Below are positions 1-64,000 of a stretch of 64,000 bases of DNA, piece by piece. The DNA lies in the IMG/VR virus record IMGVR_UViG_3300029288_003518, positions 32,001 through 96,000 of that record. The stretch is one strand, 5' to 3'. The notes beneath the pieces were generated by a model. It made no database searches. It had not been told where the DNA came from and worked only from the letters and a program-made list of their open reading frames with translations. Both the position numbers and the translations under genes were made by a program. This DNA comes from a virus (lineage: Duplodnaviria; Caudoviricetes). Each line of letters opens with the position of its first letter. Position 1 is the stretch's first letter.

Positions 1-486
1 ACCGCATTTTCTATCACCTGTACCACCTTCTTGCTTCATATTAAGATCATGCACGCCTATAATTCCACCAGTTCTCACTAACGGAGAATACATTTTATAG
101 TCTAGATCACATCCACCGTAGGTGTGGTCTCCGTCGATGAATAATACGTCTATAGGTTTACCACCTAACTCGCTAACAAGCCTATCCCTTGTGGACTTAA
201 GATGGCTATCCCCATCAATAAGCCTTACGGAGCACTCCGCAGAATTAAGGTCCCAACCAAACTTTTTCCAAATACACCAATCCATGTCTATTCCAACAAC
301 TAAACCATCACTACTTGTAATTAGAGTACTAAGTATTTTAAGAGTTCCTCCAGCATAAACTCCTATCTCAACAATAACCTTGGGATTAATTCTCCTGCAG
401 GTTTCCCAAAACCAAGTTATTTCTTTATAATCTTGACTAGAATTATATCTACATTTTAAATCCAATATAACTTCTTCTTGAGTCAT
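1..486 (-). CDS. Class I SAM-dependent methyltransferase (Methyltransf_24-like), truncated at the window edge
   Basis: Not in the ORF track. Manual translation from ATG at 486 gives MTQEEVILD...KVIVEIGVYAGGT...VVGID...DVLFIDGDHTYGGCDLDY...LVRTGGIIGVHD, the typical EIG/FIDGDH/GG-HD motifs. Purine-rich RBS upstream; the frame stays open to position 1. Confidence 0.85.
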   Translation of the reverse strand, partial: MTQEEVILDLKCRYNSSQDYKEITWFWETCRRINPKVIVEIGVYAGGTLKILSTLITSSDGLVVGIDMDWCIWKKFGWDLNSAECSVRLIDGDSHLKSTRDRLVSELGGKPIDVLFIDGDHTYGGCDLDYKMYSPLVRTGGIIGVHDLNMKQEGGTGDRKCG

Positions 487-499
487 TACCCCTCCCCCG

Positions 500-1393
500 C
501 TATGCATGCAATACTACAGGTTTCCTATTAGCATCATATTCCACATCCTTATTACTAAGTCCGGATATATTTTCTTCCGGATGCAGAAACATAAAGTAAG
601 ACACAAACCAAGACCGGGCCTCGGGATTCTCATCTTCTTTATGTTCAATAAACCATTGTTTGAACGAGGAATATATATTTCCTTTTTGCATATATTCCAA
701 AAATTGATAAAAGTATACAAATCCAGCGTCAGAGGCCATCTTCTTAAAGACTAGCCAGTTTGGATCATCATTCCTATTATTGGCAACAGCACAGGTGGTC
801 CAGTAGTTCCTACATGCTCTAATAAACTGGTCTGCCCAAGGCTTAATGTGGTAATACTGATATTCAGTTTTCATACATCTATCTTTTGCCCCAGGGCGGT
901 AAAGAGCAACGTGGGTATGCCCGGTATATTTCATCCCGGGGGTAGATTTAAAGTATAGTCTATTATAATAGTTGGATAATGAATCATAGATACCACCCTC
1001 AAGATCTGTCTGTATATCGTGCGCTCTAAAAGCAACACCATCGCACCCGTGGTCCTCTGCTTCCTTAGCCAAATATCTTAGCTTAAAGAGGGCTGGTGTC
1101 TCAAGTAATTCATCACAGTCCAGAACCAGCGCCCACCCACCATTAACAAGATCAAGATATTTATTGCGCTGCTCTGGGGGGTTATCTTTCCAGGGATGAA
1201 CATAGCACTCAACCTTAAGATCCTTACACTCCTGAGAATTGAAGAACTCTACCGAACCATCGGTAGAGCCCCCATCTATAATTATTGTCCTGTCTACATG
1301 AGGGCAGTGATTTCTTACCCAGATCCTGCTCTCGTCCAGCCTATTGAATGAGACCATACAGAGGGTTACTTTGATATTAGGTTGTGCCCCCAT
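500..1393 (-). CDS. GT2-family glycosyltransferase
   Basis: IIIDGGSTDGS motif, DxD-type LDCDE, and an H-I-K late motif typical of GT-A fold enzymes. Confidence 0.85.
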   Translation of the reverse strand: MGAQPNIKVTLCMVSFNRLDESRIWVRNHCPHVDRTIIIDGGSTDGSVEFFNSQECKDLKVECYVHPWKDNPPEQRNKYLDLVNGGWALVLDCDELLETPALFKLRYLAKEAEDHGCDGVAFRAHDIQTDLEGGIYDSLSNYYNRLYFKSTPGMKYTGHTHVALYRPGAKDRCMKTEYQYYHIKPWADQFIRACRNYWTTCAVANNRNDDPNWLVFKKMASDAGFVYFYQFLEYMQKGNIYSSFKQWFIEHKEDENPEARSWFVSYFMFLHPEENISGLSNKDVEYDANRKPVVLHA

Positions 1394-2575
1394 TTATACC
1401 TTTCTAGATAAAATATACTCTTTTATCTTTCCGGCCATATACAAAAGATCATCGTTGTTTAGCCCTTGCCAGACACCAATAAACAATGAATCTCTCATCA
1501 GTTTATCTGCCACGGGATAGTCTTTCTCATATTGTTTAAATGGTGTATGTCTAGTTATGTTACCAGCAAAGAAAGGCCTTGTCCTTATGTTATTGGCTTC
1601 GAGGTATTCACTAAACTCATTCCTATTCATTCTGGTATCTTTGAATGTTAATATCAATCCAAACCAGCTGGGCTTAGCGTGATTCACTATCTTGATATCA
1701 ATGAAATGATTTTGTACTGGCTTAAGAGCCTTCTTGAGGAAGTTATAGTTTTCTATCCTTCTCTTAGAAAAACCATCTAATTTCTTAAGCTGTTCTCTCC
1801 CGAAGGCCGCATTAGCTTCCGGTAATTTCATATTAAACCCAAGAGTTTGATAAGTGTAATGCTTGTAATACTTTACTCCACCAATCTCTCCGGAGTATTT
1901 TGTCTTATTGTCTCCAAGGTATTGATCATCCCAATTATGGATCTTACCCCAATCTCTAAGTGATCTTAGCTCTAGCGCCAGGTCCTTGTCGTTAGTTGTT
2001 ATCATCCCACCACCGCCAAGAGCAGTAATCTGATGGGCTGGATAGAAAGAGAAAGTTCCCAGCTTACCAAAACTTCCTACGTACTTAGTACCGATTTTTG
2101 ATCCAACTGCTTCGCAGCAGTCTTCTATAATAGCTACCCCAAGTTTATCAGCTTTAGCCATAATTCTGTTCATATCCACAGGACTCCCCATCGTATGCGC
2201 AAAAATAGCAGCCTTAACATTTGGGAGCTGATCAATAACCATATCTACATTTATGTTATGCGTGTTAATATCATAATCTACCAGCACTGGTTCAAGACCG
2301 CAATGAAGTATTGGCGCAAGAGTTGCGGGAAAGCCACAGGAGCTAGATAGAACCTTACTTCCTTTTGGAAGATTAAGGGCCTTTAAAGATAAGAGATTCG
2401 CGCTACTCCCAGAGTTTACACATATCGCATATTTAGTTCCAATAAACTTAGCAAACTCCTTCTCAAATTCTTCATTCTCATTTCCACTGGCGAGCCAGTA
2501 ACCGCTCATAATCCTATTTACTGCAGCAATCTCTTCTTTACCAAAGTCTACTTTAGCAAAATCTAACATTCTCAT
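1394..2575 (-). CDS. DegT/DnrJ-fold PLP/PMP enzyme with His at the Schiff-base position (RfbH/DdhC- or ColD-like sugar 3-dehydratase)
   Basis: VNSGSSANLL, IIEDCCEA, FSFYPAHQITALGGGG (H instead of K), LRDWG, YTYQTLGFNMK and TRPFFAGNI. Confidence 0.85.
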   Translation of the reverse strand: MRMLDFAKVDFGKEEIAAVNRIMSGYWLASGNENEEFEKEFAKFIGTKYAICVNSGSSANLLSLKALNLPKGSKVLSSSCGFPATLAPILHCGLEPVLVDYDINTHNINVDMVIDQLPNVKAAIFAHTMGSPVDMNRIMAKADKLGVAIIEDCCEAVGSKIGTKYVGSFGKLGTFSFYPAHQITALGGGGMITTNDKDLALELRSLRDWGKIHNWDDQYLGDNKTKYSGEIGGVKYYKHYTYQTLGFNMKLPEANAAFGREQLKKLDGFSKRRIENYNFLKKALKPVQNHFIDIKIVNHAKPSWFGLILTFKDTRMNRNEFSEYLEANNIRTRPFFAGNITRHTPFKQYEKDYPVADKLMRDSLFIGVWQGLNNDDLLYMAGKIKEYILSRKV

Positions 2576-2602
2576 ATTTCTAATCTCCCTTTCATAAAGT
2601 TA

Positions 2603-2998
2603 TTATACAAATCCTCTTATCTTAGCTGGAACACCAAAAGCTATTACATTTGGAGGGATGTTCTCTTTTACAAAACTGAAGGCTCCCACTACCGAGTTCT
2701 CCCCCACGGTTACTCCAGGCATTACAACGGAATGGGTCCCTATCTTGCAGTTCTTCTTTAATACTACCGGACCATGAGTATTATCTATTGTTGAATTCGA
2801 ATAGATAGAACAATGTGAACCAATCTGGACATAGTCCTCAATTGTAACCCCATAACTGGCATTGATATACGTAAACTGTCCAATGTCTATCTTAGTTCCT
2901 AACTTAAAATTCTTCTTATATTGGATTATCCAGTTATATTTATTGGGACGGTTTTCTGTAAGTGGAGGTTTCTCCCAGTGCTTAAATCTTTCTTCCAT
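2603..2998 (-). CDS. Hexapeptide-repeat (LbH) sugar O/N-acetyltransferase
   Basis: [LIV]-G-x4 hexapeptide repeats (IGQFTY, IGSHCS, IGTHSVVMPGVTVGENSVVGAFSFV) and a C-terminal GVPAK. Confidence 0.9.
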   Translation of the reverse strand: MEERFKHWEKPPLTENRPNKYNWIIQYKKNFKLGTKIDIGQFTYINASYGVTIEDYVQIGSHCSIYSNSTIDNTHGPVVLKKNCKIGTHSVVMPGVTVGENSVVGAFSFVKENIPPNVIAFGVPAKIRGFV

Positions 2999-4079
2999 AG
3001 AACTCCTTCACTTTATCCACTACGTACTGTCTCTCTTCTCCCGTAATCTGATCATAACACGGAAGATTAAGACACGTGTTGGATAATTTCTCTGACATAT
3101 CTACCTTATGTATTATCCCCTCAAAGTTTGTGTATTCATGAACGGCGGGATAAAAATAAGTCTTCATACCTATTCCACTATCTTCCATAAACTTCTTTAA
3201 TCTATTTCTAACCTTCTTATCGCTCACCCAGAAACCAAAATCCTTACGCGATGTATTACACCTGGGATCTATCTTCTGGAATCTTATTGGAAGGCCTTCC
3301 AGATTCTCCATATAGAATTTAGCCAAACTGTTTCTTTTATCCCGGAAGTCATTTAACATTTTCATTCCGTGAATTGCGAGTATAGAATTGATCTCTCCTA
3401 TTTTTGCATTAAGACCTTTCTGTACACAATCTAAATTACCAAACACATTGCCATGGATCCTCCCCATCTCTACCAACCTTCCTAGATGGTCATTATTCGT
3501 AGCAACAATTCCCCCCTCACCACAGGCCAATGGTTTTGTGACTGCTATACTGAATGCCACGGCTGATCCCAAATCGCCTATCGGATGTTTATCATATTCC
3601 GTTGACATTCCATGGGCCGCATCATAAATTAATCTGACTCCGTGCTTTCTGCATATATCCCCAATTTGCTCAACATAAGTACAATTACCCCAGAGAGTAA
3701 CGGGGATAACACACTTGCTATCAGGATGTTTTGTGAGACAATCATCTAACGCCTCCGGATCTAAATAACCACTTTCGTCTACATCTGTCAACACTATCCT
3801 TAAGTTATTCCACTCAGCAGCCTGAGAAGTTGCTCTAAATGTATATGATGGCATTATGACTTTTGAACCGGCGGGCAGATCACAGAGCAGTAGGATTAAA
3901 GCATTAGAACAGTTATTAACTGCAAGAGCATACTTAGTATTGAAATGGACTCGCATCATTTCTTCCAACCTGAGGGTGTACTTTCCTGGGTATAGTATTC
4001 CCTGACGGTACGTATCTTCAATATCATCACTAACTACATCCCAATCGGGCATCCCTGGCTTAAAAAATTTAATTTCCAT
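2982..4079 (-). CDS. DegT/DnrJ/EryC1/StrS sugar aminotransferase
   Basis: IYDAAHG, FSIAVTKPLACGEGG (catalytic Lys present), GLNAKI and C-terminal LNLPCY. Confidence 0.9.
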   Translation of the reverse strand: MEIKFFKPGMPDWDVVSDDIEDTYRQGILYPGKYTLRLEEMMRVHFNTKYALAVNNCSNALILLLCDLPAGSKVIMPSYTFRATSQAAEWNNLRIVLTDVDESGYLDPEALDDCLTKHPDSKCVIPVTLWGNCTYVEQIGDICRKHGVRLIYDAAHGMSTEYDKHPIGDLGSAVAFSIAVTKPLACGEGGIVATNNDHLGRLVEMGRIHGNVFGNLDCVQKGLNAKIGEINSILAIHGMKMLNDFRDKRNSLAKFYMENLEGLPIRFQKIDPRCNTSRKDFGFWVSDKKVRNRLKKFMEDSGIGMKTYFYPAVHEYTNFEGIIHKVDMSEKLSNTCLNLPCYDQITGEERQYVVDKVKEFYGRKI

Positions 4080-4104
4080 ATTTCATCTTCCTCCCATACT
4101 ATAT

Positions 4105-4133
4105 ATTATAACACAAAATGTACTATTTTTCAA
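4105..4133 (-). promoter_or_regulatory. sigma70-like promoter, TTGAAA-N17-TATAAT with extended -10 TG
   Basis: Minus strand reads ttgaaa aatagtacattttgtgt tataat, followed by a GGGAGG RBS and the aminotransferase start. Confidence 0.75.
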
Positions 4134-4869
4134 CCCGGAGTTTCATTGTTATAGGATGGGTTCCTATGAATGTTCCAAGGTTTTTTAAGTCGATATGATC
4201 AATAGCGGTATTCTTTATTTCCTTACCCTCATAAAAGCTATGCATCCTATTCTGTTTCTTCAAGTAAGCTGCATCACTTCTAATGTGTCCGTAATGAAAC
4301 ACGCTTATATTAAGATGCACCAAATCCTCTTGTTTCAAGGGAATACCATATCTATCTACATGAGCATCTATATCCATTCCCGAGTTACTATGATGTATCC
4401 CCAGTCCATTCCTAACCATATACACTTTATTAGTATAGAGGTCCTTCCAGGATTTACTGCCATTCAAGATGTGTTTATAGTCACCGTAGAAATGGAGAGT
4501 ATTGAACTTTACCCCGACAACATGATCGGATACGGAGTATGGTATTTTCTTTATCTTATCATAATCCAACTCATGGAAGACTTCATCTGCGTCCATTAAT
4601 ACACACCAATCTTTAGTGCATCTACCTATGGCCATTGATTTTGCTATCTTATACATTGCCCACCCTATATTGGGTAGCCAGTCTATCTCATATATTTTAA
4701 TCCGCGGATCATTAATAGACTTTATGGCTTCAACAGTCCCATCGTTACTATGGCTGTCAACCACTATTACTTCGTCCGCAAAACCAAGAGCAGATTTTAT
4801 TCCCTCTACGACACAGTATTCCTGATCTATGGCATTATAGGTTGTTGTATAGACGGAGATAGTACTCAT
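4123..4869 (-). CDS. GT2-family glycosyltransferase
   Basis: ISVYTTTYN, DEVIVVDSHSNDGT, LMDADE and FHYGH. Confidence 0.9.
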   Translation of the reverse strand: MSTISVYTTTYNAIDQEYCVVEGIKSALGFADEVIVVDSHSNDGTVEAIKSINDPRIKIYEIDWLPNIGWAMYKIAKSMAIGRCTKDWCVLMDADEVFHELDYDKIKKIPYSVSDHVVGVKFNTLHFYGDYKHILNGSKSWKDLYTNKVYMVRNGLGIHHSNSGMDIDAHVDRYGIPLKQEDLVHLNISVFHYGHIRSDAAYLKKQNRMHSFYEGKEIKNTAIDHIDLKNLGTFIGTHPITMKLRVEK

Positions 4870-5582
4870 CTTATTATAAATTTCTCCTCACTAAGCATTG
4901 GATATTTATCTTCAAAATTCTTCTTTGTTTGTGCCCCGGGTTCACCCATCTCGTGCTTATACTTAAGTTCATATAAAAGGTATCCCTTATTTCTATCTAT
5001 ATGTCTCTGTAGTCCCTTAGAATGTATTATATAATTACCCTCTTCCTCGGGCAGCTTCTTACACTTTTTATACCCAACCACCTCTCCGTGGACGGGCCTT
5101 ATCCTCCTGCAATACGACCTATAAAGCCGTTCCTGATAATCGGTAGGTCCGGAACCCTGCAGCATCCCATCAATAAAGTTCTTCCGAGGGAATGCCCAAC
5201 AATCAACTTCCTCTTGATCAATCATATTATTAAGATTCTCTAGGACCGGTTTCTCTAATCTCTCATCGCAATCCATCAGGAGAATCCAATCTGTCTCAGC
5301 CATCTCTACAGCCCTATTTGCCTGGTTAGAATAGTGGCCATCAAACTTTCTTATCCGGATCCTATCAGCAATCGGGGTAGCCAGCTCAACTGTCCTATCA
5401 GAACTGCCCCCATCTATAACAACAATACTCTTAACATATGGCTTGTAGTATTCCAGGAAGTCTTTAATATATTTCTCCTCATTTAGTATTACCGAACACA
5501 GAGTAATACCGTGATATTCATCGTAGCTTCTGATTGGTATTATTATGTCAAAAGCTTCTGTGGTAAAAAGACCGTTCTTCAT
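4866..5582 (-). CDS. GT2-family glycosyltransferase
   Basis: LNEEKYI, VVIDGGSSDRT, WILLMDCDE, FPRKNF, PVHGE and IIHSK. Confidence 0.9.
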   Translation of the reverse strand: MKNGLFTTEAFDIIIPIRSYDEYHGITLCSVILNEEKYIKDFLEYYKPYVKSIVVIDGGSSDRTVELATPIADRIRIRKFDGHYSNQANRAVEMAETDWILLMDCDERLEKPVLENLNNMIDQEEVDCWAFPRKNFIDGMLQGSGPTDYQERLYRSYCRRIRPVHGEVVGYKKCKKLPEEEGNYIIHSKGLQRHIDRNKGYLLYELKYKHEMGEPGAQTKKNFEDKYPMLSEEKFIIR

Positions 5583-6740
5583 CTATTTCCCCTTGGCTTT
5601 AAGTTCAGAGTCTATTTCTAATAACCTTTTATATATTTTACCAGCTGTGGTATCCCAGGTGAATTTGGCTCCTATGTCAGCAACAGCCTTACGAGCCAAC
5701 ACGTCTGCTTTTTCCTTATTGTCATATACCCACCGCATCTGTTTTGAAAGCTCCACCTCATCAATATCGAACCATCCCTGGCCTGCATATTGAGGTTGGT
5801 ATCTAAGGAACATCGGATCAGCTATTGGAACTACCTTACCATCAACCAACACAGAGTTAGTCTCATCCATAAACTCCCTATTTCCGCCCCATTTAGGGCC
5901 TATTGTGGGGACTCCACAAGCCATAGCCTCAAGGAAAGGGAGTCCGAAACCCTCTCCTCTGGTAGGAAGAACAAAACAATCAAAAGACTTGAAGAAATGA
6001 GGCATAGTCTGTTCGTCCATAGTATCAAACCAAAACAGGATCCTTGGAAAATCTTTTCTCCCAGAGTAACCATCCTTGATCTGCTGTATTTCTGATCTGA
6101 CATATTCAGCAGTTTTCTCCAATGGGAATCTCCAGAAAGTACGTATAGTCAGCGTTACATCCTCCCCACTAAAAAAAGAGTTGTAATATGCCCTAATAAG
6201 CGCTACTGGATTCTTTCGCTCTGTCCAATCAAATACAGATCCAAAATTAAACTTACCCCTATTATAGTCCAGCGGTTTGATCTCTGGATTATATCTATCA
6301 ACATTAATCCCGTGGGGGATTACGGTGATTACTTTATCTCTTAGTCCAGCGCGGATATAAGCCGCCTTATTATGCTCGGATGGAACCCATACTTCATCCA
6401 TAGCCTTTAAGGGAAGAAGCCAGGGCATCGGTAGGCCATCAGTTTCAAACGGAGTATAACAAATGTGATATCTAGCCCTGGGATCTATAAAGAAATTCTC
6501 CGGAGTGAGATGATGGAGAAAAATGAAACTATTCTCGGGAATTGGATTTCTCTCTAGACTATGAAGGATATCCCCATCCTCCCTAAGGTCAGGAGAAGCT
6601 CCCGCCCAAAATTTCTTGGTCCTTAACCTTATATTAAGTCCTTTAATCTTCGCTAGCTTTAGTAAGTGGTTCCTGGCCACTGTCCCATATCCAGAAAGAT
6701 CAAACGGACAGCTGTGGTATAATAAATTTATTTCTTCCAT
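5583..6740 (-). CDS. GT4-family (GT-B) glycosyltransferase
   Basis: SGYG N-terminal motif, ERKN, and FVLPTRGEGFGLPFLEAMACG (EX7E). Confidence 0.92.
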   Translation of the reverse strand: MEEINLLYHSCPFDLSGYGTVARNHLLKLAKIKGLNIRLRTKKFWAGASPDLREDGDILHSLERNPIPENSFIFLHHLTPENFFIDPRARYHICYTPFETDGLPMPWLLPLKAMDEVWVPSEHNKAAYIRAGLRDKVITVIPHGINVDRYNPEIKPLDYNRGKFNFGSVFDWTERKNPVALIRAYYNSFFSGEDVTLTIRTFWRFPLEKTAEYVRSEIQQIKDGYSGRKDFPRILFWFDTMDEQTMPHFFKSFDCFVLPTRGEGFGLPFLEAMACGVPTIGPKWGGNREFMDETNSVLVDGKVVPIADPMFLRYQPQYAGQGWFDIDEVELSKQMRWVYDNKEKADVLARKAVADIGAKFTWDTTAGKIYKRLLEIDSELKAKGK

Positions 6741-8104
6741 TACATTCCCTCCAGGTTATATTTTGCATCCGCAGGAGCAACATTATCAGGAACCTGTCCA
6801 TCAGGGAATAATACCTCATCTATTAATTTCTCCCACTGCGCACATGTTCCCTTCCAGTCCATCGTCTTAGCTATTTCTCTCCCAGCAAGACCACACTTGG
6901 TCCTGAGTTCCGGATCATCAATCATCCCCAGAAGGCATGTTACATATAAATCAATATCTATGATTGCCCTTCTTATGTTAGTCATTGGTTCAGACTCTAA
7001 AACAACCGGGGGTACTAATAACCCACCCCTACCCACCCACTCAGTATGAGCAGAATAGTCTGTTACAACCACTGGTATCCCGGCAGACATAGCTTCTAAA
7101 ATTGGCAGTCCAAAGCCCTCTCCCCTTGTGGGAAGGGTAAATATATCAAACGCATTATACACTCCATTGAGAGTGTACTCGGACACTCCGGAGCCTATTT
7201 TAAGCTTTGGATTTACAAGAACCTTGCCAACTAAATTGTAATCCTTTTGTAAGTCAAGCAGATCCCAACCGCAATCAACAATAGCTGAATGAAGATATAG
7301 CCTTACATCGTCTCGCGGTTCACCTTTCTTCACATCTGTGCAACCACAGTGACGGCATATATTTACTGGATATAGTTCTTTTCTTACGAGATTAAAAGGG
7401 TAAACTGTAACCTTATTACACTTTTTACACCGTACATACATACCATTGAGTATATAGAAGTATGCTTCAAATAACTTATCAAAGGCCTTCCTTGGCTGGT
7501 TTCTAGCCACAACCCCAAGTACCTTTGTTTTATCATCTGTTATCCCCAGCATGCTTTTCCTTGCCTCTAGACGTTCCTCTTTTGATACCGGTTTAAAAAC
7601 CTCGGAATCAACACCGTGATATATATACTTAAGGTTCGCTTTTGGAGCGCGCTGCTTAATTACTTCCATGCCATATTTCCCATAAGCAACTGCCACGTCC
7701 ATATCCTCAACAGTGGCTCCCCATTTAGATGGAGACGGATGCCCGTCGATGGGGAAATAAGCAACCCATTTAAATGTTTTCCTACTGGGAACAGTAGCCA
7801 CATGGTCTACCATCCACATATCACCGAGAGTCCAAACCATATCAGGTTTAAACTTTTCAATATACATAGGAAGAGATTTGTGAGCATACTTATCTTCCTG
7901 AGTAGTTCGACCCTGGTTATCCTTCTCTGTTAAGAGAATGGGGTATGTAACTTCTTCATTTGTTTCCTGATGAAACCAACCAATGCAACGTATATCGTAC
8001 TTTCCGGTTCTATTTAAGTAAGTCCATATTTCTCTTCCGACCCCAGCAAAGCCAGTATGGAGCTTAGGAGAGTCCGTCATTACAAGTATTCTCTTGCGTT
8101 CCAT
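6740..8104 (-). CDS. GT4-family glycosyltransferase with an inserted CxxC...CxxC segment
   Basis: DSPKLHTGF, VARNQPRK and TLPTRGEGFGLPILEAMSAG; insert RCKKC...ICRHC. Confidence 0.92.
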   Translation of the reverse strand: MERKRILVMTDSPKLHTGFAGVGREIWTYLNRTGKYDIRCIGWFHQETNEEVTYPILLTEKDNQGRTTQEDKYAHKSLPMYIEKFKPDMVWTLGDMWMVDHVATVPSRKTFKWVAYFPIDGHPSPSKWGATVEDMDVAVAYGKYGMEVIKQRAPKANLKYIYHGVDSEVFKPVSKEERLEARKSMLGITDDKTKVLGVVARNQPRKAFDKLFEAYFYILNGMYVRCKKCNKVTVYPFNLVRKELYPVNICRHCGCTDVKKGEPRDDVRLYLHSAIVDCGWDLLDLQKDYNLVGKVLVNPKLKIGSGVSEYTLNGVYNAFDIFTLPTRGEGFGLPILEAMSAGIPVVVTDYSAHTEWVGRGGLLVPPVVLESEPMTNIRRAIIDIDLYVTCLLGMIDDPELRTKCGLAGREIAKTMDWKGTCAQWEKLIDEVLFPDGQVPDNVAPADAKYNLEGM

Positions 8105-8253
8105 TATTTATGCTTTCCTTTCTTCGCTAGTTTACTAAGTCTTTCTTTAATAAGGGCATCAATATCATCCTCTGATTTATCTTTCTTTATGACGGTCCCA
8201 TCATCCATAAGTACCGCTACTACTTTTCCGTGTTTATCCATTATATCCAACAT
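8104..8253 (-). CDS. Small hypothetical protein (49 aa)
   Basis: Manual translation MLDIMDKHGKVVAVLMDDGTVIKKDKSEDDIDALIKERLSKLAKKGKHK. GGAGG RBS; the stop overlaps the next ATG (TAATG). Confidence 0.7.
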   Translation of the reverse strand: MLDIMDKHGKVVAVLMDDGTVIKKDKSEDDIDALIKERLSKLAKKGKHK

Positions 8254-8254
8254 T

Positions 8255-8413
8255 TTATTTACCTCCTTGTTTCACTTCTCCTGCTTTATCCGGAACCTGA
8301 TTAGGATCCAACTTAACAGTCATACCATTCTTTAAAACAAAACAAATGTATTTGCCCTCAGTCCGAGTGCTAACTACATTGTCAGAAGTTATTAAATCTT
8401 TTGCTCCTAGCAT
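8255..8413 (-). CDS. Small hypothetical protein (52 aa)
   Basis: Manual translation MLGAKDLITSDNVVSTRTEGKYICFVLKNGMTVKLDPNQVPDKAGEVKQGGK. GGAGGTAGG RBS; it fills the gap in the operon. Confidence 0.7.
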   Translation of the reverse strand: MLGAKDLITSDNVVSTRTEGKYICFVLKNGMTVKLDPNQVPDKAGEVKQGGK

Positions 8414-9183
8414 TTACCTACCTCCCCATTAATACTCTTTTCATTTAAACAAAACAACTTATAAGGACAATCTCCACAGCTTATATTATTTGGAGATGGG
8501 TAGAAGACACCGTTCTTTATACCATTGCATATATTCCTTATAGCTTTTTCCGCCCTCAGGAAATCATTCCCGGTCCTGATCGTCGGAGTATCCTCTGAAC
8601 AGCTTATATTCTGAAGTGTAATCTTATCCTCTTGAGTCTTAAAGTTTGATCTAAAAGCATAAGAGGCTACGCTCATTCCCAAGTCGTTCTTGACCATGAA
8701 GGTATCCGGATAATTCTTCGACATGGAAAACATAGTGATACAGGTTTCACTCTTATGAGTCCTATCATTCAGTATCTTAATTAAATCAATATCCCCAGTA
8801 ACGTGAAGATGTTCCTTTCCCTCGAAGATAGCCTCGTATTGGAAATTAACAGCAATCGGGGTTATTGGCTCATCAGAGAACCTTTTGAAGAACGTGTTCA
8901 TAAGTATTGCCGCTTCATTTGATTTCTTCTTTAACTCTTCCTCTGAAAATAAGTCGAGCATCTCCCTGCTAAACCAAAGTTCTTCCCATCTCTTCATCAT
9001 TAGTTCAAACGACTTCTTTTTCTTATCCAGTAAAGAGAAATAGTAGAAATAAAGGGCCAGTTTGAAATAATCTTTGAAGTAAGAATTTATTGATTTATCA
9101 AAAGGTATCTCATCTAAATTCTTAAGTTTGTAATACAGGGGACACTTAATATAGTCCTTAATCTCTTTGATGCTGATTCTCAC
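8407..9183 (-). CDS. PD-(D/E)XK (Cas4/AddB-like) fold protein with 4-Cys cluster; catalytic motif degenerate
   Basis: N-terminal YIKCP and C-terminal FYPSPNNISCGDCPYKLFC. Motif II VTGDIDLI is present, but CITMFS lies where D/E-x-K is expected. Confidence 0.75.
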   Translation of the reverse strand: MRISIKEIKDYIKCPLYYKLKNLDEIPFDKSINSYFKDYFKLALYFYYFSLLDKKKKSFELMMKRWEELWFSREMLDLFSEEELKKKSNEAAILMNTFFKRFSDEPITPIAVNFQYEAIFEGKEHLHVTGDIDLIKILNDRTHKSETCITMFSMSKNYPDTFMVKNDLGMSVASYAFRSNFKTQEDKITLQNISCSEDTPTIRTGNDFLRAEKAIRNICNGIKNGVFYPSPNNISCGDCPYKLFCLNEKSINGEVGKC

Positions 9184-9195
9184 GTATTCCCTCCC

Positions 9196-11652
9196 TTAAA
9201 ATGCATCTACTGAACCCTTCACGAAAGGATTCTCCCCTTCATCGGGGTATCTCTTGTCCATGACCTGTTTCAATAATTGCTCATATTCCTTCTTCCACGA
9301 TCCAACTTCCTCGCTTGTACATTCGTAAAACTTAGAATACTCAGGAGAGAACTTGTAATACCAGGCACCCTTAAACTCTGATATTTTGTTCTTCTGTATA
9401 TCTATTTCAAGAACCGGTTTCTTAACCAGCTCTTCTCCGACGGAATCCATCCAGAAAACTTTAGCATCATGTCTCCTGGCATGCACATCGCTATATACCA
9501 TCCCTATCAGATTATTATCATATTCCATCTGCTTGCTCTCACTGATATCCTGTAATGAAGGATGTTGGCTACTAGCTCCGATGAACTTCCTTAGCTCCAT
9601 TGTGCATATGGCAGTAATATGAAGTTTGTTCTTCATAGCGTGTATTCTCGCAGATGCGTGTTTAAACCTGATACGTTCTTCCTTATTTCTTTCGTCCCCG
9701 AGTTTATGGAAGTTATCCAGGAAGAAAGCTATCTCTTTATTCGGATAATTCTCTTTTGCCCAACGGATCCAACCCTCTGCAAAATCCAAGGTATTTCCGT
9801 GGCTATTATCCTTTATGGAGAATTTGTCACTATCAACCAACAGACGTATTGCTCTCCATCCGTTCTCTAATTTTACTCTATCCTCGTCGGTAGTAATATT
9901 TTGAAGAGGATGAGATACTTGATTTATCCTAAGGCCAGATTCTAATGCCACTAACCTAGCAATAGCCTGTTGCCTGGAATCGTCAATAGACATAAACAAC
10001 ACCATTATGTTGTCATTGTTCTTTGCTAACCTGAGGGCTAAATCGAACATAAAACCTGTCTTGCCAACATTAGCATCCCCGGCAAAAGTTATCATAGCAT
10101 CCTCTTTGGGAATACCAGATATGCTGGCATCCAAAGTTTCAAACCCGGTCTTCCATCCTTGTAACCCGGGCTTTCTTTCCTCAAAAGTCTTCTTGATCTG
10201 GTCTATGAAGCTGATTACTTCTGTTGAGGAGTTAACCTCTTCTTGAGCCTCTGAATTGACTTGTCTAATCTCTTCAGCTGTAACTTCGAGAAGAGTAGCA
10301 GCATCACCTTTTTGATATTTAAGATCATCGATCAGTTGCCTTATCTTAGTTTGTACAACGCCGTCCTTCTGTGCTTCTTCGGCGTTAATCATCTTATCTA
10401 CTTGCTTTAAAACTGTCCGTAAACGGACCCCAGTTTTTTCAGATAACTCTTTCGCCATCATCTCCCTATGTACTTCATTGGGATCGGTAATGATTAGCGG
10501 TATCATTTTATCGCATACTTCTTCCGGCTTTGTATCATAATTAAACCTCTCCAGTCTCCATTGAAACGGAGTAAGAAGAGGTATTTTTTTAAATTCCTCA
10601 GGACCATATCTTTCCAGGAAGTCATCCGGATCGCACTCTTCCGGTTTATTTGAAAGTTTCAGGATCCTAACCCTTATTGTTTCATCCCCACCAAAGTATT
10701 GGTCAAGTAAGCTTTCTGTCCTATTTTGTCCCGCAGCATCACCATCAAGCGCAATGATTATATCGGTTATCCCGAGCTCTTTAATGAGGCTTATATGGTC
10801 CCTAGTAAGGGCAGTTCCCCCTATAGCGCAGACATTCTTAAATCCGTGCTTAAAAGCCGTAATATAGTCAGGATAGCCCTCAAATATGTAGAGAGGGGGT
10901 TGATGGTGCCTTCCCACATTTAAACCGTACAGAACCACTCCCTTGTTGTAAATAGGGCACTTTGCAGAGGTATTGATGAACTTTGCCTTCTTTGAGTCCT
11001 TTGAATGGGACATATCCCTTGCGGAGAAGCCCACAACCCGGCCTCTTTCGTCCCTTACAGTGAATATTAGCATGCCCTCATTAAAGATATACCGGTTTAA
11101 ATCAACCTCATCCACAAAGGATCTCTCATACCCGCGGATCTCCATCTTGGACAAAAACTCTTCATAGCTCTTTACCGCACCCACCTGTAGTTCCCTACAC
11201 AAGGTCACGGGCCAGTTTCTCTTCTGGATATAATCCAGAGGTTGCCACTCAGATATGATATTTGCAGCATCTGAATAGGCTTCAAATACTCTCCTTATAT
11301 ACAATTCTTCGGGAGTAAGTTCTACGGTTGAGAATTCGACCCCATACTTCTCTGCTATATATGCAACATTATCTGTAATAAATTCCTGCCCCCTCATTGG
11401 TTTACCCTCTAAGAGATTGGCAGCATTTAGAATGTTTCCTTTTGCCCCGCATGAAAAACAGTAGAATACTTCTTCATTGGTATCTTTAACAAACCCACAG
11501 GAAGGATGCTTGTCTGGATGTGCCGGATTAATACATCTGAACCAACCCTTGTCATCAATTTCAACATTCCTGTCTGTTAGATATCTACGTAGAAAGGGCC
11601 TTACCTTTGCTATGAGATTATCTAAGTTCTCTATCTTATTACTGTTCAGCAT
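9196..11652 (-). CDS. DNA primase-helicase fusion (CHC2 zinc finger + TOPRIM + DnaB/RecA-like helicase)
   Basis: CINPAHPDKHPS...FYCFSCG, GFSAR, KFINT, IFEGYPD, ALDGDAAG, DPDDF, Walker A AGDANVGKT, FLDNFH and IQKNK. Confidence 0.93.
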   Translation of the reverse strand: MLNSNKIENLDNLIAKVRPFLRRYLTDRNVEIDDKGWFRCINPAHPDKHPSCGFVKDTNEEVFYCFSCGAKGNILNAANLLEGKPMRGQEFITDNVAYIAEKYGVEFSTVELTPEELYIRRVFEAYSDAANIISEWQPLDYIQKRNWPVTLCRELQVGAVKSYEEFLSKMEIRGYERSFVDEVDLNRYIFNEGMLIFTVRDERGRVVGFSARDMSHSKDSKKAKFINTSAKCPIYNKGVVLYGLNVGRHHQPPLYIFEGYPDYITAFKHGFKNVCAIGGTALTRDHISLIKELGITDIIIALDGDAAGQNRTESLLDQYFGGDETIRVRILKLSNKPEECDPDDFLERYGPEEFKKIPLLTPFQWRLERFNYDTKPEEVCDKMIPLIITDPNEVHREMMAKELSEKTGVRLRTVLKQVDKMINAEEAQKDGVVQTKIRQLIDDLKYQKGDAATLLEVTAEEIRQVNSEAQEEVNSSTEVISFIDQIKKTFEERKPGLQGWKTGFETLDASISGIPKEDAMITFAGDANVGKTGFMFDLALRLAKNNDNIMVLFMSIDDSRQQAIARLVALESGLRINQVSHPLQNITTDEDRVKLENGWRAIRLLVDSDKFSIKDNSHGNTLDFAEGWIRWAKENYPNKEIAFFLDNFHKLGDERNKEERIRFKHASARIHAMKNKLHITAICTMELRKFIGASSQHPSLQDISESKQMEYDNNLIGMVYSDVHARRHDAKVFWMDSVGEELVKKPVLEIDIQKNKISEFKGAWYYKFSPEYSKFYECTSEEVGSWKKEYEQLLKQVMDKRYPDEGENPFVKGSVDAF

Positions 11653-11878
11653 TTATCTCCTTACTTTTTAGTGCTTCTTTCTCTTGCTCGCCAGCCTTAA
11701 TTATTGTTAACTTTAGATCTACCGCAACATAAGGACTCTCTCCAAAGAGAGCATCCTGTAAAAACTTATTATACTTCTCAAGTGCCTTTGATAATTTCTT
11801 CTCTGGTATATCCAAAGTAGAAGCTTCCGTACTAGCGAAGTATTCCCTCTCACACCTCAACCAGCTGTCTTCCGCCAT
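11639..11878 (-). CDS. Hypothetical protein
   Basis: 79-aa ORF translationally coupled within the operon. Confidence 0.6.
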   Translation of the reverse strand: MAEDSWLRCEREYFASTEASTLDIPEKKLSKALEKYNKFLQDALFGESPYVAVDLKLTIIKAGEQEKEALKSKEINAEQ

Positions 11879-12084
11879 TAGTTCTCCTGAATTGGTATTA
11901 TTGGTTTCGCATCATTCTCTACTATTTTACCACAGAAATTACAGACTTTCACATTGCTACCAAAATGTCCCGGAGCCCACATATACTGCATCCATCCGGA
12001 AACATCCTTGTGTTCACATCCGGTCTGGAGATCTTCAATCTCCGCCTGATGACGCTTCCTCATCTCATCAATATTTTCTTTCAT
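11878..12084 (-). CDS. Small hypothetical protein, putative Zn-binding (CEH...CNFC)
   Basis: 68-aa ORF with an AAAGGA RBS directly downstream of the tmRNA. Confidence 0.6.
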   Translation of the reverse strand: MKENIDEMRKRHQAEIEDLQTGCEHKDVSGWMQYMWAPGHFGSNVKVCNFCGKIVENDAKPIIPIQEN

Positions 12085-12105
12085 GTTTCCTTTCTCTTAC
12101 AAATT

Positions 12106-12476
12106 TGGTGGAGCTGGGGAGGATCGAACCTCCCGTCCTTATATACTTGAAACTTATCGAATTACGACCATGTGGGGATGACTAGGCTCGTCCGCTATTT
12201 CCCTGTACTAATCAACCCTCCACCACTAGACTAATGCCGGCTCTAGAACCGTATTACGGGTACTACATTGTACTGGTTTATGTTGCCACGCACCAGTAAC
12301 GAGCGTCGCTCCGATAGGAGCAATAGAGTTTCCGAAATGATCAGAGACCATTCTTTCAACTCTTGCAAAAGCAGTTGGCTTCGCATTTATTATTTGGTTC
12401 GATTTTTAACGAGGCCCAGAACCATCCTCGAGTCGCGCATCGTCTCTCGATATACAAGTCGATACCTTTCAGCCCC
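12106..12476 (-). ncRNA. ssrA: tmRNA (one-piece, about 371 nt)
   Basis: 5' end GGGGCTGAAAGGTATCGAC and 3' end GGACGGGAGGTTCGATCCTCCCCAGCTCCACCA form an Ala acceptor stem with G3.U70 and an encoded CCA. Pseudoknot 1 (CGAGG/CCTCG with GGTTC/GAACC) is followed by the resume context ATAAAT-GCG. Confidence 0.93.
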
Positions 12477-12508
12477 TGGGGTAAGCGATTCCCTCACTCA
12501 CTATTTAC

Positions 12509-12537
12509 ATTATAGCATAAGAAATAAAAAAGTTCAA
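12509..12537 (-). promoter_or_regulatory. sigma70-like promoter for the tmRNA/replication operon, TTGAAC-N17-TATAAT with extended -10
   Basis: Minus strand reads ttgaac ttttttatttcttatgc tataat, about 30 nt upstream of the tmRNA 5' end. Confidence 0.8.
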
Positions 12538-12560
12538 GTGGAATTTAGAACATTAATTAT

Positions 12561-12589
12561 TTGAATAAATGCCCGTTCTATGGTATACT
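12561..12589 (+). promoter_or_regulatory. Divergent sigma70-like promoter, TTGAAT-N17-TATACT with extended -10
   Basis: Plus strand reads ttgaat aaatgcccgttctatgg tatact, upstream of the AAAGGAG RBS and the ATG at 12635. Confidence 0.75.
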
Positions 12590-12634
12590 GTATTTAGATG
12601 AAGAATAACTTATACTATACAAAAGGAGAGGTGA

Positions 12635-13498
12635 ATGCAAATTTTACAGGTAGTTGACAAATATTTGGAGAATCCATATGAAATTCATGTGGATGTCGGC
12701 AAGGGTTATCATTACCCATCTAGTGCATCATGCGTAATTAAGAATGAGTATAACGAAGAAGTCGTCGTCGGTAAATGCCTGCGTGACGCTTACTGGAAAT
12801 CTAAGAGCGTAAAACCTTCCAACCCCATGACAGCAAGGGGGGCAAGGATCTGTGCGTATGGAAAAGCAATTGAAAGATTTGAAATAGAACAATATAAACA
12901 GATTGGTATATGGCGAGGGAACAATGTAAAATTTATTGATCCTAGATATGCAATATCCGGAGAATCCGACTGTATTATCTTCGACAAGGATATTAAAGGA
13001 TTAAGGGGTGTAGAAGTTAAATCCGGGTATGATTATAAATTTAGGTCTGAAGTACTTGGTACTCCCACTAAACCGGGAAAACCCAAATATGAGCATGTGC
13101 TTCAAACGATGTTTTATATTGACTATTTTAAAATACCCTTCAATATAGTGTATATCGATCGAGGAAATGCTGCCAGGGGAGAATACGAAATAACTCTTAA
13201 CACTGACGGAACCCCTAATATAAACGGCCAGAAGCTTAATAATGGATTATCTATCCCGAGATGTGTATCTAGGTTTAAACAGCTCGATGAACATCTTAGT
13301 GATGGTACAATACCCAGAAGAGACTTTCAGTTAAAATATTCAAAAGAAAAACTTGATATCCTTAACAATACCAGGCGTTTAAGAAAAATACAGAAAGAGG
13401 AATTTGAGAAGAACAGGGACCTGGATCTGGGAGATTGGCAGTGTAGTTACTGTGATTACAAGGATTATTGCTGGAGCAAGGAAGGTAAAAATGAATAA
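12635..13498 (+). CDS. Cas4-like / PD-(D/E)XK exonuclease (solo, no CRISPR array in the window)
   Basis: YPSSA...KCLR, ISGESD (motif II), VEVKS (E-x-K), HVLQTMFY (QxxxY) and C-terminal WQCSYCDYKDYC. Confidence 0.85.
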   Translation: MQILQVVDKYLENPYEIHVDVGKGYHYPSSASCVIKNEYNEEVVVGKCLRDAYWKSKSVKPSNPMTARGARICAYGKAIERFEIEQYKQIGIWRGNNVKFIDPRYAISGESDCIIFDKDIKGLRGVEVKSGYDYKFRSEVLGTPTKPGKPKYEHVLQTMFYIDYFKIPFNIVYIDRGNAARGEYEITLNTDGTPNINGQKLNNGLSIPRCVSRFKQLDEHLSDGTIPRRDFQLKYSKEKLDILNNTRRLRKIQKEEFEKNRDLDLGDWQCSYCDYKDYCWSKEGKNE

Positions 13499-13694
13499 AA
13501 TATCATCCCTTATTAAGTCAATATGGACAGAGTTAGATTCTGTAATAGAGCTATTTGCCTACCTTGCTATAGCTTATGGGATCATGAGATTATTTAATTT
13601 AACCTATATACAGTCTATCTCTATTGTGTTTATCTATTTTGTGCTTAATCTACTCAGGTTACTTGTGGAGGCATTGAGAAACAAATACCGGTAG
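13491..13694 (+). CDS. Small two-TM membrane protein (67 aa from ATG 13491); holin-like size but function unknown
   Basis: Two hydrophobic stretches (VIELFAYLAIAYGIM; SISIVFIYFVLNLLRLLV) and a basic C-terminus; overlaps the upstream stop. Confidence 0.6.
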   Translation: MNKISSLIKSIWTELDSVIELFAYLAIAYGIMRLFNLTYIQSISIVFIYFVLNLLRLLVEALRNKYR

Positions 13695-13717
13695 TACCCA
13701 ACGTATCACTACCAAAG

Positions 13718-13758
13718 AAATAGGGGACATCACGTAAATGTGGTGCCCCCTATTTTTT
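13718..13758. terminator. Probable bidirectional intrinsic terminator between convergent units
   Basis: aaataggggacatcac-gtaaat-gtggtgccccctatttttt is a GC-rich imperfect stem flanked by A and T runs, between the plus-strand and minus-strand gene ends. Confidence 0.75.
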
Positions 13759-13771
13759 ATTGGCCTACCTG

Positions 13772-14035
13772 TTACAACTTGCCTATTGCATCTTTGATCA
13801 TCCCTACCTGTGCCTTAAGCTTGTTTACCGCGATCTCTAAAGTAGTGACATTGAATGCAGTATCATCAAGAATCCTTAACCACAGGTTATCCCAATCCGT
13901 TAGTGTACTCTGGGTAACATAGTGGACAAGATCGGTAGATAGGCTAGCTTCCGCTGCCGTATTATAACTGATCATATAGTCTACGTAGTCTCCACTTGCC
14001 AAGGCCCCGGTTGGACTAATAGGAGGAAGAGGCAT
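13772..14035 (-). CDS. Small virion-associated or coiled-coil hypothetical protein
   Basis: Last gene of the tail operon; heptad-like C-terminus. Confidence 0.55.
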   Translation of the reverse strand: MPLPPISPTGALASGDYVDYMISYNTAAEASLSTDLVHYVTQSTLTDWDNLWLRILDDTAFNVTTLEIAVNKLKAQVGMIKDAIGKL

Positions 14036-14036
14036 C

Positions 14037-14264
14037 TTATCTACTCCTTAATTCTATGATTAAATTATTTATTGTTAAGGTTAAACTTTCAACATCCGCA
14101 GTTAATATATTTAGTCTCCCGGCCAGAGAATTCAACTGGCTCTGCAGGGCAACTTGAATAGTATTAACATTAGACATCTGAGCTAGCTTTGCCATATCAC
14201 CCTGAATACTAGCGAGCTTATTATATATCTGTGTCAATTGTGCCTGATAGTCTAGGTTAGCCAT
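14037..14264 (-). CDS. Small coiled-coil protein
   Basis: 75 aa with a continuous heptad pattern. Confidence 0.55.
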   Translation of the reverse strand: MANLDYQAQLTQIYNKLASIQGDMAKLAQMSNVNTIQVALQSQLNSLAGRLNILTADVESLTLTINNLIIELRSR

Positions 14265-14274
14265 TTTTCCTTTC

Positions 14275-15483
14275 CTATGTAGTAGTTGTGTAAGTAATAG
14301 ATATTGACTTGAATAACGGGCTCTTGGTATCTCCGTCGCCCTGAGTCAATTCTACCATTACCCAAAGAGTGTTAAGTCCAAATACACTTAAGTCCAGCGG
14401 AGCAGTCTTGGTGATAGAAGCATTGCTTGAATTCCAGATCGGTAAATTATTATTAAACTCAGACTCTGAAGTATAGATATTAACCTTATAAGTAATGTTG
14501 TCGTAGGCCGGATCGGTCCTTAGAGATGTTATAAGATTGATTAACCCAGTCTCATATTCAGGGAGCTTAAATCTGAACCCAATCTTCCCCGATGCCCTAT
14601 ACTCCACCTTCTCTATCCCCAACTCTTTAGCCCCATACACGAATGTTTTATAGTCATCTTCCATCTTACTGCTTCTCTGCCTCAGATATAGCTTTATCTT
14701 AGTAGGCTGTATATTATTAAAAGAGTACATTATGGATCTAGTATTGTTTTCCCCATCCGCCGGAAACGAAGGAAGCACGAGATCCTGTGACACTAAGGTA
14801 TCATATGTAATCACCTGAACATCTTCCACTCCCTCCGGATATGGTTTGATGTGTAGTTTATTTACATAAGGGTTACTCATAGATGGCAATGTCACCACAA
14901 GAAGGCACCTTGAACTGGTCTTTGTCGAGTCCCTGTTATACCTAACCTTTCTTTCCCAAACTGTTTCATCCTGGCCATCAAATGCCCTATTTGGACTAGT
15001 CTCCTCTAACTTTACACTCCCAGTCTCATCTATAGGAGTAACCTCTACCTTTAAGTCGGGAGCTACAATAGATCTACCATCGGTAATATTTATAGTATAG
15101 ACCTTGGAAAAACTATTATTAACCGGTAGGGTCACAACCCCAAACTCATCATTAACAACGCACTTATCTACTTCTACTATATTGGTAGGATATACTACCT
15201 GGTTCGGCATATAGAAATCTTCGTAGAATATCTTGTAGTTAGATGCAGATTGTTCATAGGAGGTTATTAGACCGCTCACAGCGTATACACGAGAACTAAT
15301 GGCCTCTACCTCATGCCTTATTCTAGATTCAAGATCATTAACATCAACAACAATGTTAGAAGCTTCAGAAAATATAGTATTCAAATCATAGAGTATATCC
15401 TCTAGATTCTTATTCATATCCTCTGAAGATGTGTTCCCCCTCCACTCAGGGAGTACGGGTGAAAAGATAGGTATCAATGCCAT
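14275..15483 (-). CDS. Virion structural protein (baseplate/fibre paralogue family)
   Basis: N-terminal SSEDMNKNLEDILYDLNTIFSE and C-terminal SPLFKSISITY are shared with the 21-28 kb paralogues; RAFDG..TVW is a discoidin-like signature. Confidence 0.65.
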   Translation of the reverse strand: MALIPIFSPVLPEWRGNTSSEDMNKNLEDILYDLNTIFSEASNIVVDVNDLESRIRHEVEAISSRVYAVSGLITSYEQSASNYKIFYEDFYMPNQVVYPTNIVEVDKCVVNDEFGVVTLPVNNSFSKVYTINITDGRSIVAPDLKVEVTPIDETGSVKLEETSPNRAFDGQDETVWERKVRYNRDSTKTSSRCLLVVTLPSMSNPYVNKLHIKPYPEGVEDVQVITYDTLVSQDLVLPSFPADGENNTRSIMYSFNNIQPTKIKLYLRQRSSKMEDDYKTFVYGAKELGIEKVEYRASGKIGFRFKLPEYETGLINLITSLRTDPAYDNITYKVNIYTSESEFNNNLPIWNSSNASITKTAPLDLSVFGLNTLWVMVELTQGDGDTKSPLFKSISITYTTTT

Positions 15484-15495
15484 TTTACGTTCTCC

Positions 15496-15804
15496 TTATT
15501 CTAGAATTTGCACTGGGTCTGCCTGAGCATAAATTCTATTTTCTATTTTAGATTCCATATCGTAAACTGCCATCTTGAGATCATATAAGCTATATAGACT
15601 ACCAGATGGCAATAAATATCCAGAAGCAAGGACATCTATGCTGTCCTTAATTCCCTCTATCTCATTGAATATAGTACTTAGATCGGTAGCAACCTCAGAG
15701 AATGACTCCCTGGCTTTCTTCGATTCAGTAGGCCCATAGTAACGATGGTTCACCTTAGATGTAGTAACTATTTTATTAAAGGGGCTTATGTAAGACATCT
15801 TCAC
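15496..15804 (-). CDS. Small structural protein, N-terminal-domain paralogue of the adjacent gene
   Basis: YGPTESKK...EVATDLSTIFNE resembles RGNTSSED...DILYDLNTIFSE. Confidence 0.55.
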   Translation of the reverse strand: MKMSYISPFNKIVTTSKVNHRYYGPTESKKARESFSEVATDLSTIFNEIEGIKDSIDVLASGYLLPSGSLYSLYDLKMAVYDMESKIENRIYAQADPVQILE

Positions 15805-18800
15805 CTCTCTATTGTGTTATTGTGAGCGCCTAATTTATTAATTTGCAACTTTAGTTCATTGATTTCCCGCTGCTGTTCCTGTACTGCCCTAACTAGAACC
15901 GCAGTTAATTGCCCGTAGCTTAATCCCAATTCCCCTTCCGAACCACTGACTATTTCAGGGATTATCTTCCGCATATCCTGAGCAATGAAACCAACTTGTT
16001 TTTTATTACTTTCGTCCTGTTTGTGTACATAATAAACTGGCCTTAACTTTTCTATTTCCTTTATTCCGTACTTAAAATCATAGTCTATATCTTTCTTATA
16101 TGCTAAGTCAGATCCAGCTATCCAGTCCCCGGTCCCATCGCAATAAGCTCCTCCGTTTAAATGAATTAAATGGGATGGAGATGTGAGAGTTAACCCAACA
16201 TAACCGCTTGGATCAACGAGTATCCTAGATTTACCCTGAACCTGATCGTATATTTCAAACACACTAGTACCTGAAGCTATTCCTCTACCTATCCGAGTTT
16301 TGATGCCAGCAGTTCCAGACCCTGCTCCGGTATTTTTAAAGTCAATACTAGCTCCAGCATCCCAATCTCCCTCTAATGTAATAACTGGGAATCCATTGTG
16401 GAAACGCGCTATATAATCAGTCCCACCCTCTACGTCTAACGTAACCGAGGGGACAGCAGTCCCAACTCCAAGTCTTTGTGATGTATCTATAGTCATGGCT
16501 ATATGATCGCCATTGGTCCCAAATTGTAAAGCATTCTGGGAACGCAAGCATATGGAACTGGCGAGCTCACCTGTAAATACCGTATCCCCACCAGAACCCA
16601 AATGGCCAAAACCAAAATATCCCCTCTTGGTAATACCATCAGTTCCCCCGGTAAAGGTCATATAGGCGCCTATATCATCAGCACTTTGCCACCGATTAAT
16701 ATCAAAATGACCCAGGGTTAATCTCGCATAACCCGATTCACAGGCTATAATCTGATTAAATGGGGCCCCACCACCACTAAAACTATCGGAGTCACAGAAT
16801 ATTGAGTTATTAAGTGTCTCATCCAGATACCAAAGTGTTATGGTCGTAGGAGTGGCGTCATATAACCCATTGCCGAAGAAATAATTGTATTTAGCATACT
16901 TCAGTTTTATCCCATAGTTATAATGCCCCAGCTCAATTGCATTCCCTGTGATGAAGTTTCTACTATTATATTCTCCCGCATCACCCAGCATCTCAAGAGC
17001 ACAATCTCCCCCACAACCAAGTGCCCAGAAGTTCTTACTTATAGTTATTCCGTTGACATACTTATTCAGTAATATCTTTCTCAGGTTATTAAAGTAATTA
17101 TTTTCTATGGTTGTTACATATCCCTGGAAGGGAGCGTCATTGTCTAGATCTCCAAGGTGAGCTATATTGTTCCCTCCAAGAATAATAATATCTTGTGCCA
17201 ATGTCGCATCAACAGCTTCAGTTTTGCCTATAAAAGAACAATCATGTATCTTTAAGGTGGTATTGGTAGTAAAAACAAAAGGAAGGGTGCCATCTGTAGT
17301 ATCCTTAAGCTGCAAGTTGGATATCTCCAATAGACCTTTTCCTTTTGTAACTATCTTAGCGATACTACCCGCATATCTTAGATCTATAGCCGAAGGAGCT
17401 GTTGGAGCGGTGAAACTAGAACCATTTAACCAAGTTGAATCTCCTCCTCCACCCATCCCGACTAAACGTATTGTGGGTTGCTGAGGGTAGACTCCATTGA
17501 TGCTTAATTGCTTTCCATCATTCGCAAGAGCTATCTGGCTATCAACTCTATAGGTCCCCTTGGGGAACAGTACAGTTCCACCGCCAGAGTTATACGCGGC
17601 AGTAATAGCCGCCAATACTGCGGTTGAATCATCAGTGGTCCCATTCCCGAGTGCTCCGTAGGCCCTCACATCAAAACTGGGAGACTTGGAAACAACATCA
17701 GATACCGTAAGTACACCACTGCAGCTTATTTTTGCAACAGATGATATTGGATTTCCAGAGTAGAAATTATAAGACACGGGGACAGAAGTACTAGTTGGGT
17801 TTCCATCAACATCGATGCCTATATATCCACCTAATCTCTCTACTGAGTTGGTTTGCCCGGCCCAACTTAAATAACCTAAGGTATCTCCGTTTTGAATATC
17901 ATTGGTAGACCTAGATTTATACCACTGGATCCCTTGGGAATACTGGTCGTTGGTAGAGACTGATATATTAAGAGAAGCATTGGATAAATCAACAGATCCA
18001 GTAAAGATTGGATTCAATGTTGGAGCGGCCCCTAAATCAGCATAGGAAAGATTTGCCCCATTAACTTTATAATGAGATCCAGGGGTAATATTTACATCCC
18101 CATTAACATCAATTATTCCACTGCTGCTTATTTTCATTATCTGGGTAATTGGTGTCCCAGAGTAGAAAGTAAAAGATGTTGGAATTGAACTTGCTGTCGG
18201 AGTACCATCTATATCAATACTGAGATATCCACCTATCCGAGATATAGCGCTAGTCTGACCCGCAAAAGACAAATAGCCCAGATTGTCTCCTAATACCGTG
18301 TCTCCGGTACCACGAGACTTATACCATTGGATCCCCCTACTCCACTCATCATTACTCGTAACTGTTAAATTAAGACTTTCGTTAGTTATGGCAACAGCAC
18401 CATTTACCTCTAGTTTAACCCCGGGTACTGTGGTACCAATACCAACCCTCTGGGCTGTATCAATAGTCATAGCTATAAAGTCACCATTGGTTCCAAAATG
18501 CATCGGTCCATAAGACTTTAGGGCTATAGAATCTACTAACTCTCCTGTAAATATGGTGTCTGCTCCGCTACCGGTATGACCAAAACCAACCATCCCCCTG
18601 GGAGTATTACCTATTGATCCACCAAGGAAATTTATTTTACCACCAATATCATTGGTAGTCTGTATTTTTTTGCACCACCAATCGGTAAAAGCTGTAATAC
18701 TACCGGTTGCGGTAATACTATTAGGAACCTCTAATCCATCATCAGCATCTCTTCCCCCGAAAATATAATTACCCTCACAAGTAACAATTGTATCATTCTG

Positions 18801-21002
18801 ATGAATAATCCAATTATTTGTAGAATTAGTTATATTCCAGAATGCTCCGGTTACACCCGGAGTAACATCTCCTATCCAATTACCAATGAAGAACCCATCA
18901 TTATGATAGTTTAATTTAACTCCATTAGTATAATAGAGCATCTCAATTGTGTTACCACAACAATAAGTCCCACCATTTGTTCCCGCGGTATTTACACCAT
19001 CAGCTTCAATGGCTGCTAAACCACCACATCCGAGAGTCCACCAGCAGTGTACTATCTGTACGGCATTTGCGTAACACTTTAAATAAACACCCCTCTGGAT
19101 TCTGGAGAAATAAACATTATTTATAACAGTTATATATCCCTGAAATGGGGCATCATCATATAGATCACCTAAATGTGTAATATTAAATCCACCACATATA
19201 ATAGCATCCTGGGTAGGTTGGACTAAAGAATTTGCCTCTGTCTTTCCTATAATTGAACAATCATGTATATTTAACTGAGAATTAGTTGTTTGTATAAATG
19301 GAGTAGTACCATCTGTACTGTCTATTAACTGCAAGTTAGCTATCTCGACAAGACCCTTTCCGTGGGTCATTAATTTAGCTTCATAAGGACCACCAACATA
19401 TCTTAGATCCAAAACAGAAGGAGCTTGCGGAAGTGGGTAAACGTGACCATCCAACCAGGTAGAGTCACCACCCCCCCCAACACCAATAAACCGGAATGTT
19501 GGCTGTTGAGGATAAATACCATCTATATGGAATTGTTTCCCATCGTTTGGAAGGCGTATCTGACTATCTATTCTATATGTTCCCTTCGGGAATAAAATGG
19601 TTCCGCCACCAGTATTATAGCACGCCGTAATAGCTGCCAACACTGCAGTTGAGTCATCGGTAGCCCCATTGCCCAGAGCCCCAAAAGCCCTTACGTCAAA
19701 CCATGGGGAAGTAGTAATAATCCCCGAAGCACTGATTGTTGCACTTAAGTTTAAATTCCCCGTAAGATAATTATCAGTAATAGAACCATTGCCTAGGGTA
19801 ACGGTATTACTTCCGTGTCCAACCGCGGCATACCCAATAACTATCTCATTCGTATCCCCATCAGCTTTGGCCATAGTGCTCATGCCAAGATATACTGAAT
19901 TCTCTGAGGTTACATTGGGATTTACGAACCCAGATATATATCTACCGGAGTTCACTCCTATTGCCGTATTTCTATTTCCTATAGTAATATTCGATAAAGA
20001 ATAATAGCCAATAGCAGTATTATCGCTTCCGGTCGTATCCCAGTAGAGAGAAGCTACCCCAAGAGCAGAACAGGTATTAGCTGTTGAGCTCGTGATAAGC
20101 GCATTCATCCCTATAGCAGTATTAGAAAAACCAGTGGTATTGTCGTGTAAAGCCGCTACTCCGACAGCGGTATTGGAATACCCCTCGGTATTTAAATAAA
20201 GAGACTCTTCTCCACAGGCTGTATTATAACTTCCGCTCGTGTTTAACCAAAGCGAGCAATACCCCGCGGCCGTATTGAAAAACCCCGTAGTATTAGAATA
20301 TAAAGAATTAGTTCCTAAGGCACTATTGGCATATCCCTCAGTGTTGGATAAAAGAGAGTTTTGTCCAAAAGCAGAATTATCATATCCGATAGTATTGAAC
20401 CTAAGAGCCGACACTCCAAACGCTGAGCTTCCATATCCTGCGGTATTACTAAAGAGAGACCCTACGCCAAAAGCTGAATTATAGCTTCCGCTAACATTGC
20501 CCCAGAATGATTGATACCCTAAGGCAGAGTTATCAATCCCTGTTCCAACCGAGTTTCCGGCTCCACCAAAATAATAATTATTTAGCGCGGTTTGAGCAAA
20601 TCCGAAAGTTAGATCATTGTATTTATATAATCCACCATTAACAACATTAAGACTATTAGTGGTTGTTGTCCCATTAACCTGCAAGGCAGTACTCGGTACC
20701 ATAGTACCAATTCCTAATTTATCAGTAAGGACTGTAGGATAAATTGATCCAGTCGAAGGGAATCGCGTAAATGGTGACAGGGGATGCTCCTGAAAAGTTC
20801 CCCAACCATTGGCATCTGAGGTCAGTACATAACCAGAGGGTACTGGACCACCTATTTTAATATGATCAAAATAACCAGAGGCAAAGACACCAGAGGCATA
20901 TATGTCGGAGGATAGGTGCCACCGCTGTATGCTTTTTTCCTTGAGATCACCATTTCCCTTAAGAAAGGAAACTGAAAAATTATCTATTTTACTCGCAGGC
21001 AT
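15801..21002 (-). CDS. Tail fibre/spike (1733 aa): 14-aa NxAxG beta-roll repeats, two pectate-lyase-like beta-helix domains, C-terminal peptidase S74 intramolecular chaperone
   Basis: Repeats N(S/T)A(F/L/I)GxxxLxxNTxG; twice FDVRA(F/Y)GALGNG.TDDSTA...G(T)..FPKGTY; C-terminal GSDLAYKKDI...GFIAQD...PEIV...LSYGQLTAVLVRAVQE. Confidence 0.9.
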   Translation of the reverse strand: MPASKIDNFSVSFLKGNGDLKEKSIQRWHLSSDIYASGVFASGYFDHIKIGGPVPSGYVLTSDANGWGTFQEHPLSPFTRFPSTGSIYPTVLTDKLGIGTMVPSTALQVNGTTTTNSLNVVNGGLYKYNDLTFGFAQTALNNYYFGGAGNSVGTGIDNSALGYQSFWGNVSGSYNSAFGVGSLFSNTAGYGSSAFGVSALRFNTIGYDNSAFGQNSLLSNTEGYANSALGTNSLYSNTTGFFNTAAGYCSLWLNTSGSYNTACGEESLYLNTEGYSNTAVGVAALHDNTTGFSNTAIGMNALITSSTANTCSALGVASLYWDTTGSDNTAIGYYSLSNITIGNRNTAIGVNSGRYISGFVNPNVTSENSVYLGMSTMAKADGDTNEIVIGYAAVGHGSNTVTLGNGSITDNYLTGNLNLSATISASGIITTSPWFDVRAFGALGNGATDDSTAVLAAITACYNTGGGTILFPKGTYRIDSQIRLPNDGKQFHIDGIYPQQPTFRFIGVGGGGDSTWLDGHVYPLPQAPSVLDLRYVGGPYEAKLMTHGKGLVEIANLQLIDSTDGTTPFIQTTNSQLNIHDCSIIGKTEANSLVQPTQDAIICGGFNITHLGDLYDDAPFQGYITVINNVYFSRIQRGVYLKCYANAVQIVHCWWTLGCGGLAAIEADGVNTAGTNGGTYCCGNTIEMLYYTNGVKLNYHNDGFFIGNWIGDVTPGVTGAFWNITNSTNNWIIHQNDTIVTCEGNYIFGGRDADDGLEVPNSITATGSITAFTDWWCKKIQTTNDIGGKINFLGGSIGNTPRGMVGFGHTGSGADTIFTGELVDSIALKSYGPMHFGTNGDFIAMTIDTAQRVGIGTTVPGVKLEVNGAVAITNESLNLTVTSNDEWSRGIQWYKSRGTGDTVLGDNLGYLSFAGQTSAISRIGGYLSIDIDGTPTASSIPTSFTFYSGTPITQIMKISSSGIIDVNGDVNITPGSHYKVNGANLSYADLGAAPTLNPIFTGSVDLSNASLNISVSTNDQYSQGIQWYKSRSTNDIQNGDTLGYLSWAGQTNSVERLGGYIGIDVDGNPTSTSVPVSYNFYSGNPISSVAKISCSGVLTVSDVVSKSPSFDVRAYGALGNGTTDDSTAVLAAITAAYNSGGGTVLFPKGTYRVDSQIALANDGKQLSINGVYPQQPTIRLVGMGGGGDSTWLNGSSFTAPTAPSAIDLRYAGSIAKIVTKGKGLLEISNLQLKDTTDGTLPFVFTTNTTLKIHDCSFIGKTEAVDATLAQDIIILGGNNIAHLGDLDNDAPFQGYVTTIENNYFNNLRKILLNKYVNGITISKNFWALGCGGDCALEMLGDAGEYNSRNFITGNAIELGHYNYGIKLKYAKYNYFFGNGLYDATPTTITLWYLDETLNNSIFCDSDSFSGGGAPFNQIIACESGYARLTLGHFDINRWQSADDIGAYMTFTGGTDGITKRGYFGFGHLGSGGDTVFTGELASSICLRSQNALQFGTNGDHIAMTIDTSQRLGVGTAVPSVTLDVEGGTDYIARFHNGFPVITLEGDWDAGASIDFKNTGAGSGTAGIKTRIGRGIASGTSVFEIYDQVQGKSRILVDPSGYVGLTLTSPSHLIHLNGGAYCDGTGDWIAGSDLAYKKDIDYDFKYGIKEIEKLRPVYYVHKQDESNKKQVGFIAQDMRKIIPEIVSGSEGELGLSYGQLTAVLVRAVQEQQREINELKLQINKLGAHNNTIER
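16430..19710 (-). repeat. Internal duplications in the tail fibre gene (large about 430-aa unit x2; about 86-aa unit x2)
   Basis: Large copies begin near 19710 (SPWFDVRAFG) and near 17684 (SPSFDVRAYG). Small copies GIQWYKSR...GYLS.AGQT...FYSG lie at about 18375-18118 and about 17972-17716. Confidence 0.85.
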
Positions 21003-21005
21003 ATT

Positions 21006-21407
21006 CTAATATCCCAATTTTTTATGCTTCATTAAGTATAATCTAACGCGATCAATTATATCGGTTGATTCCTCAACAAACCCCAGACAGACATTACACG
21101 CATGGCACAGGAGCCCACGCACTATTCCCGTTTCATGGTCATGATCTACGGACAATCTTTTAATATTACCAGTCCTGTAGTCTGTAACAGATTCTGGTCT
21201 CTTACATATTGCACAACATCCACCCTGGTCAACAAAGATTTTATTATAATCGTCTATAGTTATCCCATACATTACACGCAAGTCTCTCGATACTCTTCCG
21301 GACCTTACCCTATCCTTATTCTTAGCAACATACGCTGCGTGGGTAGCAGTAGCTCTAGCCCTATTTTTCCTATGCCACTCTTTCATATATTTGGGATTAT
21401 CGGACAT
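21006..21407 (-). CDS. Endonuclease VII-type HNH (putative free-standing homing endonuclease)
   Basis: YGIT..DY...QGGCCAIC...LSVDHDHETGIVRGLLCHACN. Confidence 0.88.
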   Translation of the reverse strand: MSDNPKYMKEWHRKNRARATATHAAYVAKNKDRVRSGRVSRDLRVMYGITIDDYNKIFVDQGGCCAICKRPESVTDYRTGNIKRLSVDHDHETGIVRGLLCHACNVCLGFVEESTDIIDRVRLYLMKHKKLGY

Positions 21408-21408
21408 C

Positions 21409-23745
21409 TTAGTAACCCAACTTCACGGTATACGACCTAAGAGTCGCCGTAGACGTAGGTGAAGAGTTATCTTCCCGAGTGAAAACCGCCTTAAGATATA
21501 TTTTATTTGTTGCTGTAGTTATAAACTTATATGAGAGAACATACGTCTCCGCACCGTGAGCGCACAACATATCATCATTAGAATTCGACCACCTTGAGGT
21601 CTGCGGTCTATAGTTTACTATTATCTCCTTGTTACCATCACCATCATAATCAACTATAGCATATTTAAGATGGTCCGTAATCAGAGTGTTATACTTCAAT
21701 TCAAACCAGCTAGTCTCTTGAAGTTTCTCGGCATAGGCAAATTGAGCATACACAAGTTGGTATAAATATTTGTTCCCATTCACGGAATAGAATCTATCAT
21801 TGGCTGACTCGGGCTCTGCGGTTGTAGTAATCTTATGCCAACCGGCTGTCAACCTTACTCTGTCCATAGAAGATATATCCAAATCAATCCCATTGGTAGT
21901 AACAATAGTATACTGTCCAGCATCAAGTTCTGCCTGGTTGAACCTAACATGGTTTATATCTATTCCATCCGAATTTAATATATAAACCTGGGTAGTATAT
22001 ACCGTTGGTTCCGAAATTTCATTATCATACTGATAGTCTATATATACAGTATTAGATGGAGCCAGGGGATCGGAGGATATATTTCCACCAGTTTGCCTAG
22101 TAATAACCTTTGTAGAATAATTTACAGTATAGTCTCCCGGTGTAGTAGCCCAGTAGCTAGGGTTCTGCCCGGCATCACTCTTCACCCTGACTGATCCCCT
22201 TATTAGGCCTTCACCGTCAACTGGAGTGAAATTTGGATAAGTAAGGGTAATAGTAGAGCTATTCCCAAAAACATACTTCTCGTCATAAATAGCCCTTCTC
22301 TGTACGGTATATGTCGGTGTTACCTGCCAGTTATCTTTTCCTCGGTAGAGGGTAACAGTGTTCTTAACCGGCTCATATGGAAACTGGTATATCTTATAGA
22401 AGTTTATCCCATAATAGTTTTCCAGTGGGGTACCATAAGTTACAGAATCCCACTCTATCTCCGGTACATTATTAAAGAATGCTATATGCTTAAAATCAAC
22501 AACCTGTTGTTCAGTTGGCGCAGGATCATTAACGGGACTTATTACTGCCCAATTATATAAAGTTGGGTCATCCGTGGATGGATCACCTAAAGATAGATAA
22601 TAATTTATTTTATTACCCAGCTGAACATCTTGATCAACAACCAGAGATGCCTTATCAATGGTAAGTGATTCTCCCCCAGGGTCAGATATAGTATAGGCTG
22701 TAGAATATAAAACAGAGGAAGTGTCATATCCCATTTTAAATATCTCGATATGTTTAAAACCTATTACATACCTATATGCTGGGTTCCCATCCAGAGTAGT
22801 CTGCTCATCTTCTATCAGCTTTTGTACTGAGAATTTAAGATATCTCACCCTTGTCTCATCAAAGTTCCATACAGCTATCTTTCCGTTGGAAACTTCCTTG
22901 GCCTGGACTCCATAACCCAAAGGAAGGGTAACAAAGTTTATATTATCTAGAGAATATAGTGGTGTTACATACATAACCTTAGAGGACTGTCCTTTTATCT
23001 CAATTCTGGTAATATATAATCCATCGGGGTCATTGGGAGAAATATCAATAATAAAAGAAACTACAAGCTCACCTGGCGTATTAGTAATTATTTCCTGGGT
23101 CCATGAAACACTAACATCAGAAAAAGCATAGCCAAATTTACTTTGAGGGAATAAGGTATTTGATAGTATACTAGCAGTATATTTCGCTTCTGCTAGTATG
23201 GGCCAATTAACTTTGTCAAAATAATGAGACATATCTATCTTGGCAATACCACTCTGGCTCTCTCTTAACGTAACTATCCCAGCATCGGTGTTAATCTCAC
23301 AGCTCGTATGCTCAATATCTATTTTTGATCTATCTATAAAGCTATCATGTACAGAGTATACATATCCCTCGGTATCCGAAGCCGTAAGAACAAGGTCTGT
23401 TAGTTGATCTTCAAGGCTGCTAATTTTGTGTAACAGTTTACGCCTCTCTGTATCGTAATAATCAAAATCTTTTAGCACCACAGTAAACTGATCAACCAGT
23501 TCTTCGTAGAGATTATTGAGATCATCATATAACTGTGAGAGATTATCATTATAGACATCTACGTCAAAAACCTTCCTGTATGATAATTTATTGTTTCTGA
23601 AGAATGGGTATCCCACACTATGAGTAGCGTAGAATTCTCCTAATTTAGAAGTAACATACTCAACCGTGGGTATAAAACCATCTTTCATGCCATCCTCTAC
23701 AATAGTATTAAGGGCTTTTGTAACCTGACGCGAAGATATACTCAT
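21409..23745 (-). CDS. Large virion structural protein (baseplate/fibre paralogue)
   Basis: Position in the tail operon; YNDNLSQLYDDLNNLYEE and C-terminal TATLRSYTVKL are family motifs; beta-rich. Confidence 0.65.
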   Translation of the reverse strand: MSISSRQVTKALNTIVEDGMKDGFIPTVEYVTSKLGEFYATHSVGYPFFRNNKLSYRKVFDVDVYNDNLSQLYDDLNNLYEELVDQFTVVLKDFDYYDTERRKLLHKISSLEDQLTDLVLTASDTEGYVYSVHDSFIDRSKIDIEHTSCEINTDAGIVTLRESQSGIAKIDMSHYFDKVNWPILAEAKYTASILSNTLFPQSKFGYAFSDVSVSWTQEIITNTPGELVVSFIIDISPNDPDGLYITRIEIKGQSSKVMYVTPLYSLDNINFVTLPLGYGVQAKEVSNGKIAVWNFDETRVRYLKFSVQKLIEDEQTTLDGNPAYRYVIGFKHIEIFKMGYDTSSVLYSTAYTISDPGGESLTIDKASLVVDQDVQLGNKINYYLSLGDPSTDDPTLYNWAVISPVNDPAPTEQQVVDFKHIAFFNNVPEIEWDSVTYGTPLENYYGINFYKIYQFPYEPVKNTVTLYRGKDNWQVTPTYTVQRRAIYDEKYVFGNSSTITLTYPNFTPVDGEGLIRGSVRVKSDAGQNPSYWATTPGDYTVNYSTKVITRQTGGNISSDPLAPSNTVYIDYQYDNEISEPTVYTTQVYILNSDGIDINHVRFNQAELDAGQYTIVTTNGIDLDISSMDRVRLTAGWHKITTTAEPESANDRFYSVNGNKYLYQLVYAQFAYAEKLQETSWFELKYNTLITDHLKYAIVDYDGDGNKEIIVNYRPQTSRWSNSNDDMLCAHGAETYVLSYKFITTATNKIYLKAVFTREDNSSPTSTATLRSYTVKLGY

Positions 23746-23746
23746 T

Positions 23747-25996
23747 TTACAATCCTCCTAAGGGGTAGATCTGAAGAGCGTACTTGGCTAGAACTGGAGT
23801 ATAGCTCTCAGCATCAGAAATATCTGTAGGTCTAGACAGGGCAGCCTTAAACCTAATTGAATATACCGCGTCTCCTACGTCAATATAGGCCAGTGGATTC
23901 TTCCTCTCCGCACTTGGAACATCAGAATTAACATTGATTATTTCTGGTACAGAATTTGTTCCATCCTCAGATACAGTCGTTCTATGACTAGTGGGCGAGA
24001 TCCGGTTCCACGATGTCCCATTATCTATAGATATATAATATTTTATCCAATCATTCTCAGTATTTATTCTCGATGGATCTTCATAGAAGACCTTGGGAAT
24101 AGTCTCATCCACCTGAAGGGCTACCTTAGAAATTGGTTTAGGACTAAGGAATGGTTTGGATACAATTTCACTCGCTTCTGAAAATTTATAAGAATATATA
24201 TTGATATCTCTAATCCCTATAGCAAACCTAGATCTATCATTCTTAATTGCTGTCCAGCTCCTGGATATTCTGGCCGGGCTAACAGATGTCTCGGTCTTTT
24301 TAGTAGAGGAGAAGAATGACAACCCCAAAGCAACGAGAAATAGAGCTCCACCGGTAGCAATATTTAATGGGCTAACAAGTGCTGCCCCAAGAGCTGCGGT
24401 ACCAGCTGCCGCTGTCCACCCAGCTGCAGTTAAGAGGTTATTGCTGGTTTCTCCAGTAGTTACACTCCCAGGCTCGAGAGACATTGCATCAAAACCAAGA
24501 AGATGGCCTGTAAGGTATGGCATTTCTACTGTCTTCCTTACAGTGTAACTATCAGTAGAAGTTTTCTTGCTCAATCCCCAAAACTTAGTTGTAGTAGTAT
24601 TAGTAGTGACTGTTTGTTCTATCTCCACCATCAGAACTTCATAATCCTTCAGATAGGATCTGGTCTGCCTAAGATCAAATTTAATAACCCTGGTTGTCCT
24701 GGGCGCGAAACACCATACCCCCTGGCCTCCATACTTAAACTGATCGGGCGATAGGGTGTCTTTTATCTCAGATGAATTAAGTTCGCTATTGGCCTGGCTA
24801 GTTAAGGTAGTCTCATATTCGTGGTCATCGAATCCGTCTAATTCTGAGAAAACCTTTCCATCAGCAGAAGTTTGTATAGATAGAACTTCCAGATATAGAT
24901 CCTGTCCGAAATTGTTTGGATTAAGACTAATCCAGTTTATACTTTCATTTTGCGCCAGATGGACAATAAAACTACACCCAAGATATGTTGACGATGAAGT
25001 CTCTGTAACCGGAATATAATTTTCAATTAAACTCCCGCGCTGATCGGTTGTTACAGTCCCCCCTGTAGTGCTAACATTAACAGAATTAACCTCATTAGCA
25101 ACTAACTCATTGAACTCAGCCACACTAATCTGCTTACCGGTATATTTATCCTTATATCCAACTATTGGATTGGTATTTAGCTCTACCTCCCAGAATGTAT
25201 CCGCATTATTATCAAACATGGAAAGTCTTTTAGGCATATTCTCTTCTTCACTCGCACCATGTTCATATAGTCTTGTTCCATCAGAGGAATAGGTAACATG
25301 CCAAGTTCCTCCCTCCGGCCTGGGTTCATTCTTTATACCAAAATAAAGTCCCTCATAACCCCCATACTCCCCTGTCGGATCCCACTCTGGGATAGATTCC
25401 TTAATACCCGTTACTGTCGTTACTAGACTACTCCTATCTATATTGCCAGTCCTCTTGAGAGTTATGACCCCTTGGCTCGAAACCAATTCAGCGGAATCAA
25501 CTCCCGGAGTTATCTTACTAAAATCTATCTTAGAATTATCTACAAAATCATCGACTGCATAGATTGATTGAGTCTTAGACCCAGAAGAATAGAACGAATA
25601 ATCTACAGTATCTGAAGAAAGCTTGATAACTTTGTTAAGCAGCATCTGCCTATCCATCTCGCTATAGTTAAAATCTTTCACTAATACAGATGATAACGAA
25701 TCTGTCTCTGTATATGCCACGTGAATATCGTTTACAAGCTCTGTCATTGTATCATTATACCCAGATGACCTGGCTGGTGATTCTTTCTTAATCAACCTTT
25801 TCTTAAGTGTTGGTTTCCCGAGGTTGGAAAAGAAATCCTTAAAAGCCTTAAATAGGGCAGAGAATAGAGAATTCTCTGTTTGCATATCCTTGGAGGTATC
25901 AACATCCTTTCTCTTCTGCTCTATAATAGCCAGAAGATTATTGGCTTTCTCTATATTCATCTTGGTATCATTTAATCTTAAATATTCATTTGACAT
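23747..25996 (-). CDS. Large virion structural protein (baseplate/fibre paralogue) with an internal hydrophobic Gly/Ala segment
   Basis: YNDTMTELVNDI, MFDNNADTFWE, YYISIDNGTSW and C-terminal TPVLAKYALQI. Confidence 0.65.
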   Translation of the reverse strand: MSNEYLRLNDTKMNIEKANNLLAIIEQKRKDVDTSKDMQTENSLFSALFKAFKDFFSNLGKPTLKKRLIKKESPARSSGYNDTMTELVNDIHVAYTETDSLSSVLVKDFNYSEMDRQMLLNKVIKLSSDTVDYSFYSSGSKTQSIYAVDDFVDNSKIDFSKITPGVDSAELVSSQGVITLKRTGNIDRSSLVTTVTGIKESIPEWDPTGEYGGYEGLYFGIKNEPRPEGGTWHVTYSSDGTRLYEHGASEEENMPKRLSMFDNNADTFWEVELNTNPIVGYKDKYTGKQISVAEFNELVANEVNSVNVSTTGGTVTTDQRGSLIENYIPVTETSSSTYLGCSFIVHLAQNESINWISLNPNNFGQDLYLEVLSIQTSADGKVFSELDGFDDHEYETTLTSQANSELNSSEIKDTLSPDQFKYGGQGVWCFAPRTTRVIKFDLRQTRSYLKDYEVLMVEIEQTVTTNTTTTKFWGLSKKTSTDSYTVRKTVEMPYLTGHLLGFDAMSLEPGSVTTGETSNNLLTAAGWTAAAGTAALGAALVSPLNIATGGALFLVALGLSFFSSTKKTETSVSPARISRSWTAIKNDRSRFAIGIRDINIYSYKFSEASEIVSKPFLSPKPISKVALQVDETIPKVFYEDPSRINTENDWIKYYISIDNGTSWNRISPTSHRTTVSEDGTNSVPEIINVNSDVPSAERKNPLAYIDVGDAVYSIRFKAALSRPTDISDAESYTPVLAKYALQIYPLGGL

Positions 25997-28306
25997 TTAT
26001 ATTGTCCTCAGCTTTAGAGTAAAGTCATTCAGGATGGGGGTAACAGATACATTCCCTCTATTATTATTTCTAAGAAGGGACCTAAATTGTATAAAATCAT
26101 TTAAGTATTGATATTTTGCCTTTACCTCTTTACTCGCCAGTGGAGTATTGAAGTACAAAGATTTTCCGCTATGTATATACTCATAATATGGATAGGTTAC
26201 CTCATCATATGCGGTTAATGCAGGCCTAACATTAGAATAATAATCAGTTTGATTAATTGAATCAAAACCATCCACAGTAACTTTTAAAACATCATAATAT
26301 TCTCCAGCTGCTATCCCATGAGATGTACCGGCGGTTATATTCAACCACCTACCATCTTCTTCCGCAAAATCAGGAGATGATTTTCCGGCCTTAGTAGTAT
26401 CATTAATAATAGAATAATCTATGTATGGAAAATGCTCTAATTCTACCTTGTACTGTCTGGATCCTACTCCGGAATATTGTTCAGTAGAATCAAGCAAGAC
26501 ATCACTAGAGAAATTAACAATTACCCCACTCGGGATAACATCTGTAGTCCCTATTGGCAAATATGTTACAGTATAAGCCGATGTTGCCATATACCATCCG
26601 GAAGATACTACGATAGACCCATCCGTAGGGTCAAATACATAATCTGAAGACGGGATTATATTATCATTTCTATATAGGCTATCTACATACCCGCTACAGG
26701 GAAATCTTATATGGCCAGTTTGGGTATTGGAATCCACATCCAGTCTTTCTTTATATATATATCCCCCCGATGGGAGGATATTCTTCCATTCACCAGACCT
26801 TGTAGCTACCTGATATTCTATACTCGTACCAGATGGGACAACTTCGGATACATCCAGCCGGGCCTCTAATACCGCCCCATTAGGAGTGTACATCGGGCTA
26901 ATATATTCCCCACTCTCCATATACCATATCTTCCTGATATCTATATTATATGCCCCATATGCATACTCATATTTTCTAACCTCCACTAGTTCATCCGTTG
27001 CGTCTGACTTCTTTCCATATAGATCAAGTTTTAGTGGATCAACAACATTGGATGACCCAGTCTTGGTCATCTCAGCTGTTGCAGCATCGAAATAAGTCTC
27101 AGATAGGGATTGTGTTTGGTCGTAGTTATCCATTTTACCGATAGCTTTTACCCTATCTTCATAACTCTGGGTAGCATCAACATAAGCTTTCCATCCAGTA
27201 ATATAGTCAATCATATCTTGGGTGGCCTGTATCGGGGCAGTAGTTTCCGTAGTAATAGAGTATTCTCTATCAACAATTTGCTGCCATAGCTGCGCATTAT
27301 TAATTATTCTCTTTGGTATCTTATAGGTATTAATACTGGGATTTCTTTGGTTAATTACTATCTTTATTTGTTTAATTATAACTTCACTAAAATTAAACTC
27401 CATAATAGAGGTAGATTCTGTGGGGGCAACATTTAAATCTATCCAGGGCCCACCTACGGTCTGGCTATAGAATATCTTCATAATACTCAGAGGATAATTG
27501 GTGAACGGGTTATACCTTATGTTGTTTATTAAGTCGGGCCTAAAGAGTGTTATTACTATTTCACATATTGCACCAAACTGACTTTCTCCTGCATACGTCT
27601 GTCTTATCGGTTCATCAGTAAGGATAACCTCTCCCCAGAATGTTTCAGAATCACCATCTATAGCTAATTCTTTCCTATGGGATTCATCCTCTATTGTTCC
27701 CTTTATCCCACCACCGTAATGATATATATCTATATCCGCCATCGCCAGACCGCTTATACTAAGAGCAGAATGATCTAACCCTATTGGAAGCTTAACAGCA
27801 TTAGTCTCAGAATCTATCTGGGCAGCAAATATCCTGTCAGTAGATAGGTTATCCGATTTATAGAATGAGTTAAACTTTACGTCGGTTATCCCACTCTTGT
27901 TCTCTTTTATAACCTTATGAACTACTATATCGTTTTCTATCTTAGATAAGGCAACCTTAATATCCCTAAGTACAGAATCATTCAATAACCTATGAACCTT
28001 GAGGGTTTTATTAATATTATTATTCTGTTTAAAAAGCGCCCCCAGATCAACATAGGCCTCATCCATGGTATTATTATAGTCCTTAGAAACTATTTTACCA
28101 TATTTAGTAGCCTTCCTTAACTGGATCAGCGGATTACCAAGCGGTTTCTCTAACTGGGCAATCAAAGTCTGAAGCTGAGTCTTTAGATCTGCATCATCGG
28201 GAGTTTGATCAGTAGAATCATACCGGCTCTTAAGGACAGCCAGCAGCCTATCCTGTTGGGTCTTAGGTATTAGATTATAATAAGATTCAAGATAACTTTG
28301 CCTCAT
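25997..28306 (-). CDS. Large virion structural protein (baseplate/fibre paralogue)
   Basis: SKDYNNTMDEAYVDLGALF, AIDGDSETFW and C-terminal TPILNDFTLKL. Confidence 0.65.
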   Translation of the reverse strand: MRQSYLESYYNLIPKTQQDRLLAVLKSRYDSTDQTPDDADLKTQLQTLIAQLEKPLGNPLIQLRKATKYGKIVSKDYNNTMDEAYVDLGALFKQNNNINKTLKVHRLLNDSVLRDIKVALSKIENDIVVHKVIKENKSGITDVKFNSFYKSDNLSTDRIFAAQIDSETNAVKLPIGLDHSALSISGLAMADIDIYHYGGGIKGTIEDESHRKELAIDGDSETFWGEVILTDEPIRQTYAGESQFGAICEIVITLFRPDLINNIRYNPFTNYPLSIMKIFYSQTVGGPWIDLNVAPTESTSIMEFNFSEVIIKQIKIVINQRNPSINTYKIPKRIINNAQLWQQIVDREYSITTETTAPIQATQDMIDYITGWKAYVDATQSYEDRVKAIGKMDNYDQTQSLSETYFDAATAEMTKTGSSNVVDPLKLDLYGKKSDATDELVEVRKYEYAYGAYNIDIRKIWYMESGEYISPMYTPNGAVLEARLDVSEVVPSGTSIEYQVATRSGEWKNILPSGGYIYKERLDVDSNTQTGHIRFPCSGYVDSLYRNDNIIPSSDYVFDPTDGSIVVSSGWYMATSAYTVTYLPIGTTDVIPSGVIVNFSSDVLLDSTEQYSGVGSRQYKVELEHFPYIDYSIINDTTKAGKSSPDFAEEDGRWLNITAGTSHGIAAGEYYDVLKVTVDGFDSINQTDYYSNVRPALTAYDEVTYPYYEYIHSGKSLYFNTPLASKEVKAKYQYLNDFIQFRSLLRNNNRGNVSVTPILNDFTLKLRTI

Positions 28307-28323
28307 CTATGATCCTCGCATTT

Positions 28324-30384
28324 TTAAACATACTCTATGATTGGGAAAGATCCTAAAGCCATATGTTTCGTAACTTTTTGTTTAACCTCGTCCTCACCAA
28401 ATGATCCACCATTTGACTTAAGTACTCTCTTGGGAACCCTAACCACAAGCACTCCGTTAGAGGGGACAGCTTGACCATCGAAATATCCTATATCCCAGAA
28501 GAACTCCGATTCTGGTTGTATTAGCTTAACTTTTTCTATTTCCTGAATTCCTATTTTACTCAATCCCCCTCCCCTAGTCCTAACATCCGTAACATCCAGA
28601 TCGCTGACCTTACAATGGGGGCCCAGAGATACTGACCCTAACCTAAAATCAAATACTCCAGAAGGAACACCCGTGAAGTTATGGTACAACACTTCATTAC
28701 TTATAACGGTAGGTTCTCCATATCCGCCCGGACCATCATCGATAATCGAATAAGGCCTTATGAATATATGTGCTATACTACCCGAAGCATAAAGATCATA
28801 ATTGTGAGAAGGGGTAGGATTTAGATCTAAATCGAAATAAGGATATGGAGGAGTTGTTGGATATATCCCCCCACTTCCAACAAACCCGGTATAATCACAG
28901 AACTCTTCCTCATACATATACGTAGATATTATGTCGTCCTTATGAGTTAATAATTGGGCTAATTTTACGGTGCCATTATATATGTCCCAATCAAGAACTC
29001 CTGTCGGGGGAACCATAACATCGTTTACAAACACCGCAAGGTATCCGGTAGGAGCAAACCCCGGGTCAATAGTATTATTCAACACGGAACTTGGGTCTAT
29101 AAATAGTGGAGTTCTCTGTAACTGTATAGTCTGTTGGTCTAGGAGCTCTACTCTTTCATTAGCTGATTGTTTATATGGAGGACCCCAAGTTAAATCCCAC
29201 ATCTGGTACGCATATTCAGGTATGGCATACTCAAAAAGTATACTGCCTGAGTATCCAGAAGGGACAACTTCTCCCACGGAATTCATTCTCCTTCTGAATC
29301 TACCATTTCTAACCCTGACATACCAATCATCAGTAGATATTACATGTTCTGGCTTCTTAAGATATATAGCGCTATAAGAATTCGGCATTAAATAATAGAA
29401 TGATCTCTTTGCCGTGAAGTATGCTTCATCACCTGTTTTGAAATAACCGTCCCCATTAACCTCTAAAACCATACCATATATTCCGGTTATTGTTATTCCT
29501 CTCGTAAAATTGTGTGGAGACACGCTCCATGAATCGGTCGTGGCACTTTGAAGATATGTATCTGTATTAGCACCATACCTGTCTGAGCTTCTTTTTACAG
29601 TGAATGTACTTGGGCCAGTTGCCTTAAGTGTGTATTTTACTATTACTCCTGGAGCATATTCAGCAACATTATTTGTTACATCGGTCCTTATTATAACCGG
29701 TCCGTTTTCAAGAGACGTACCTATGCTGTTAACTAATGGAGTAAGTGTTGGAACGGGGGGAACTATTGCGGAATACATCCCATTGCTATCTGGACCCCAT
29801 AATGAATATTCGTAACAACTAGTAAAAGGGTTACCTAGTTTCAATAGTGGTTCAGCATTAAGGTTCTCAGTCCATCCAGGGTTAACCTGTGTACCGTCAA
29901 CCAGACACCTATTATATTTAACTTTATATTGAGTATATGTATTATTGTAGAAATCCGTTAATACATCAACTCTATAAACATTGGCCGCTATTCTTTCTAT
30001 GGTTACTGTATAATTAACATCCTTCAGGATATTCCCATTCTGGTCGGTGATATATACCTGCTTACCAGGATTCTCTCCATAAGTAAAATGGTAGAATCTA
30101 CAGCGATGCCTATAGAATAATGGAGTTTCGGTAATATCATTTGTACTAGTAGTAGTGACATTGGTTATAAGGAAATCGGTTACGGTTAGGGCTGGCATAT
30201 GTCCGCCATTATCCACATATGAATGTATAATGCTCCTATCTGAACTGGCAACATTTTCTTCCCATTTATGGGAAAAATCCATCAATGATATATTCTTCTC
30301 CGGGTCAATATCGGGGATATCAACAACCGCAAGACCAAAACCAGATGGATCTACATATTTTCCTACTCTAAAGGTTAATGACAT
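28324..30384 (-). CDS. Virion structural protein (baseplate wedge-region)
   Basis: Tail-operon context; beta-rich; C-terminal DVRTRGGGL...FWDIGYFDG...VRVP block. Confidence 0.6.
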   Translation of the reverse strand: MSLTFRVGKYVDPSGFGLAVVDIPDIDPEKNISLMDFSHKWEENVASSDRSIIHSYVDNGGHMPALTVTDFLITNVTTTSTNDITETPLFYRHRCRFYHFTYGENPGKQVYITDQNGNILKDVNYTVTIERIAANVYRVDVLTDFYNNTYTQYKVKYNRCLVDGTQVNPGWTENLNAEPLLKLGNPFTSCYEYSLWGPDSNGMYSAIVPPVPTLTPLVNSIGTSLENGPVIIRTDVTNNVAEYAPGVIVKYTLKATGPSTFTVKRSSDRYGANTDTYLQSATTDSWSVSPHNFTRGITITGIYGMVLEVNGDGYFKTGDEAYFTAKRSFYYLMPNSYSAIYLKKPEHVISTDDWYVRVRNGRFRRRMNSVGEVVPSGYSGSILFEYAIPEYAYQMWDLTWGPPYKQSANERVELLDQQTIQLQRTPLFIDPSSVLNNTIDPGFAPTGYLAVFVNDVMVPPTGVLDWDIYNGTVKLAQLLTHKDDIISTYMYEEEFCDYTGFVGSGGIYPTTPPYPYFDLDLNPTPSHNYDLYASGSIAHIFIRPYSIIDDGPGGYGEPTVISNEVLYHNFTGVPSGVFDFRLGSVSLGPHCKVSDLDVTDVRTRGGGLSKIGIQEIEKVKLIQPESEFFWDIGYFDGQAVPSNGVLVVRVPKRVLKSNGGSFGEDEVKQKVTKHMALGSFPIIEYV

Positions 30385-30397
30385 CTGTTATCTCCAT

Positions 30398-30715
30398 TTA
30401 CGGGGCATAATATGCATAACCACTATTATTTAATTTCAGGCTGCTTCCGTGAGCCACATTATTGTCTACCTTAGTCATATCTAAACTACTGTTCGTAATC
30501 TTGATGGCGGGTATACTATAATCTACTATTTTGTCTCCAGTTATAGTATTAGCAATTATCTGGGAGACAGAAATATAACCATCCAATAAACTAAATGGAA
30601 TTTGTACTCCGTATGTCCCATTGTGGGTATGAGCATTAATGGCATCTTTAAAAGCATTCATTTTAGCTGACGCCAATCTCTCATAAACCGCGAAGGGTAC
30701 TGTATAAATCGACAT
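30398..30715 (-). CDS. Small fibre-like structural protein
   Basis: HTHNG (HxH) plus IxxxxITxxKI repeats typical of phage fibres. Confidence 0.6.
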   Translation of the reverse strand: MSIYTVPFAVYERLASAKMNAFKDAINAHTHNGTYGVQIPFSLLDGYISVSQIIANTITGDKIVDYSIPAIKITNSSLDMTKVDNNVAHGSSLKLNNSGYAYYAP

Positions 30716-30726
30716 ATTAATTCCTC

Positions 30727-31632
30727 CTAAGTTAAGTAATCTAGTGTATCCAAAAGAGAGAGATCTAAGGTAAATGGGTCTGCGCTCATATAGAACTGTG
30801 CAGCCCTTACCGTATCATTTATACCAGAAGCATCAAGATAATAGGCTTTTATTTGAGAAATACCAGCTTTCCTATCATTCGTAATATAACGAATGTGTGC
30901 TTCGCCTCTCGTACTGGTTGTTTCCACTATCTCGATTGCCTGTCCGCTAGCGTCCAGAGTTAATATTGTACCATCATGCGGACTTATATATCCCAGTTCT
31001 GACCAATATCCAATTGCTCCTAACGCTGACTCCAAACTCTCTATTTGGAATACCACACTTTTGTCGGGAACCCTATCAAAATCAGAATCATAAAGGGTAG
31101 CTGTCACCTGATATCCTTGATATCCATCTGCTCTAACTGAATTCTGAGACGCCGAGAGATACATTGATGCGGGTTCGGTAGTCTGGGAGAAACGTACAAA
31201 CCCACCAGCAACCTCTGCTCTTATGGGGTTATAATCTATACTATCCATGGTATAGTACCCACTAGGCCCAGACTCGTACTCTATAAAAACATTCTCCGGG
31301 AGTACTCCGTTGAATACTAATTTCCCACTAGAATCAGGATGTAAAGCAAATTCTCGAGCAGTACGATCATACTGACCATTATCAAGTAAATGAAAGAAAC
31401 CAAAACCAACTTTATTATATTTACCTAATCCACTGGTCTGACCCCATGGCTGGGTTGGTGTAGTGGTTTCATATCCAGATGCTGTAACAATAACCGGAGC
31501 ATTCTGCTTAACAGCATTAAGTAGAGTATAAAAAGACACTCCGCTGGGAGCCATTTCCCACGCCTTCTGGGAGTATAGATAATATTCATTATATTTAAAA
31601 CCTGAAGGATCTACAAGATTAAGGGTTGTCAT
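30727..31632 (-). CDS. Structural protein with an Ig-like (Big_1/invasin-type) domain
   Basis: LSASQNSVRADG...VTATLYD...VPDKSVVF...TTSTRGEA is the Big_1 pattern. Confidence 0.6.
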   Translation of the reverse strand: MTTLNLVDPSGFKYNEYYLYSQKAWEMAPSGVSFYTLLNAVKQNAPVIVTASGYETTTPTQPWGQTSGLGKYNKVGFGFFHLLDNGQYDRTAREFALHPDSSGKLVFNGVLPENVFIEYESGPSGYYTMDSIDYNPIRAEVAGGFVRFSQTTEPASMYLSASQNSVRADGYQGYQVTATLYDSDFDRVPDKSVVFQIESLESALGAIGYWSELGYISPHDGTILTLDASGQAIEIVETTSTRGEAHIRYITNDRKAGISQIKAYYLDASGINDTVRAAQFYMSADPFTLDLSLLDTLDYLT

Positions 31633-32934
31633 TTATGCTCCTATAACTCCAGATGGATATGCTGAGTAGAAATAACCGGTATGTATTGGAAGATACCAAG
31701 AAAATCCAGATATCGTTGGATTCCACACTTCTACCGGATCACCCACCCAAAGATCGTCACTATCACCTATGCCTCCGCATTGCCATTTATCGTATATTCC
31801 ACTTGCCTTAGGATCCCATATATGAGGGAGAAAATCATACCCATTGGTCTTTTCGTCTACCCCATCCCAATAACTCTCATCACAAATTATGTTTCCAAAG
31901 AATATGGGATTATGATCATACACTTCATTAGCGTAATCCACAAGTTTGGTCCCTATGGCATGTCCTTCAGAATTAAGTAAATTACTTGGGTAACTTGGGT
32001 CCATAAGGTCACTTAGCTTCTCTATTGTAATGTCTGTCGCAGAGAGGCCTAGTTCTCTCGATATTCCATACTTCAATCCAAGATATGTTGAGTTAGCCGG
32101 ATTAGTATAGACATCTAATAGTCTGGATTTATAAGCATAATTTCTTTCCCCCTGTATTCTGGGAAGACCCAACATTAATCCGAATTCATCGAAACAGTTC
32201 CATATATTATAAATCTCTGGAGTAGATACTATTAAGTAAATGGTAGCAGAAACTGGTAAGCTAGTGGCTGCCTCGGTGTGTATGGTTAGGGCAGATATGA
32301 CCTCAATATAGTTAACCCCACTCGTGAGTGCCATATTGAAACTCCACGTAGCTCCACTTACATGGTTAGGATATGTAGCCTGTGACCATGGTCCTCCATT
32401 ATTCCTAATAAATATAAATAATCCAGATCCTTTTGTCCCAGTAATAACCTGCCAGAAACCATCAGCCGGAGATGTAACCGGATTAATCGTTGGGGGATAT
32501 GCTCCGAATAGGAACAGCACGAACATAAGACTATCAGACCAGTCCGAATATGTCCAACCATCTGTTGACCTTATCCGCGCATAGTATGTTCCCTCTTTCC
32601 CGAGAGTAAATTCAGGGGCAAGAGTATATTTTAGGTTATTACTTTGAAACTCGCTGGGATTTTTATCTATTGTTGCAAAGCTAGGGTCATTGAAGCTGAT
32701 CTGTATCTCATATAATAGTACATCACCATCCCCATAAGGTACTTCCCAAGAGAATGTTGGGTTTGTCCAGCTGAATGTTGGAGTACCATCAACTATATCC
32801 GGACCACCATCGACCATAAGATTCTCTGGTTTTGGCGGGGGATAGTTTAGACCATACTCCCATCCGGAATTATATTTATGTATTCCGTATTTAGAGGTGG
32901 ATACACTTAGGTATAACGGGTATGTTCTAGCCAT
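31633..32934 (-). CDS. Baseplate-associated protein with an FN3/Ig-like N-terminal part
   Basis: PTFSW...YEIQIS...YYARIRSTDG...SDWS is an FN3 pattern. FDEFGLMLGLPRIQGERN..YKSRL resembles the P2 gpI/wedge motif. Confidence 0.65.
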   Translation of the reverse strand: MARTYPLYLSVSTSKYGIHKYNSGWEYGLNYPPPKPENLMVDGGPDIVDGTPTFSWTNPTFSWEVPYGDGDVLLYEIQISFNDPSFATIDKNPSEFQSNNLKYTLAPEFTLGKEGTYYARIRSTDGWTYSDWSDSLMFVLFLFGAYPPTINPVTSPADGFWQVITGTKGSGLFIFIRNNGGPWSQATYPNHVSGATWSFNMALTSGVNYIEVISALTIHTEAATSLPVSATIYLIVSTPEIYNIWNCFDEFGLMLGLPRIQGERNYAYKSRLLDVYTNPANSTYLGLKYGISRELGLSATDITIEKLSDLMDPSYPSNLLNSEGHAIGTKLVDYANEVYDHNPIFFGNIICDESYWDGVDEKTNGYDFLPHIWDPKASGIYDKWQCGGIGDSDDLWVGDPVEVWNPTISGFSWYLPIHTGYFYSAYPSGVIGA

Positions 32935-34272
32935 TTACTTCTCTCCGTTTATTAGAATAGGCTTCCCTGTAGTCTTATATACTTTTATGTCGTCAGCCAG
33001 TTTCACTGTATTTTTTTTATACCATGTATTATACTTCTCTAATAGATATTCCATATCGAACACGGTGAACTTATCCCACGCATAGGGGAATAAAAGTGGA
33101 TGTTTCTTATCCGGAGATATCGTTTTGTCCTCATATCCGGTTCCGTCTAATGGAGTGAACGGGAGAAGGGCAGGGTTGACCCCAAGGTCAAGACACCGAG
33201 AGATGGATTCAATTGCATTCTCTTTTGTTTGCCCAGGATAGCCTATCATTATATAGCTTGTTATGTTCTTGAAATACTTCTTAGCTATCGTAATAGCATT
33301 GTTCCAGGCTCCAACAGACTTTTTTCCTCCCCAGAAAGAAAGCTCGCTATCATCACAGTTATCTAGAGGGAGAATCATCTCCCCAAATCCTATTTTAGCA
33401 CACTTTGACATTATTTCATCGGTGACGGATGATGGCTCAAGCCCACCGTATGAACTTACCGACAATCCGTAGTCTTTTGATATTATCTTATCAAATATAT
33501 CCGACAGATGGCCGCCCCAGTGGCTCAATAAATCACTATCCATGAACCTCAGTTTCTTATAGCCAGAGGCCACTACATAATCGATAAATTTTATTACCCC
33601 ATCAGTATCCTTAAGAACCACTTTATCTCCCTCGAGTGTTCTCACGAAACAGAAAAAACAATTATTCTTACATCCAAGTGAAGTAGTAACTCCTATCCTT
33701 CTGGGCCTATACGGAATAAGCGACAGATCTGTGTCCAATAGTTCGCATCCATCATCGTAGAATTTATTAAAACCACCAGGTATTTTAAATATCTTAGAAT
33801 ATTTTCCGGAGATCATCACCTCTCCCTTAAAACCACTGTTATGTATAATTTCTGATACCTCGACTATCCCCAATTCAGAATAATAAGAAGATGAACTTGA
33901 CACATCAGACTTAGAACCCATATCGCATATAATTATCTTGTCAAAGTTTTCGGAGGCCAACTCATTTGCTAGAACTGATTTTGGTAAACCCGATCTAATA
34001 ATCGGTTTAACTAATTTCTCTGACTGGAAGTTACCACATTCCTTCCATACCCCGGTATCACTAATCAATAAGTCATTATCGTATTTCATGTCTCCGTTGA
34101 TACTTGATACTCTGGTGTTCATCGCCAATTCAGGAGCCATATCTATAATCTTGACCTTATCTCCAGATAGTCTATATTTAGTGGCAAGATTATACATATA
34201 CATAGCATATTGATATGTATTGTGGAAGTTATAAAAAGTATACACTGGCGGATTAATAAATAGAATATTCAT
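32935..34272 (-). CDS. Cobalamin (B12)-binding-domain radical SAM protein (class B methyltransferase-like)
   Basis: N-terminal MNILFINPP...KVKIID (B12-domain start), TSLGCKNNCFFC (CxxxCxxC), RFMDSD, YIMIGYPGQT and FTPLDGT. Confidence 0.85.
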   Translation of the reverse strand: MNILFINPPVYTFYNFHNTYQYAMYMYNLATKYRLSGDKVKIIDMAPELAMNTRVSSINGDMKYDNDLLISDTGVWKECGNFQSEKLVKPIIRSGLPKSVLANELASENFDKIIICDMGSKSDVSSSSSYYSELGIVEVSEIIHNSGFKGEVMISGKYSKIFKIPGGFNKFYDDGCELLDTDLSLIPYRPRRIGVTTSLGCKNNCFFCFVRTLEGDKVVLKDTDGVIKFIDYVVASGYKKLRFMDSDLLSHWGGHLSDIFDKIISKDYGLSVSSYGGLEPSSVTDEIMSKCAKIGFGEMILPLDNCDDSELSFWGGKKSVGAWNNAITIAKKYFKNITSYIMIGYPGQTKENAIESISRCLDLGVNPALLPFTPLDGTGYEDKTISPDKKHPLLFPYAWDKFTVFDMEYLLEKYNTWYKKNTVKLADDIKVYKTTGKPILINGEK

Positions 34273-34283
34273 CTTTTCTCCTG

Positions 34284-34814
34284 TTAGTCAAAAGCCCAAC
34301 ATTGTGAACAACAATTCTCTTGGCAGGTACATGTGCACGTACAAGTACACTGGCACTGACACTCACACTCACAGCATAGAGTGTGTACGTGACTGTGCAG
34401 TGTTTCACAGGCAGACCTAAGTTCATCCATATGTGGTTTGCGGATAAGAGTACTGGTAGCTGTTATTCCCCCCGAAGGAAAACTAACATCTATAGGGAGT
34501 GTTGTAGTGGAAAATCCCTTGGCAGAATGTCCATGGTTATTGATTGCAGTAAGTGCAGATCGTAATTCGGTGATATGGGAAGGTTTGATTGTAGTAGTAG
34601 AAGTTATGGTTTCACCCCAAGCAACAGAAATACTAGGGTTGCCTGTAGTTATAACACCATCCACAATGTGGTAGTGGTTATTTTCTCCCTCGAGAAAAGC
34701 CCTAATTTCATCTATGTGCCTCTTTTTAACGGTAGTAACATTGGCAGATATAACCGTGTCAGTCCATGCGTTTGAAGGATTAGGTATTGATAGACTGGTT
34801 GTCCAGGTGGTCAT
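34284..34814 (-). CDS. 176-aa protein with three ~47-aa repeats and a C-terminal (Cys-X)n tail; putative radical SAM substrate / fibre-like protein
   Basis: Repeats K..H(I/M).E(I/L)R......H.H three times, then CCECECQCQCTCTCTCTCQENCCSQCWAFD (13 Cys in 26 aa). Lies between the two radical SAM genes. Confidence 0.85.
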   Translation of the reverse strand: MTTWTTSLSIPNPSNAWTDTVISANVTTVKKRHIDEIRAFLEGENNHYHIVDGVITTGNPSISVAWGETITSTTTIKPSHITELRSALTAINNHGHSAKGFSTTTLPIDVSFPSGGITATSTLIRKPHMDELRSACETLHSHVHTLCCECECQCQCTCTCTCTCQENCCSQCWAFD

Positions 34815-34828
34815 GTTTAACCTCTCTA

Positions 34829-36187
34829 TTATCTTTTGATACTACACTGATCCGTCTTAGGGATTTCATTAATACCAAAATACTGCTCAATATTAAAGAG
34901 CTTAGATTTTATGATCTTATTTTCTCTAATCAGTTCAACCAGACATCTGGAAACAAGTTCCTCAAAATCATCGCATATTTCCGTTCCATCGCCCAAGTTA
35001 ACTACTATCTTTTTATTGTCTTCCATAAATATAATCTCCCATTTCTGTAGCTCAATCTTCTTGTCCAGTAGCAGTTGAATAACTTTCTTTTTCAACATAT
35101 TAGTGATAGCTAAATTCATGGCACAGTAACCATTGGTTGGTCTTTGTCCGGATGGATTATTTAATGACAAGTTTGTGGCATAACATCTATTACACGTATA
35201 AACTTTGCAATGCTCGCATTCTTTGTCGGCTTCGGCATGCATATTTATTAGCTTTAACCAATTCTCACAATTATAGTCTATCCCACCAGTATGAACATTG
35301 CCTAGGTTATAATCGAATTTACTCTTATATGATACGAATCTATGGCAAGGATATAAATCTCCATCGACAGTAACTCCTAATAGCTTATGACCGGCCCTAC
35401 ATCCGTGCTGGGAATTAAAAACTCTATCACCCATCCTCAATAGGATCCCGTGAACCTGGTTGAAGTTCATCTTTTCATGTCCCGGGAATTCCATAAACCT
35501 ATCTATGCAATCACTTAACTCCTTACTATAAGTATCTATATTTTCTCTGCTCCAGTCACCTTCTACGATTGGAGTGAGGTTAGTTATAACCCCACCAGAT
35601 TCCAGTAGAGCAGTAAAGTCTTTGGATAGATTGCTGATATTACTAGGGACAACAGTCTGTCTAACAATAAGTTGTGGGAATATCTCCCTTAGTCTTTTTA
35701 CATTATTTATAACCGCGCTAAAACTTCCCAGTCCCGATCCGGCAAAGATCCTATTTTTATCGTGCGATTCCTCACAACCATCCATTGAAACTTGAAGTTG
35801 GAAATTAATCCCTCTCCATTTCTTTGCTTCCCTGAAGAACTTGCACATCTCTTCAGTTAACACTGTCCCATTTGTGAGTATATAAAGCCCAACTGTAATC
35901 CCTATCTCATTAAATTTTTCCTTACAATACTCCATTCCATACTTTACAATCGGAAAGTTTAAGAGCGGCTCCCCTCCGAAGAATGTAATGGAAATTTCTT
36001 GATCAGGCCTAGCCTTCTCGAGCCTATCTCGCTGCCCTATAAGCCAATCTATTGTCCTCTTCATTGTTTCGCGGGACATATCTCCAGTCCTCTCGCTTTC
36101 GTAGCAATAGGAACAGGCAAGATTACACCTATTTGTTACAAATATGTAAAGAGAGGTAAAGGTATCCCTAGAAATTTCTTCTTGCAT
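34829..36187 (-). CDS. Radical SAM/SPASM-domain protein (anSME/CteB-like peptide maturase type)
   Basis: TNRCNLACSYCY, TFFGGEPLL, ILTNGT, QVSMDG...HDKNR, and SPASM GCRAG...DGDLYPCHRF...CEHCKVYTCNRC...YC. Confidence 0.93.
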   Translation of the reverse strand: MQEEISRDTFTSLYIFVTNRCNLACSYCYESERTGDMSRETMKRTIDWLIGQRDRLEKARPDQEISITFFGGEPLLNFPIVKYGMEYCKEKFNEIGITVGLYILTNGTVLTEEMCKFFREAKKWRGINFQLQVSMDGCEESHDKNRIFAGSGLGSFSAVINNVKRLREIFPQLIVRQTVVPSNISNLSKDFTALLESGGVITNLTPIVEGDWSRENIDTYSKELSDCIDRFMEFPGHEKMNFNQVHGILLRMGDRVFNSQHGCRAGHKLLGVTVDGDLYPCHRFVSYKSKFDYNLGNVHTGGIDYNCENWLKLINMHAEADKECEHCKVYTCNRCYATNLSLNNPSGQRPTNGYCAMNLAITNMLKKKVIQLLLDKKIELQKWEIIFMEDNKKIVVNLGDGTEICDDFEELVSRCLVELIRENKIIKSKLFNIEQYFGINEIPKTDQCSIKR

Positions 36188-36198
36188 TAATCCTCCGA

Positions 36199-37563
36199 CT
36201 AGACTATACTAACTATCAACCCATTCTTAACTGTTATTGTTTTACCATTAGCACTAGTAAAACTACCATTTGCGCCGACGCTAGCTCCCGTCTTATAAGA
36301 AACAGCCTGTACTACATCAAAGTTACCGGAACCCAATGATACAGCAGCGGTACCGACAGATTGTGTTCCACTGGCTGTGGGTATAATATTGGCATCTATT
36401 GTATGGCCGGCCCTAGACCAAGGAAGATCGGTTAGGGTGCTATGGGATAATCCAGTCCCTCTGCCATATATATTAGTAAGATATACATTATCACTTCTCA
36501 ATGTCCCAAAATTACCCTCGCTAAAGGCTAGAGCTTGAGTCCCACAACTCCTAGTCCCGCTGGCTTCGGGTAAGAAGTTACCACTCGCAGTAACGTTCCC
36601 AAAAGCGTATATATCAGAGTTCAACTCAAATCTTGAGCTTCCATCCCGCCATCTCAAATATTTGTCAGTGATAATACTGTTATTATAGAAATATATAGAT
36701 TGATCTTTATCTGGCCCGGGATGATTCAGAAATATTGCAGCACCACTAGCAAATATATAGTTCCCGTAAACATTGCCTCCACGCAACTCTGTTCCAGCAT
36801 AAATGTTTCCAGGAATACTTATATCTTCTATTGGGATATCTGCCAAAGCCATACCGTGAGGATTTGTGCTACTTACAACCGCTGTACCCACGGCACTTAT
36901 ATGTTCCTGAACAGTATCAAAAGTCCCAGCTCCCGGAGGAAGGCACGATATAGCCGACGCATCATGAGCATCTACGGTGGCTCCAATGTGGGATATTAAA
37001 TTAGTATAATTACTTTCTAAGGTAGGTTTACCGACGGTAACCCAAGATGAACCCTTAATATCATCCATAAGAGCTCCAGACCTAACGGTATTGTCTACCA
37101 GCCTATTGCCATTGATACCACTTGCGGCAATTGCTGTATCTATACCATTAAGCCTTAATTGAATGGTATTGTATGGTCCCTGCGGATTCTCGCCAATGGT
37201 ATCCTCTATTATTACAACCTCATCCTGGAGAGAATTAACGTGCTCTGCCATAATATCATCACCGAGACTCTTATAAGTAGCGCCTGCAGCAGTACCAGAG
37301 TTTCCGGAATGAAAAGTCAGCTTACCGGTTACATAATCAACCATGTAATGTCCGGCAGAAGTTGGGGGAGTGAGAACCTCAGTCCACGCAGCTCCGCCAG
37401 AAGCACCAACTACAGTTGAGGCCGAATCCTTAGGGACATGATCGAGATATATAGTATATGGGCTAACTGCGGGAACATTAAAATACTCAGGCCCGACAGC
37501 ATACCCTGATGCATTTTTATCTATCTTGAGAGTGAATGTTTTAGTGGTTAACGGGTAAGCCAT
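36199..37563 (-). CDS. Tail fibre/baseplate-associated structural protein
   Basis: AHDASAIS, NPHG and LP..SGT.S.G motifs, and a C-terminal GKTITVKNGLIVSI typical of phage fibres. Confidence 0.7.
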   Translation of the reverse strand: MAYPLTTKTFTLKIDKNASGYAVGPEYFNVPAVSPYTIYLDHVPKDSASTVVGASGGAAWTEVLTPPTSAGHYMVDYVTGKLTFHSGNSGTAAGATYKSLGDDIMAEHVNSLQDEVVIIEDTIGENPQGPYNTIQLRLNGIDTAIAASGINGNRLVDNTVRSGALMDDIKGSSWVTVGKPTLESNYTNLISHIGATVDAHDASAISCLPPGAGTFDTVQEHISAVGTAVVSSTNPHGMALADIPIEDISIPGNIYAGTELRGGNVYGNYIFASGAAIFLNHPGPDKDQSIYFYNNSIITDKYLRWRDGSSRFELNSDIYAFGNVTASGNFLPEASGTRSCGTQALAFSEGNFGTLRSDNVYLTNIYGRGTGLSHSTLTDLPWSRAGHTIDANIIPTASGTQSVGTAAVSLGSGNFDVVQAVSYKTGASVGANGSFTSANGKTITVKNGLIVSIV

Positions 37564-37586
37564 TTTGTCTCCTCCTCTTATATTAC

Positions 37587-37615
37587 ATTATATCACATAA
37601 TTGTATATATTTCAA
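37587..37615 (-). promoter_or_regulatory. Internal sigma70-like promoter, TTGAAA-N17-TATAAT with extended -10
   Basis: Minus strand reads ttgaaa tatatacaattatgtga tataat, then a GAGGAGG RBS before 37563. It lies upstream of the radical SAM triad. Confidence 0.78.
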
Positions 37616-38599
37616 TTAGTTATTAGATATAAATACCCCAGAGTTCCTATAGTCTTCCCTGAAGTAAACATACCTATTTACTTTATCTAAAGTAAAGTAA
37701 TCATATCTAGGATTCAACTCAAACACCCTTCTTTTTTGTGTGTCGCACACTCGAAGTATTCTCTGTTGATCCATTAGAATCCCAGATGGTTCTAAACCAT
37801 CAAATTCTCCAGTTATATTAAAGGAAGCCACCATATCTAGAGTAGATGCAATTGGCTCCTGAGTTTTTGTACTAGTTAAATTTAAGTAGTAATTACTACC
37901 GGTTTTTCCTATCCACCATAGATACCCATCCTTAAAACACATATCCAGGGGAGTGCCATATCCAACGTTTAAAGCATACACCTCATAGTCCTCCAGCGTC
38001 TCGGTATCCTGCTTCCTAAAACCACCATCCGCATAGCACCATGAAAGATCATGCCTGTTCTTCCAGACATCAAATTTCTTCTGTCCTTTATCTAATATCC
38101 CACTTGGGGACGTATTCCAGGCCGCTCCATCTATTGTGGAAGAGAAGTCCCCAGAAGATGTTACCTCTAATCTAGTTGGGACTGTATTATAATAAAAATC
38201 TTCCAATGATGTTACATCTTGAACCCATATTTGGCTTACCCCGCTAGGTGAACAACCGGACGGAGCAGCTACACATCTGACACCAGAAGCTGATGCATCC
38301 AAAAGATTTAAATTGGTAGGGACTCTGGTCCTGTACAATATGTCTATTTCATCCACCGGAGCAGTATTGAGAAACTTACTTTTAACATTATATTCCAGGT
38401 CTCTCTCTATACCTTCCATGTGTATAGCAGTTGCTGCTATGAATTGCTGACCAACTGATCTTGGATTCTGCCTAAGGTGCATCCACTCGGGGAAATCATT
38501 AGCAAGATCCTGAGTAAGATAGCTGCGATATAATCCACTAGCAGCAATATTACCATATGGGTTAACGTATGTTCTGGCTACCTGTATCGGATAATTCAT
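37616..38599 (-). CDS. Baseplate-associated structural protein
   Basis: Directly after baseplate J; N-terminal LANDFPEWM is wedge-like; the C-terminus is beta-propeller-like. Confidence 0.55.
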   Translation of the reverse strand: MNYPIQVARTYVNPYGNIAASGLYRSYLTQDLANDFPEWMHLRQNPRSVGQQFIAATAIHMEGIERDLEYNVKSKFLNTAPVDEIDILYRTRVPTNLNLLDASASGVRCVAAPSGCSPSGVSQIWVQDVTSLEDFYYNTVPTRLEVTSSGDFSSTIDGAAWNTSPSGILDKGQKKFDVWKNRHDLSWCYADGGFRKQDTETLEDYEVYALNVGYGTPLDMCFKDGYLWWIGKTGSNYYLNLTSTKTQEPIASTLDMVASFNITGEFDGLEPSGILMDQQRILRVCDTQKRRVFELNPRYDYFTLDKVNRYVYFREDYRNSGVFISNN

Positions 38600-38608
38600 A
38601 TTTTTCTC

Positions 38609-39742
38609 CTATAGTACCCTAATCGCTTCAGCAATGCTTGTATCTGGGTAAAACATTTCATCCCAATATATTTCGACATTTCCCATGAAGGTGGGTTCTT
38701 GCCTAAAGTAATAACAATTGATAACGTGATCTGAGATCTTTGTACTTACATCCATTATCTGTTGCCTAAGTTCATTAAGGATAAAGGTCCCACCTATGGG
38801 TATATTTACAATATACTTTTCTATTGCTGTCTTAATTTTGCCGCGGATAGTATCCTTATCGGTATCGGATGTATTATCCACAAATATTATTCTGACTTCA
38901 ATTTCAACCGGTACAATCCCGGGCTTTATTGCCGTCCCAGTTATTCCTAAAGCCTGGACAGAGTTAATAGCCGACTGGACATCCGATAACATTTTATCAG
39001 TGGCCAAACCTTCTACCGGTATAACTATCATATCGTAGCTTCCTATTCCTCTAGCATACGGTCTTATTATAACATCTGCAATTCCGGTAACAGATAGGGC
39101 CGCAAGCCTAATAGCCGTTTCATTTGCTTTCTCTGCCGAAAGACTAGCGTTGATGATCCTATACCTAAAGTTAGCGTCTGCTTCTGTATCCGATCCTCCG
39201 ATGATAACTTTCTCATTAGTAGTAAATACATCGCTTATTCCCAGGCTATGTTTAGTTAATGTATTAACTCCCACATTAGAATTACTTCCAGAAGTAGATG
39301 CTTCTAATGGAACATATACCTGAGTATCGGCTATACCAAATGCGGTATCGGAAGATACCGTAAATACTATTGAACCATCGTCGGTACTTATCTGGGTGCC
39401 CTGTGGGATAATATCAGTTGGTATCCTACTATGGAGAGTCCCGGAAGCAACATATATTATCTGAGTTGTATCTCCAGATGAGGTTGTAGCCTTTGTAGGA
39501 GTTAATCTCTTCATACTGAATAAATCTCCTATCAAATCCAAGAAATATCCCTCTGCAGTTGATACGAATCCCATAGCAGTATTTATATCTAGTATATCAT
39601 AATACTCGGATAGGTTTAAATTAATAACCTCTATTAACGAACGAGCAATACCCCCAACGGTTTGATTGGTGATATTTGACCTCGTAACCAAATGTTGTAA
39701 TGACTTTTTAACTAACGATCCATAGTCTTTTCTAAATATCAT
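38609..39742 (-). CDS. Baseplate J-like wedge protein
   Basis: TAEGYFLDLIG...R, IPQGTQIST, GGSDTEADANFRYRI and ALSVTGIADV. Confidence 0.92.
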   Translation of the reverse strand: MIFRKDYGSLVKKSLQHLVTRSNITNQTVGGIARSLIEVINLNLSEYYDILDINTAMGFVSTAEGYFLDLIGDLFSMKRLTPTKATTSSGDTTQIIYVASGTLHSRIPTDIIPQGTQISTDDGSIVFTVSSDTAFGIADTQVYVPLEASTSGSNSNVGVNTLTKHSLGISDVFTTNEKVIIGGSDTEADANFRYRIINASLSAEKANETAIRLAALSVTGIADVIIRPYARGIGSYDMIVIPVEGLATDKMLSDVQSAINSVQALGITGTAIKPGIVPVEIEVRIIFVDNTSDTDKDTIRGKIKTAIEKYIVNIPIGGTFILNELRQQIMDVSTKISDHVINCYYFRQEPTFMGNVEIYWDEMFYPDTSIAEAIRVL

Positions 39743-39755
39743 TTTAGTCTCCTTA

Positions 39756-40166
39756 CTAGTATGATAGTATCCCGCTGTTTAAATCAAACGTCATATCTGG
39801 GGTAACATTTAAAACTGCCATTCCATCCCTCACAAAAACATAATAAACAAGACTATAGAGTGATATGGGCACAGCCTTAACCATTAAGTCTATACCGGCT
39901 ACTCTGCCATCTTTTGTGAGAGAGTAAACTATTTTCTCTTCACCCCTTTGGGCAGTTATCCTTGTATTTTGTTCACCAATTATCGAAGAAAGATCCGCTC
40001 CAATGTCTGGATGAGGTCCAAAATCATTAAAATCAGTTCTTAACCTAAATGAAATATCCTGTTTCAATACTCCGGATGGATCTGCCAGATCGAAATCTCC
40101 GTTGGCTGCAACAGTCAAATCTCCGCTTGGTGAAACTTTTATGTCAATTTCAGAATAAGTTATCAT
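39756..40166 (-). CDS. gp25/GPW-like baseplate wedge (sheath initiator)
   Basis: GDL....GDF...LKQDISFRLRT...HPDIGADL..IIG; canonical position before baseplate J. Confidence 0.8.
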   Translation of the reverse strand: MITYSEIDIKVSPSGDLTVAANGDFDLADPSGVLKQDISFRLRTDFNDFGPHPDIGADLSSIIGEQNTRITAQRGEEKIVYSLTKDGRVAGIDLMVKAVPISLYSLVYYVFVRDGMAVLNVTPDMTFDLNSGILSY

Positions 40167-40175
40167 TATATTCTC

Positions 40176-40712
40176 CTATGCCCCGAGAAAAGTTTTAAAA
40201 TTCTTTATCGTATCTTTCAGCCCTGATAGCATTGGTGACATTCTATACAGATAAGCAGGCTCAATAGCATGTACATGTTTAGCACTTATGGTATGCAAAT
40301 GGGGCAGTGGACCAGCAGCTATATCTGTATACAACATCCCTACTCCAGTCTTAAGCATCGTAGAGGCCATATCACTTCCTATTTGCTTCGCTAGCTGAGT
40401 ATAGGCGGCCTCTAAAGCAATAGCTGGTACTAGCAGGGTTTCTTGATATGTAAATGGCTTAGCACTCTTGTCGTTCTCGCTATATATTCCTTTGGTTATA
40501 GTTTTACCGCTGGAAGAGAACGCCAACTGCCCCTGGATAGATACACCACCATCATCCACACTAATTCCAAAACTCGGGTTATTGGACATTATAGTAACCC
40601 CATTATTCCTTATAACTACAGATGGTGATCTCTTAGTGGAATCTATGGAAAGGGCTATGCTGCCTATTCCGATTTCCTCTGTTTGATCTTTCGTAATTGT
40701 CTGTTCAGACAT
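40176..40712 (-). CDS. Putative baseplate central spike protein
   Basis: Short beta repeats followed by HLH/HVH (HxH apex-metal motifs); located between hub and gp25. Confidence 0.55.
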   Translation of the reverse strand: MSEQTITKDQTEEIGIGSIALSIDSTKRSPSVVIRNNGVTIMSNNPSFGISVDDGGVSIQGQLAFSSSGKTITKGIYSENDKSAKPFTYQETLLVPAIALEAAYTQLAKQIGSDMASTMLKTGVGMLYTDIAAGPLPHLHTISAKHVHAIEPAYLYRMSPMLSGLKDTIKNFKTFLGA

Positions 40713-40722
40713 TTATATCTCC

Positions 40723-41154
40723 TTATGCAAATTTTCTGGCCCTAACTAATACTTCTTTTTTAACAATCATTTTTTTAAGTTCATCCTTGAGCAACATATC
40801 CGGCTCAGTAGCGTAACTATCTCCCGGGTTTCTGTATAGAAATGTTTTGGGTATTATGAGCGCCGGTCGTCCCTCTATAAGCGAAGGATTGTCTGTCAGT
40901 ACATAAGCATAATACAGATCCTTCATCAGCGTAGGGAAACCATATACTCCAATAGATCCGCAGCATATTACATTATAAAGTTTCTGTGTCTCCGATGTAG
41001 CAGTATCTATAGTCATATATCCTATTGGGGATACCTTTAGTACGGCAGAGAATCCAGCATACTGGTTACATTCTATTATATCACATATTACCCCAGGAAT
41101 GTGAGTCCTATAATCAGAGAATGCATTGTCCTTTATATTATTCTGTATTTTCAT
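40723..41154 (-). CDS. Hypothetical baseplate-region protein
   Basis: Synteny only. Confidence 0.45.
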   Translation of the reverse strand: MKIQNNIKDNAFSDYRTHIPGVICDIIECNQYAGFSAVLKVSPIGYMTIDTATSETQKLYNVICCGSIGVYGFPTLMKDLYYAYVLTDNPSLIEGRPALIIPKTFLYRNPGDSYATEPDMLLKDELKKMIVKKEVLVRARKFA

Positions 41155-41156
41155 AA

Positions 41157-44100
41157 TTAAATCCCCGTAGATCCTTCAACCTTTTGTTGCCATAAGTTGG
41201 AGGATAAGCTTTGACTAACAGCTTGATCATACATTTGGCTTAGATATCTTGGGGCAAGATTTAAGTGATAGTATACAAATCTCTGCCATCCCTCGGCGTA
41301 TGGTTCCCACCAATCACTTTTCCGAAGCCCTTTTACCCCTGCCAGATACGCCCTGCCAGCATAATAAAGAGGAAGAAAATTTATAGGTTCTCGTCTATCG
41401 GCAGTCCATCCAAATATTCCGAACTGAAGAGCCTGAACAGAGTTTCTTATTTTCTTACCAAACATCTTTTCTGCTACGAGCGCTATTCCAGCTGCAGCAC
41501 CAACTGGAGTCATAACTGCTTTTGCAGCTAGTCCGGTGAGCCCCCTAACTGCAGCAGCTCCACCGTATGCCATTAAAGCAGCTCTTATAAAGGGAGGCCT
41601 GCTTATAATCGTTCCAACCACCTCTCCCGCTTTTCCACCTTTTGCCAACAAGCTAGTAGCTCCGCCTGCCTTCTGAAGCGCTCCTAGAGCATATGATCCA
41701 CCAATAACTACCCCGGCAGCAAGTAATTGTTTAGGAGTTACTCTCCCAACAAAAGGAACCTTAACATTATATATCCATAGCATACTGTTGGCAACATCAT
41801 CATACCATCCCCCGGCTAGCGCCTCCGAGGCCATTGCCATTGAGTTGTTTGCGTAACATATACAGTCAGGGACGACGGTAGTGACAAACCCTGTATCATG
41901 GCTGAAATGGTGCGTTACTTCCCTGACTTCAAAAGCTCCATGCATATCAGTATAATAGTCATTTAAGAAAATAACATCATTTGGCTTAATAGTCGGATCA
42001 CCGAGAACAGTTAAATGCCCACCATACATCTCATTTACTCCATACCTTAAATTTCCAATAGCATACATCCACGCTGTTAATGGTGTAGTGGCATTCGGCT
42101 CGCTGACTACTTTAGTTATGAGATTTTCTTTCCATATACTATCATCTACTTGCGCCCTGACAACTCTTAATGGATTGGGACTTGATGGTCTTATTACTGT
42201 CCCCACGAATCCAGTTTTAGCATTCGTGATGACCTCAACCCTATTCCACATTGTCTCTTCGGATGCAGTAATGTTATTAGATATAATATTTCTAAGACTA
42301 TCAACATAGTGATATGATCTTATTAGTTTGAAATGTGCAGGAAACTTGAGATTATCACTCCATTTTTGTGAGACATATGTTTCTTTATCAACATACCTAC
42401 CGTCTGAACTTTGATATAATGTCAAGTTGGCTAACTTATCCTCATCGGTAGAATTGAATATACTGACATTCCCCTCTGACAGGGATATTGGATCTTTCTT
42501 AATATTATCACTGTAGAATATTCCCTCTGTTTCACCCATCTTCCTAAAATCTTCTATGGTCTTTCTGTCTTCTTCCTGTCCGGTCTTTCCCAGATATTCC
42601 TCAGTTATAGATAGAATCCAAGAGGCCTGTCGATCTCCCAGGGTACCAGAAATTAAACCATCTTTTAATCCGCTAGATGTATCTCCCTTCGCCCTATTAA
42701 TTATATTGTTTACATTATTCAGTAATGATTTCTTCTGGTCCAATGTAAGCTCAGTTATGTCACCAGCATTTTTAGCACTATCTATGAGCAATTCTGGATC
42801 CTCCACGTACGCCTTGGATTCTGCCAGTAATCCTCTTACTTCATTACTGTAATTATAGTATCCATCAGATGGTCCAAAATATATGGTTGCCCTCTCGTCA
42901 AATGGTAATACTTGGGCAACATATCCGGGCATTCTTCTGGTAAATTCCTGGAATATATCCCATACAGTCCTATTCTCACAAGTAAATTCCCAACCATCCC
43001 CCTTGGTTTCTTCCGCCCATTTGGAAACTTCTGGAGTAAAGATATTATCATTTCTTGGGTCATTTCCGTGGGTGAGGAAATATGAAACGCCAAGCCACGT
43101 TCTCCAGCTGCTAGGGTGTCTTAGCTTATACATATCCGGAGAATATGGACCGGTTGCCGGCTTCATCCTGCGTCCCAGTATCTTCTGATTTACATCAATT
43201 ATTGGTTGCCACTCTGCGAAACCAAAGTGGGAAACTTCAGGTCTCTTAATGATCTTATCTAGTATTTTATATGCGGAATAATCCTGAAATTTAATTCTAT
43301 TACCCCAGCCAGTTATTGGTTTCATTAGTTCTACACCGTAGCCCTGGGCAACAATAGTTATTATATCCCCCGTGTTAACTTCAGATACCATTCCAGTGAA
43401 TACTGTTTCAAGGAACGCGGGATCAGAAGAGTATCCCATCTTAATCTTTATTCTTGCCCCAACCTTAAGAACAAACTCCTCAATAACATCCTGCTCTTCT
43501 ATGGTTTCTTTAGTTTTCCAATCGGCACTCTCCTCATAATTACGAGTTAAGAAGTTAACATCTTTTCCATATAAACCAAATCTTTCCCTGTCTAACACAC
43601 CCTTTGTGTTGAGTATCTGTACCACTGCAACATCAGCGGCATCTTTCCGAGACTTAGTAATATCCATACTGAGAATAGCGCTATAAGAATATAGGTCATT
43701 AAGGTTCTTAAATTCCCCCATTAAGAACCACGGCTTGTATTCCATCTTATCTTCTTCTACAAAATAAAATTTAAATGTCGGAAAAGCCCTAACCATTCTA
43801 AGTTTATCATCCTTGCTCTGACCCTTGACCCTTTCCATTATACCATTTATATGTTGCTGGCTATACCTATCAAATCTTTGAATTGTAGAATTCTTGTTAT
43901 AATTTTGATTACCAAAAGCCCTGACAGCAGCAGGATATATATATCTTCCGGATATTAGCGACTCAGGATCATTGCCCTTCATTGTTTCCGTCTGCACCCC
44001 AACGCTAGTTACCTCTTGATCGTCTGTTTTATTAAGATTCTTAGCATCAGACAGAACTCCCGTGGTAGATGAAGCGGTATTATTTGTTACTGGTGTTCCC

Positions 44101-47100
44101 TTATTTCTTGACGCTCTAATATGCGTCTCTGCTAATATCTGCTTCTTTTCTTTCTCCTGGGCCTGGGAATTAATACTATTCACGCTATTATCACTAGCTG
44201 TCTGAGGATCTTTATTCATGGACATACCCTCGGAAGCCATGGTTGCCGCTATCGATTCTTGCCTCTTTGTATCTTCATTATAATAAGTACCAATCGCTCC
44301 CAGGACCACCTTACCATCCTTGGTAGTAAAATGTGTATTATTAATTAATGAGGCATATACCTTCTTACCAACCAGTACTTTATTGGCTATATCAGTATTT
44401 TGTTTGTCCTGCGACTGAAATATAGTTGGCTGGTTAATCTGATTCCCCCCAGAATACTTCTTGGGATTATAATCCATAAATCTTAAGTAGTAACTTTTCT
44501 CACTACTAACATTGCCCATCCCCGCGCTATTAAGGGCATTCCCGAGCATTGTGCTGGCTTTAACCTCAAAAGTATTTCCGTCCAGAGCTTTTACAACTAC
44601 GAGTTCTTCGTTGGATAAAGCAGCTGTCGCGCTAGACACTACATCGTTAATTGTCTCTATGTCAACATTGGTTGCATCCTCATTAAGTGATGTGGATCTC
44701 TCCAATTGGTTTACAAAAATACTCGGGTCCAACGGAGAAGCTTCCGAAGCCAAGTTATTAAGAGCCATATTTTGAAAAGCCTTGAATCCAACTTCCATTC
44801 CTGGATTACCAAGATTTTCCATCAATGTATATATTGAATTCTTAGAATAGAAAGCATCGGGTTCTATTGCTACCCAGTCGGTTTGAGCAGGGTTATTTCT
44901 CATAGCAGTATTAGAAGTCAAAAGTCCAACATCCGCATATGTCAATTTAAACTTCTCCCCTTTCCCCCCTAAGTCATTATATGTGGGCAACTCAAGATCA
45001 GGATAACAGGTAGGATCAACAACATTCTTGGGAAGTCCAGGTATTTTGCTTGCCTGAGAGAAAACAGCATTCTTTAGGTCAACAAGCCCAGTATCCTCGA
45101 GGAGTAGCACCTTAATATTTTGCATTTCCTCTTCTGCTAATGCATGCTGGAGATACTGTTTCTCGGTATCCCAATCCATGGTCTGGCCATCAGAGAATTG
45201 AGCATTATCTCCGGACATACAATTGTAAACTCCTCGGATATATTGTTCAGTATTATCTGCAGAAACCACTGCCCTTTCCATCGGCAACTCTACTCCGGGT
45301 ATCGAAACACGAGAAGGACTAGACTCCGTAACAAATTGCCCCTCTATTCTTTTTATTGCGGAACTTCTCTCTGGAGAATTATAATAATCAGAGAATACTC
45401 CAGAATCTCTCCTTTGAGTATTGGTTCTTATTACCCTGGCCATTGTGGTATTATCTACGTTATTGGAGTTATCGTTACCATATAACATATCATAGTACAC
45501 TCTGTAACCAATAGTATTTGCTTTCCCGGGACTAGTATCCATCATATATTCCCTTGCCTTATCTAGTATATACCCAGCAGCATCTATAACCCTATCATTT
45601 GAATCTAGAGTGAGTCTATTCAATTGCTCACTTTTCTCAAGGCCTAATTTTATCTCAGATGCTTCCATATTAATACTATATAATCCTGGGCTTCCGGGAA
45701 CTGTATCTATAGAGAAGGATTCTAATATAAAATAGTTAAGCCCGCAAAGACCCACAAGCGGATTTACTAACAGAAACATATTATATCTTCCGAGTTTATT
45801 ATTAGTCCTAGCAATCCTCGAAACAACAGACATCATAGTCCTTAATTCTTTAATCTTGGAAAGGTTCTTGGAACTAATATTTACTACGACTGATGTGTTA
45901 TACGCGCCCAGATACTGACATGTGGGTTTATCACCCGATAAGATCGGTAAGAACTGTACAATATTTCTCATGGTTACGGAAATACCAGTAACAAATGTCT
46001 CATCCTCTATTACCACAGTATCCGAAATAACTTCGGGAATAGAGTTATAGATTAAATCCTCATAAGATATATTCTTAGTATACCTTATCACCATATAGTT
46101 GGAAGCACTGTATGTCCCAAGAGTCCCCTTTTTATTGTCCTCCCGAAGGAATCTATTGGCATACCAGTCGACAAACAAATCACATTGAGTGATATCTGGG
46201 GTATACTTACCGGGATCATATCCCTGCACAAAACCAAAATCAAATGTATACGGATCGTAGTTGAAAACATGCATAGATATACGACAAGATAGGGTCTCAG
46301 GATACCCTGGCATAGTAGATATAGTCATCTGGGACAATACACCGGCTATCCTTTTATTTCTGAAACGCTGCTCTAGGTTCTTATCAAATAAAGTATTAAT
46401 TGACCTCTCGTATGAATCTATACTCTTACTGAGGGCATCAATATCGTTAATTGACCTATTTAAGGAGGCAAAGTTATTATCTAAATTGTTGGGTAGCGTA
46501 ACAACCCTATAGATGTATTTCTTTAGATCCAGCTCATATCCGGATCCATAGTCTGCCGTGACAAGAGACGCTGCCGCATCTGGATCCGCTAGAATAGATG
46601 AAACATTTTTCTGAAGATACCATTGGTTTACCAAAGAAGATATTCTGCTAGACTGCAATGGAGTTATTATCTTTCTGGACTCCAAAGATTTTACTTCTTT
46701 GATAACTTTATCTACATTTCCCGCCTTAGCTGATTCAGCTACCTGTATATTATCAATCTCATCCTTTTTCTTATTCAAGGATGTCCTGTCTGATTTTGCT
46801 TGATCAAGTTCCCCGTTAACTCCACGAGATTCGGGATCAATCACTGTTCTCACATAATCGTTCTCTATTGGGAGAAATGGGGTACATTTAAACTGAGCTA
46901 TTAATGGACGAAGTTTATTGTTAATATCATCCAGGCCATTAAAATATATATCCAGGTCAATTCTAGTAGTTGATCTTCCGGATGCCGTGATGGTTTCTGC
47001 CGCACTTCTTAAGCTCTTATATCTAAAGTTATGCTTCTCCTCGGTAACCGATATTTGCGTAGGGGGAATTGATAGGTATACAGTTCCTACAGCGAAGAAA

Positions 47101-47432
47101 TCTTCCCTATGAAATTCAGCAGAATCACTCTGTGTTTTTATTCTCTGCTTTTCTTTAGTTATAGATTCATTGCGAATATCAGTAGTGGGAGCAGTATAAT
47201 CCCTGGTCCTATCAGATTGGAATGAACTAAGATTTTTAAGCTCTTCTCTCCAATCTAAACTACCATTAGTAGCAAGGTTATATTTGTAATATGAAGAAGA
47301 ATCCAATAGATTAGAGCTCAGCCATTGCGATCCATCACCATATGTAACTGTAGGTTTAGTGGACTGATCATTATCGTATGTAATTGATTCTACCTTAGAG
47401 ACGTGAATTACTCCTAAGTCAACATCCGCCAT
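41157..47432 (-). CDS. Very large baseplate hub / tail-associated protein (2091 aa)
   Basis: Hub-like segments LKVGARIKIKMGY...VFTGMVSEV...IVAQGYG and LTVLGDPTIKPND...D.YTDMHG.FEVREVTHHFS...GFVT. An internal degenerate SNase-like region and a Gly/Ala hydrophobic C-terminus are also present. Confidence 0.75.
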   Translation of the reverse strand: MADVDLGVIHVSKVESITYDNDQSTKPTVTYGDGSQWLSSNLLDSSSYYKYNLATNGSLDWREELKNLSSFQSDRTRDYTAPTTDIRNESITKEKQRIKTQSDSAEFHREDFFAVGTVYLSIPPTQISVTEEKHNFRYKSLRSAAETITASGRSTTRIDLDIYFNGLDDINNKLRPLIAQFKCTPFLPIENDYVRTVIDPESRGVNGELDQAKSDRTSLNKKKDEIDNIQVAESAKAGNVDKVIKEVKSLESRKIITPLQSSRISSLVNQWYLQKNVSSILADPDAAASLVTADYGSGYELDLKKYIYRVVTLPNNLDNNFASLNRSINDIDALSKSIDSYERSINTLFDKNLEQRFRNKRIAGVLSQMTISTMPGYPETLSCRISMHVFNYDPYTFDFGFVQGYDPGKYTPDITQCDLFVDWYANRFLREDNKKGTLGTYSASNYMVIRYTKNISYEDLIYNSIPEVISDTVVIEDETFVTGISVTMRNIVQFLPILSGDKPTCQYLGAYNTSVVVNISSKNLSKIKELRTMMSVVSRIARTNNKLGRYNMFLLVNPLVGLCGLNYFILESFSIDTVPGSPGLYSINMEASEIKLGLEKSEQLNRLTLDSNDRVIDAAGYILDKAREYMMDTSPGKANTIGYRVYYDMLYGNDNSNNVDNTTMARVIRTNTQRRDSGVFSDYYNSPERSSAIKRIEGQFVTESSPSRVSIPGVELPMERAVVSADNTEQYIRGVYNCMSGDNAQFSDGQTMDWDTEKQYLQHALAEEEMQNIKVLLLEDTGLVDLKNAVFSQASKIPGLPKNVVDPTCYPDLELPTYNDLGGKGEKFKLTYADVGLLTSNTAMRNNPAQTDWVAIEPDAFYSKNSIYTLMENLGNPGMEVGFKAFQNMALNNLASEASPLDPSIFVNQLERSTSLNEDATNVDIETINDVVSSATAALSNEELVVVKALDGNTFEVKASTMLGNALNSAGMGNVSSEKSYYLRFMDYNPKKYSGGNQINQPTIFQSQDKQNTDIANKVLVGKKVYASLINNTHFTTKDGKVVLGAIGTYYNEDTKRQESIAATMASEGMSMNKDPQTASDNSVNSINSQAQEKEKKQILAETHIRASRNKGTPVTNNTASSTTGVLSDAKNLNKTDDQEVTSVGVQTETMKGNDPESLISGRYIYPAAVRAFGNQNYNKNSTIQRFDRYSQQHINGIMERVKGQSKDDKLRMVRAFPTFKFYFVEEDKMEYKPWFLMGEFKNLNDLYSYSAILSMDITKSRKDAADVAVVQILNTKGVLDRERFGLYGKDVNFLTRNYEESADWKTKETIEEQDVIEEFVLKVGARIKIKMGYSSDPAFLETVFTGMVSEVNTGDIITIVAQGYGVELMKPITGWGNRIKFQDYSAYKILDKIIKRPEVSHFGFAEWQPIIDVNQKILGRRMKPATGPYSPDMYKLRHPSSWRTWLGVSYFLTHGNDPRNDNIFTPEVSKWAEETKGDGWEFTCENRTVWDIFQEFTRRMPGYVAQVLPFDERATIYFGPSDGYYNYSNEVRGLLAESKAYVEDPELLIDSAKNAGDITELTLDQKKSLLNNVNNIINRAKGDTSSGLKDGLISGTLGDRQASWILSITEEYLGKTGQEEDRKTIEDFRKMGETEGIFYSDNIKKDPISLSEGNVSIFNSTDEDKLANLTLYQSSDGRYVDKETYVSQKWSDNLKFPAHFKLIRSYHYVDSLRNIISNNITASEETMWNRVEVITNAKTGFVGTVIRPSSPNPLRVVRAQVDDSIWKENLITKVVSEPNATTPLTAWMYAIGNLRYGVNEMYGGHLTVLGDPTIKPNDVIFLNDYYTDMHGAFEVREVTHHFSHDTGFVTTVVPDCICYANNSMAMASEALAGGWYDDVANSMLWIYNVKVPFVGRVTPKQLLAAGVVIGGSYALGALQKAGGATSLLAKGGKAGEVVGTIISRPPFIRAALMAYGGAAAVRGLTGLAAKAVMTPVGAAAGIALVAEKMFGKKIRNSVQALQFGIFGWTADRREPINFLPLYYAGRAYLAGVKGLRKSDWWEPYAEGWQRFVYYHLNLAPRYLSQMYDQAVSQSLSSNLWQQKVEGSTGI

Positions 47433-50400
47433 TATGCCCTCAACATATTAGAGTATCTATTCTGTAACTGATAGGAAGTAGCCCTATCCGAGTTGTCATT
47501 TATTTCCATATGAACACTACCTTTGGAGGTCCTAAGCGTATTACTAGCGTGCCTATTCATTACTTCAGATAGATTCCTGGGATCAACCCCAGTACTATCT
47601 GTAGTATGAACATCTATATTAGTCCTGTACCCCATTGGACCGGAATATTCGGGAGTTATATTAGCTCTATTCTGTACCGCCGGCCTACCGTTAAACATTC
47701 TTTCATCGTCGGTATTGGACCCATATGCTTCCCTGGGAACATCCTTTGGAGACATTATTCTTCTCCTACTGGAAAAAGCGGTGAGTGCTACAAGAGCAGC
47801 TGAAACACTTAGGGCCGCATAAAGCATGTTCTTCCCCTTAGGAAGCCTTCCCCCAAACACTTGCTCTGTTGCTTTTCCAGCCGTTAGATCTAAAGTTCTA
47901 GTCGCCCGGCTAAACTTCTGTCTCTGTACGGCTTTTGCGTGCCTTTCATAAGTTTTTTCTATCTTAGTAAAATATGTCTTAGCAATCGCCTCATCCACGG
48001 CCTGTCCAGTTTCTATGTCAACAAAAGCTTTTTGAGTCCTATCAAATTTATATTTTGCTATAAGCTTGTAATCCTCCCCCGTCTGATCATACATCTTCTT
48101 AAGCTTATCCTGAACATCAGCATTATACCTAAGCCTATATGCATCATCAAGATCCAAGAGACTATTTACCTCGGGCATACCACCTATGGCTTGTTCTACT
48201 GTCCCATATCTACTAGCATAGAATGGAGTTGCCGTAGGAGCCCATCCGACCCTATACTTACCCTTCCATTCAAATATTTTAGCATATGCCTTGGGTGGAA
48301 CTGTTTTCTTACTGGTTTCACCTATAAGCGTGCCAGCTGCGGTGTAAGCCTCATAACCGGCCTTCTTTTTGCTCTTTCTAAAGAAGATCTCAAGAACCTG
48401 CTCGGCCTGGGCTCTTACTGGTATCTCATTCTTAAGAGAAGAGAATAACATTGAGGATGACTCTGCTGTACCCTGGAGGTAGATCTGGCTAAGCTTATCA
48501 GCATCTTCCTCAACTATGGTTTGCCATTTACCATCTATTTTTACTTTAATAGTTGATCCCTTGCGAACAATGCCTAATATCTCTTCTATTTCTTCTCTCG
48601 ATTTTCCGGCAAGACTTAATTCCATTGCCTTAGCAGATGTCATGGATTTAGCAAATCCTTTTTTAAATTCTTCGCTATAACCAGTAAACACCTTCTCCTT
48701 GATAGCCTTGCCACTCTTACCCTTAGCCTCTATCCATTCAGTAATAAAAGCCTTATTGTAATAATCTTTAAGTTGGGATAGTCTTCTCTGGTGCCAGCTA
48801 GTATTCTCTATATAGGAAACAGTATCCCCAACGGTACTATATAAGTTTGTTTTGGCGGCCGCACTCTCGAGATTCTCGGCCCCAACTCCAGCACCCAGCT
48901 CTATTTCCGCCTGTCCAGTAAGTTGTTCCGCGGCTTGCAATAATTTTTCTCTTTCAGCCTCTGTCTTGCCAGTTAGTCCCTTTATGTCCCCCTCTATTGC
49001 TTCCATGGACCTGGTACCAGCAGCTACAGATTCCCCAACCAGATTAATATCCTCAGCAGGAGCACCTTCCGTAGCTTCCCTAATCATCCTCTCAAAAAAC
49101 ATTTCCTCATCTTCTACTTTGAGATTGGGTTTTCTTCTCCCGGGTTTTCCAATATTATACTCATACGGATTGACCTGAGTTGCTCTTTCAAGATCAACCC
49201 AACCCTTTCTTTCCCTCTTGGCTAGTTTTCTCTCCTTGGATATTTCACTTTCTAAGTATGTTCTGAATTTTGCTTTTGTTCCATATTGATTCAGGGCCGC
49301 AATATCCTCAGCAGGAGCAACAACCTTAATTTTAGACATTTGCTCTGGAGTAACAAGTTCTCCAGTACCAGCCATCCGGTAAGACTTTGTAACTCCAAAC
49401 ACATGTTCCATAAAACCGCGCTGTTGTTCCGGAGTTATATATGCACTCTTACCCGACGGCAACATACCGCTAAATAAAGCTCCAGGCTCTGAGGCAAAAG
49501 CTCCGAAAGAAACAATTCTGGAAGATGCTAACTTTGACATTCTCCCGGGTAAGTGACCGGTTATTTCAAACTCAGCCATCTTGGCAGCAAATACTTTCCT
49601 CAGATTCCCCTTTGGATACTTCCCACCCATAAGAAGATCGGCCTGTGATTCAGTAAAACCAAGATTCTCCATAATAAATTCCCTACGCATATTCCTTGGA
49701 GATACCTGTTCCCAGAATGGAATTCTTTTTTTAGCGAGAGCTAAAGTCTCAGGGCTATGAGCACCCATAAAAACAGATTCTTCTATGGCTCTATTTTTAT
49801 AGTAGTCCAAGAGCTCTTGTCTGCTCTCGGCATGCATCTTCTCTCTTAAATAATTTACATCAGCCTGCGCTCTCTCTGCCTCACCTTGAGATGTTTCCAG
49901 ACTAAAATCTATATCACCCAAATGACTCTTGGGCGTTCCTATGCCTCCATATGGTAACTCTCCGGCAGCAATCCTGGCCTTCCTATATTCCGACTGCATC
50001 TTATCAAATTTAATCTGTTGATTTAACCGATTTATGTCGGGTATATCGTGTAGCATCTTAAGTACATTTCCAATGCTAGAATCTCCAGATATTCTCTTGT
50101 CTCTAAAAACAGCAAGAGTAAGAATACTATCGGTTAATGATTGATGCAATCCTGTTGGCACTTTAATCCCGAGCATTTTTGCTACATCAGGTAGGGCATA
50201 GGATTTTAACCCAGGAATGGACTTCTTAGCCAACTGCATAACATCTATGATCTGGTGCTGTTGCTGCAGCGTCGGAGACCAACCAATTCTTTCCTGCAAG
50301 AATGGTAAATCAAATTTCTTTAGATTATACCCAAGTAATAGCCCCTTGCTTTCCGGACCAAATAATCCCGATAATTTCTGCTGAACCTCTTTAACAGAGG

Positions 50401-50719
50401 CTAACTTACCAGTATATCCCGGGAAGGGGGTTCCAATACCGTGTAATGAAGTATAGGCTTCACTCTTTTTATATGCCTCCAGCCATTCCTTATTTATCTT
50501 AACACCCTGTCCGGCTGGGTTAACTAATGTCTCAAACTTATTTATTGTCTTGCCGGTTACCCCAACTCCGCCAATCTGTAATACAACTCCCTTATGCGTA
50601 GCTCCGCTCTCAAGAATATCTTCCATCCATCCCGATGTCTCAACATCAAGGACAGATAATGGAGTTCTTTTGAGCAGTGCTTGTATAAGTTTATTTGTAT
50701 TCGCCGGAGCTTTAGGCAT
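47432..50719 (-). CDS. 1095-aa tape-measure-region protein with an N-terminal DEDDh (DnaQ-like) 3'-5' exonuclease domain
   Basis: ExoI VLDVETSG, ExoII GYNLKKFDLPFL and ExoIII LHQSLTD. The rest is helical and charged with one TM-like helix near the C-terminus. Confidence 0.75.
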   Translation of the reverse strand: MPKAPANTNKLIQALLKRTPLSVLDVETSGWMEDILESGATHKGVVLQIGGVGVTGKTINKFETLVNPAGQGVKINKEWLEAYKKSEAYTSLHGIGTPFPGYTGKLASVKEVQQKLSGLFGPESKGLLLGYNLKKFDLPFLQERIGWSPTLQQQHQIIDVMQLAKKSIPGLKSYALPDVAKMLGIKVPTGLHQSLTDSILTLAVFRDKRISGDSSIGNVLKMLHDIPDINRLNQQIKFDKMQSEYRKARIAAGELPYGGIGTPKSHLGDIDFSLETSQGEAERAQADVNYLREKMHAESRQELLDYYKNRAIEESVFMGAHSPETLALAKKRIPFWEQVSPRNMRREFIMENLGFTESQADLLMGGKYPKGNLRKVFAAKMAEFEITGHLPGRMSKLASSRIVSFGAFASEPGALFSGMLPSGKSAYITPEQQRGFMEHVFGVTKSYRMAGTGELVTPEQMSKIKVVAPAEDIAALNQYGTKAKFRTYLESEISKERKLAKRERKGWVDLERATQVNPYEYNIGKPGRRKPNLKVEDEEMFFERMIREATEGAPAEDINLVGESVAAGTRSMEAIEGDIKGLTGKTEAEREKLLQAAEQLTGQAEIELGAGVGAENLESAAAKTNLYSTVGDTVSYIENTSWHQRRLSQLKDYYNKAFITEWIEAKGKSGKAIKEKVFTGYSEEFKKGFAKSMTSAKAMELSLAGKSREEIEEILGIVRKGSTIKVKIDGKWQTIVEEDADKLSQIYLQGTAESSSMLFSSLKNEIPVRAQAEQVLEIFFRKSKKKAGYEAYTAAGTLIGETSKKTVPPKAYAKIFEWKGKYRVGWAPTATPFYASRYGTVEQAIGGMPEVNSLLDLDDAYRLRYNADVQDKLKKMYDQTGEDYKLIAKYKFDRTQKAFVDIETGQAVDEAIAKTYFTKIEKTYERHAKAVQRQKFSRATRTLDLTAGKATEQVFGGRLPKGKNMLYAALSVSAALVALTAFSSRRRIMSPKDVPREAYGSNTDDERMFNGRPAVQNRANITPEYSGPMGYRTNIDVHTTDSTGVDPRNLSEVMNRHASNTLRTSKGSVHMEINDNSDRATSYQLQNRYSNMLRA

Positions 50720-50720
50720 T

Positions 50721-53700
50721 TTACCTCATCACTAGGCTGTGTTTCATGGCTCGATTATGCTCTTCAGTCCTATCCCTATTCATATTGATCTTAATACTAT
50801 AGGAATCCTCCGCGGCTGGAGTCCTGGAGACATAAACCCTGTTATTACTCATTCCGAACCTCTCCATGTTTGAGACCATTGTATTCTGCAACATTGTAAG
50901 ATCATTACTTGGGGCATTAATATTATCAATTACGGGAGTAAAAGGCTGTCTAGCTAGTTGCCTCTCATTGCTCTCCCACAAATTAAATTTATGTATATCG
51001 AAAGCTTCATTCTTGACTACCCTCAATTTTACCTGATCAAGACTAACATCCGGATGCCACCCCAACCATTCAGGAGGAGGTAGCTGATGATGCCTAAAAT
51101 ACTCTGTCATATCCCGAGATTTCTGATAATCTACGTCATATGAAGGGCCTATTCCATTTTTGGCATCCTGCTGGTTCCATGCTGTCATATAATAATTACG
51201 CATGTATGAGGGAACCATATTCATTATCCTGGTGCGTCTTTCACCGGATGCACCAGAAAAATCAGGGAAGAAAGGTCTCTCTTCTTTTGGCATAGCATAT
51301 ATGGCTGTCTCTGGAATATAAGAACCAGCGGCCATCGTATTCCTTGACATCCTACCCAGTTTCTGAGCTAGTTCTGCATTACCCTGATCTCTTGCTATCT
51401 GTGACAGATTAGAATACTTTATATATTTAAGTTTATCAAAATATTCCTGTATTTCCCGGCGCCTTTTAACAGCATCGGGAATATATCCGGGGTCAAACAT
51501 GCTTCTAACTTTACTCATAAATGGATTAACAAAACCGGCCATTGGTTGATCCCACATTGCGTATTCTGAGCCATACAATCTAAAATCCTTATAAACACTC
51601 TCTGGAGTTTTATAGGGTAACCATTTATTAATATGTGCAGGAACCGGACCAACTGCCACCTTATGGGGAAGCATATCTAGTGGATTAGGAAAATTCGTTA
51701 TAGCCGCTAATGAATGCCTATATATACTACTTGCTGGCTTTAGTAAGAATGGAACGCCCTCTGTGCTTGTGCTAAGAAACTCATATTCTTGGTTAAGAGC
51801 ATTCCTCTGAGCTAATGTTTTTTCGACTTTCCTAGCCCAATATTCATCGTCCTTGACCATGGCCTTAGCTAAATATTGATACTCCTTAAACTCATTAGAA
51901 TAAGGAGCCACATTAGCTAATATCATAAATCTATCTACAGCATCATATACTCCAGGAATTCCAGAGTGCATCCTGTTGAGAGCTTCATATCCCGGTCCAG
52001 GCAATCTCGATTCGCCCAGTGGAACCTTTACATAAGGATCCCCTTGTCTAAAGTTAATGAAATAATCTTCCCCCGGTAACCAGCTTGGCATGGTGTTGGG
52101 GATTGGGTTGTATTCTTCCGCTCCAGTTCTGCGATGCGGTAAGAACCTTCTAAAGTATTCAGTGAGGCCTTCATCTAGTCCGGCACCAGGATCTCCAAGT
52201 TCCTTCTCCCAATAAGATCTTTCATAACCAGTAGCTCTTCTTGCTGTTTGAAGAACAGACTGACTACCCATAAAGTCCTGCTGTCCGGTTAATTTCTCAT
52301 ATATAGTATTGGCAGCAAAACCGATAAGACCCATCTGCTCGGTTTGGGTATATGCTCCCATACCTAATTGATATTTTAAGCTATAAGGACTCTGGGCTGA
52401 GCTTACCCCCATACCTGGGATATTCTTAAATCCCATCGATTGACCAGCAAACGCCGGAACCCCTTTTTCCCTACTAGAAGCATTCTCCTGGTCCCCCCCC
52501 AAGTATTCCTGATGCATATAGGTAGAAGGTTTGAGAATACGCCCTATAGTGAGGTTTGCGAGCCAAGAGAAGGGCATTGTAGGCTCGAAAAGCTCTCCAG
52601 TGACCGGATATGGCCTGTTATAGTAATTCTTCCTCTCCCAGTAGTATGGATCCCACATTTTACCAGTAAGAAGGGGGGCTAAAATAGGGCTAACCGGTGT
52701 CCCCTGGGCCCAGTATTCAGTCTCTGAATCCCATAAACCACCACGGTATTGATACCGGCTTCTTAGCAAAGGATACCAATGTTTCTTCCAATAAGATATC
52801 TTTCCCCCAAAGAAAGGAGTCTTTCCCATCAACCAGAACCTTCCTTTTTTCATGGGTATTTCTTGCTCACCGGAAAATATTCTATGTAGTTCTTCTGGAC
52901 TCTGAGTTATGTCTCCCCAAGATATAAGGGCTGATGCTAATCCTAGAGCCAACCCCATGGCATATCCTTTAGGGCCACCTTTTTTAGCCAGCATACTGGC
53001 CATCACAAAAGGAGTTCCCAATCTTAGGGCATATGACAGTGGACTCTTTATTAAACCCGGGAACGCTTGTTCCGCAGTTCTGGCAGCATTAACTATACCC
53101 AGGTGCTGTAAAACATTCTGTTGGAATTCTCGCGCATTAACATAGGCACTAGCGGCTACATCAGTTGGCCCCCACCCTACTACTTGGCGAGAAAGATAGT
53201 TTATGAACTTATATGTATATATAGCTCCCATCCCCAGGCCGACAATCTTCATTGTCTTCCCTAGATTACGTATCCATACATCTGAATACGAACCTGGAGC
53301 CGAACCAAATAGATTCCTAACAAATTCCGTAGCTACATTCCCTTTACCTGACACCCCCAAACCAAAAGCTTTCTCCCCAACCTTATGGAATGTTCCCCCG
53401 GAGATCATAGAAATCCATCTCTTAGTGGTATCACCTGGACCAGATATATACCACGGACCCTCACTACCTCCCCAGTTTGATCCTAGGGTTTTACCAGTTA
53501 CGTTATACCTTCTAGGAGTTACTGGGAGAGTTTCACCAGATATGGGATGCTTAAAATTCCAATCCCCCTTTCCTCTTATGTGCCTCTCTAACTGCTGTGG
53601 TGCACCACCACCATAAGAAGCAAACTCTTCTGAATATCCAACTTTTCTACCAAATTGGAATATTTTGAATCTTGCTTGGGCGGACTTAGTCTGAGCAGCC

Positions 53701-54779
53701 TTAGCTGAGATAATCTTTCTAGTCTTAGCTGATTCCTCTAACAGCAACCTTCTAAAAGTTAGGTTTTGCCTAGGATGGGGTTCATAGGTAGATACCTTCT
53801 TGGTCATAAAGGCTTCCAGTGTAGGAATTCGTTCTTGCGTTCTACTTACCGGATTTTTCCACCACTCAGAGCCTGTCCCTTGTAATTTTTCATGTTCAAG
53901 AGCTGCCATACCCTCAAGTTCTTTGGAAGTCATCCCGGGCTTCATACCGGTACTAGGAAAGAACCTGGCAAGATATTCCCTCTTTATAAATTCCCTTCTT
54001 TCGACCTCATAGACCGATTTGGGATCTAATTCTATTTTCCGTACATATTCCTCTGTAGTCCTTGGATTGAGGGGTTTAATTACACCCCTTCTCATTCTCT
54101 CAATATTAGCTCCCCAAGCATTAGTAACACTAGCGTGCATTCCTTTTATCGCAAAGCCAGAGAAATTTCCGCTAGACAATGCATCCTTGGGATCTTTTAG
54201 AAAGTGTAGTTTATCTCCTATTAATATACCACCATGCTTACCAACTTTAGCTGGGACACCGGGCCTGCCCACAACTCCTAGACTAGTTCCACCCCTAAAC
54301 GGGACTACAGAAGGGCCATATAATAGTTGCCTCAATATGCTGGGTTCTTTTATCCCTAACGTACTCCAGGCAGGGAATACTGACTTGGGATACTTAAGAT
54401 GTTTCTCTAAGAAGTTCTGTGCTATATGATATTGTTCTTCTGCGCTGGGAAGTGGTTTAAAGATATCCCTGATGGTATCCATCATACCGGTACCGGCATC
54501 TTCGAATTTATCCAGGGTTGCTTCCCTTATAGTTTTAACATTACGAGAAGTAGTTAGCCTGGCATCAGAAGCAAGATACTTTTCAAACCTGGTTGATTTC
54601 CCTAGCCCCGCTCTTAGTATATCCCTTGATACACCTCTAGTAAGAGCAAGTTTCTTCCTAGCGGCAATAAAAGCAACTATACCGGCTACGGAAACTACAG
54701 CTCCCATAATGTCGGATTGCTTTTCTTGATTACTCCTGGTATCTTCGTAAGGACTAAAGGAAAAATCTTTAAAGGCCAT
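50721..54779 (-). CDS. Tape-measure-like / large virion protein (1352 aa)
   Basis: First large gene after the tail chaperones; several hydrophobic helices. No classical TMP repeats were recognised. Confidence 0.55.
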   Translation of the reverse strand: MAFKDFSFSPYEDTRSNQEKQSDIMGAVVSVAGIVAFIAARKKLALTRGVSRDILRAGLGKSTRFEKYLASDARLTTSRNVKTIREATLDKFEDAGTGMMDTIRDIFKPLPSAEEQYHIAQNFLEKHLKYPKSVFPAWSTLGIKEPSILRQLLYGPSVVPFRGGTSLGVVGRPGVPAKVGKHGGILIGDKLHFLKDPKDALSSGNFSGFAIKGMHASVTNAWGANIERMRRGVIKPLNPRTTEEYVRKIELDPKSVYEVERREFIKREYLARFFPSTGMKPGMTSKELEGMAALEHEKLQGTGSEWWKNPVSRTQERIPTLEAFMTKKVSTYEPHPRQNLTFRRLLLEESAKTRKIISAKAAQTKSAQARFKIFQFGRKVGYSEEFASYGGGAPQQLERHIRGKGDWNFKHPISGETLPVTPRRYNVTGKTLGSNWGGSEGPWYISGPGDTTKRWISMISGGTFHKVGEKAFGLGVSGKGNVATEFVRNLFGSAPGSYSDVWIRNLGKTMKIVGLGMGAIYTYKFINYLSRQVVGWGPTDVAASAYVNAREFQQNVLQHLGIVNAARTAEQAFPGLIKSPLSYALRLGTPFVMASMLAKKGGPKGYAMGLALGLASALISWGDITQSPEELHRIFSGEQEIPMKKGRFWLMGKTPFFGGKISYWKKHWYPLLRSRYQYRGGLWDSETEYWAQGTPVSPILAPLLTGKMWDPYYWERKNYYNRPYPVTGELFEPTMPFSWLANLTIGRILKPSTYMHQEYLGGDQENASSREKGVPAFAGQSMGFKNIPGMGVSSAQSPYSLKYQLGMGAYTQTEQMGLIGFAANTIYEKLTGQQDFMGSQSVLQTARRATGYERSYWEKELGDPGAGLDEGLTEYFRRFLPHRRTGAEEYNPIPNTMPSWLPGEDYFINFRQGDPYVKVPLGESRLPGPGYEALNRMHSGIPGVYDAVDRFMILANVAPYSNEFKEYQYLAKAMVKDDEYWARKVEKTLAQRNALNQEYEFLSTSTEGVPFLLKPASSIYRHSLAAITNFPNPLDMLPHKVAVGPVPAHINKWLPYKTPESVYKDFRLYGSEYAMWDQPMAGFVNPFMSKVRSMFDPGYIPDAVKRRREIQEYFDKLKYIKYSNLSQIARDQGNAELAQKLGRMSRNTMAAGSYIPETAIYAMPKEERPFFPDFSGASGERRTRIMNMVPSYMRNYYMTAWNQQDAKNGIGPSYDVDYQKSRDMTEYFRHHQLPPPEWLGWHPDVSLDQVKLRVVKNEAFDIHKFNLWESNERQLARQPFTPVIDNINAPSNDLTMLQNTMVSNMERFGMSNNRVYVSRTPAAEDSYSIKINMNRDRTEEHNRAMKHSLVMR

Positions 54780-54827
54780 GTGCTCTCCAAAAAAATAGGA
54801 GACAACGGGGGTTACCCATCATCTCCT

Positions 54828-55442
54828 CTATTTTTTGACATTAGGTTTACCGGTAAACGCGGATTGTATAAATCCTTGTTCCCTATTGTCTTTTTCGAAG
54901 TCTATTGTCTTTGTATTGGTTTCTGTCTTGGATATCTCTAGTTTTGTTCCGAGTAATTCCTCTGCTAGAGATATATAATGTAATGTTGTTGGATAATCGA
55001 AATTGTCTATATCAGTTGGGGTAATATGAGGAAATGCTTTACATATAACTAAAACTATCTGATTATCTAATAGCTGAATTTTTAGTCTCTCCTTATCAAG
55101 ATCAGCCTTAATATTCTCAATATCAGAAAACCCAGATAAAGACAAAATCTTATCTACAAGAGTTGTGACCTCCCCTGCCAATAAGTTACCACGCTGTTCC
55201 CGGCTGAAAGTCGGATACAGAATGCACTTATCAAGCAAAATATCTTCCGCCTCGCTACTTATATGGAACTGCACAAAGTACAGAGCGAGATATTCACCCT
55301 TGGTTAATAGTCTAAAGACGTATTCGTGATTTCCAATCTTTAGATAGTATATGCTTGCATACTTTCGCTTCCATTCAAGTATATCCGCGGAGAATCTTTT
55401 TAATTCTTCCGAGATCGTAAGATTCTCAACTTTTTCTTCCAT
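54828..55442 (-). CDS. Tail assembly chaperone, paralogue 2
   Basis: EWKRKYASIY...YVFRLL..EY...AGEVTTLV.KI..LSGF parallels the upstream gene. Confidence 0.7.
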   Translation of the reverse strand: MEEKVENLTISEELKRFSADILEWKRKYASIYYLKIGNHEYVFRLLTKGEYLALYFVQFHISSEAEDILLDKCILYPTFSREQRGNLLAGEVTTLVDKILSLSGFSDIENIKADLDKERLKIQLLDNQIVLVICKAFPHITPTDIDNFDYPTTLHYISLAEELLGTKLEISKTETNTKTIDFEKDNREQGFIQSAFTGKPNVKK

Positions 55443-55444
55443 TT

Positions 55445-55768
55445 TTAGAGCTTTACTGGTTCTTCTGTTATTCCAAAGTTAGAGGCCGCCATAATAAGCT
55501 CTACAAGGGTTGAAATTGTTCCAGCTTTTAACGTAGGCAACTTAGCTACATCAATAACCGGAAAGACCACGCACATTTGAACAATCTTCTCTTCATTAAA
55601 TGCCCGAGTAGATTCAGGGTTAGCCATAATAGTCTTATATTCAAACCTTTTAATTGGCCGGTAGAGATATTGCTCTTCACCAAGTGTTATTAAATAAACC
55701 TCACCATGTTTCACTTTCCATTCCTCGATCTGTTCTTGTGTAACTCCCTTCACTGCACTTTCTGCCAT
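55445..55768 (-). CDS. Tail assembly chaperone
   Basis: VTQEQIEEWKVKHGEVY is a typical chaperone N-terminus; located after the tube genes. Confidence 0.75.
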   Translation of the reverse strand: MAESAVKGVTQEQIEEWKVKHGEVYLITLGEEQYLYRPIKRFEYKTIMANPESTRAFNEEKIVQMCVVFPVIDVAKLPTLKAGTISTLVELIMAASNFGITEEPVKL

Positions 55769-55779
55769 TTCTATCTCCT

Positions 55780-56523
55780 TTATCTTGATGTTCCAATAAA
55801 CTCGTCCGTATTTCTAGCTATAAAGCTATAGTGCTCTTGAATGGGCTGTCCGCCCACCTGTATCATTTGTGATTCTCCCATAAGATGAACACCAACCAGG
55901 GTTTTCGTGGTGGATTGCATATGATCACTTAGGGTGGTTGTCTGGTTCTGTGATGGATTACCATAAGATATCATTATATTAAAACCATCAGGAATATCTA
56001 ATGACTGCTTTACATCCGGAGGTTCCAGGGTAGACGAACTAGCACTTTCTTCTCCCCATATAGAATCTTCATATACTTTTGCAAGACTATAGAAATCCTG
56101 GCTGTTACCTAATTCCTGTATCTCTGCTACCGAGCTTGGGCCAAAAGTACCGTTCTTAAGGTGGGCCGCTATGAGATCCTTGATTACTGGCCACTTAGTC
56201 TGGTCAAACTGCTGTTTACCGGTAGGATCATCAGCTGCTAGGGTCTTATATAGACTACTAATGTTGTCTAATACCGCGGCTAAGTATCCCTGCTGTCTGA
56301 AGTTTATAGTAAAAGAACCCTGGATTATGACCGTTCCCTTGGCTACTGAATCAAATAGTTGAGAAGCATACCCATAAATAGGCATCTTACCCTGGGTCCT
56401 AACCCATTGGATTGAATTAATATCGTCAATAAGAATGTTCCCCAGCCAGATAGTTATCTGCGATCCGGAGTAAAAGTCAAACTTATTGATAAATAATTCC
56501 TGATTCTGGGTAGTTGTACTCAT
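55780..56523 (-). CDS. Tail tube-like protein (tube initiator paralogue)
   Basis: FYSGSQI...KMPIYGYAS...VAKGTVIIQGSFTINF...FNIMISYG...YSFIAR. Confidence 0.75.
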   Translation of the reverse strand: MSTTTQNQELFINKFDFYSGSQITIWLGNILIDDINSIQWVRTQGKMPIYGYASQLFDSVAKGTVIIQGSFTINFRQQGYLAAVLDNISSLYKTLAADDPTGKQQFDQTKWPVIKDLIAAHLKNGTFGPSSVAEIQELGNSQDFYSLAKVYEDSIWGEESASSSTLEPPDVKQSLDIPDGFNIMISYGNPSQNQTTTLSDHMQSTTKTLVGVHLMGESQMIQVGGQPIQEHYSFIARNTDEFIGTSR

Positions 56524-57296
56524 TATTGTAATGTACTCCCATGAGAAGACATTCTTTTCTTGGCCTCGGCAATAAGAATATCGGTTCCAGTCCTGAGGCC
56601 GGGCAATGTCTTGCTTTTCCTGAAAGGAGGCCCTTTATGTAACATATCAATATCCGCTGCCACAAAAGAATTAGTCTGTTCAGTAATCATATCATCTATA
56701 CTAAAGGTAGACCCTTCATTAACGACTCTTACCCCATATATACCCATGGTAGCCACATCGCCATATTCATTATTGAATGTTATAATAATATTAAATGGAG
56801 GTATCTGGTCTATTAATATGGTTGTTGGATCATAATTATCTACATAGGAGTATTTAAGAGCCTCAGCTAACACATATTGATCCAGGACTGTCCACACAAG
56901 AGTACCGGCCACTGTTCTTGGCCCGCGGGTATAAGCATCCGCATAAGTCTTACCTAGGCTCCTTACTGGATCAACCTCTCTAAAAGTACTGTAACTAATA
57001 GTTTGGAGATTCCCCAATATACCAACAACAGGTTCAGTCTCTGAATTAGGTCCAGCTATTTCATCCCCGCCTATTTTCTGCGGAGGAATATGTATATAAG
57101 CTATAATGTCTGCTCCCGAGAATGAATTAAAGAATCCATACGCATTGCTATAGTAGCTCTGTGTACCTTCTTGGGCCCTTCTCCGGGCTATTTTTTCATT
57201 CTCAGTCTGATTTTGGGAGTATCCCTTATCACCCAAGGGCCACCAGTAGGGTGTAGTAATAAGGCTCCCCGCTGAAAGATCATCAAATAATCCCAT
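56523..57296 (-). CDS. Tail tube-like protein (paralogue)
   Basis: SFSGADI...LQTISYS...RGPRTVAGTLVWTV...DQIPPFNI...NEGSTFSIDD..TEQ, clearly homologous to the adjacent tube gene. Confidence 0.8.
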   Translation of the reverse strand: MGLFDDLSAGSLITTPYWWPLGDKGYSQNQTENEKIARRRAQEGTQSYYSNAYGFFNSFSGADIIAYIHIPPQKIGGDEIAGPNSETEPVVGILGNLQTISYSTFREVDPVRSLGKTYADAYTRGPRTVAGTLVWTVLDQYVLAEALKYSYVDNYDPTTILIDQIPPFNIIITFNNEYGDVATMGIYGVRVVNEGSTFSIDDMITEQTNSFVAADIDMLHKGPPFRKSKTLPGLRTGTDILIAEAKKRMSSHGSTLQ

Positions 57297-57311
57297 AAAT
57301 TCTCCTTTTGG

Positions 57312-57343
57312 AATGGGGCCATAGAGTTAACTACGACCCCATT
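57312..57343 (-). other. Stable RNA hairpin after the tail tube gene (no U-tract)
   Basis: Minus strand AATGGGGTCGTAG-TTAACT-CTATGGCCCCATT pairs fully using G.U wobbles only on the coding strand. Confidence 0.6.
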
Positions 57344-57354
57344 ATTTGTATCTA

Positions 57355-57963
57355 TTAAACTCCGCCTGCTCCCGCCCATGTTTTCGTAGAAGAAACATCT
57401 GAGTACGATGCTTTCCACGGGTTAATTTCCCTGGCAACAAATGTCATAGACTGTTCAGTAACTATATCATCTATAGACATACCAGAACCTTCATTCAAAA
57501 TCTCAACACCCCTGATAGACATCTGAGCTACCTGGCCGTATTCATTGGCCGCGGTAAGAACGATATCAAACGGAGGTATTTGATCAGGGTACCAAGAGGG
57601 TTGCCAAGAATTGTCAGTATTCACATCCTGCCAAACCTGAGCACCTTTAACTTCTTCGGTACTATGTTTTTGAACGTCGGTATCATGTGCAAAGAACCAA
57701 CCGGACTTGTCTTCCATAGTCTTAAATGACTCTAACAGAGCACTTCGGTCAAATACTGTGAACACGAGAGTACCAGCAATTCCTCTCTTACCCCTAGAAA
57801 AGGAGCGAGGATCAGCTGACCCCATCGTATAGATGGGAGCTTTCTCTCTCGTCACAGAATAAGACACGCCCTGTAGTTCACCAATAACCTTCCCGCCAAA
57901 CGTAGCTTTGATATCTACGCCGGAGAAAGAATTATAACTCCTGGTATATTCGCTGACTGGCAT
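57355..57963 (-). CDS. Major tail tube protein
   Basis: Directly after the sheath; SFSGVDI...LQGVSYSVTREKAPIYTMG...RGKRGIAGTLVF...PDQIPPFDI...EQSMTFVAR. Confidence 0.85.
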   Translation of the reverse strand: MPVSEYTRSYNSFSGVDIKATFGGKVIGELQGVSYSVTREKAPIYTMGSADPRSFSRGKRGIAGTLVFTVFDRSALLESFKTMEDKSGWFFAHDTDVQKHSTEEVKGAQVWQDVNTDNSWQPSWYPDQIPPFDIVLTAANEYGQVAQMSIRGVEILNEGSGMSIDDIVTEQSMTFVAREINPWKASYSDVSSTKTWAGAGGV

Positions 57964-57984
57964 GTTTTTACTCCTTCGTTAGGA

Positions 57985-59346
57985 TTATTCAGAGGTTAGC
58001 GCAACGATCACAGTGATCTGTTGCAATTCGAAAGCCGGTACCAAGATTAACTCTACAGTAGCCTTACCCAATACTTGATCGGTAGGCGTTGCGTATACGT
58101 TAAAGTTGAATCTCCTCAGTGCACCACGTTCCTGCATGTTCTTGAGAGCATTTTCAATCGCAGTAGCCATTGCATTTCTTTGAGGCGCGTTATTGGGTTC
58201 ACCAATAAATTGATCAGCAGTAGCCCTGACGTAGTTGATTGCGTCGTGAACAATTCTCACGGTTGACAATCTTACAAAATCAGAACGGGAGTACGCATCA
58301 ATATTATATGCACCTGTCATAGCACTAGCCACAACAACACCTTTCGGTTTTTGAATAAAAGTAACATACCTTCCACCAGCCAAACGATTAGCCTGGTATT
58401 CAGATACACCCTGATTGAGGGTCACTCCCTGAACAATCTTGTTCGTAGGAGCACTCTTAGATTCCAAACCGCTTATTAAACCAGCATACACAGCAGCACC
58501 ATTCGTATTATAGTAACCAATGGTAGGATAAAGCTCAATAGCTGCATCATTTGTCGCCCTGACATTAACCGCGACAACTGAAATATATGCACCTATATCT
58601 ACTTTATTACCCTTGGCATCTATAACATCGCCACCGGCATAGCTAGCAGGCATCTCTTCTGTCGTAGTTGCAACAAACCTATAGTTACCGGGAACACCTA
58701 AAGCAGTAGCAGTTGTCCCATCATAACAAGCCAGGGCCCCCTGATACGTCTCTAATTTCTTAACCCATGTTTCAACTTCAGCAAGGGTTGGCGCTCCTGA
58801 AGCGCTAGTTGTTGCACCCGTAGTACCGATTACGCCTATACAAGTGTTATTATTTTTAGTAGCTTGATAACAGAAATTTGCTAACTGATAACCAAAATTC
58901 CAAGAAGTACCATCACCACCATGATAATTCGCTGTAACTGAATCATCCATACTAACACCAACCGGGACTATAATATCGACATTATGGTTTATTAGAACAT
59001 AATATGCATAGTCTAAGTAACCATACAAGTCATTAGCGGCAATAAAAGCTCCAGAAGCAGCGGGAAGAATATTCAAAAGTTCGATATCCATTCCACCTGC
59101 GATATGACATTCGTACAGAGCTTTACAAAGTTCGCTGACTGAGCCATCTGCATTTTTGAATGCCTGATAGGCAGTAGTCATTGAGCCATCCGAAATAGAG
59201 TATGGTACATACGGCGTAGCTTTAGTATTAGTTGAAGTGGTCTTTCCAAGCAGGAGGATCGTAGGGCCAGACGGCGGTCTACTTACACGTAAGCCTTGAT
59301 CTAATATTTCTACCGTTGCTCCTGGTAAATTCGCAAAGGTTGGCAT
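57985..59346 (-). CDS. Tail sheath protein
   Basis: N-terminal LPGATVEI; C-terminal sheath domain SAPTNK...LSTVRIV...FIGEPN...VELILVPAFELQQI. Confidence 0.92.
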   Translation of the reverse strand: MPTFANLPGATVEILDQGLRVSRPPSGPTILLLGKTTSTNTKATPYVPYSISDGSMTTAYQAFKNADGSVSELCKALYECHIAGGMDIELLNILPAASGAFIAANDLYGYLDYAYYVLINHNVDIIVPVGVSMDDSVTANYHGGDGTSWNFGYQLANFCYQATKNNNTCIGVIGTTGATTSASGAPTLAEVETWVKKLETYQGALACYDGTTATALGVPGNYRFVATTTEEMPASYAGGDVIDAKGNKVDIGAYISVVAVNVRATNDAAIELYPTIGYYNTNGAAVYAGLISGLESKSAPTNKIVQGVTLNQGVSEYQANRLAGGRYVTFIQKPKGVVVASAMTGAYNIDAYSRSDFVRLSTVRIVHDAINYVRATADQFIGEPNNAPQRNAMATAIENALKNMQERGALRRFNFNVYATPTDQVLGKATVELILVPAFELQQITVIVALTSE

Positions 59347-59365
59347 TATTATTTCCTCCTTTTAA

Positions 59366-60328
59366 TTAAACATAGGCCCTGGAACCTTTATCCAGAACCT
59401 CTAAGTGTCCGGAAGCTGTAGGTGCATTCCCAAAAGTAACCCCATAAAAACCAGATGGATATGCATTTTCCAACTCCAGATACAGGTCGATCTGTTTGAA
59501 GTCGTATTCCTTAATAGTCACGATCTTCTCTGTCTTGAAGTAATAGGTGACAGTTCTTACTGCAAGGTCATTTCTCCACTTGCTGCTTTCTTCATCAGTA
59601 TTTCTCATCCAGTACAGTATTTCATTGACCCCATTTTTCTTCCAAACCCATGTGTACTTATATACAAAATCTTCAAACCATTCTACTAAATCATCGGCCC
59701 TGTTATTATACTTGGACCAACAATCAAACTGGATCAAGTTATCAAACCATTGACCCATTACCATAATATGGCATCCAGGATGATCTGGATCAACTCGATA
59801 CTCTCTCACTCTCGGCTTTATCTCTGTAGGGGGATCGAATGGGTGCTTGGATATAGTCCCCGGCTCCCTCCTTTTTACCCTATATACAATAGTGTCTCTC
59901 CACTCCGCGATCGGCCTATCTTGATAATACCTAGAATAAGATGATTCAAAATTAATAGTGTTTTTCTCTTCCAGCCCGAGAAGATCTCCTTCAATCGGGG
60001 CAGTAGAACCGAGAGTGTTTAGTCTCACCATTCCGCCATTGCCTGACTCGGTTATTACTTCTGCAATTGTATATGCCTTCTTGGTCGTAATATTAGTTAT
60101 CTTATCTCCCGCGGCCAGATAACGAGCATTAGGTAGTGAGATTACTAGGCTTCCCCTGTCCGTAGGATACCACTTACTCTGGAAATCGAGTAAGCTTTGG
60201 TACATGTATGTAGTTATCTGATTTAATGAAGCATTCCTATCAGACTGCCGCATATCTTCTCTTGTAGGATTAAGAAGAAAGTACGGTTCCTCTGTATAAG
60301 ATTCTAGTTTTTTACCCAGTTCAGCCAT
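59366..60328 (-). CDS. Tail completion/terminator-like protein
   Basis: Immediately before the sheath; KPRVRE...GQWFDNLIQFDCW...ADDLVEWFEDF. Confidence 0.65.
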   Translation of the reverse strand: MAELGKKLESYTEEPYFLLNPTREDMRQSDRNASLNQITTYMYQSLLDFQSKWYPTDRGSLVISLPNARYLAAGDKITNITTKKAYTIAEVITESGNGGMVRLNTLGSTAPIEGDLLGLEEKNTINFESSYSRYYQDRPIAEWRDTIVYRVKRREPGTISKHPFDPPTEIKPRVREYRVDPDHPGCHIMVMGQWFDNLIQFDCWSKYNNRADDLVEWFEDFVYKYTWVWKKNGVNEILYWMRNTDEESSKWRNDLAVRTVTYYFKTEKIVTIKEYDFKQIDLYLELENAYPSGFYGVTFGNAPTASGHLEVLDKGSRAYV

Positions 60329-60931
60329 CTAAATAACCTCCAGTTTCGCTGCAGCTCTCCAAAACTCAATCCTCCCGACCTGATCCCTAAAGGGCTCAGC
60401 TACGGCAATTCTGTAGAGTTCTTTCATAACATATGGCCTGACAGGATTCCCTTCATCGTCTAACTCTATTTCTATTACCTTATCTCCCTTGTCGGGAGCA
60501 ACATAGTATTGAAAATAAAATACTATATAGTTTATATTCATCCATCCTATTTCAGTCTCAGTTTCAGATGCCGCTAATCCTATTTCAGGAGATACTAGCC
60601 GTCTCCTAACTAAATGAAGTTCATCTTCATAAACCCAGCCCTCTCCGTTACATATCGGACATCTCAGCTCAGGCTCATTGTATTTACCCTTATCTAGACT
60701 ATATTGTTCAGCATCCTTACCTTTTCTATTCCAACAGATACACCTTTGTCTTTTATCCATCCTCCGGAGAAGAATCCAATGCCCTCTACGTGGAGTATAC
60801 TCGTTTCCCTCGAGCATTATCTTCATCTCGGCTCTAAGGTCGATCTCGGTCTTCTTCCTAGTTGTTGCGAATGGAAACGGAGGAATATGAAATGTCTTAA
60901 ACCCATCTTGTGGAAACGGTGGTAATCCCAT
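60329..60931 (-). CDS. Head completion / head-tail joining protein with a Zn-binding insert
   Basis: RCICW...CPICNGEG; C-terminal FRDQVGRIEFW; neck synteny. Confidence 0.6.
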   Translation of the reverse strand: MGLPPFPQDGFKTFHIPPFPFATTRKKTEIDLRAEMKIMLEGNEYTPRRGHWILLRRMDKRQRCICWNRKGKDAEQYSLDKGKYNEPELRCPICNGEGWVYEDELHLVRRRLVSPEIGLAASETETEIGWMNINYIVFYFQYYVAPDKGDKVIEIELDDEGNPVRPYVMKELYRIAVAEPFRDQVGRIEFWRAAAKLEVI

Positions 60932-61480
60932 TTAACTTACCCCCTTCAGGTTATTTTCGACACACCACATGGGCTGTAGATTTTTATAGTTACAAGCTTC
61001 CATGAATTGCCTCCTATTGGTTAAATCGAAATTTACTAAAGGTTTTATATGATCAATGTGCCACACTTTTCCCCATCTTCCACGATTATTCCAAGACATC
61101 CCGGGTTCAAACTTAGACTCAATATATTTTCTAAAGTATTCTATCGTGCATCCTAGATCCCGGACAGCCGATCCTGCTTTATAATTACTTCTCAAGGCCT
61201 GATTTAGGCGCGTCCTAAGACTGTGCGCCAAAGCATAATCAGAGTTAGATTCAAATTGTTTCTTCTGCCATTTTTTAGTAGTTTCTAGATTCTTCGCTCT
61301 ATTATTACGCTTCCACGTAGTTGAAACATTATTACAACGAACACTGTTCTTATTATACCATGCAGCATTTTTGATTTTATGACAAGATCTACACTCATCC
61401 CTGTGTCCATCCTTAGATTTAGAGTTCCTATTAAACTCACTAATATCTTTTCCTATATTGCAACAATTACATATCTTCAT
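60932..61480 (-). CDS. HNH endonuclease (putative free-standing homing endonuclease)
   Basis: N-terminal CNCC...CRSC, then LGCTIE...FEPGMSW.N.G..WHIDHIKPL...CNYKNLQPMW..ENNLKG. Confidence 0.85.
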   Translation of the reverse strand: MKICNCCNIGKDISEFNRNSKSKDGHRDECRSCHKIKNAAWYNKNSVRCNNVSTTWKRNNRAKNLETTKKWQKKQFESNSDYALAHSLRTRLNQALRSNYKAGSAVRDLGCTIEYFRKYIESKFEPGMSWNNRGRWGKVWHIDHIKPLVNFDLTNRRQFMEACNYKNLQPMWCVENNLKGVS

Positions 61481-61501
61481 AAGTACCTCGTATTAATAGA
61501 G

Positions 61502-62881
61502 TTAGCTCCAATCTGAATAGATCCCGGGAGATTTTATTCTCCTAGTCAATGTTTTGTTTGCACCCAGAGTATCCCTACCTGTCTCTAGTGTCCACGTGCG
61601 AACACCTCTCATTGGCGGAGTTGCTGGAGAAGCTACCCCCTTAATCGCCATTTTTGACTTAGCTCTCCTATATTTTCCCAGGATAAGCTTAAGCCAGGCA
61701 TTCGTACAATCTAGAGACTTCTGTAAGGCACCCTTCACCCCGGCCTGTATATCGGTGCTCTCTTGGATGGTAAAGTCTCCAAGTCTCTTTATCATCCCGG
61801 GTCCTGCGCTAGCCATATCAAGCAACTTGGCATACAATAGATCGTATTGTGTTTTGCAACAAACCCACATCTTAGCTGCAAATGTTGGATGATCTGTATC
61901 CCAAAGATATTGGCTATATATAGTGTTAGCTATATTATAGGCTTCCAAAGAATTAAGATATATATTACGAGAGATAGTGTCATCAGGAATCTCTCTTATA
62001 AATGAACCAATTACTGACCTTATTTTGGCGACAGTACAATAGTATGGTCTATACGCGGTAGTAAACATAAACTTATACTGGCTTCCCAATTCTACGGATA
62101 GATAATCTTTTACTGATTTAGAAACGGTTACGGTAATCTCATTATTGGTCATCCAGGTATAATCGTTACCAGCATATGTTGATGGAGTCCATGTCAATGT
62201 TGGACCATTAATATTGGTTAAAACTCCACTAGGCATATGGGTTAGAGTAGCCGGATCACCATCAATAGGTTCGATCTCAAAGGTTAACCAGGACTGGTCA
62301 ACAGCAACCCCACTTGCAACTGCCCTATTAAAAGTTACCGATACTGGCCCACCATAATATACTGTTTCATAGTCACCATTAATTACCCCTAGATTAGATG
62401 AATAGTTCTCTGGTGAAGTTGATACTATAGAAAGAGAGGTTGTTGCCTTAGGCTCTAAAACCATTGCCACCGGAGAATCTGCCGAAGGGGTATCCGGCAT
62501 CTCTTCCTCGTGGACCTCTCCCGGCTGATCACCTGATTCTGTACCAGTTGTAAAATACCACGAGGATGAAAGAGCTAGGCTTTCTCCCGAGGAATTCTTT
62601 ACACATGTGGAAGATTGATCTGCTCCCACTATCACTACGTTATATTGCGTATTCTGGTCAAGGACTATATCGGGAGCTATCGATAAGGTAAAACTTGCTA
62701 CATTAAAAGTAGAAGTTTTACCAAGTATCTGAAAATCGGATACCCTATATAGGAGGATAGTATTGTCAGTTAAACTAGCGGCATCTAGGGCTTGGTCAAA
62801 GACAACCTCTATATACTTATTTACATATACCCCAGTTTCATCTGCTGCCGGAGTTCTAATGTTAATTAAAGGTGCTGACAT
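61502..62881 (-). CDS. Neck/adaptor-region protein with N-terminal Ig-like (Big_5) domains
   Basis: TPAADETGV.VN..IEVVFDQALD...LDQNTQYNVVI...SWYFTT is the Big_5 pattern; the C-terminal part includes KRLGDFTI. Confidence 0.7.
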   Translation of the reverse strand: MSAPLINIRTPAADETGVYVNKYIEVVFDQALDAASLTDNTILLYRVSDFQILGKTSTFNVASFTLSIAPDIVLDQNTQYNVVIVGADQSSTCVKNSSGESLALSSSWYFTTGTESGDQPGEVHEEEMPDTPSADSPVAMVLEPKATTSLSIVSTSPENYSSNLGVINGDYETVYYGGPVSVTFNRAVASGVAVDQSWLTFEIEPIDGDPATLTHMPSGVLTNINGPTLTWTPSTYAGNDYTWMTNNEITVTVSKSVKDYLSVELGSQYKFMFTTAYRPYYCTVAKIRSVIGSFIREIPDDTISRNIYLNSLEAYNIANTIYSQYLWDTDHPTFAAKMWVCCKTQYDLLYAKLLDMASAGPGMIKRLGDFTIQESTDIQAGVKGALQKSLDCTNAWLKLILGKYRRAKSKMAIKGVASPATPPMRGVRTWTLETGRDTLGANKTLTRRIKSPGIYSDWS

Positions 62882-62889
62882 GTTCTCCC

Positions 62890-63390
62890 CTATTTAGTTT
62901 CTGGTTCCTCATTATTCCCAGAAGTTAATTTAATTTCTACCTTGGCTTGCTCGGTTTCTTCCACAGAAGAAATCCCACCGATAGAATTAAGAATATTCTC
63001 AGCTATCTTTAGAATACTCTTACGATTTTTACCTAATTTCTCTAACTCAACAAGTTTCTCTATTTTGGCTATTTTGTAGCTACTTTTTACATTCTTCTCA
63101 TCTTTTAAGGCATACATCCATTCATCTACTTTATTTCTTCCCCCATTAAGTAGATTTTGAATATCACTATCCTTATCAAGAACTTCCACTTTGTCCTCTG
63201 GCCATCCGATACTTAAATGTTCAACTTTAATAGCATGATTAATTTGATCTAATTGATGGTCAGTTGCATTCTCTGGGATAACGGCCATTCTGTTCTCAGC
63301 CGAAAGATTAATTCCACCTTCACCTTCTTGAAAATAATACAATCTCTTGTCTATATTCAAACTTACTCTATCGCCTCTCTTAACTGACAT
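62890..63390 (-). CDS. Hypothetical head-associated protein
   Basis: Follows the capsid gene; LE..GKNRKSIL helical motif; GGAGG RBS. Confidence 0.55.
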   Translation of the reverse strand: MSVKRGDRVSLNIDKRLYYFQEGEGGINLSAENRMAVIPENATDHQLDQINHAIKVEHLSIGWPEDKVEVLDKDSDIQNLLNGGRNKVDEWMYALKDEKNVKSSYKIAKIEKLVELEKLGKNRKSILKIAENILNSIGGISSVEETEQAKVEIKLTSGNNEEPETK

Positions 63391-63421
63391 TATTCCTCCT
63401 ATATATTACTAGTTCAATGGA

Positions 63422-63546
63422 TAACCTGGGGCTAGGCTTTTACACCCAGCCCGCAGGTTAAACTCTATGACTCCTCTGCACCACTCTGATCTATGGGCGG
63501 TAATCCACCCTTCCCAGAAGTCCATATGATGCGCAGATCTACCATA
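63422..63546 (-). ncRNA. Candidate structured RNA / multi-hairpin element downstream of the capsid gene
   Basis: Nested stems TCTGCGC/GTGCAGA, TATG/CATA, CTTC/GAAG and GGTGG/CCGCC, plus a long hairpin TAACCTG-CGGGCTGGGT...GCCTAGCCC-CAGGTTA. Confidence 0.4.
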
Positions 63547-63550
63547 ATGA

Positions 63551-64000
63551 CTAAACTCCAGCCTGGTTGATAGTCGGAAGTGCACCAGTACCGGCCTGCC
63601 ACCTGAGTACATCCTCGAGGTCGTAAGCTTTAGTAATGCTGATGTTCTTTGCAACTGCGATCGCCTTACCTTCGTTCAGGATACCAAGACCATATCTTTC
63701 GCGGAACTTTATGGTACGGATATCTCTGCTCGGATCATCCCATTCCTCGTTAGTGACATCTTCATCTACGACTATAATACCAAGTTCATTGGTATCAGCC
63801 ATGATGATGTCAGTCTTAGCCGCAGTAGCACCAGAAGCTGCAGTATAGGACAAGAATGGGCTAACTATGATCCTTAAAGGAGAAGGGAACATGTTGGGAA
63901 CATTAGCATATGTGGTCGCAGAATACGGGGCGCTAGCGACCGGACCGACGTTGATTCCGCCCTGATACCAAGATTTCGCCACGCCTGGCTGACCTTGCAT
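63551..64000 (-). CDS. Major capsid protein, C-terminal part (5' end outside the window)
   Basis: IIVSPFL...EEWDDPSRDIRTIKFRERYGLGILNEGKAIAVAKNI is an HK97-fold capsid C-terminus pattern; upstream of the neck and tail genes. Confidence 0.85.
   Translation of the reverse strand: MQGQPGVAKSWYQGGINVGPVASAPYSATTYANVPNMFPSPLRIIVSPFLSYTAASGATAAKTDIIMADTNELGIIVVDEDVTNEEWDDPSRDIRTIKFRERYGLGILNEGKAIAVAKNISITKAYDLEDVLRWQAGTGALPTINQAGV

Follow-up and report, generated by a model that had tools for sequence, protein, structure and literature searches.

Among the closest described counterparts of the locus reported here is the SgtA system of C. difficile. SgtA, a GT-A enzyme encoded immediately upstream of the collagen-like bclA3, transfers O-GlcNAc to Thr within GPT repeats, a P-T-G context, and can use Ser as well (PMC7157674). 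Among phages, glycosylation of mycobacteriophage virions by phage-encoded glycosyltransferases has been reported (Freeman et al. 2023, Cell Host Microbe, cited in PMC12582341). Our literature search returned no description of tripeptide tags of the kind reported below on virion proteins.

The uncultured phage studied here is represented by a 114-kb contig, of which the window covers 64,000 nucleotides; positions refer to the window unless the genome is named, and all window features described lie on the (−) strand. Megablast of the phage sequence against phages gave 0 matches, and an alignment-based search for related loci in viral contigs and genome contigs found none. The phage carries a glycan cluster of about 16 kb, which extends 8 kb upstream of the window, up to the gene of a 2360-aa collagen-like (G-Y/I-S)n fibre (genome 16264–23346, outside the window). 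This fibre has about 450 G-[YIV]-S triplets, so that its Ser follows Y, I or V instead of A or P. A 339-aa GT2 (L002:11854–12873), whose Atlas neighbours are phage GT2 clusters, is encoded about 0.5 kb upstream of the fibre gene on the same strand. In this phage and its close relatives, proteins of the outer tail, baseplate and fibres are rich in the tripeptide [AP]-S-G, which looks like an undescribed tag and is perhaps a sugar-attachment site.

Results

The virion block (genome 45772–106109; 19,745 aa) contains 62 [AP]SG, against 12.8 expected from composition, about five times chance. Within-protein shuffles of the block (n = 2000) gave a mean of 13.0 (sd 3.6, maximum 28; z = 13.8), and a first-order Markov model predicts 23–28. 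In an unbiased scan of all 8000 tripeptides in the block, PSG ranks first (29 observed/4.9 expected, p 1e-13) and ASG second (33/7.9, p 3e-11). Sites occur in 26 of the 45 virion-block proteins, the composition-based expectation for an individual protein being 0.05–0.7, whereas the non-virion proteins, with the collagen-like fibre left out, have a single site against 5.5 expected. A sequence-only reading had counted the motif by hand, put the expectation at well under 1 per 450 aa and set structural against non-structural proteins. All its counts were reproduced exactly, among them 0 in the primase-helicase, 0 in both GT4 proteins and 1 each in the 1095-, 1352- and 2091-aa proteins, and the enrichment that it claimed survives correction for composition.

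All three positions of the tripeptide are specific. Before Ser-Gly only Ala (33/7.9) and Pro (29/4.9) are enriched and Asp is depleted (1/7.1); between [AP] and Gly, Ser alone is enriched (62/12.8), with Asp, Asn and Thr at expectation ([AP]DG 10/9.7, [AP]NG 10/9.3; [AP]GG is 11/13.9); and [AP]Sx is enriched only for x = G. The known sequons tested were not enriched (D-[ST]-[AILVMT] 74/69, N-x-[ST] 182/174, [CS]x[PA]xR 8/7.4). Flanking residues are only weakly preferred (V at −2; Y, V or I after Gly), and a single repeat family is therefore rejected, as the sequence-only reading had held. Since the Ser codons at the sites are a mixture of TCN and AGY, a DNA-level motif is rejected as well. Avoidance of deamidation, with SG replacing NG or DG, is rejected because neither NG (82/86) nor DG (87/90) is depleted.

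An origin of the excess in composition, a nucleotide motif, repeats or paralogy is effectively already refuted, and we give it next to no weight. Some tagged proteins are indeed paralogous, PHROG 21059 matching the 327-aa and 433-aa proteins alike, but the sites are spread over 26 proteins with no common domain in their flanks, their codons vary from site to site, and 62 is far above both the shuffles and the Markov model.

Homologues with as little as 35% identity keep the sites, Ala and Pro swapping in the same column. Tag sites are kept in 58–100% of homologues, against 21% for the average triplet; those of the 301-aa protein are kept in 18–25 of 31 homologues and those of the 327-aa protein in 17–29 of 29. 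A relative at 45–62% identity has 22 of 29 sites in common. Convergent acquisition of the motif had been suggested as a possibility, but the sites are mostly inherited, with lineage-specific extras of about 1 per protein (0.2 expected). All 30 metagenome relatives show [AP]SG enriched 4–15×. The homologous modules of tag-less relatives show no excess, neither in 0305phi8-36 (2/7.6) and KLEB27-3 (0/6.9) nor in five sister genomes, G003–G010 being near 1×. In a Moorella phage the effect is mild, and PSG and PDG are raised equally (20/8.1 and 20/7.9). With the relatives' modules flat and [AP]DG, [AP]NG and [AP]TG at expectation, the excess is not a plain beta-turn preference. The pattern of conservation suggests that the sites are under purifying selection as a clade-specific tag.

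The tagged proteins are largely those of the tail exterior. Three virion proteins of 87, 402 and 102 aa (13772–15804) have 1, 1 and 2 sites; the 402-aa protein matches PHROG 19670, virion structural protein. The 1733-aa fibre (15801–21002) has 6 sites, 3 of them within its first 60 residues (36, 41 and 55). Two virion or baseplate-peripheral proteins of 769 and 686 aa (25997–30384) have 3 and 4 sites, all 4 in the 686-aa protein being common to G001, a tag-bearing relative. The 301-aa protein (30727–31632), with a C-terminal Ig-like part, has 6 sites (p 6e-7); the adjacent 433-aa virion protein (31633–32934) has 2, both common to G001. The 454-aa protein (36199–37563) carries 7 ASG sites (p 1e-5), and the 327-aa protein (37616–38599), whose C-terminal half is weakly NHL/beta-propeller-like, carries 6 (p 2e-8). 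A J-like baseplate wedge of 377 aa and a 136-aa baseplate protein (38609–40166) have 1 and 2. Between 57985 and 63390 the sheath has 3 sites, a 320-aa neck-region protein 2 (residues 291 and 305; the putative tail terminator of the sequence-only reading, labelled in PHROGs only as virion structural protein) and a 459-aa neck-region protein 2, together 7 against 0.9 expected. The 3′ part of the major capsid gene (63551–64000) has 1. The inner tail set (40176–57963), comprising the hub/lysin of 2091 aa, the 1095- and 1352-aa proteins, chaperones, the tube and two tube paralogues, has 3 against 4.0 expected.

By module, the excess is 7.2× in the peripheral baseplate and fibres and 7.4× in sheath and neck, with none in tube, tape measure and hub (0.7×); the complete head module is at 2.8×, with 4 sites where 1.4 are expected. 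The earlier description of the motif as outward-facing is thus borne out for the exterior tail modules. Two AlphaFold models place the sites in loops or where strands begin; in the AF2 model of the 301-aa protein (pLDDT 82.7) they fall in loops and hairpin turns. The tag most likely sits on exposed turns of the fibres, peripheral baseplate, sheath and neck. Exceptions to the outward-facing location are two virion paralogues of 750–780 aa with 0 sites, a putative scaffold with 2, and the radical-SAM triad with 1 site per gene.

The same positions at turns and strand starts would suit a tag that carries no covalent modification and acts as a structural or interaction motif, either a clade-specific tight-turn solution or a site to which a partner particular to the clade docks (assembly factor, decoration protein or the collagen-like fibre). 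Some sites align with PDG, DDG or xAG turns of distant homologues, among them the PSG of the 136-aa baseplate protein, whose counterpart in 0305phi8-36 and the Moorella phage is PDG or DDG. One PSG falls in the NHL-like blade signature P-x-G-hydrophobic-x-x-D, and two DASG sites resemble a turn of bacterial Ig-like domains, D-A-x-G. Homologous glycan clusters in tag-less relatives also fit such a motif. A turn preference, however, should enrich Asp, Asn or Gly in the middle position too, and none is enriched; sister-clade versions of the same folds lack the motif; and deamidation avoidance is not a driver, NG and DG not being depleted. A founder effect cannot put one tripeptide into more than 20 unrelated proteins, and new sites are still arising. 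We consider an unmodified motif a serious but rather unlikely explanation.

The phage's own glycosyltransferases, presumed in the sequence-only reading, are found in the glycan cluster. Its window part (1–8104) encodes an O-methyltransferase, three GT2, RfbH-like and DegT enzymes, a hexapeptide acyltransferase and a GT4 pair. The phage glycan genes include at least seven GT2 domains, one GT17-like domain, two GT4, two DegT-type enzymes, a 4,6-dehydratase, an acyltransferase and three methyltransferases. The link between the tag and these genes is partial. G002 has both cluster and tag, and G003, G006, 0305phi8-36 and KLEB27-3 have neither; G001 has the tag, its contig ending at the primase, short of the GT region. 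The tag-less G005, however, has a syntenic, homologous cluster (two GT2, the GT4 pair, two DegT and a dehydratase) and the tag-less G004 has the GT4 pair, with neither [AP]SG nor any other tripeptide enriched in either genome. Possession of the cluster is therefore no predictor of the tag, and the GT4 pair, to which the sequence-only reading had pointed, is not the favoured candidate. A GT4 query against viral contigs gave no match.

A 248-aa GT2 (4123–4869) is the candidate reader of the tag. It is the only transferase common to G000 and G002, the two tag-clade genomes that cover the GT region and on which this link rests, and absent from the tag-less relatives. Against NCBIfam it gives a weak SunS-family match, below cut-off. 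The tag/GT2 pattern corresponds to perhaps two independent origins, so the association is confounded by shared ancestry.

The tail operon itself contains a second kind of candidate enzyme: a pair of radical-SAM genes (32935–34272 and 34829–36187, the latter with SPASM) flanks a gene for a Cys-rich 176-aa protein (the triad spans 32935–36187). These enzymes, or a host enzyme, might make another modification of Ser or Gly at the tag, such as oxidation, epimerisation, methylation, cross-linking or a phospho-type change. Besides this phage (G000), the tag-clade contig G001 has three radical-SAM genes, although at another position, and the triad is missing from the syntenic place. G006, whose structural region encodes a homologous radical SAM, is nevertheless tag-less, and the tag-bearing fragment G016 has no radical SAM in it. 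The anSME motif [CS]x[PA]xR is at expectation (8/7.4), and radical-SAM enzymes are not known to modify A/P-S-G. A modification of this kind appears improbable.

A parallel tag occurs in a sister clade, where dispersed A-T-P is enriched in G007, G008 and G010 (32/5.6, 25/5.8 and 26/4.0). Each of these genomes has two or three GT2 genes, and G008 also has (GPT)n collagen-like proteins. G003 and G006 have no GT2 or GT4 and no dispersed tag. FSP, the top tripeptide of G006, is not a dispersed tag because it belongs to a WD-like repeat that two proteins contain.

Discussion

The [AP]-S-G excess is specific and conserved, and it is confined to one clade and to particular modules of the virion of a phage that carries a glycan cluster. 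Our preferred explanation, held tentatively and at somewhat less than even confidence, is a selected clade-specific tag whose Ser would most likely be a glycan acceptor on exterior turns of the tail. Modification of the Ser, its nature as a glycan and the identity of the enzyme behind it are all inferred. The sequon proposed in the sequence-only reading thus keeps its enrichment, exterior location and glycan cluster and loses convergence and the GT4 link. In the proposed mechanism, a soluble phage glycosyltransferase would put a sugar on the hydroxyl of the tag Ser in the host cytoplasm, the small GT2 at 4123–4869, rather than the GT4 pair, being the best candidate. The same machinery may decorate the Ser residues of the giant (G-Y/I-S)n fibre adjoining the glycan cluster. 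A broader scheme for tailed phages, in which clade-specific Ser/Thr sequons ([AP]-S-G, A-T-P) are read by small soluble GT2s and yield a glycan coat of the tail exterior and collagen-like fibres, a virion 'glycocode' that sequence alone would reveal, is speculative and on balance doubtful.

If the tag is a sequon, it would be the first sequence rule that tells where a phage decorates its own virion. Enzyme assays would gain a minimal acceptor peptide, and glycosylated virions would become predictable from metagenomes, with a bearing on how hosts are recognised, how stable the particles are and how immunity or defence is evaded. Should the tag carry no modification, virion evolution would still show an unexplained constraint, since a single tripeptide has been selected in over 20 unrelated proteins of the exterior and a sister clade has another in its place.

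As a short motif that would be read by an enzyme, [AP]SG resembles the Bacteroidetes D-[ST]-[AILVMT], N-x-[ST] and formylglycine [CS]x[PA]xR motifs, although none of these is enriched here and Asp before Ser-Gly is rare (1/7.1). BclA3/SgtA of C. difficile also offers a likeness: in both, the gene of a soluble GT-A/GT2 enzyme lies directly upstream of a collagen-like gene, the Gly-X-Y repeats have a hydroxyl residue at Y, and the P-T-G acceptor between Pro and Gly recalls [AP]-S-G. BclA of Bacillus and BclA3 are collagen-like glycoproteins to which an adjacent GT-A enzyme attaches O-glycans, whereas the phage tag is scattered over globular virion proteins too. With the mycobacteriophage system the phage would share transferases that decorate its own structural proteins. 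In mycobacteriophages, glycans reportedly lie on the C-terminal parts of capsid and tail-tube subunits, with no short sequon defined; here the tube has 0 sites and the capsid 1, and a defined tripeptide marks the baseplate, fibre and sheath.

Genome organisation

The window covers bases 32001–96000 of one virus contig of 113,821 bases. The phage, a myovirus, is a distant relative of Bacillus phage 0305phi8-36 (sheath identity 36%), with nearly all genes on the minus strand. The fibre, baseplate, inner tail, sheath, neck and head genes are located from window position 13772 onward. The glycan cluster occupies window 1–8104 and 8 kb upstream and encodes at least seven GT2 domains (one within a GT2-methyltransferase-GT17 fusion), a GT4 pair (5583–8104), an RfbH-like and a DegT-type PLP enzyme, an NDP-sugar 4,6-dehydratase, a hexapeptide acyltransferase and three methyltransferases. 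A phage-encoded tmRNA lies at 12106–12476 on the minus strand (Rfam RF00023, 92.6 bits), and an endonuclease VII/HNH-like gene (60932–61480) is inserted amid the neck genes. The primase-helicase has 818 residues as compared to 1243 in the 75-kb relative G001, and the G001 capsid gene is interrupted by a 243-aa ORF; together, the size difference and the split gene suggest inteins or homing elements.

The Ser tag in virion proteins

The virion block (genome 45772–106109; 45 proteins, 19,745 residues) contains 62 copies of the tripeptide [AP]SG (the tag), against 12.8 expected from per-protein composition. The protein-by-protein counts of the sequence-only reading were all reproduced on recount, and the excess survives shuffling, as 2000 within-protein shuffles gave 13.0 ± 3.6 (maximum 28, z = 13.8). 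A first-order Markov model predicts 23–28. PSG and ASG rank one and two in the block when all 8000 tripeptides are scanned with no prior choice. Non-virion proteins contain one site (5.5 expected); pooled with those of two relatives they contain 10 (14.4 expected), so the composition expectation is sound. Both TCN and AGY codons are used for the tag serine, which places the signal at the protein level. Just past the terminase gene, a basic, Cys-containing 88-aa protein (genome 105392–105658; window 73392–73658, past the window end) carries three PSG (0.19 expected).

The motif is narrow. Before Ser-Gly, only A (33 observed, 7.9 expected) and P (29, 4.9) are enriched, and Asp is depleted (1, 7.1). 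Ser alone is enriched in the middle of [AP]-x-G, with D, N, T and G at expectation, and Gly alone after [AP]S. Flank preferences are weak, for Val at −2 and for Y/V/I/F/L/W after Gly (30 of 62 sites, background 31%); no shared domain was found in the flanks.

Peripheral baseplate and fibres hold 41 sites (5.7 expected), sheath and neck 7 (0.9), the head 4 (1.4) and the inner tail, comprising the tube, tube paralogues, chaperones and three giant proteins, 3 (4.0). Exceptions to this pattern are two virion paralogues of 750–780 residues with no site and a putative scaffold with two.

The tag is also conserved. In G001, 22 of 29 own sites remain [AP]SG while the flanks diverge (proteins 45–62% identical). 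Across 30 aligned members of the 327-aa family (35–75% identity), the six sites are each kept in 17–29 of 29 sequences, and those of the 301-aa family in 18–25 of 31, compared with only 21% for an average triplet. A and P exchange in the same column, and additional lineage-specific sites number about one per protein (0.2 expected). Every one of the 30 metagenome loci retrieved with this protein family shows 4- to 15-fold enrichment.

Loop position and distant phages

Of the 12 tag serines in the 327-aa and 301-aa proteins, AlphaFold models (pLDDT 81.6 and 82.7) put 9 in loops (coil or hairpin), two at a strand start after a loop and one in a short helical turn at a strand end. Such a motif might be structural or serve docking while unmodified, which we consider rather unlikely. 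The homologous tail and baseplate modules show no [AP]SG excess in 0305phi8-36 (2 observed, 7.6 expected) and no [AP]SG in KLEB27-3 (0, 6.9); Moorella phage MTATph1 has a mild rise, equal for PSG and PDG. Positions aligned to tag sites in these three phages hold PDG, DDG, VAG, PKG or unrelated residues, and no depletion of NG or DG was found in the phage under study. Sequence comparison thus argues that the tag is not a generic turn. In the two Bacillus phages, 0305phi8-36 and KLEB27-3, the total of 2 against 14.5 expected is itself a depletion despite normal SG dipeptide frequency, and may reflect avoidance or chance.

Clade limits and glycosyltransferases

Among 308 IMG/VR relatives found with the tube protein, an [AP]SG excess near the tube occurs only at tube identity of at least 63% (L054–L066, 2.5- to 5.7-fold); all others are at about 1-fold. 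Overall, the tag is a real and selected feature, specific to Ser and limited to one clade and to exterior modules.

Whole genomes and large contigs of sister lineages were compared by scanning structural blocks for tags and genomes for GT genes. G003 and G006 have neither GT2 nor GT4 and no tag in the structural block; FSP was rejected as a G006 tag because a repeat in two proteins accounts for it. G004 has a GT4 pair homologous to that at window 5583–8104, no GT2 and no tag. G005 has a syntenic homologous cluster adjoining the primase (two GT2, a GT4 pair, two DegT, a dehydratase), again with no tag. G007, G008 and G010 have two to three GT2 and no GT4; their structural blocks show no [AP]SG excess, and the top tripeptide is A-T-P (32 observed, 5.6 expected; 25, 5.8; 26, 4.0). 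A-T-P is enriched 5- to 6-fold (loci L167–L199, p down to 2e-14), usually as [GDAS]-A-T-P-[NSDY], across more than 10 capsid-adjacent, neck, sheath and baseplate proteins. These three genomes also encode Thr-rich proteins, and G008 encodes (GPT)n collagen-like proteins.

The sequence-only reading had proposed that the phage's own glycosyltransferases may use the tag. Cluster and tag do occur together here and in the tag-clade contig G002, where a smaller homologous GT cluster adjoins the primase and the first of the tag-rich structural genes are present as well; the link is nevertheless weaker than that reading assumed, because G004 and G005 have homologous GT genes without any tag. Only the 248-aa GT2 (window 4123–4869) is common to this phage and G002 (52% identity) yet absent from G004 and G005.

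Nature of the tag

A radical-SAM enzyme, a Cys-rich 176-aa protein and a radical-SAM/SPASM enzyme are encoded inside the baseplate operon (window 32935–36187). G001 lacks the triad at the syntenic position but has three radical-SAM genes elsewhere (L050:10548–13643), flanked by the genes of the 402-aa protein and the fibre. Some modification other than glycosylation is improbable, and these tail-operon genes correlate poorly with the tag.

Directly beyond the glycan cluster, 8.7 kb before the window start, lies the minus-strand gene of a 2360-aa collagen-like fibre (genome 16264–23346; L002:4264–11346), with a GT2 gene immediately upstream. Some 450 G-[Y/I/V]-S triplets make up the protein, arranged as four blocks with globular domains between them, and its C-terminus is S74-chaperone-like.

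An O-linked modification would fit the tag best. Its middle residue bears a hydroxyl group and has small residues or Pro as neighbours, the sister-clade tag is centred on Thr, and collagen-like proteins are Ser-based in the Ser clade and Thr-based in the Thr clade. That the modification is glycosylation is plausible but tentative, as the tag-less homologous clusters weaken the link to the transferases. The precedent is SgtA/BclA3, in which a GT-A enzyme adjoining a collagen-like gene glycosylates P-T-G and also accepts Ser (PMC7157674).

Follow-up and report, generated by a model that had tools for sequence, protein, structure and literature searches.

Radical SAM/SPASM enzymes paired with cysteine-ladder proteins in phage tail modules: a candidate thioether modification of a tail-associated protein

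Described systems and the phage locus

Thioether chemistry by radical SAM/SPASM enzymes is established for secreted natural-product peptides, to which one Cys-rich protein from an archaeon has very recently been added. The reported acceptors of such Cys-to-carbon bonds include Thr for CteB and Glu for QhpD, and Asp/Glu serve for PapB. QhpD introduces several Cys-to-Asp/Glu thioethers into QhpC, the gamma subunit of quinohemoprotein amine dehydrogenase, and class B radical SAM enzymes such as MgmA, Mmp10 (acting on MCR) and PoyB/PoyC (polytheonamide) transfer methyl groups to unactivated carbons in the residues of proteins or peptides. For a whole protein, the experimental precedent is CrpC/CrpA of Methanococcus voltae (TIGR04463 family), in which protein-scale ranthionine cross-linking by a SPASM enzyme was shown by MS (Dieter et al. 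2026; PMC13692751). In the literature on phage radical SAM/SPASM enzymes, tail-protein thioethers and phage-encoded RiPPs, we found no paper describing a system of the kind considered here.

The DNA analysed is a stretch of 64,000 nucleotides (the window; positions 32,001 to 96,000 of IMG/VR record IMGVR_UViG_3300029288_003518) from a large, uncultured phage whose source habitats are landfill and groundwater. Within a run of baseplate and virion genes it carries three tightly packed minus-strand genes (32935-36187), encoding in order a radical SAM/SPASM enzyme (34829..36187, 452 aa), a Cys-ladder protein presumed to be its substrate (34284..34814, 176 aa) and a second radical SAM enzyme of class-B-like architecture (32935..34272, 445 aa). 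An earlier note on this DNA had described three co-oriented ORFs with gaps of 11-14 nt, which the ORF list matches exactly: 11 nt separate the upstream 454-aa gene from the SPASM gene, followed by gaps of 14 nt, 11 nt and, before the downstream 433-aa gene, 0 nt. The motifs that it quoted (CNLACSYC, a seven-Cys SPASM set, GCKNNCFFC and a terminal Cys ladder) are likewise all present in the sequences.

The embedding of these genes among tail and baseplate genes is borne out on both sides, where genes matching PHROG 'virion structural protein' families flank the three. Upstream on the same strand lie a 454-aa fibre-like virion protein (36199..37563), which has a same-position homologue in loci L004, L109 and L110 and no family match in Pfam, NCBIfam or PHROG searches, and a Baseplate J-like wedge protein (38609..39742; Pfam Baseplate_J, 1.2e-30; phrog_6, 3.2e-42); a tail sheath gene occupies 57985-59346. 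Downstream, also on the minus strand, the start of the gene for a 433-aa virion structural protein (31633..32934; phrog_21059, 1.2e-31) abuts the second radical SAM gene, and this gene is syntenic in L002, L004, L109 and L110. Neither a further radical SAM gene beyond the two nor a second ladder protein occurs in the phage's own genome record. By ARAGORN the window is free of tRNA and tmRNA genes, yet Rfam detects a tmRNA; no listed RNA run contains the region. The layout resembles that of CrpC/CrpA in pairing a SPASM enzyme with a neighbouring whole Cys-rich protein rather than a short peptide, in the repetitive C-terminal Cys and in having no known protease or exporter (PMC13692751), but it sits in a phage tail module with an extra class-B radical SAM partner, rather than on an archaeal chromosome.

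The SPASM enzyme and the cysteine ladder

The 452-aa enzyme carries its CX3CX2C cluster motif as CNLACSYC (C21/C25/C28), and Pfam places it in the radical SAM superfamily (Radical_SAM, PF04055, 59.2 bits against a cutoff of 29.5; Fer4_12, 27.0 bits) and in the SPASM subfamily (PF13186/TIGR04085, 23.2 bits against 21.5). The SPASM Cys (C263, C281 within G276-x4-C281, C324, C327, C332, C335 and C355), of the kind that serves two auxiliary clusters, do not vary among 17 orthologues (alignment A3); their CX2CX4CX2C spacing is a little shorter than in the canonical motif (CX9-15GX4C...CX2CX5CX3C...C). Among 73 NCBIfam families, the best model is PapB (NF047865, 215 bits, equivalog cutoff 340), followed by the nif11-like peptide maturase (187 bits), CcpM, QhpD (TIGR03906, 145.7 bits, cutoff 453), the CXXX-repeat target maturase (TIGR04115, 138.6 bits, cutoff 350) and the SCIFF maturase/CteB (TIGR03974, 136.3 bits, cutoff 425, aligned from profile position 96); TIGR04463, the CrpC family with large Cys-rich protein targets, scores 71.8 bits against a cutoff of 525. 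CteB is also the nearest solved structure (5wgg, E 1.2e-31, query residues 10-340 on CteB 96-421), and phrog_1802 matches at 7.9e-36. By these sequence comparisons the enzyme is nearest to the thioether-forming maturases, in favour of the cross-linking proposed in the earlier note, though it lies under every curated NCBIfam cutoff, so that their chemistry is not confidently transferable. With PapB/PapA (freyrasin) and CteB/CteA (thermocellin, SCIFF) it shares three [4Fe-4S] motifs in addition to the best model and the best structure, respectively. It differs from both, beyond its sub-cutoff scores, in a family-specific C-terminal extension of ~100 aa, within which Pfam at E 10 found no PqqD/RRE domain, and it differs from these enzymes and from CrpC alike in lacking an N-terminal RRE domain.

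The presumed substrate has two parts. Residues 1-146 (34377..34814, minus strand) would fold with pseudo-threefold symmetry into three beta-alpha repeats, each comprising a Trp-containing loop (WTD/SW), an H-x2-E(L/I)R motif and a closing HxH; the AF2 model (pTM 0.73) places the helices at 31-44, 78-92 and 126-140. The HxH pairs (H47/H49, H94/H96, H142/H144) are invariant columns in alignment A1, and in the model all three pairs sit at one shared end of the helices, where they probably form a six-histidine metal site. The C-terminal ladder, the presumed modification site (residues 147-176; 34287..34376, minus strand), begins 2-4 residues beyond the final HxH and holds 13 Cys within the last 30 residues, alternating as Cys-X with X being Glu, Gln or Thr; AF2 gives it no confident structure (pLDDT <50 for residues 150-176). 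Its Cys columns are invariant in alignment A1; a word index recovered 19 homologues of the protein, and 16 full-length representative clusters match at E<1e-30. No known fold could be assigned to the protein: the profile search of PDB sequences gave a chance match (E 0.54), Foldseek nothing below E 5, and VIA-align a best Z of 7.3 (a designed helical filament) and 6.4 for a BARA domain, which lies in the noise range for helical repeats. Membership of the YmaF family (PF12788) was set aside at 22.8 bits against a cutoff of 27, over residues 116-153 only; one homologue, P0013, has a precomputed PF12788 match.

Over 47 unique tails, X in C-X-C is Thr in 52%, Glu in 19% and Gln in 11%; these acceptor-type residues, together 82%, support a cross-linking reading, and the Cys donors and acceptor types resemble those of PapB and CteB. 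In other respects the protein departs from described substrates. To our knowledge its C-X-C spacing is tighter than that of any characterised ranthipeptide or sactipeptide, which counts against the cross-linking reading; unlike PapA and CteA it is a folded protein of 176 aa whose product is probably not secreted. It does not resemble the six-Cys-in-45 SCIFF substrates, and its repeat is C-X, not the C-XXX of CXXX-repeat targets. The Qhp system offers a parallel of another kind, in that a SPASM enzyme modifies a small protein that stays a structural subunit of a larger assembly, but QhpC has neither Cys ladder nor HxH repeats, and that system is periplasmic and requires the QhpE protease and the QhpG flavoenzyme. 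CrpA, built on a 17-residue repeat, carries C-X-X-Q/D in place of C-X, and that motif has been read as suggestive of thioether formation, which is relevant to Gln (PMC13692751).

The same residues invite a different account, in which HxH motifs and ladder bind metal or Fe-S in a metallothionein-like manner and the radical SAM enzymes carry out some other reaction (for example epimerisation, methylation or formylglycine formation) on the ladder protein or a neighbouring fibre. The motifs C-X-C and CC are usual in metal-thiolate proteins, and HxH together with many Cys would suit a plain metal-binding tail. HxH metal sites are known at phage fibre tips (T4 gp37 tip, gp12, P2/phi92 spike tips), with Fe or Zn bound in T4 gp37 and gp12. 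As there, HxH motifs here come in threes at a (pseudo-)threefold axis in a tail fibre/baseplate gene context, but they would lie in one chain rather than three, metal binding is putative, and neither sequence nor fold (PDB profile, Foldseek, VIA-align) matches gp37 or gp12. Metal binding has been suggested for CrpA as well (PMC13692751). Models of anaerobic sulfatase maturases do match the 452-aa enzyme, at 88 bits, but far under the thioether-maturase scores; X is limited to Thr, Glu and Gln, where metallothioneins typically have Lys, Ser and Gly; and the strict one-to-one pairing of ladder and SPASM genes points to the ladder itself as target. We regard this account as unlikely, and the adjacent SPASM enzyme as very probably dedicated to the 176-aa protein; that the chemistry on the ladder is thioether formation we consider reasonably likely.

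Co-occurrence, tail modules and the second enzyme

In more than 20 loci with enough flanking sequence (L002, L004-L009, L012-L017, L019-L024, L032-L034 and L109-L112), the ladder gene always adjoins an orthologous SPASM gene, and conversely a ladder gene lies beside every member of the SPASM clade examined; CXXX-type targets adjoin more distant phage SPASM genes. The earlier note had named Cys-rich genes standing apart from radical SAM genes as grounds for abandoning its interpretation; in these loci the gene never occurs without its orthologous SPASM partner. The three-gene arrangement is not a product of chance, as ladder, three HxH motifs and adjacent enzymes are kept in 47 unique homologues and more than 20 loci.

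These loci comprise myovirus-like contigs, in which the cluster follows baseplate J and a fibre gene, lambda-like prophages of Omnitrophota, in which it lies directly 3' of the central tail fibre J, and extended clusters that add an aldo-keto reductase, a diphthamide-synthase-like ATPase, two more radical SAM enzymes and a GT61. A tail-module location is therefore common to two unrelated tail types. Among 50,697 deposited phage genomes, neither the 10-kb region (megablast) nor the ladder protein (tblastn) has a match, and no cultured relative came to light; the SPASM enzyme (tblastn) has relatives there in gut, Salmonella and Campylobacter phages, all of them less than 32% identical. One relative (L021) resides as a prophage in Ca. 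Velamenicoccus archaeovorus, whose genome is complete. The earlier note had also suggested an anaerobic host. Landfill and groundwater habitats and Omnitrophota hosts fit anoxic settings, and to that extent the suggestion stands; the enzymes alone are no proof of it, and strict anaerobiosis as a deduction from them was dropped, as radical SAM enzymes also work in aerobes.

The N-terminal repeat domain links the ladder protein to tails by a separate route. Its profile matches 1675 proteins, for the most part large fn3/Ig proteins that end in three such repeats, and this WTD...H-x2-ELR tip domain is widespread, unannotated and without a Pfam model. One carrier, P0226, bears it as a C-terminal tip; in a siphophage tail module its gene stands in the place of a receptor-binding protein (order Dit, Tal, 179 aa, P0226, holin), and by sequence the domain is homologous to the tips of phage proteins in that position. 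The repeat is also found in bacterial secreted proteins, two of which (P0232 and P0170) bear signal peptides, so the domain is not virion-specific. Association of the ladder protein with the virion or tail is, in our estimate, slightly better than an even prospect.

Two other roles have to be weighed against this setting. The 146-residue domain might instead be the leader of a phage RiPP or bacteriocin, whose modified 30-residue ladder would be cut off and set free on lysis to act as toxin, signal or metal chelator. A leader followed by a C-terminal core is the layout of Nif11/NHLP-type precursors, the nif11-like model is the runner-up for the SPASM enzyme, and the extra tailoring genes of the extended clusters resemble those of natural-product clusters. 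But the absence of an adjacent transporter or protease, remarked in the earlier note, was confirmed, with no protease, transporter/exporter or GG-type cleavage motif near the three genes in the window or in the Velamenicoccus prophage; the supposed leader is conserved beyond usual leaders, with invariant HxH triplets, and has homologues among the terminal domains of fibre-like proteins; and the position in the tail module is kept across unrelated tail types. This makes a released peptide quite unlikely. Small genes 3' of fibre genes often encode chaperones (lambda Tfa, T4 gp38/gp57), and the myovirus-type and siphovirus-type loci have no conserved structural partner gene in common, both of which would suit a modified tail-fibre chaperone or scaffold that acts in morphogenesis and does not remain in the finished virion. 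For a transient chaperone, covalent modification by one to four dedicated enzymes would be unusually costly, and the N-terminal domain matches terminal domains of mature fibre-like proteins; we judge such a role very unlikely.

The second enzyme has the cluster motif GCKNNCFFC (C201/C205/C208) and belongs to the radical SAM superfamily in Pfam (PF04055, 40.2 bits); the core is preceded by an N-terminal Rossmann-like domain with an inserted beta-hairpin and a CGN motif that is nearly invariant. In Foldseek searches with its AF2 model (pLDDT 84.6), TsrM, MgmA, MtaB/MiaB/RimO and AprD4 are tied (E about 1e-14 to 1e-12), with CysS, OxsB and TokK in the next tier (1e-10 to 1e-7), and MgmA (9ccb) is its top PDB profile match (1.8e-11). 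Identity as a methylthiotransferase (MiaB/RimO/MtaB) was rejected: the three-Cys N-terminal cluster and the TRAM domain are lacking, alignment A2 having just one near-invariant N-domain Cys (C79) and a short C-terminus without TRAM match, and NCBIfam models of that family score 19-33 bits against cutoffs above 250. Its designation in the earlier note as a B12 enzyme holds in part. It shares the two-domain fold of class B methylases, and orthologues carry the B12-binding domain PF02310 above the cutoff of 32.1 in L111 (36.4 bits) and L006 (34.2), with lower scores in L019 (26.1) and L016 (20.4); but the window's enzyme has no PF02310 match, even with the isolated N-domain at E 10, its fold is tied with those of the non-B12 enzymes MiaB, RimO, MtaB and AprD4, all NCBIfam class-B models give 16-39 bits, with cutoffs of at least 251, and the hairpin insert with CGN is specific to its family. 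The word triad proved overstated: the three genes are adjacent and this enzyme is found in nearly all loci, but L109, the closest relative, lacks its gene, and in L110 the gene carries a frameshift. It is, for this reason, an accessory component, dispensable in at least one lineage.

A proposed covalent modification of tail-associated proteins

Taken as a whole, we propose thioether cross-linking and probable methylation of a tail-associated protein, a reading to which we assign a probability of about 55%. A flexible (Cys-X)n tail would project beyond the last HxH of the repeat domain; the SPASM enzyme would abstract H from side chains of the ladder Thr, Glu or Gln residues, which would then join neighbouring Cys sulfurs, so that ranthionine-type thioether bridges are stacked along the tail. 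Where present, the class-B-like enzyme would add further tailoring, most likely C-methylation. The product would be neither cleaved nor exported, the whole protein working with the tail/baseplate apparatus, perhaps as a tip or anchor whose covalent staples would make it insensitive to redox conditions, a benefit in the reducing habitats of these phages. The idea is directly testable, because the Velamenicoccus relative resides in an organism that grows in enrichment culture with metaproteomic and metatranscriptomic data. Compact pairs of enzyme and tag for protein stapling could follow if the reading is true, and the triple-repeat tip domain is a second useful by-product.

More tentatively, and at somewhat less than even odds, phages of anoxic habitats may build part of their host-binding apparatus with a radical SAM thioether-stapled (Cys-Thr/Glu/Gln)n tail, a cobalamin-type partner enzyme and a six-histidine cap, as a reduction-proof substitute for disulfides. 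This would give virus particles their first covalent modification that depends on radical SAM chemistry, and the system would be part of a much wider, undescribed class of radical SAM-matured, Cys-tailed phage fibre proteins. If true, the post-translational modifications of virions would gain a new class beside the HK97-type isopeptide cross-links, with a bearing on fibre stability, host recognition and phage engineering.

Three adjoining genes within a tail region

The window covers 32001-96000 of an IMG/VR virus record 113.8 kb long, with an estimated completeness of about 55% (CheckV). Within the window, three open reading frames, all on the minus strand and exactly at the positions proposed in the earlier note, encode a radical SAM/SPASM enzyme of 452 aa (34829-36187), a 176-aa protein ending in a Cys-X tail and termed here the ladder protein (34284-34814), and a second radical SAM enzyme of 445 aa (32935-34272); the motifs quoted in that note were all found in the encoded proteins. 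A 454-aa gene (36199-37563) lies upstream and a 433-aa gene (31633-32934) downstream, the successive gaps across these five genes being 11, 14, 11 and 0 nt, and GC content is even (0.38-0.42) throughout the region. Neither neighbor, nor a nearby 327-aa gene (37616-38599), encodes a Pfam family above cutoff. The 327-aa and 433-aa proteins share phrog_21059, which suggests that they may be paralogous virion proteins on either side of the cassette. Several genes assigned to PHROG "virion structural protein" families also flank the cluster on both sides, and the wider region includes Baseplate_J (38609-39742, by Pfam and PHROG), a gp25-like baseplate protein (39756-40166) and a tail sheath (57985-59346). 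At a distance, a full-length tmRNA is recorded at 12106-12476 on the minus strand (Rfam RF00023, 92.6 bits, E 9.5e-35), despite which ARAGORN reported neither tmRNA nor tRNA over the whole window.

Features of the ladder protein and its associated enzymes

Homologues of the ladder protein number 19 by word index, with 16 representative clusters at E<1e-30. Their alignment reveals three internal repeats, each comprising a Trp-containing loop, the motif H-x2-E-L/I-R and an invariant HxH (H47/49, H94/96 and H142/144), with invariant cysteines in the tail that follows the third. The AF2 model (pTM 0.73) shows three beta-alpha units, whose helices span residues 31-44, 78-92 and 126-140, the tail being disordered. 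Since each HxH comes straight after a helix, all three would lie at one end of the bundle, provided that the helices run parallel, and could there form a putative six-His metal site. No convincing solved-fold match was returned by PDB profile, Foldseek or VIA-align searches. Among 47 unique tails, nearly all belong to proteins with exactly three HxH motifs and contain 8-16 Cys, the residue between cysteines being Thr (52%), Glu (19%) or Gln (11%) in most positions. Thr (in CteB) and Glu (in QhpD) are known acceptors in Cys-to-carbon thioethers, and we know of no precedent for the C-X spacing of the ladder, which might alternatively be a plain metal-binding tail. With regard to Gln, the C-X-X-Q/D motif of CrpA has been taken as suggestive of thioether formation (PMC13692751).

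The 452-aa enzyme contains Radical_SAM, Fer4_12 and SPASM domains, all over Pfam cutoffs. HMM searches of the kind proposed in the earlier note matched it to 73 NCBIfam models, all of peptide maturases and headed by PapB, a ranthipeptide maturase (215 bits), with nif11-type (187), CcpM (151), QhpD (146), CXXX-repeat (139) and SCIFF (136) models next in rank, every score falling far under the curated cutoff. Among solved structures the closest is CteB, which forms thioethers (E 1.2e-31); the match begins at CteB residue 96, and hence the enzyme lacks an N-terminal RRE. It has instead a C-terminal extension of ~100 residues, specific to the family, that matched nothing in Pfam. Among homologues there is a sharp divide between an orthologous clade (269-736 bits), in which the seven SPASM cysteines and C138 are invariant, and generic SPASM enzymes (no more than 146 bits). 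Three orthologous genes (L002:2197-4488, L004:8589-10880 and L005:3985-6309, on related contigs) are interrupted by an intein of ~338 aa, containing a LAGLIDADG endonuclease, directly ahead of the third Cys of CX3CX2C (...CSY/C-VPAGT ... VHN/C-YESE..., slashes marking the junctions), so that the +1 splice nucleophile is itself a cluster ligand.

In the 445-aa enzyme, Pfam recognizes the radical SAM core only. The N-domain of its AF2 model (pLDDT 84.6) is Rossmann-like, with five strands, and includes a beta-hairpin insert that bears a CGN motif, near-invariant in the alignment. Foldseek places TsrM, MgmA, MtaB/MiaB/RimO and AprD4 in a tie (E about 1e-14 to 1e-12), with CysS, OxsB and TokK trailing at 1e-10 to 1e-7; the top PDB profile match is the MCR glutamine methylase MgmA (1.8e-11), essentially level with RimO. 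Of the marks of methylthiotransferases, neither the three N-terminal cysteines nor a TRAM domain was found. Because orthologues at two related loci exceed the Pfam B12-binding cutoff of 32.1 (L111, 36.4; L006, 34.2), with two more slightly under it, the family is assigned a class B (cobalamin-domain) architecture by orthology, its use of cobalamin being putative.

Linkage across loci, tail types and habitats

Related loci were drawn from metagenome contigs, from IMG/VR by substrate and by SPASM profiles, and from species genomes. An orthologous SPASM gene adjoins the ladder gene in every ladder locus with enough downstream sequence and, conversely, a ladder gene adjoins every examined member of the SPASM clade. 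The second radical SAM gene is present in all these loci but two. In L109, the closest relative, whose baseplate J is 87% identical to that of the window, the ladder is intact and this gene gives way to two small unrelated ORFs (L109:6900-7563), one for a 108-aa protein containing two CxxC pairs, the other for an unannotated protein of 114 aa; in L110 a frameshift divides the gene between two reading frames (L110:6780-8136), representing either a pseudogene or an assembly error. The earlier note had asked whether ladder genes occur apart from the radical SAM genes: none with enough downstream sequence was found lacking its SPASM partner, while the second enzyme is dispensed with in L109 and interrupted in L110, which argues that ladder protein and SPASM enzyme make up the core unit, and the class B enzyme a common accessory. 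Gene order varies by group: the window, L109 and L110 have SPASM-ladder-B12, the other loci ladder-SPASM-B12.

Some lineages possess extra genes, encoding an aldo-keto reductase, a diphthamide-synthase-like ATPase, two more radical SAM enzymes and GT61 glycosyltransferases. The extended clusters, L111:183-8626 on the one hand and L006:8001-13084/L007:1362-8344 on the other, each combine the aldo-keto reductase, a 231-235-aa protein, a B12-radical SAM enzyme and the two extra radical SAM enzymes; L111 further includes the ATPase and two GT61 genes. In these clusters the ladder protein may be further tailored.

In myovirus-type contigs, baseplate J and a fibre-like gene come before the cluster. 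Among lambda-like elements its place is after the tape measure and central tail fibre J, with an Lcl_C (DUF1566) lectin-like protein beyond it at the prophage edge. Among the loci compared, no structural partner gene is conserved between the tail types, and a non-virion assembly factor is a possible alternative role for the ladder protein. The lambda-like group includes a prophage (L021) carried on the complete Ca. Velamenicoccus archaeovorus chromosome, in which the ladder protein has 191 aa (L021:9956-10531), as well as contigs from two Omnitrophota MAGs. Ca. Velamenicoccus archaeovorus lives in a methanogenic enrichment (PMC12583861, PMC13153191), a limonene degrader for which a metaproteome and a metatranscriptome exist (PMC12583861). 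Metagenomes of landfill and groundwater, from four studies, contain the window's own sequence; two of them may be its source. This setting is consistent with anoxic habitats, short of proof of an anaerobic host for the window phage.

Related repeat proteins and a proposed role at the tail

The ladder-family profile matches 1675 proteins. Beyond the full-length family these mostly display a triple WTD...H-x2-ELR repeat, without Pfam annotation, HxH or Cys tail, at the C-terminal end of proteins of 300-1400 aa with many fn3, Ig or FG-GAP domains. The gene for one of them, P0226, is flanked in a siphophage module by the holin and, on its other side, by Dit, Tal and a 179-aa gene, a position usual for the receptor-binding protein. 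Structural neighbors in the ESM Atlas, useful as leads only, are viral Ig and fn3 proteins. As some carriers are bacterial secreted proteins, the module appears to be extracellular and not strictly viral, and from these sequence relationships the N-domain of the ladder protein is probably a fibre-tip module. The repeat itself, WTD...(I/V)(K/R)AxH(I/V)xELRxA, usually in three tandem C-terminal copies (homologues P0174, P0226, P0232, P0170 and P0158; L106:6001-8121), seems to be a pseudo-threefold tip or adhesion domain of phages and bacteria, so far unannotated, for which Pfam has no model.

QhpD/QhpC is the classical thioether-stapled protein subunit. The closest published system is CrpC/CrpA, in which a SPASM enzyme introduces ranthionine links into a 28.8-kDa Cys-rich protein (PMC13692751). 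The window system falls under all curated cutoffs for both, and differs in substrate architecture, partner enzyme and biological setting. Our literature search found no paper on radical SAM modification of phage tail proteins. Three Asn-Cys-ladder proteins (P0182, P0219 and P0290) match the profile of the ladder-protein alignment over almost their full length; the window represents a distinct branch, defined by a Thr/Glu/Gln-Cys ladder, three HxH motifs, a class B partner and occurrence in phages of anoxic habitats and Omnitrophota prophages. At many loci (L035, L056, L061, L062, L069, L072-L082, L084, L086, L089, L097, L101 and L102), more distantly related phage SPASM genes (23-30% identity) directly adjoin genes for proteins of 200-800 aa that contain CxxxC or Asn-Cys repeats; two of these proteins match Hoc-like head-decoration PHROGs (L084:7053-8750 and L089:7122-8732). 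These pairings suggest a broad class of putative Cys-repeat virion surface proteins affiliated with radical SAM enzymes. A second related system (L047:2614-7134 and L004:3136-7275) features a 239-255-aa protein that has the triple WTD...H-x2-ELR repeat but lacks HxH, its Cys-rich C-terminal region being of another kind and ending CKCNP(F/Y)TW; three radical SAM genes follow, those of L047 with SPASM-type C-terminal Cys motifs, and in L004 this system stands in tandem with the ladder system.

The earlier note had observed that no transporter or protease gene adjoins the cluster; likewise, no protease or exporter was found near it in the window or in the lambda-like locus L021. A cleaved RiPP is a possible product of such a cluster. 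On the most economical reading, the ladder protein is modified and works uncleaved: the SPASM enzyme would join ladder Cys sulfurs to side-chain carbons as thioethers, the class B enzyme would add another change, C-methylation being the likeliest, and the protein as a whole would function together with the tail. If so, we may speculate that thioethers, which unlike disulfides are irreducible, would afford an advantage to an extracellular particle in sulfidic, reducing water.

Follow-up and report, generated by a model that had tools for sequence, protein, structure and literature searches.

To our knowledge, nearly all known examples of radical SAM/SPASM thioether chemistry involve small secreted peptides. 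PapB, which acts on PapA (freyrasin), and CteB, which acts on CteA (SCIFF, thermocellin), have short substrates of ~45–50 aa that carry a C-x3-D motif or six scattered cysteines (Cys) and yield released products. In PapB/CteB-type chemistry, the Cys sulfur bonds with Asp, Glu or Thr at the beta or gamma carbon, and the ranthionine acceptors known are Thr, Asp and Glu (PMC10114670). In quinohemoprotein amine dehydrogenase, QhpD makes intraprotein Cys-to-Asp/Glu thioethers in QhpC, an enzyme subunit with four Cys which stays in a larger assembly (PMC10114670). Experimental proof of radical SAM/SPASM thioether chemistry on a whole protein came only in 2026, from a methanogen: the SPASM enzyme CrpC of Methanococcus voltae puts ranthionine cross-links on the whole Cys-rich protein CrpA, with N-terminal domains aiding binding through domain–domain contacts, and the C-x-x-Q/D motifs of CrpA/CrpB, in which Gln occurs, were described there as a hint of thioether formation (PMC13692751). 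CrpC is a TIGR04463 member and, like CteB, has an N-terminal RRE. In the CXXX-repeat system (TIGR04115 maturase, PF27846 target), periodic Cys residues are the radical SAM target; our literature search found no published function of this system, nor any description of a phage system of the ranthipeptide, tail-linked SPASM or CXXX-repeat kind.

Octahedral histidine metal cages, which hold Fe or Zn, occur in homotrimeric phage spikes and fibres, where their role is still debated. At the apex of the P2 spike (gpV), three H-x-H motifs form such a cage around Fe (bioRxiv 10.1101/2023.02.25.529910).

Here, we analyzed a 64,000-nucleotide stretch of a Caudoviricetes genome (referred to as the window), in which the gene for a 176-aa protein lies between two radical SAM genes within a tail region. 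The relevant features are as follows.

31633..32934, minus strand: virion structural protein, directly downstream of the cassette (phrog_21059, E 1e-31).
32935..34272, minus strand: second radical SAM enzyme (rSAM2), 445 aa (Pfam Radical_SAM, 40.2 bits).
34284..34814, minus strand: putative substrate gene (ORF and translation), 176 aa, with three beta-alpha repeats ending in H-x-H and then a Cys-rich tail.
34668..34775, minus strand: repeat 1 (residues 14–49) with H47-x-H49 (repeat statistics, AlphaFold2 helix 31–44).
34527..34634, minus strand: repeat 2 (residues 61–96) with H94-x-H96 (repeat statistics, AlphaFold2 helix 78–92).
34383..34490, minus strand: repeat 3 (residues 109–144) with H142-x-H144 (repeat statistics, AlphaFold2 helix 126–140).
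34299..34376, minus strand: Cys-rich tail (residues 147–172; sequence, alignment A1).
34323–34373, minus strand: strict C-X ladder (residues 148–164; sequence).
34829..36187, minus strand: radical SAM/SPASM enzyme, 452 aa (Pfam Radical_SAM and SPASM over cut-off).
34832–35155, minus strand: C-terminal extension of the SPASM enzyme (residues 345–452; conserved, domain model).
36199..37563, minus strand: 454-aa protein directly upstream, probably fibre-type (a lead from its nearest named Atlas clusters).
38609..39742, minus strand: baseplate wedge subunit, gp6/J-like (phrog_6, E 3e-42).
39756–40166: baseplate neighbour (matches to phrog_975 and phrog_120).

The preliminary description of this locus had suggested that the 176-aa protein is matured by the adjacent SPASM enzyme. 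Conservation of the trio in three gene orders, within the tail module wherever tail genes are identifiable, strengthens this proposal; we consider it very probable that the enzyme acts on this protein. Our whole reading, to which we assign a probability of roughly 0.55, is that it is a protein-sized ranthipeptide-type substrate of a three-gene phage cassette and is kept on the tail-fibre tip.

The genes for substrate, SPASM enzyme and rSAM2 occur together in the window and in all 13 related loci with DNA reaching far enough. Their order is SPASM–substrate–rSAM2 in the window, substrate–SPASM–rSAM2 in the L001-type loci, and substrate, two genes, SPASM, one gene and rSAM2 in L025. The L025 cluster additionally includes sugar-type and redox genes, and such a content would be compatible with a small-molecule-like product as well. 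Three genomic contexts were distinguished: the myovirus baseplate/fibre operon of the window, the J-type tail tip of Omnitrophota (pro)phages, and a 133-kb phage. The cassette comes directly after tail genes in both contexts in which tail genes could be identified. In the L001-type loci, the genes ahead of it encode the tape measure, minor tail proteins and central fibre J (phrog_31, E 4e-165). Some of these loci are prophages in Omnitrophota genomes, including the chromosome of Velamenicoccus archaeovorus LiM, which offers a named host genome in which to seek the product. In the window, the cassette is flanked on both sides by virion proteins, including the baseplate wedge, with gaps of 11–14 nt; no composition break was found, and promoter and terminator scans stayed at shuffle level. 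The nearest named Atlas clusters of the 454-aa upstream protein are phage tail-fibre families (scores ≤0.85), and it had no Pfam or PHROG match. In the L001-type loci, the corresponding upstream fibre-type protein measures 190 aa. Gene position is the one line of evidence that points to the 176-aa protein as a virion part.

The three repeats noticed earlier (residues 27–49, 74–96 and 122–144) were located in the 176-aa ORF, as parts of full units spanning about residues 14–49, 61–96 and 109–144. Pairwise local alignment of these units gave scores of 61–88 against shuffle means of 18–22 (z 9.4–14.1), and 0 of 2000 shuffles matched the observed score. Repeat 1 follows the pattern W-T-D ... T-x-V-K-x-x-H-I-x-E-I-R in its helix and ends in H47-x-H49. 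The A1 profile found no second copy of the repeat among all ORFs of the window, and the genome carries a single copy.

Homologs of the substrate were recovered by word search (19 sequences) and by profile search (about 30 full-length clusters). Alignment A1 contains 20 substrate sequences with 26–95% identity. Six histidines (His), H47, H49, H94, H96, H142 and H144, are invariant in this alignment, as are C148, E151, C152, C154, C156, C158, C160, C164 and C168 of the tail. Three H-x-H motifs and a Cys-rich tail are retained by each of the 42 relatives examined. The 176-aa protein could not be assigned to a PHROG, Pfam or NCBIfam family; its YmaF match (PF12788; residues 116–153, repeat 3) reached 22.8 bits against a gathering score of 27, and the homolog P0013 has a precomputed YmaF match. 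No match to the substrate was obtained by tblastn in deposited phage genomes, by an A1 scan in metagenome contigs, or with the A1 profile in PDB sequences.

The fold of the repeat domain is also found as a terminal domain of large surface proteins, and the Atlas shows it as a domain of phage and bacterial Ig/FN3 surface proteins. Since PHROG scans gave no tail annotation for larger proteins with the repeat and their Pfam partners are cohesin, subtilase and FG-GAP, the repeat domain alone is not proof of a phage fibre. Some homologous three-repeat domains also lack H-x-H, implying that the histidines are dispensable for the fold.

The tail begins with C147, followed by the strictly alternating ladder that had been described, with nine Cys at positions 148, 150 ... 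164, and ends in Q-E-N-C-C-S-Q-C-W-A-F-D, so that the last 30 residues hold 13 Cys. The residues interleaved in the window ladder are E, E, Q, Q, T, T, T and T. Across relatives, the residues between Cys are 162 Thr, 59 Glu and 34 Gln among 305 (84% Thr, Glu or Gln). Close relatives vary by whole C-T units (L001 compared with L002/L015). At the DNA level, the four ladder Thr use four different codons (ACT, ACG, ACA, ACC), and Tandem Repeats Finder detected a weak 6-nt array only (4.5 copies, score 33). A slippage-generated simple repeat was therefore rejected, because the codons are diverse and the ladder is conserved at the protein level. The concern that the Cys tail might be unconserved low-complexity sequence is answered by the invariant tail Cys in A1 and the Cys-rich tails of all relatives, and comparison of these sequences supports the view that the ladder is a conserved, selected feature.

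An N-terminal recognition part, a C-terminal Cys-rich core and an adjoining SPASM maturase are the standard layout of a RiPP. The protein might thus be a precursor in which the 146-residue domain is a large leader (cf. NHLP/Nif11-type) and the ~30-residue ladder is the core, freed by a host protease as a toxin, signal or metal-binding peptide in infection or lysogeny. The 92-aa relative P0121, with a single repeat before a long C-T/C-Q ladder, resembles such a leader plus core, and carriage by Omnitrophota prophages would suit a product of benefit to the lysogen. However, scans of cassette neighbours in the three genomic contexts revealed no peptidase or transporter family. The neighbours scanned thus offer no leader protease or exporter, and the ladder no short cleavable junction, as a classical RiPP precursor would have, though a host protease might still act. 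In addition, the cassette is embedded in late structural operons whose genes are barely separated, the ladder starts two residues past a confidently folded, invariant H-x-H with neither a linker nor a conserved cleavage motif, and the same fold serves as a terminal domain of large surface proteins. Considering both sides, we regard a released product as unlikely.

To examine the fold of the putative substrate, a single chain was modelled with AlphaFold2. The three repeats pack into one compact domain with one helix each (pTM 0.73), and the Cys tail is disordered (pLDDT <50). The idea that the repeats are triplicated leader or recognition elements for the maturase was not supported by this result, because one compact domain is unlike three separate leaders. 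Among the best structural analogs of the model is the three-fold beta-alpha-repeat BARA domain of Vps30/Beclin 1 (VIA-align Z 6.4, rmsd 3.8 Å over 119 residues; Z 5.6, rmsd 4.0 Å over 123 residues). It shares the three beta-sheet/alpha-helix repeats and their pseudo-threefold packing, but it is a fold analog only, with 5–10% sequence identity, Z values in the range common for helical repeats and no functional link. A Foldseek search of the model against PDB and BFVD returned nothing below E 0.9.

Based on this model, we read the 176-aa protein as a pseudo-trimer within a single chain that need not form a homotrimer. The three symmetry-related H-x-H motifs of a phage histidine cage are all present within one chain, one per repeat, and by a symmetry argument from the model the six His should all be at one end of the helix bundle. 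There they probably make up a single-chain counterpart of the octahedral metal cage. The P2 gpV apex and phage tail fibre cages likewise combine three H-x-H motifs under three-fold symmetry (pseudo-three-fold here) in a tail-region protein. On the other hand, the known phage cages are inter-chain and built in beta-structured trimers, whereas the substrate motifs follow three helices of one chain and form a putative metal site.

The inter-chain nature of those cages and the location of the gene in a fibre slot could instead suggest a true homotrimeric fibre or needle, with a real three-fold axis, inter-chain H-x-H cages and a tip of three Cys ladders. Many relatives of the repeat, moreover, have only two copies, at a C-terminus, and could not close a three-fold domain alone. 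Yet a homotrimer is not needed to unite three H-x-H motifs, because the three repeats of one chain already supply them and form a compact domain in the model, and the exact three-repeat layout recurs in 42 of 42 members. Such an assembly is, in our opinion, improbable.

Returning to the single-chain, thioether-modified substrate, we analyzed the enzyme that would modify it. The SPASM enzyme scored over the Pfam cut-offs for Radical_SAM (59.2 bits) and SPASM (23.2 bits), the latter being the Cys-rich domain that carries two auxiliary clusters. Its CX3CX2C motif is C21-x3-C25-x2-C28, and its SPASM cysteines are C263, C281, C324, C327, C332, C335 and C355. All three Cys of the CX3CX2C motif are invariant, and so, in alignment A5, are C263, G276-x4-C281, C324-x2-C327-x4-C332-x2-C335 and C355, which places the protein in the radical SAM/SPASM group. 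Its best NCBIfam matches are the PapB, Nif11-type, CcpM, QhpD, CXXX-repeat and SCIFF maturases, led by PapB (NF047865; 215 bits against a cut-off of 340, profile positions 3–324 of 330). Scores for QhpD (146 bits, cut-off 453), the CXXX-repeat maturase TIGR04115 (138.6 bits, cut-off 350), the CteB-type SCIFF maturase TIGR03974 (136.3 bits, cut-off 425) and CrpC-type TIGR04463 (71.8 bits, cut-off 525) were likewise too low for membership. The closest solved structure is CteB (5wgg, E 1.2e-31), aligned over CteB residues 96–421 only. Because the enzyme reaches the curated cut-off of no named maturase family, its reaction type can be suggested only from relatives at about 25–30% identity. The subfamily is sharply bounded, with scores dropping from ≥269 bits to 146 bits.

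Consistent with the preliminary description, and in contrast to CteB and CrpC, the window enzyme has no N-terminal RRE: it starts ~10 residues ahead of the cluster motif, where SCIFF maturases have ~90 extra N-terminal residues (alignment A2). The RRE fold consists of a three-stranded sheet and then a three-helix winged helix. The C-terminal extension was modelled (pLDDT 85) as a helix, three short strands and one long helix. The suggestion that it might be an RRE/PqqD-like domain gained no support from structure searches: Foldseek returned nothing with E <0.001 and the best VIA-align hits (Z 3.7) were unrelated chains. In L081, where a three-repeat substrate is paired with a more distant SPASM enzyme, that enzyme lacks the extension.

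A metallothionein-like metal-thiolate or iron–sulfur protein without covalent modification, in which C-X-C and CC motifs bind metal, the His sites add more, and the radical SAM enzymes act elsewhere or draw Fe/S, would suit the facts that C-X-C, CC and H-x-H are well-known ligand motifs for metals, that radical SAM enzymes require Fe–S clusters and that some members (P0020, P0022, P0024) lose strict alternation and keep the Cys count, but it is very improbable in view of the strict co-inheritance with a SPASM enzyme of the maturase type, all relatives of which act on peptides or proteins that contain Cys, the Thr/Glu/Gln bias that metal binding alone does not explain, and the many other phage SPASM genes adjoining other Cys-periodic tails.

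The reading we prefer, modification followed by retention on the fibre tip, can be laid out as a mechanism. The cassette would occupy the slot after the tail-fibre gene. Residues 1–146 would form the compact pseudo-threefold domain, each helix ending in an invariant H-x-H, and the Cys tail would exit this domain near the axis, because it begins two residues past the third H-x-H. The PapB/CteB-like enzyme would most probably link Cys sulfur to side-chain carbons of Thr, Glu or Gln as ranthionine-type thioethers, so that a flexible tail prone to oxidation becomes a stiff rod or knot held by covalent staples, and rSAM2 would add a further modification. No protease or exporter was found with the cassette, and it lies among tail genes wherever these are identifiable; the modified protein probably remains whole and caps or decorates the tail fibre. 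The scheme is built on sequence features, conservation, gene linkage and the predicted fold, which the analysis shows, whereas metal binding, thioether chemistry and virion location are what we infer.

Compared with the described systems, the locus resembles CrpC/CrpA in having a SPASM enzyme beside a protein-sized substrate with a folded N-terminal part and periodic C-terminal Cys. CrpA, however, contains ten 17-residue repeats with C-x-x-Q/D and has neither a C-X ladder nor H-x-H repeats, and its system is archaeal, not viral, with no second class-B-like enzyme. PapB and CteB provide the best family and structure matches, and their acceptors are of the kinds that fill the ladder. Like the substrate as we read it, QhpC is a polypeptide that is not released, but it has no ladder and no phage context. 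The CXXX-repeat target has a Cys period of 4, versus 2 in the window ladder; phage relatives with CXXX tails adjoin related SPASM genes, and PF27846 occurs in 19% of the members of a nearby Atlas cluster (a lead only).

The pairing of a phage tail-region protein with two radical SAM enzymes suggests that a virus part is subjected to peptide-antibiotic chemistry. Such a conserved cassette, placed in the tail-fibre slot, would bring thioether chemistry to virus particles and add a new post-translational step to phage assembly. At 176 aa, with a well-folded carrier domain followed by 17 ladder residues whose only candidate acceptors are Thr, Glu and Gln, the substrate would also be a compact model for learning how these enzymes pick acceptor residues. 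If it binds metal, its single-chain three-fold H-x-H arrangement would be a minimal histidine cage. More tentatively, phages with tails of at least two unrelated types may share a fibre tip that contacts the host, with a single-chain His cage and an axial Cys ladder turned into a rigid, redox-inert thioether rod by two radical SAM enzymes. Such a module would resemble no known virion part, and, if this is true, RiPP chemistry would be a routine step of virion assembly in phages that infect anaerobes.

The second enzyme, rSAM2, has a Rossmann-like N-terminal half followed by G-C201-x3-C205-x2-C208 (alignment A4), a layout that appears class-B-like; class B (cobalamin-binding) enzymes have a B12-binding domain (PF02310) at the N-terminus, ahead of the radical SAM core, and methylation is the commonest chemistry for this architecture. 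It belongs to a rare family that is homologous across contexts, with 30% identity to the enzymes of the Omnitrophota-phage cassettes (E 7e-52). L081-type loci also have a second radical SAM; it was considered as a relative and rejected, as it is not homologous to rSAM2, which thus appears specific to the H-x-H/C-X family. The best NCBIfam matches of rSAM2 are B12-binding radical SAM families at 37–39 bits, far under their cut-offs, and MiaB-type matches are also weak. PF02310 (B12-binding) gave no match on rSAM2, and one distant homolog (P0292) carries this domain.

The ORF at 34284-34814 (minus strand) codes for a protein of 176 residues, here called the substrate. Together with two radical SAM genes on the same strand it forms a cassette with the following features.

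34829-36187, minus strand: radical SAM/SPASM enzyme, 452 aa, 14 nt from the substrate ORF
32935-34272, minus strand: second radical SAM enzyme (rSAM2), 445 aa, 11 nt from the substrate ORF
Substrate residues 14-49, 61-96 and 109-144, minus strand: repeat units, about 36-40 residues each

Substrate-bearing loci numbered 12 in the IMG/VR scan and four in a scan of one genome per species, and a scan with rSAM2 added two further loci (L018 and L025). All three genes were found in 13 of the 13 loci whose DNA reaches far enough. Their order is SPASM, substrate, rSAM2 in the window and substrate, SPASM, rSAM2 in the L001-type loci (phages and prophages with a J-type tail tip). In L025, a 133-kb phage, the cluster (L025:1794-9321) contains the Cys-ladder substrate, two genes (aldo/keto-reductase-like and a DegT-like fragment), SPASM, one 235-aa gene and rSAM2; after these come two additional radical SAM genes, each encoding about 331 aa. 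The SPASM subfamily has a sharp edge, with about 22 clusters at 269 bits or more and the next match at 146 bits, and rSAM2 is rare (seven word-index matches), with 30% identity between the rSAM2 proteins of the two main contexts (E 7e-52). Because the genes are linked in all of these loci, the SPASM subfamily is bounded and the rare rSAM2 is homologous across contexts, the pattern, as read from sequence, is that of a co-inherited functional unit. It is likely (probability about 0.85) that the SPASM enzyme acts on the 176-aa protein as its substrate.

The rSAM2 protein consists of an N-terminal half that is Rossmann-like, followed by a radical SAM core. Its family matches, to B12-binding radical SAM and MiaB-type families, are weak and below curated cut-offs, and no Pfam B12 match was found in it. 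Since the second enzyme of L081-type loci, which encode a more distant SPASM enzyme, is unrelated to rSAM2, the latter is, by homology, restricted to the family with H-x-H motifs and a C-X ladder.

The preliminary description had reported three repeats and a strictly alternating nine-Cys ladder in the substrate, and both are present. Each repeat has a W-T-D-like start, followed by T-x-(V/I)-(K/R)-x-x-H-x-x-E-(L/I)-R and, about 13 residues on, by H-x-H. Pairwise local alignments of the units scored 61-88 against shuffle means of 18-22 (z 9.4-14.1), and none of 2000 shuffles reached the observed values. The tail begins two residues past the third H-x-H and consists of C147, nine alternating cysteines at 148-164 (with E, E, Q, Q, T, T, T and T between them, in this order) and a C-C-x-x-C-W-x-F-D end. 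An origin of the ladder as a DNA simple repeat was excluded: the four Thr residues use four different codons and Tandem Repeats Finder detected only a weak hexamer array, which argues that the ladder is maintained at the protein level. Residues 112-114 (window 34473-34481, minus strand) are P-S-G, within F-P-S-G-G, and are not kept in homologues.

A word-indexed search detected 19 homologues of 176-192 aa, and a profile search of 1.84 billion representatives gave about 30 full-length clusters. In the family alignment A1 (20 sequences, identities down to 26%), the invariant residues are the six His, the E-L-R core, C148, E151, C152, C154, C156, C158, C160, C164 and C168. Three separated H-x-H motifs and a Cys-rich tail (6-16 Cys) occur in all 42 members examined, comprising the window protein, 33 search matches and eight locus-encoded copies. 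Among 305 Cys-flanked residues in these members, 162 are Thr, 59 Glu and 34 Gln. Ladder length is variable, whole C-T units setting close relatives apart, and in a few members the alternation is relaxed while the cysteines are retained. The invariance in A1 and the 42 Cys-rich tails rule out the possibility, raised beforehand, that the tail is unconserved low-complexity sequence.

The SPASM enzyme contains the CX3CX2C motif and all seven SPASM cysteines. Its best family matches, all below curated cut-offs, are PapB (215 bits), Nif11-type, CcpM, QhpD, CXXX-repeat and SCIFF maturases. The best solved relative is CteB (E 1.2e-31), in an alignment that starts at CteB residue 96 and so leaves out the N-terminal RRE of CteB. 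Alignment with SCIFF maturases likewise revealed no N-terminal RRE in this subfamily, in agreement with the first reading, and a conserved C-terminal extension of about 100 residues instead. Modelled alone from 19 sequences (pLDDT 85), this extension has a helix, three short strands and one long helix. The suggestion that it is RRE/PqqD-like found no support, because neither Foldseek nor an exhaustive VIA-align search (best Z 3.7) matched an RRE/PqqD structure; it may be a novel docking domain. In L081, the more distant SPASM enzyme beside a three-repeat substrate lacks this extension.

The window derives from a 113.8-kb IMG/VR virus record rated 55% complete, and the cassette lies inside a long minus-strand structural operon. 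The genes upstream of it in transcription encode a gp25-like baseplate protein, a wedge of gp6/J-like type (phrog_6, E 3e-42), a virion structural protein and a protein of 454 aa, for which the closest named clusters in the Atlas are fibre families, a lead only; the downstream genes encode further virion structural proteins. No composition break was found around the cassette, and promoter/terminator signals in its region showed no excess. The region's strongest sigma-70-like match (37587-37615, minus strand; 11/12, extended -10 TG) is in the 52-nt gap directly upstream of the 454-aa putative fibre-type gene, and the transcription unit with the cassette could start there. Among the fibre genes, a 105-aa ORF (30398-30715, minus strand) encodes an N-terminal helix followed by H-T-H (K-D-A-I-N-A-H-T-H-N-G); it did not match the A1 profile and is possibly a separate H-x-H element.

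In lambdoid phages, the slot after J holds side fibre and fibre-assembly genes. The cassette occupies this slot in the L001-type loci: genes for the tape measure, minor tail proteins and the central fibre J (1207 aa; phrog_31, E 4e-165) come first, then two small genes and then the cassette. Omnitrophota genomes, among them the Velamenicoccus archaeovorus LiM chromosome, carry some of these loci as prophages. Therefore, the trio directly follows (putative) fibre-type genes in two unrelated tail architectures. An unlikely alternative is that the product is a released RiPP whose leader is very large: P0121, a 92-aa single-repeat relative, does look like a leader-type RiPP precursor, but the substrate has no leader-core junction and neither protease nor exporter was found near the cassette, with no peptidase or transporter families among the neighbours scanned in the genomic contexts examined. 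Because no protease or exporter was found there, and because the cassette is embedded among tail genes wherever these are identifiable, the modified substrate would remain intact on the tail-fibre tip; we give even odds to its being part of the virion.

An AlphaFold2 model of the substrate built with A1 (mean pLDDT 72.8, pTM 0.73) has one helix per repeat (31-44, 78-92 and 126-140); pLDDT rises to 85-91 in blocks within the repeats and falls below 50 for residues 150-176. Foldseek gave no match to this model. An exhaustive structure search gave matches of moderate quality: a designed helical filament (Z 7.3), a single-chain helix bundle (Z 7.2) and, with Z 6.4 and 5.6, the BARA domains of Vps30 and Beclin 1. 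These values are within the usual range for helical repeats and serve as a description of architecture only. BARA domains have three beta-alpha repeats about a pseudo-threefold axis, and the likeness is architectural only. In the ESM Atlas, the fold of residues 1-139 recurs as a domain in proteins of phages and bacteria that contain many Ig-like and FN3 domains. In the profile search, many larger proteins also proved to have two tandem copies of the repeat, lacking H-x-H, at their very C-terminal end. This pair (W-T-D ... T-x-I-K-x-x-H-I-x-E-L-R) ends hundreds of otherwise unrelated large proteins (including P0035, P0037, P0071, P0132 and P0144) with cohesin, subtilase (S8) and FG-GAP domains; no Pfam family covers this apparently unnamed module. 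In other small proteins, three such repeats are joined to different Cys/His-rich tails, among them a 241-aa phage protein homologous to A1 (hhalign probability 97.9%). As it is seen in larger proteins and with other Cys/His-rich tails, the three-repeat unit is a carrier domain that can be reused; what marks the substrate's family is the combination of H-x-H triplet, strict C-X ladder and rSAM2.

By symmetry, three equivalent repeats in one chain about a pseudo-threefold axis would all present their H-x-H motif at one end of the helix bundle. At the P2 spike apex, three H-x-H around the three-fold axis are the ligands of an octahedral Fe cage (bioRxiv 10.1101/2023.02.25.529910). In this apex and in fibre metal sites the motifs surround a three-fold axis, whereas the substrate has all three within one chain, and we regard a true homotrimer of the substrate as improbable. 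The six invariant His are most economically read as a single-chain cage, since the three H-x-H match the P2 ligand set; by this analogy, such a metal cage may about equally well exist or not. The ladder would exit the domain near the axis, because it begins so soon after the third H-x-H.

In the reactions of the maturase's relatives, the sulfur of Cys is bonded to a beta or gamma carbon of Asp, Glu or Thr (PMC10114670). The C-x-x-Q/D motifs of CrpA/CrpB, in which Gln occurs, were termed suggestive of thioether formation (PMC13692751). The SPASM enzyme CrpC puts ranthionine links on the whole Cys-rich protein CrpA, contacts with the N-terminal domain helping binding (PMC13692751); such whole-protein modification, shown for CrpA, is proposed here for the ladder. 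Given these acceptors, this precedent and the Thr, Glu or Gln available at every second ladder position, the SPASM enzyme would convert the ladder into a segment with multiple thioether staples, a chemistry we somewhat favour by analogy, and rSAM2 would add a second modification. A purely metal-binding tail is very unlikely, as it leaves both the obligatory maturase and the Thr/Glu/Gln bias unexplained.

A scan with the SPASM subfamily detected 182 phage stretches encoding more distant SPASM enzymes. Many of these genes directly adjoin proteins of 170-335 aa with other Cys-periodic C-terminal tails (CXXX repeats, C-T-C-N-C-N-Y heptads or F-C-P-C-N-C-N repeats), for which no Pfam/NCBIfam family was found. 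Within this class the substrate family is a distinct variant, with an H-x-H pseudo-trimer carrier, a period-2 ladder and a rare second enzyme. CXXX-type ends (C-Q-x-x-C-Q ...) occur on phage proteins of 138-382 aa whose genes come directly after one for a SPASM radical SAM enzyme (L062:6366-6965, L085:6296-7120, L105-L111, L115 and L120); the only family match of these proteins is a sub-threshold one to SCIFF. Heptad ends occur in an IMG/VR phage contig on four tandem paralogues of 190-237 aa, whose genes lie a short way downstream of those for radical SAM/SPASM enzymes (L123:7690-10254; also L125, L127 and L116).
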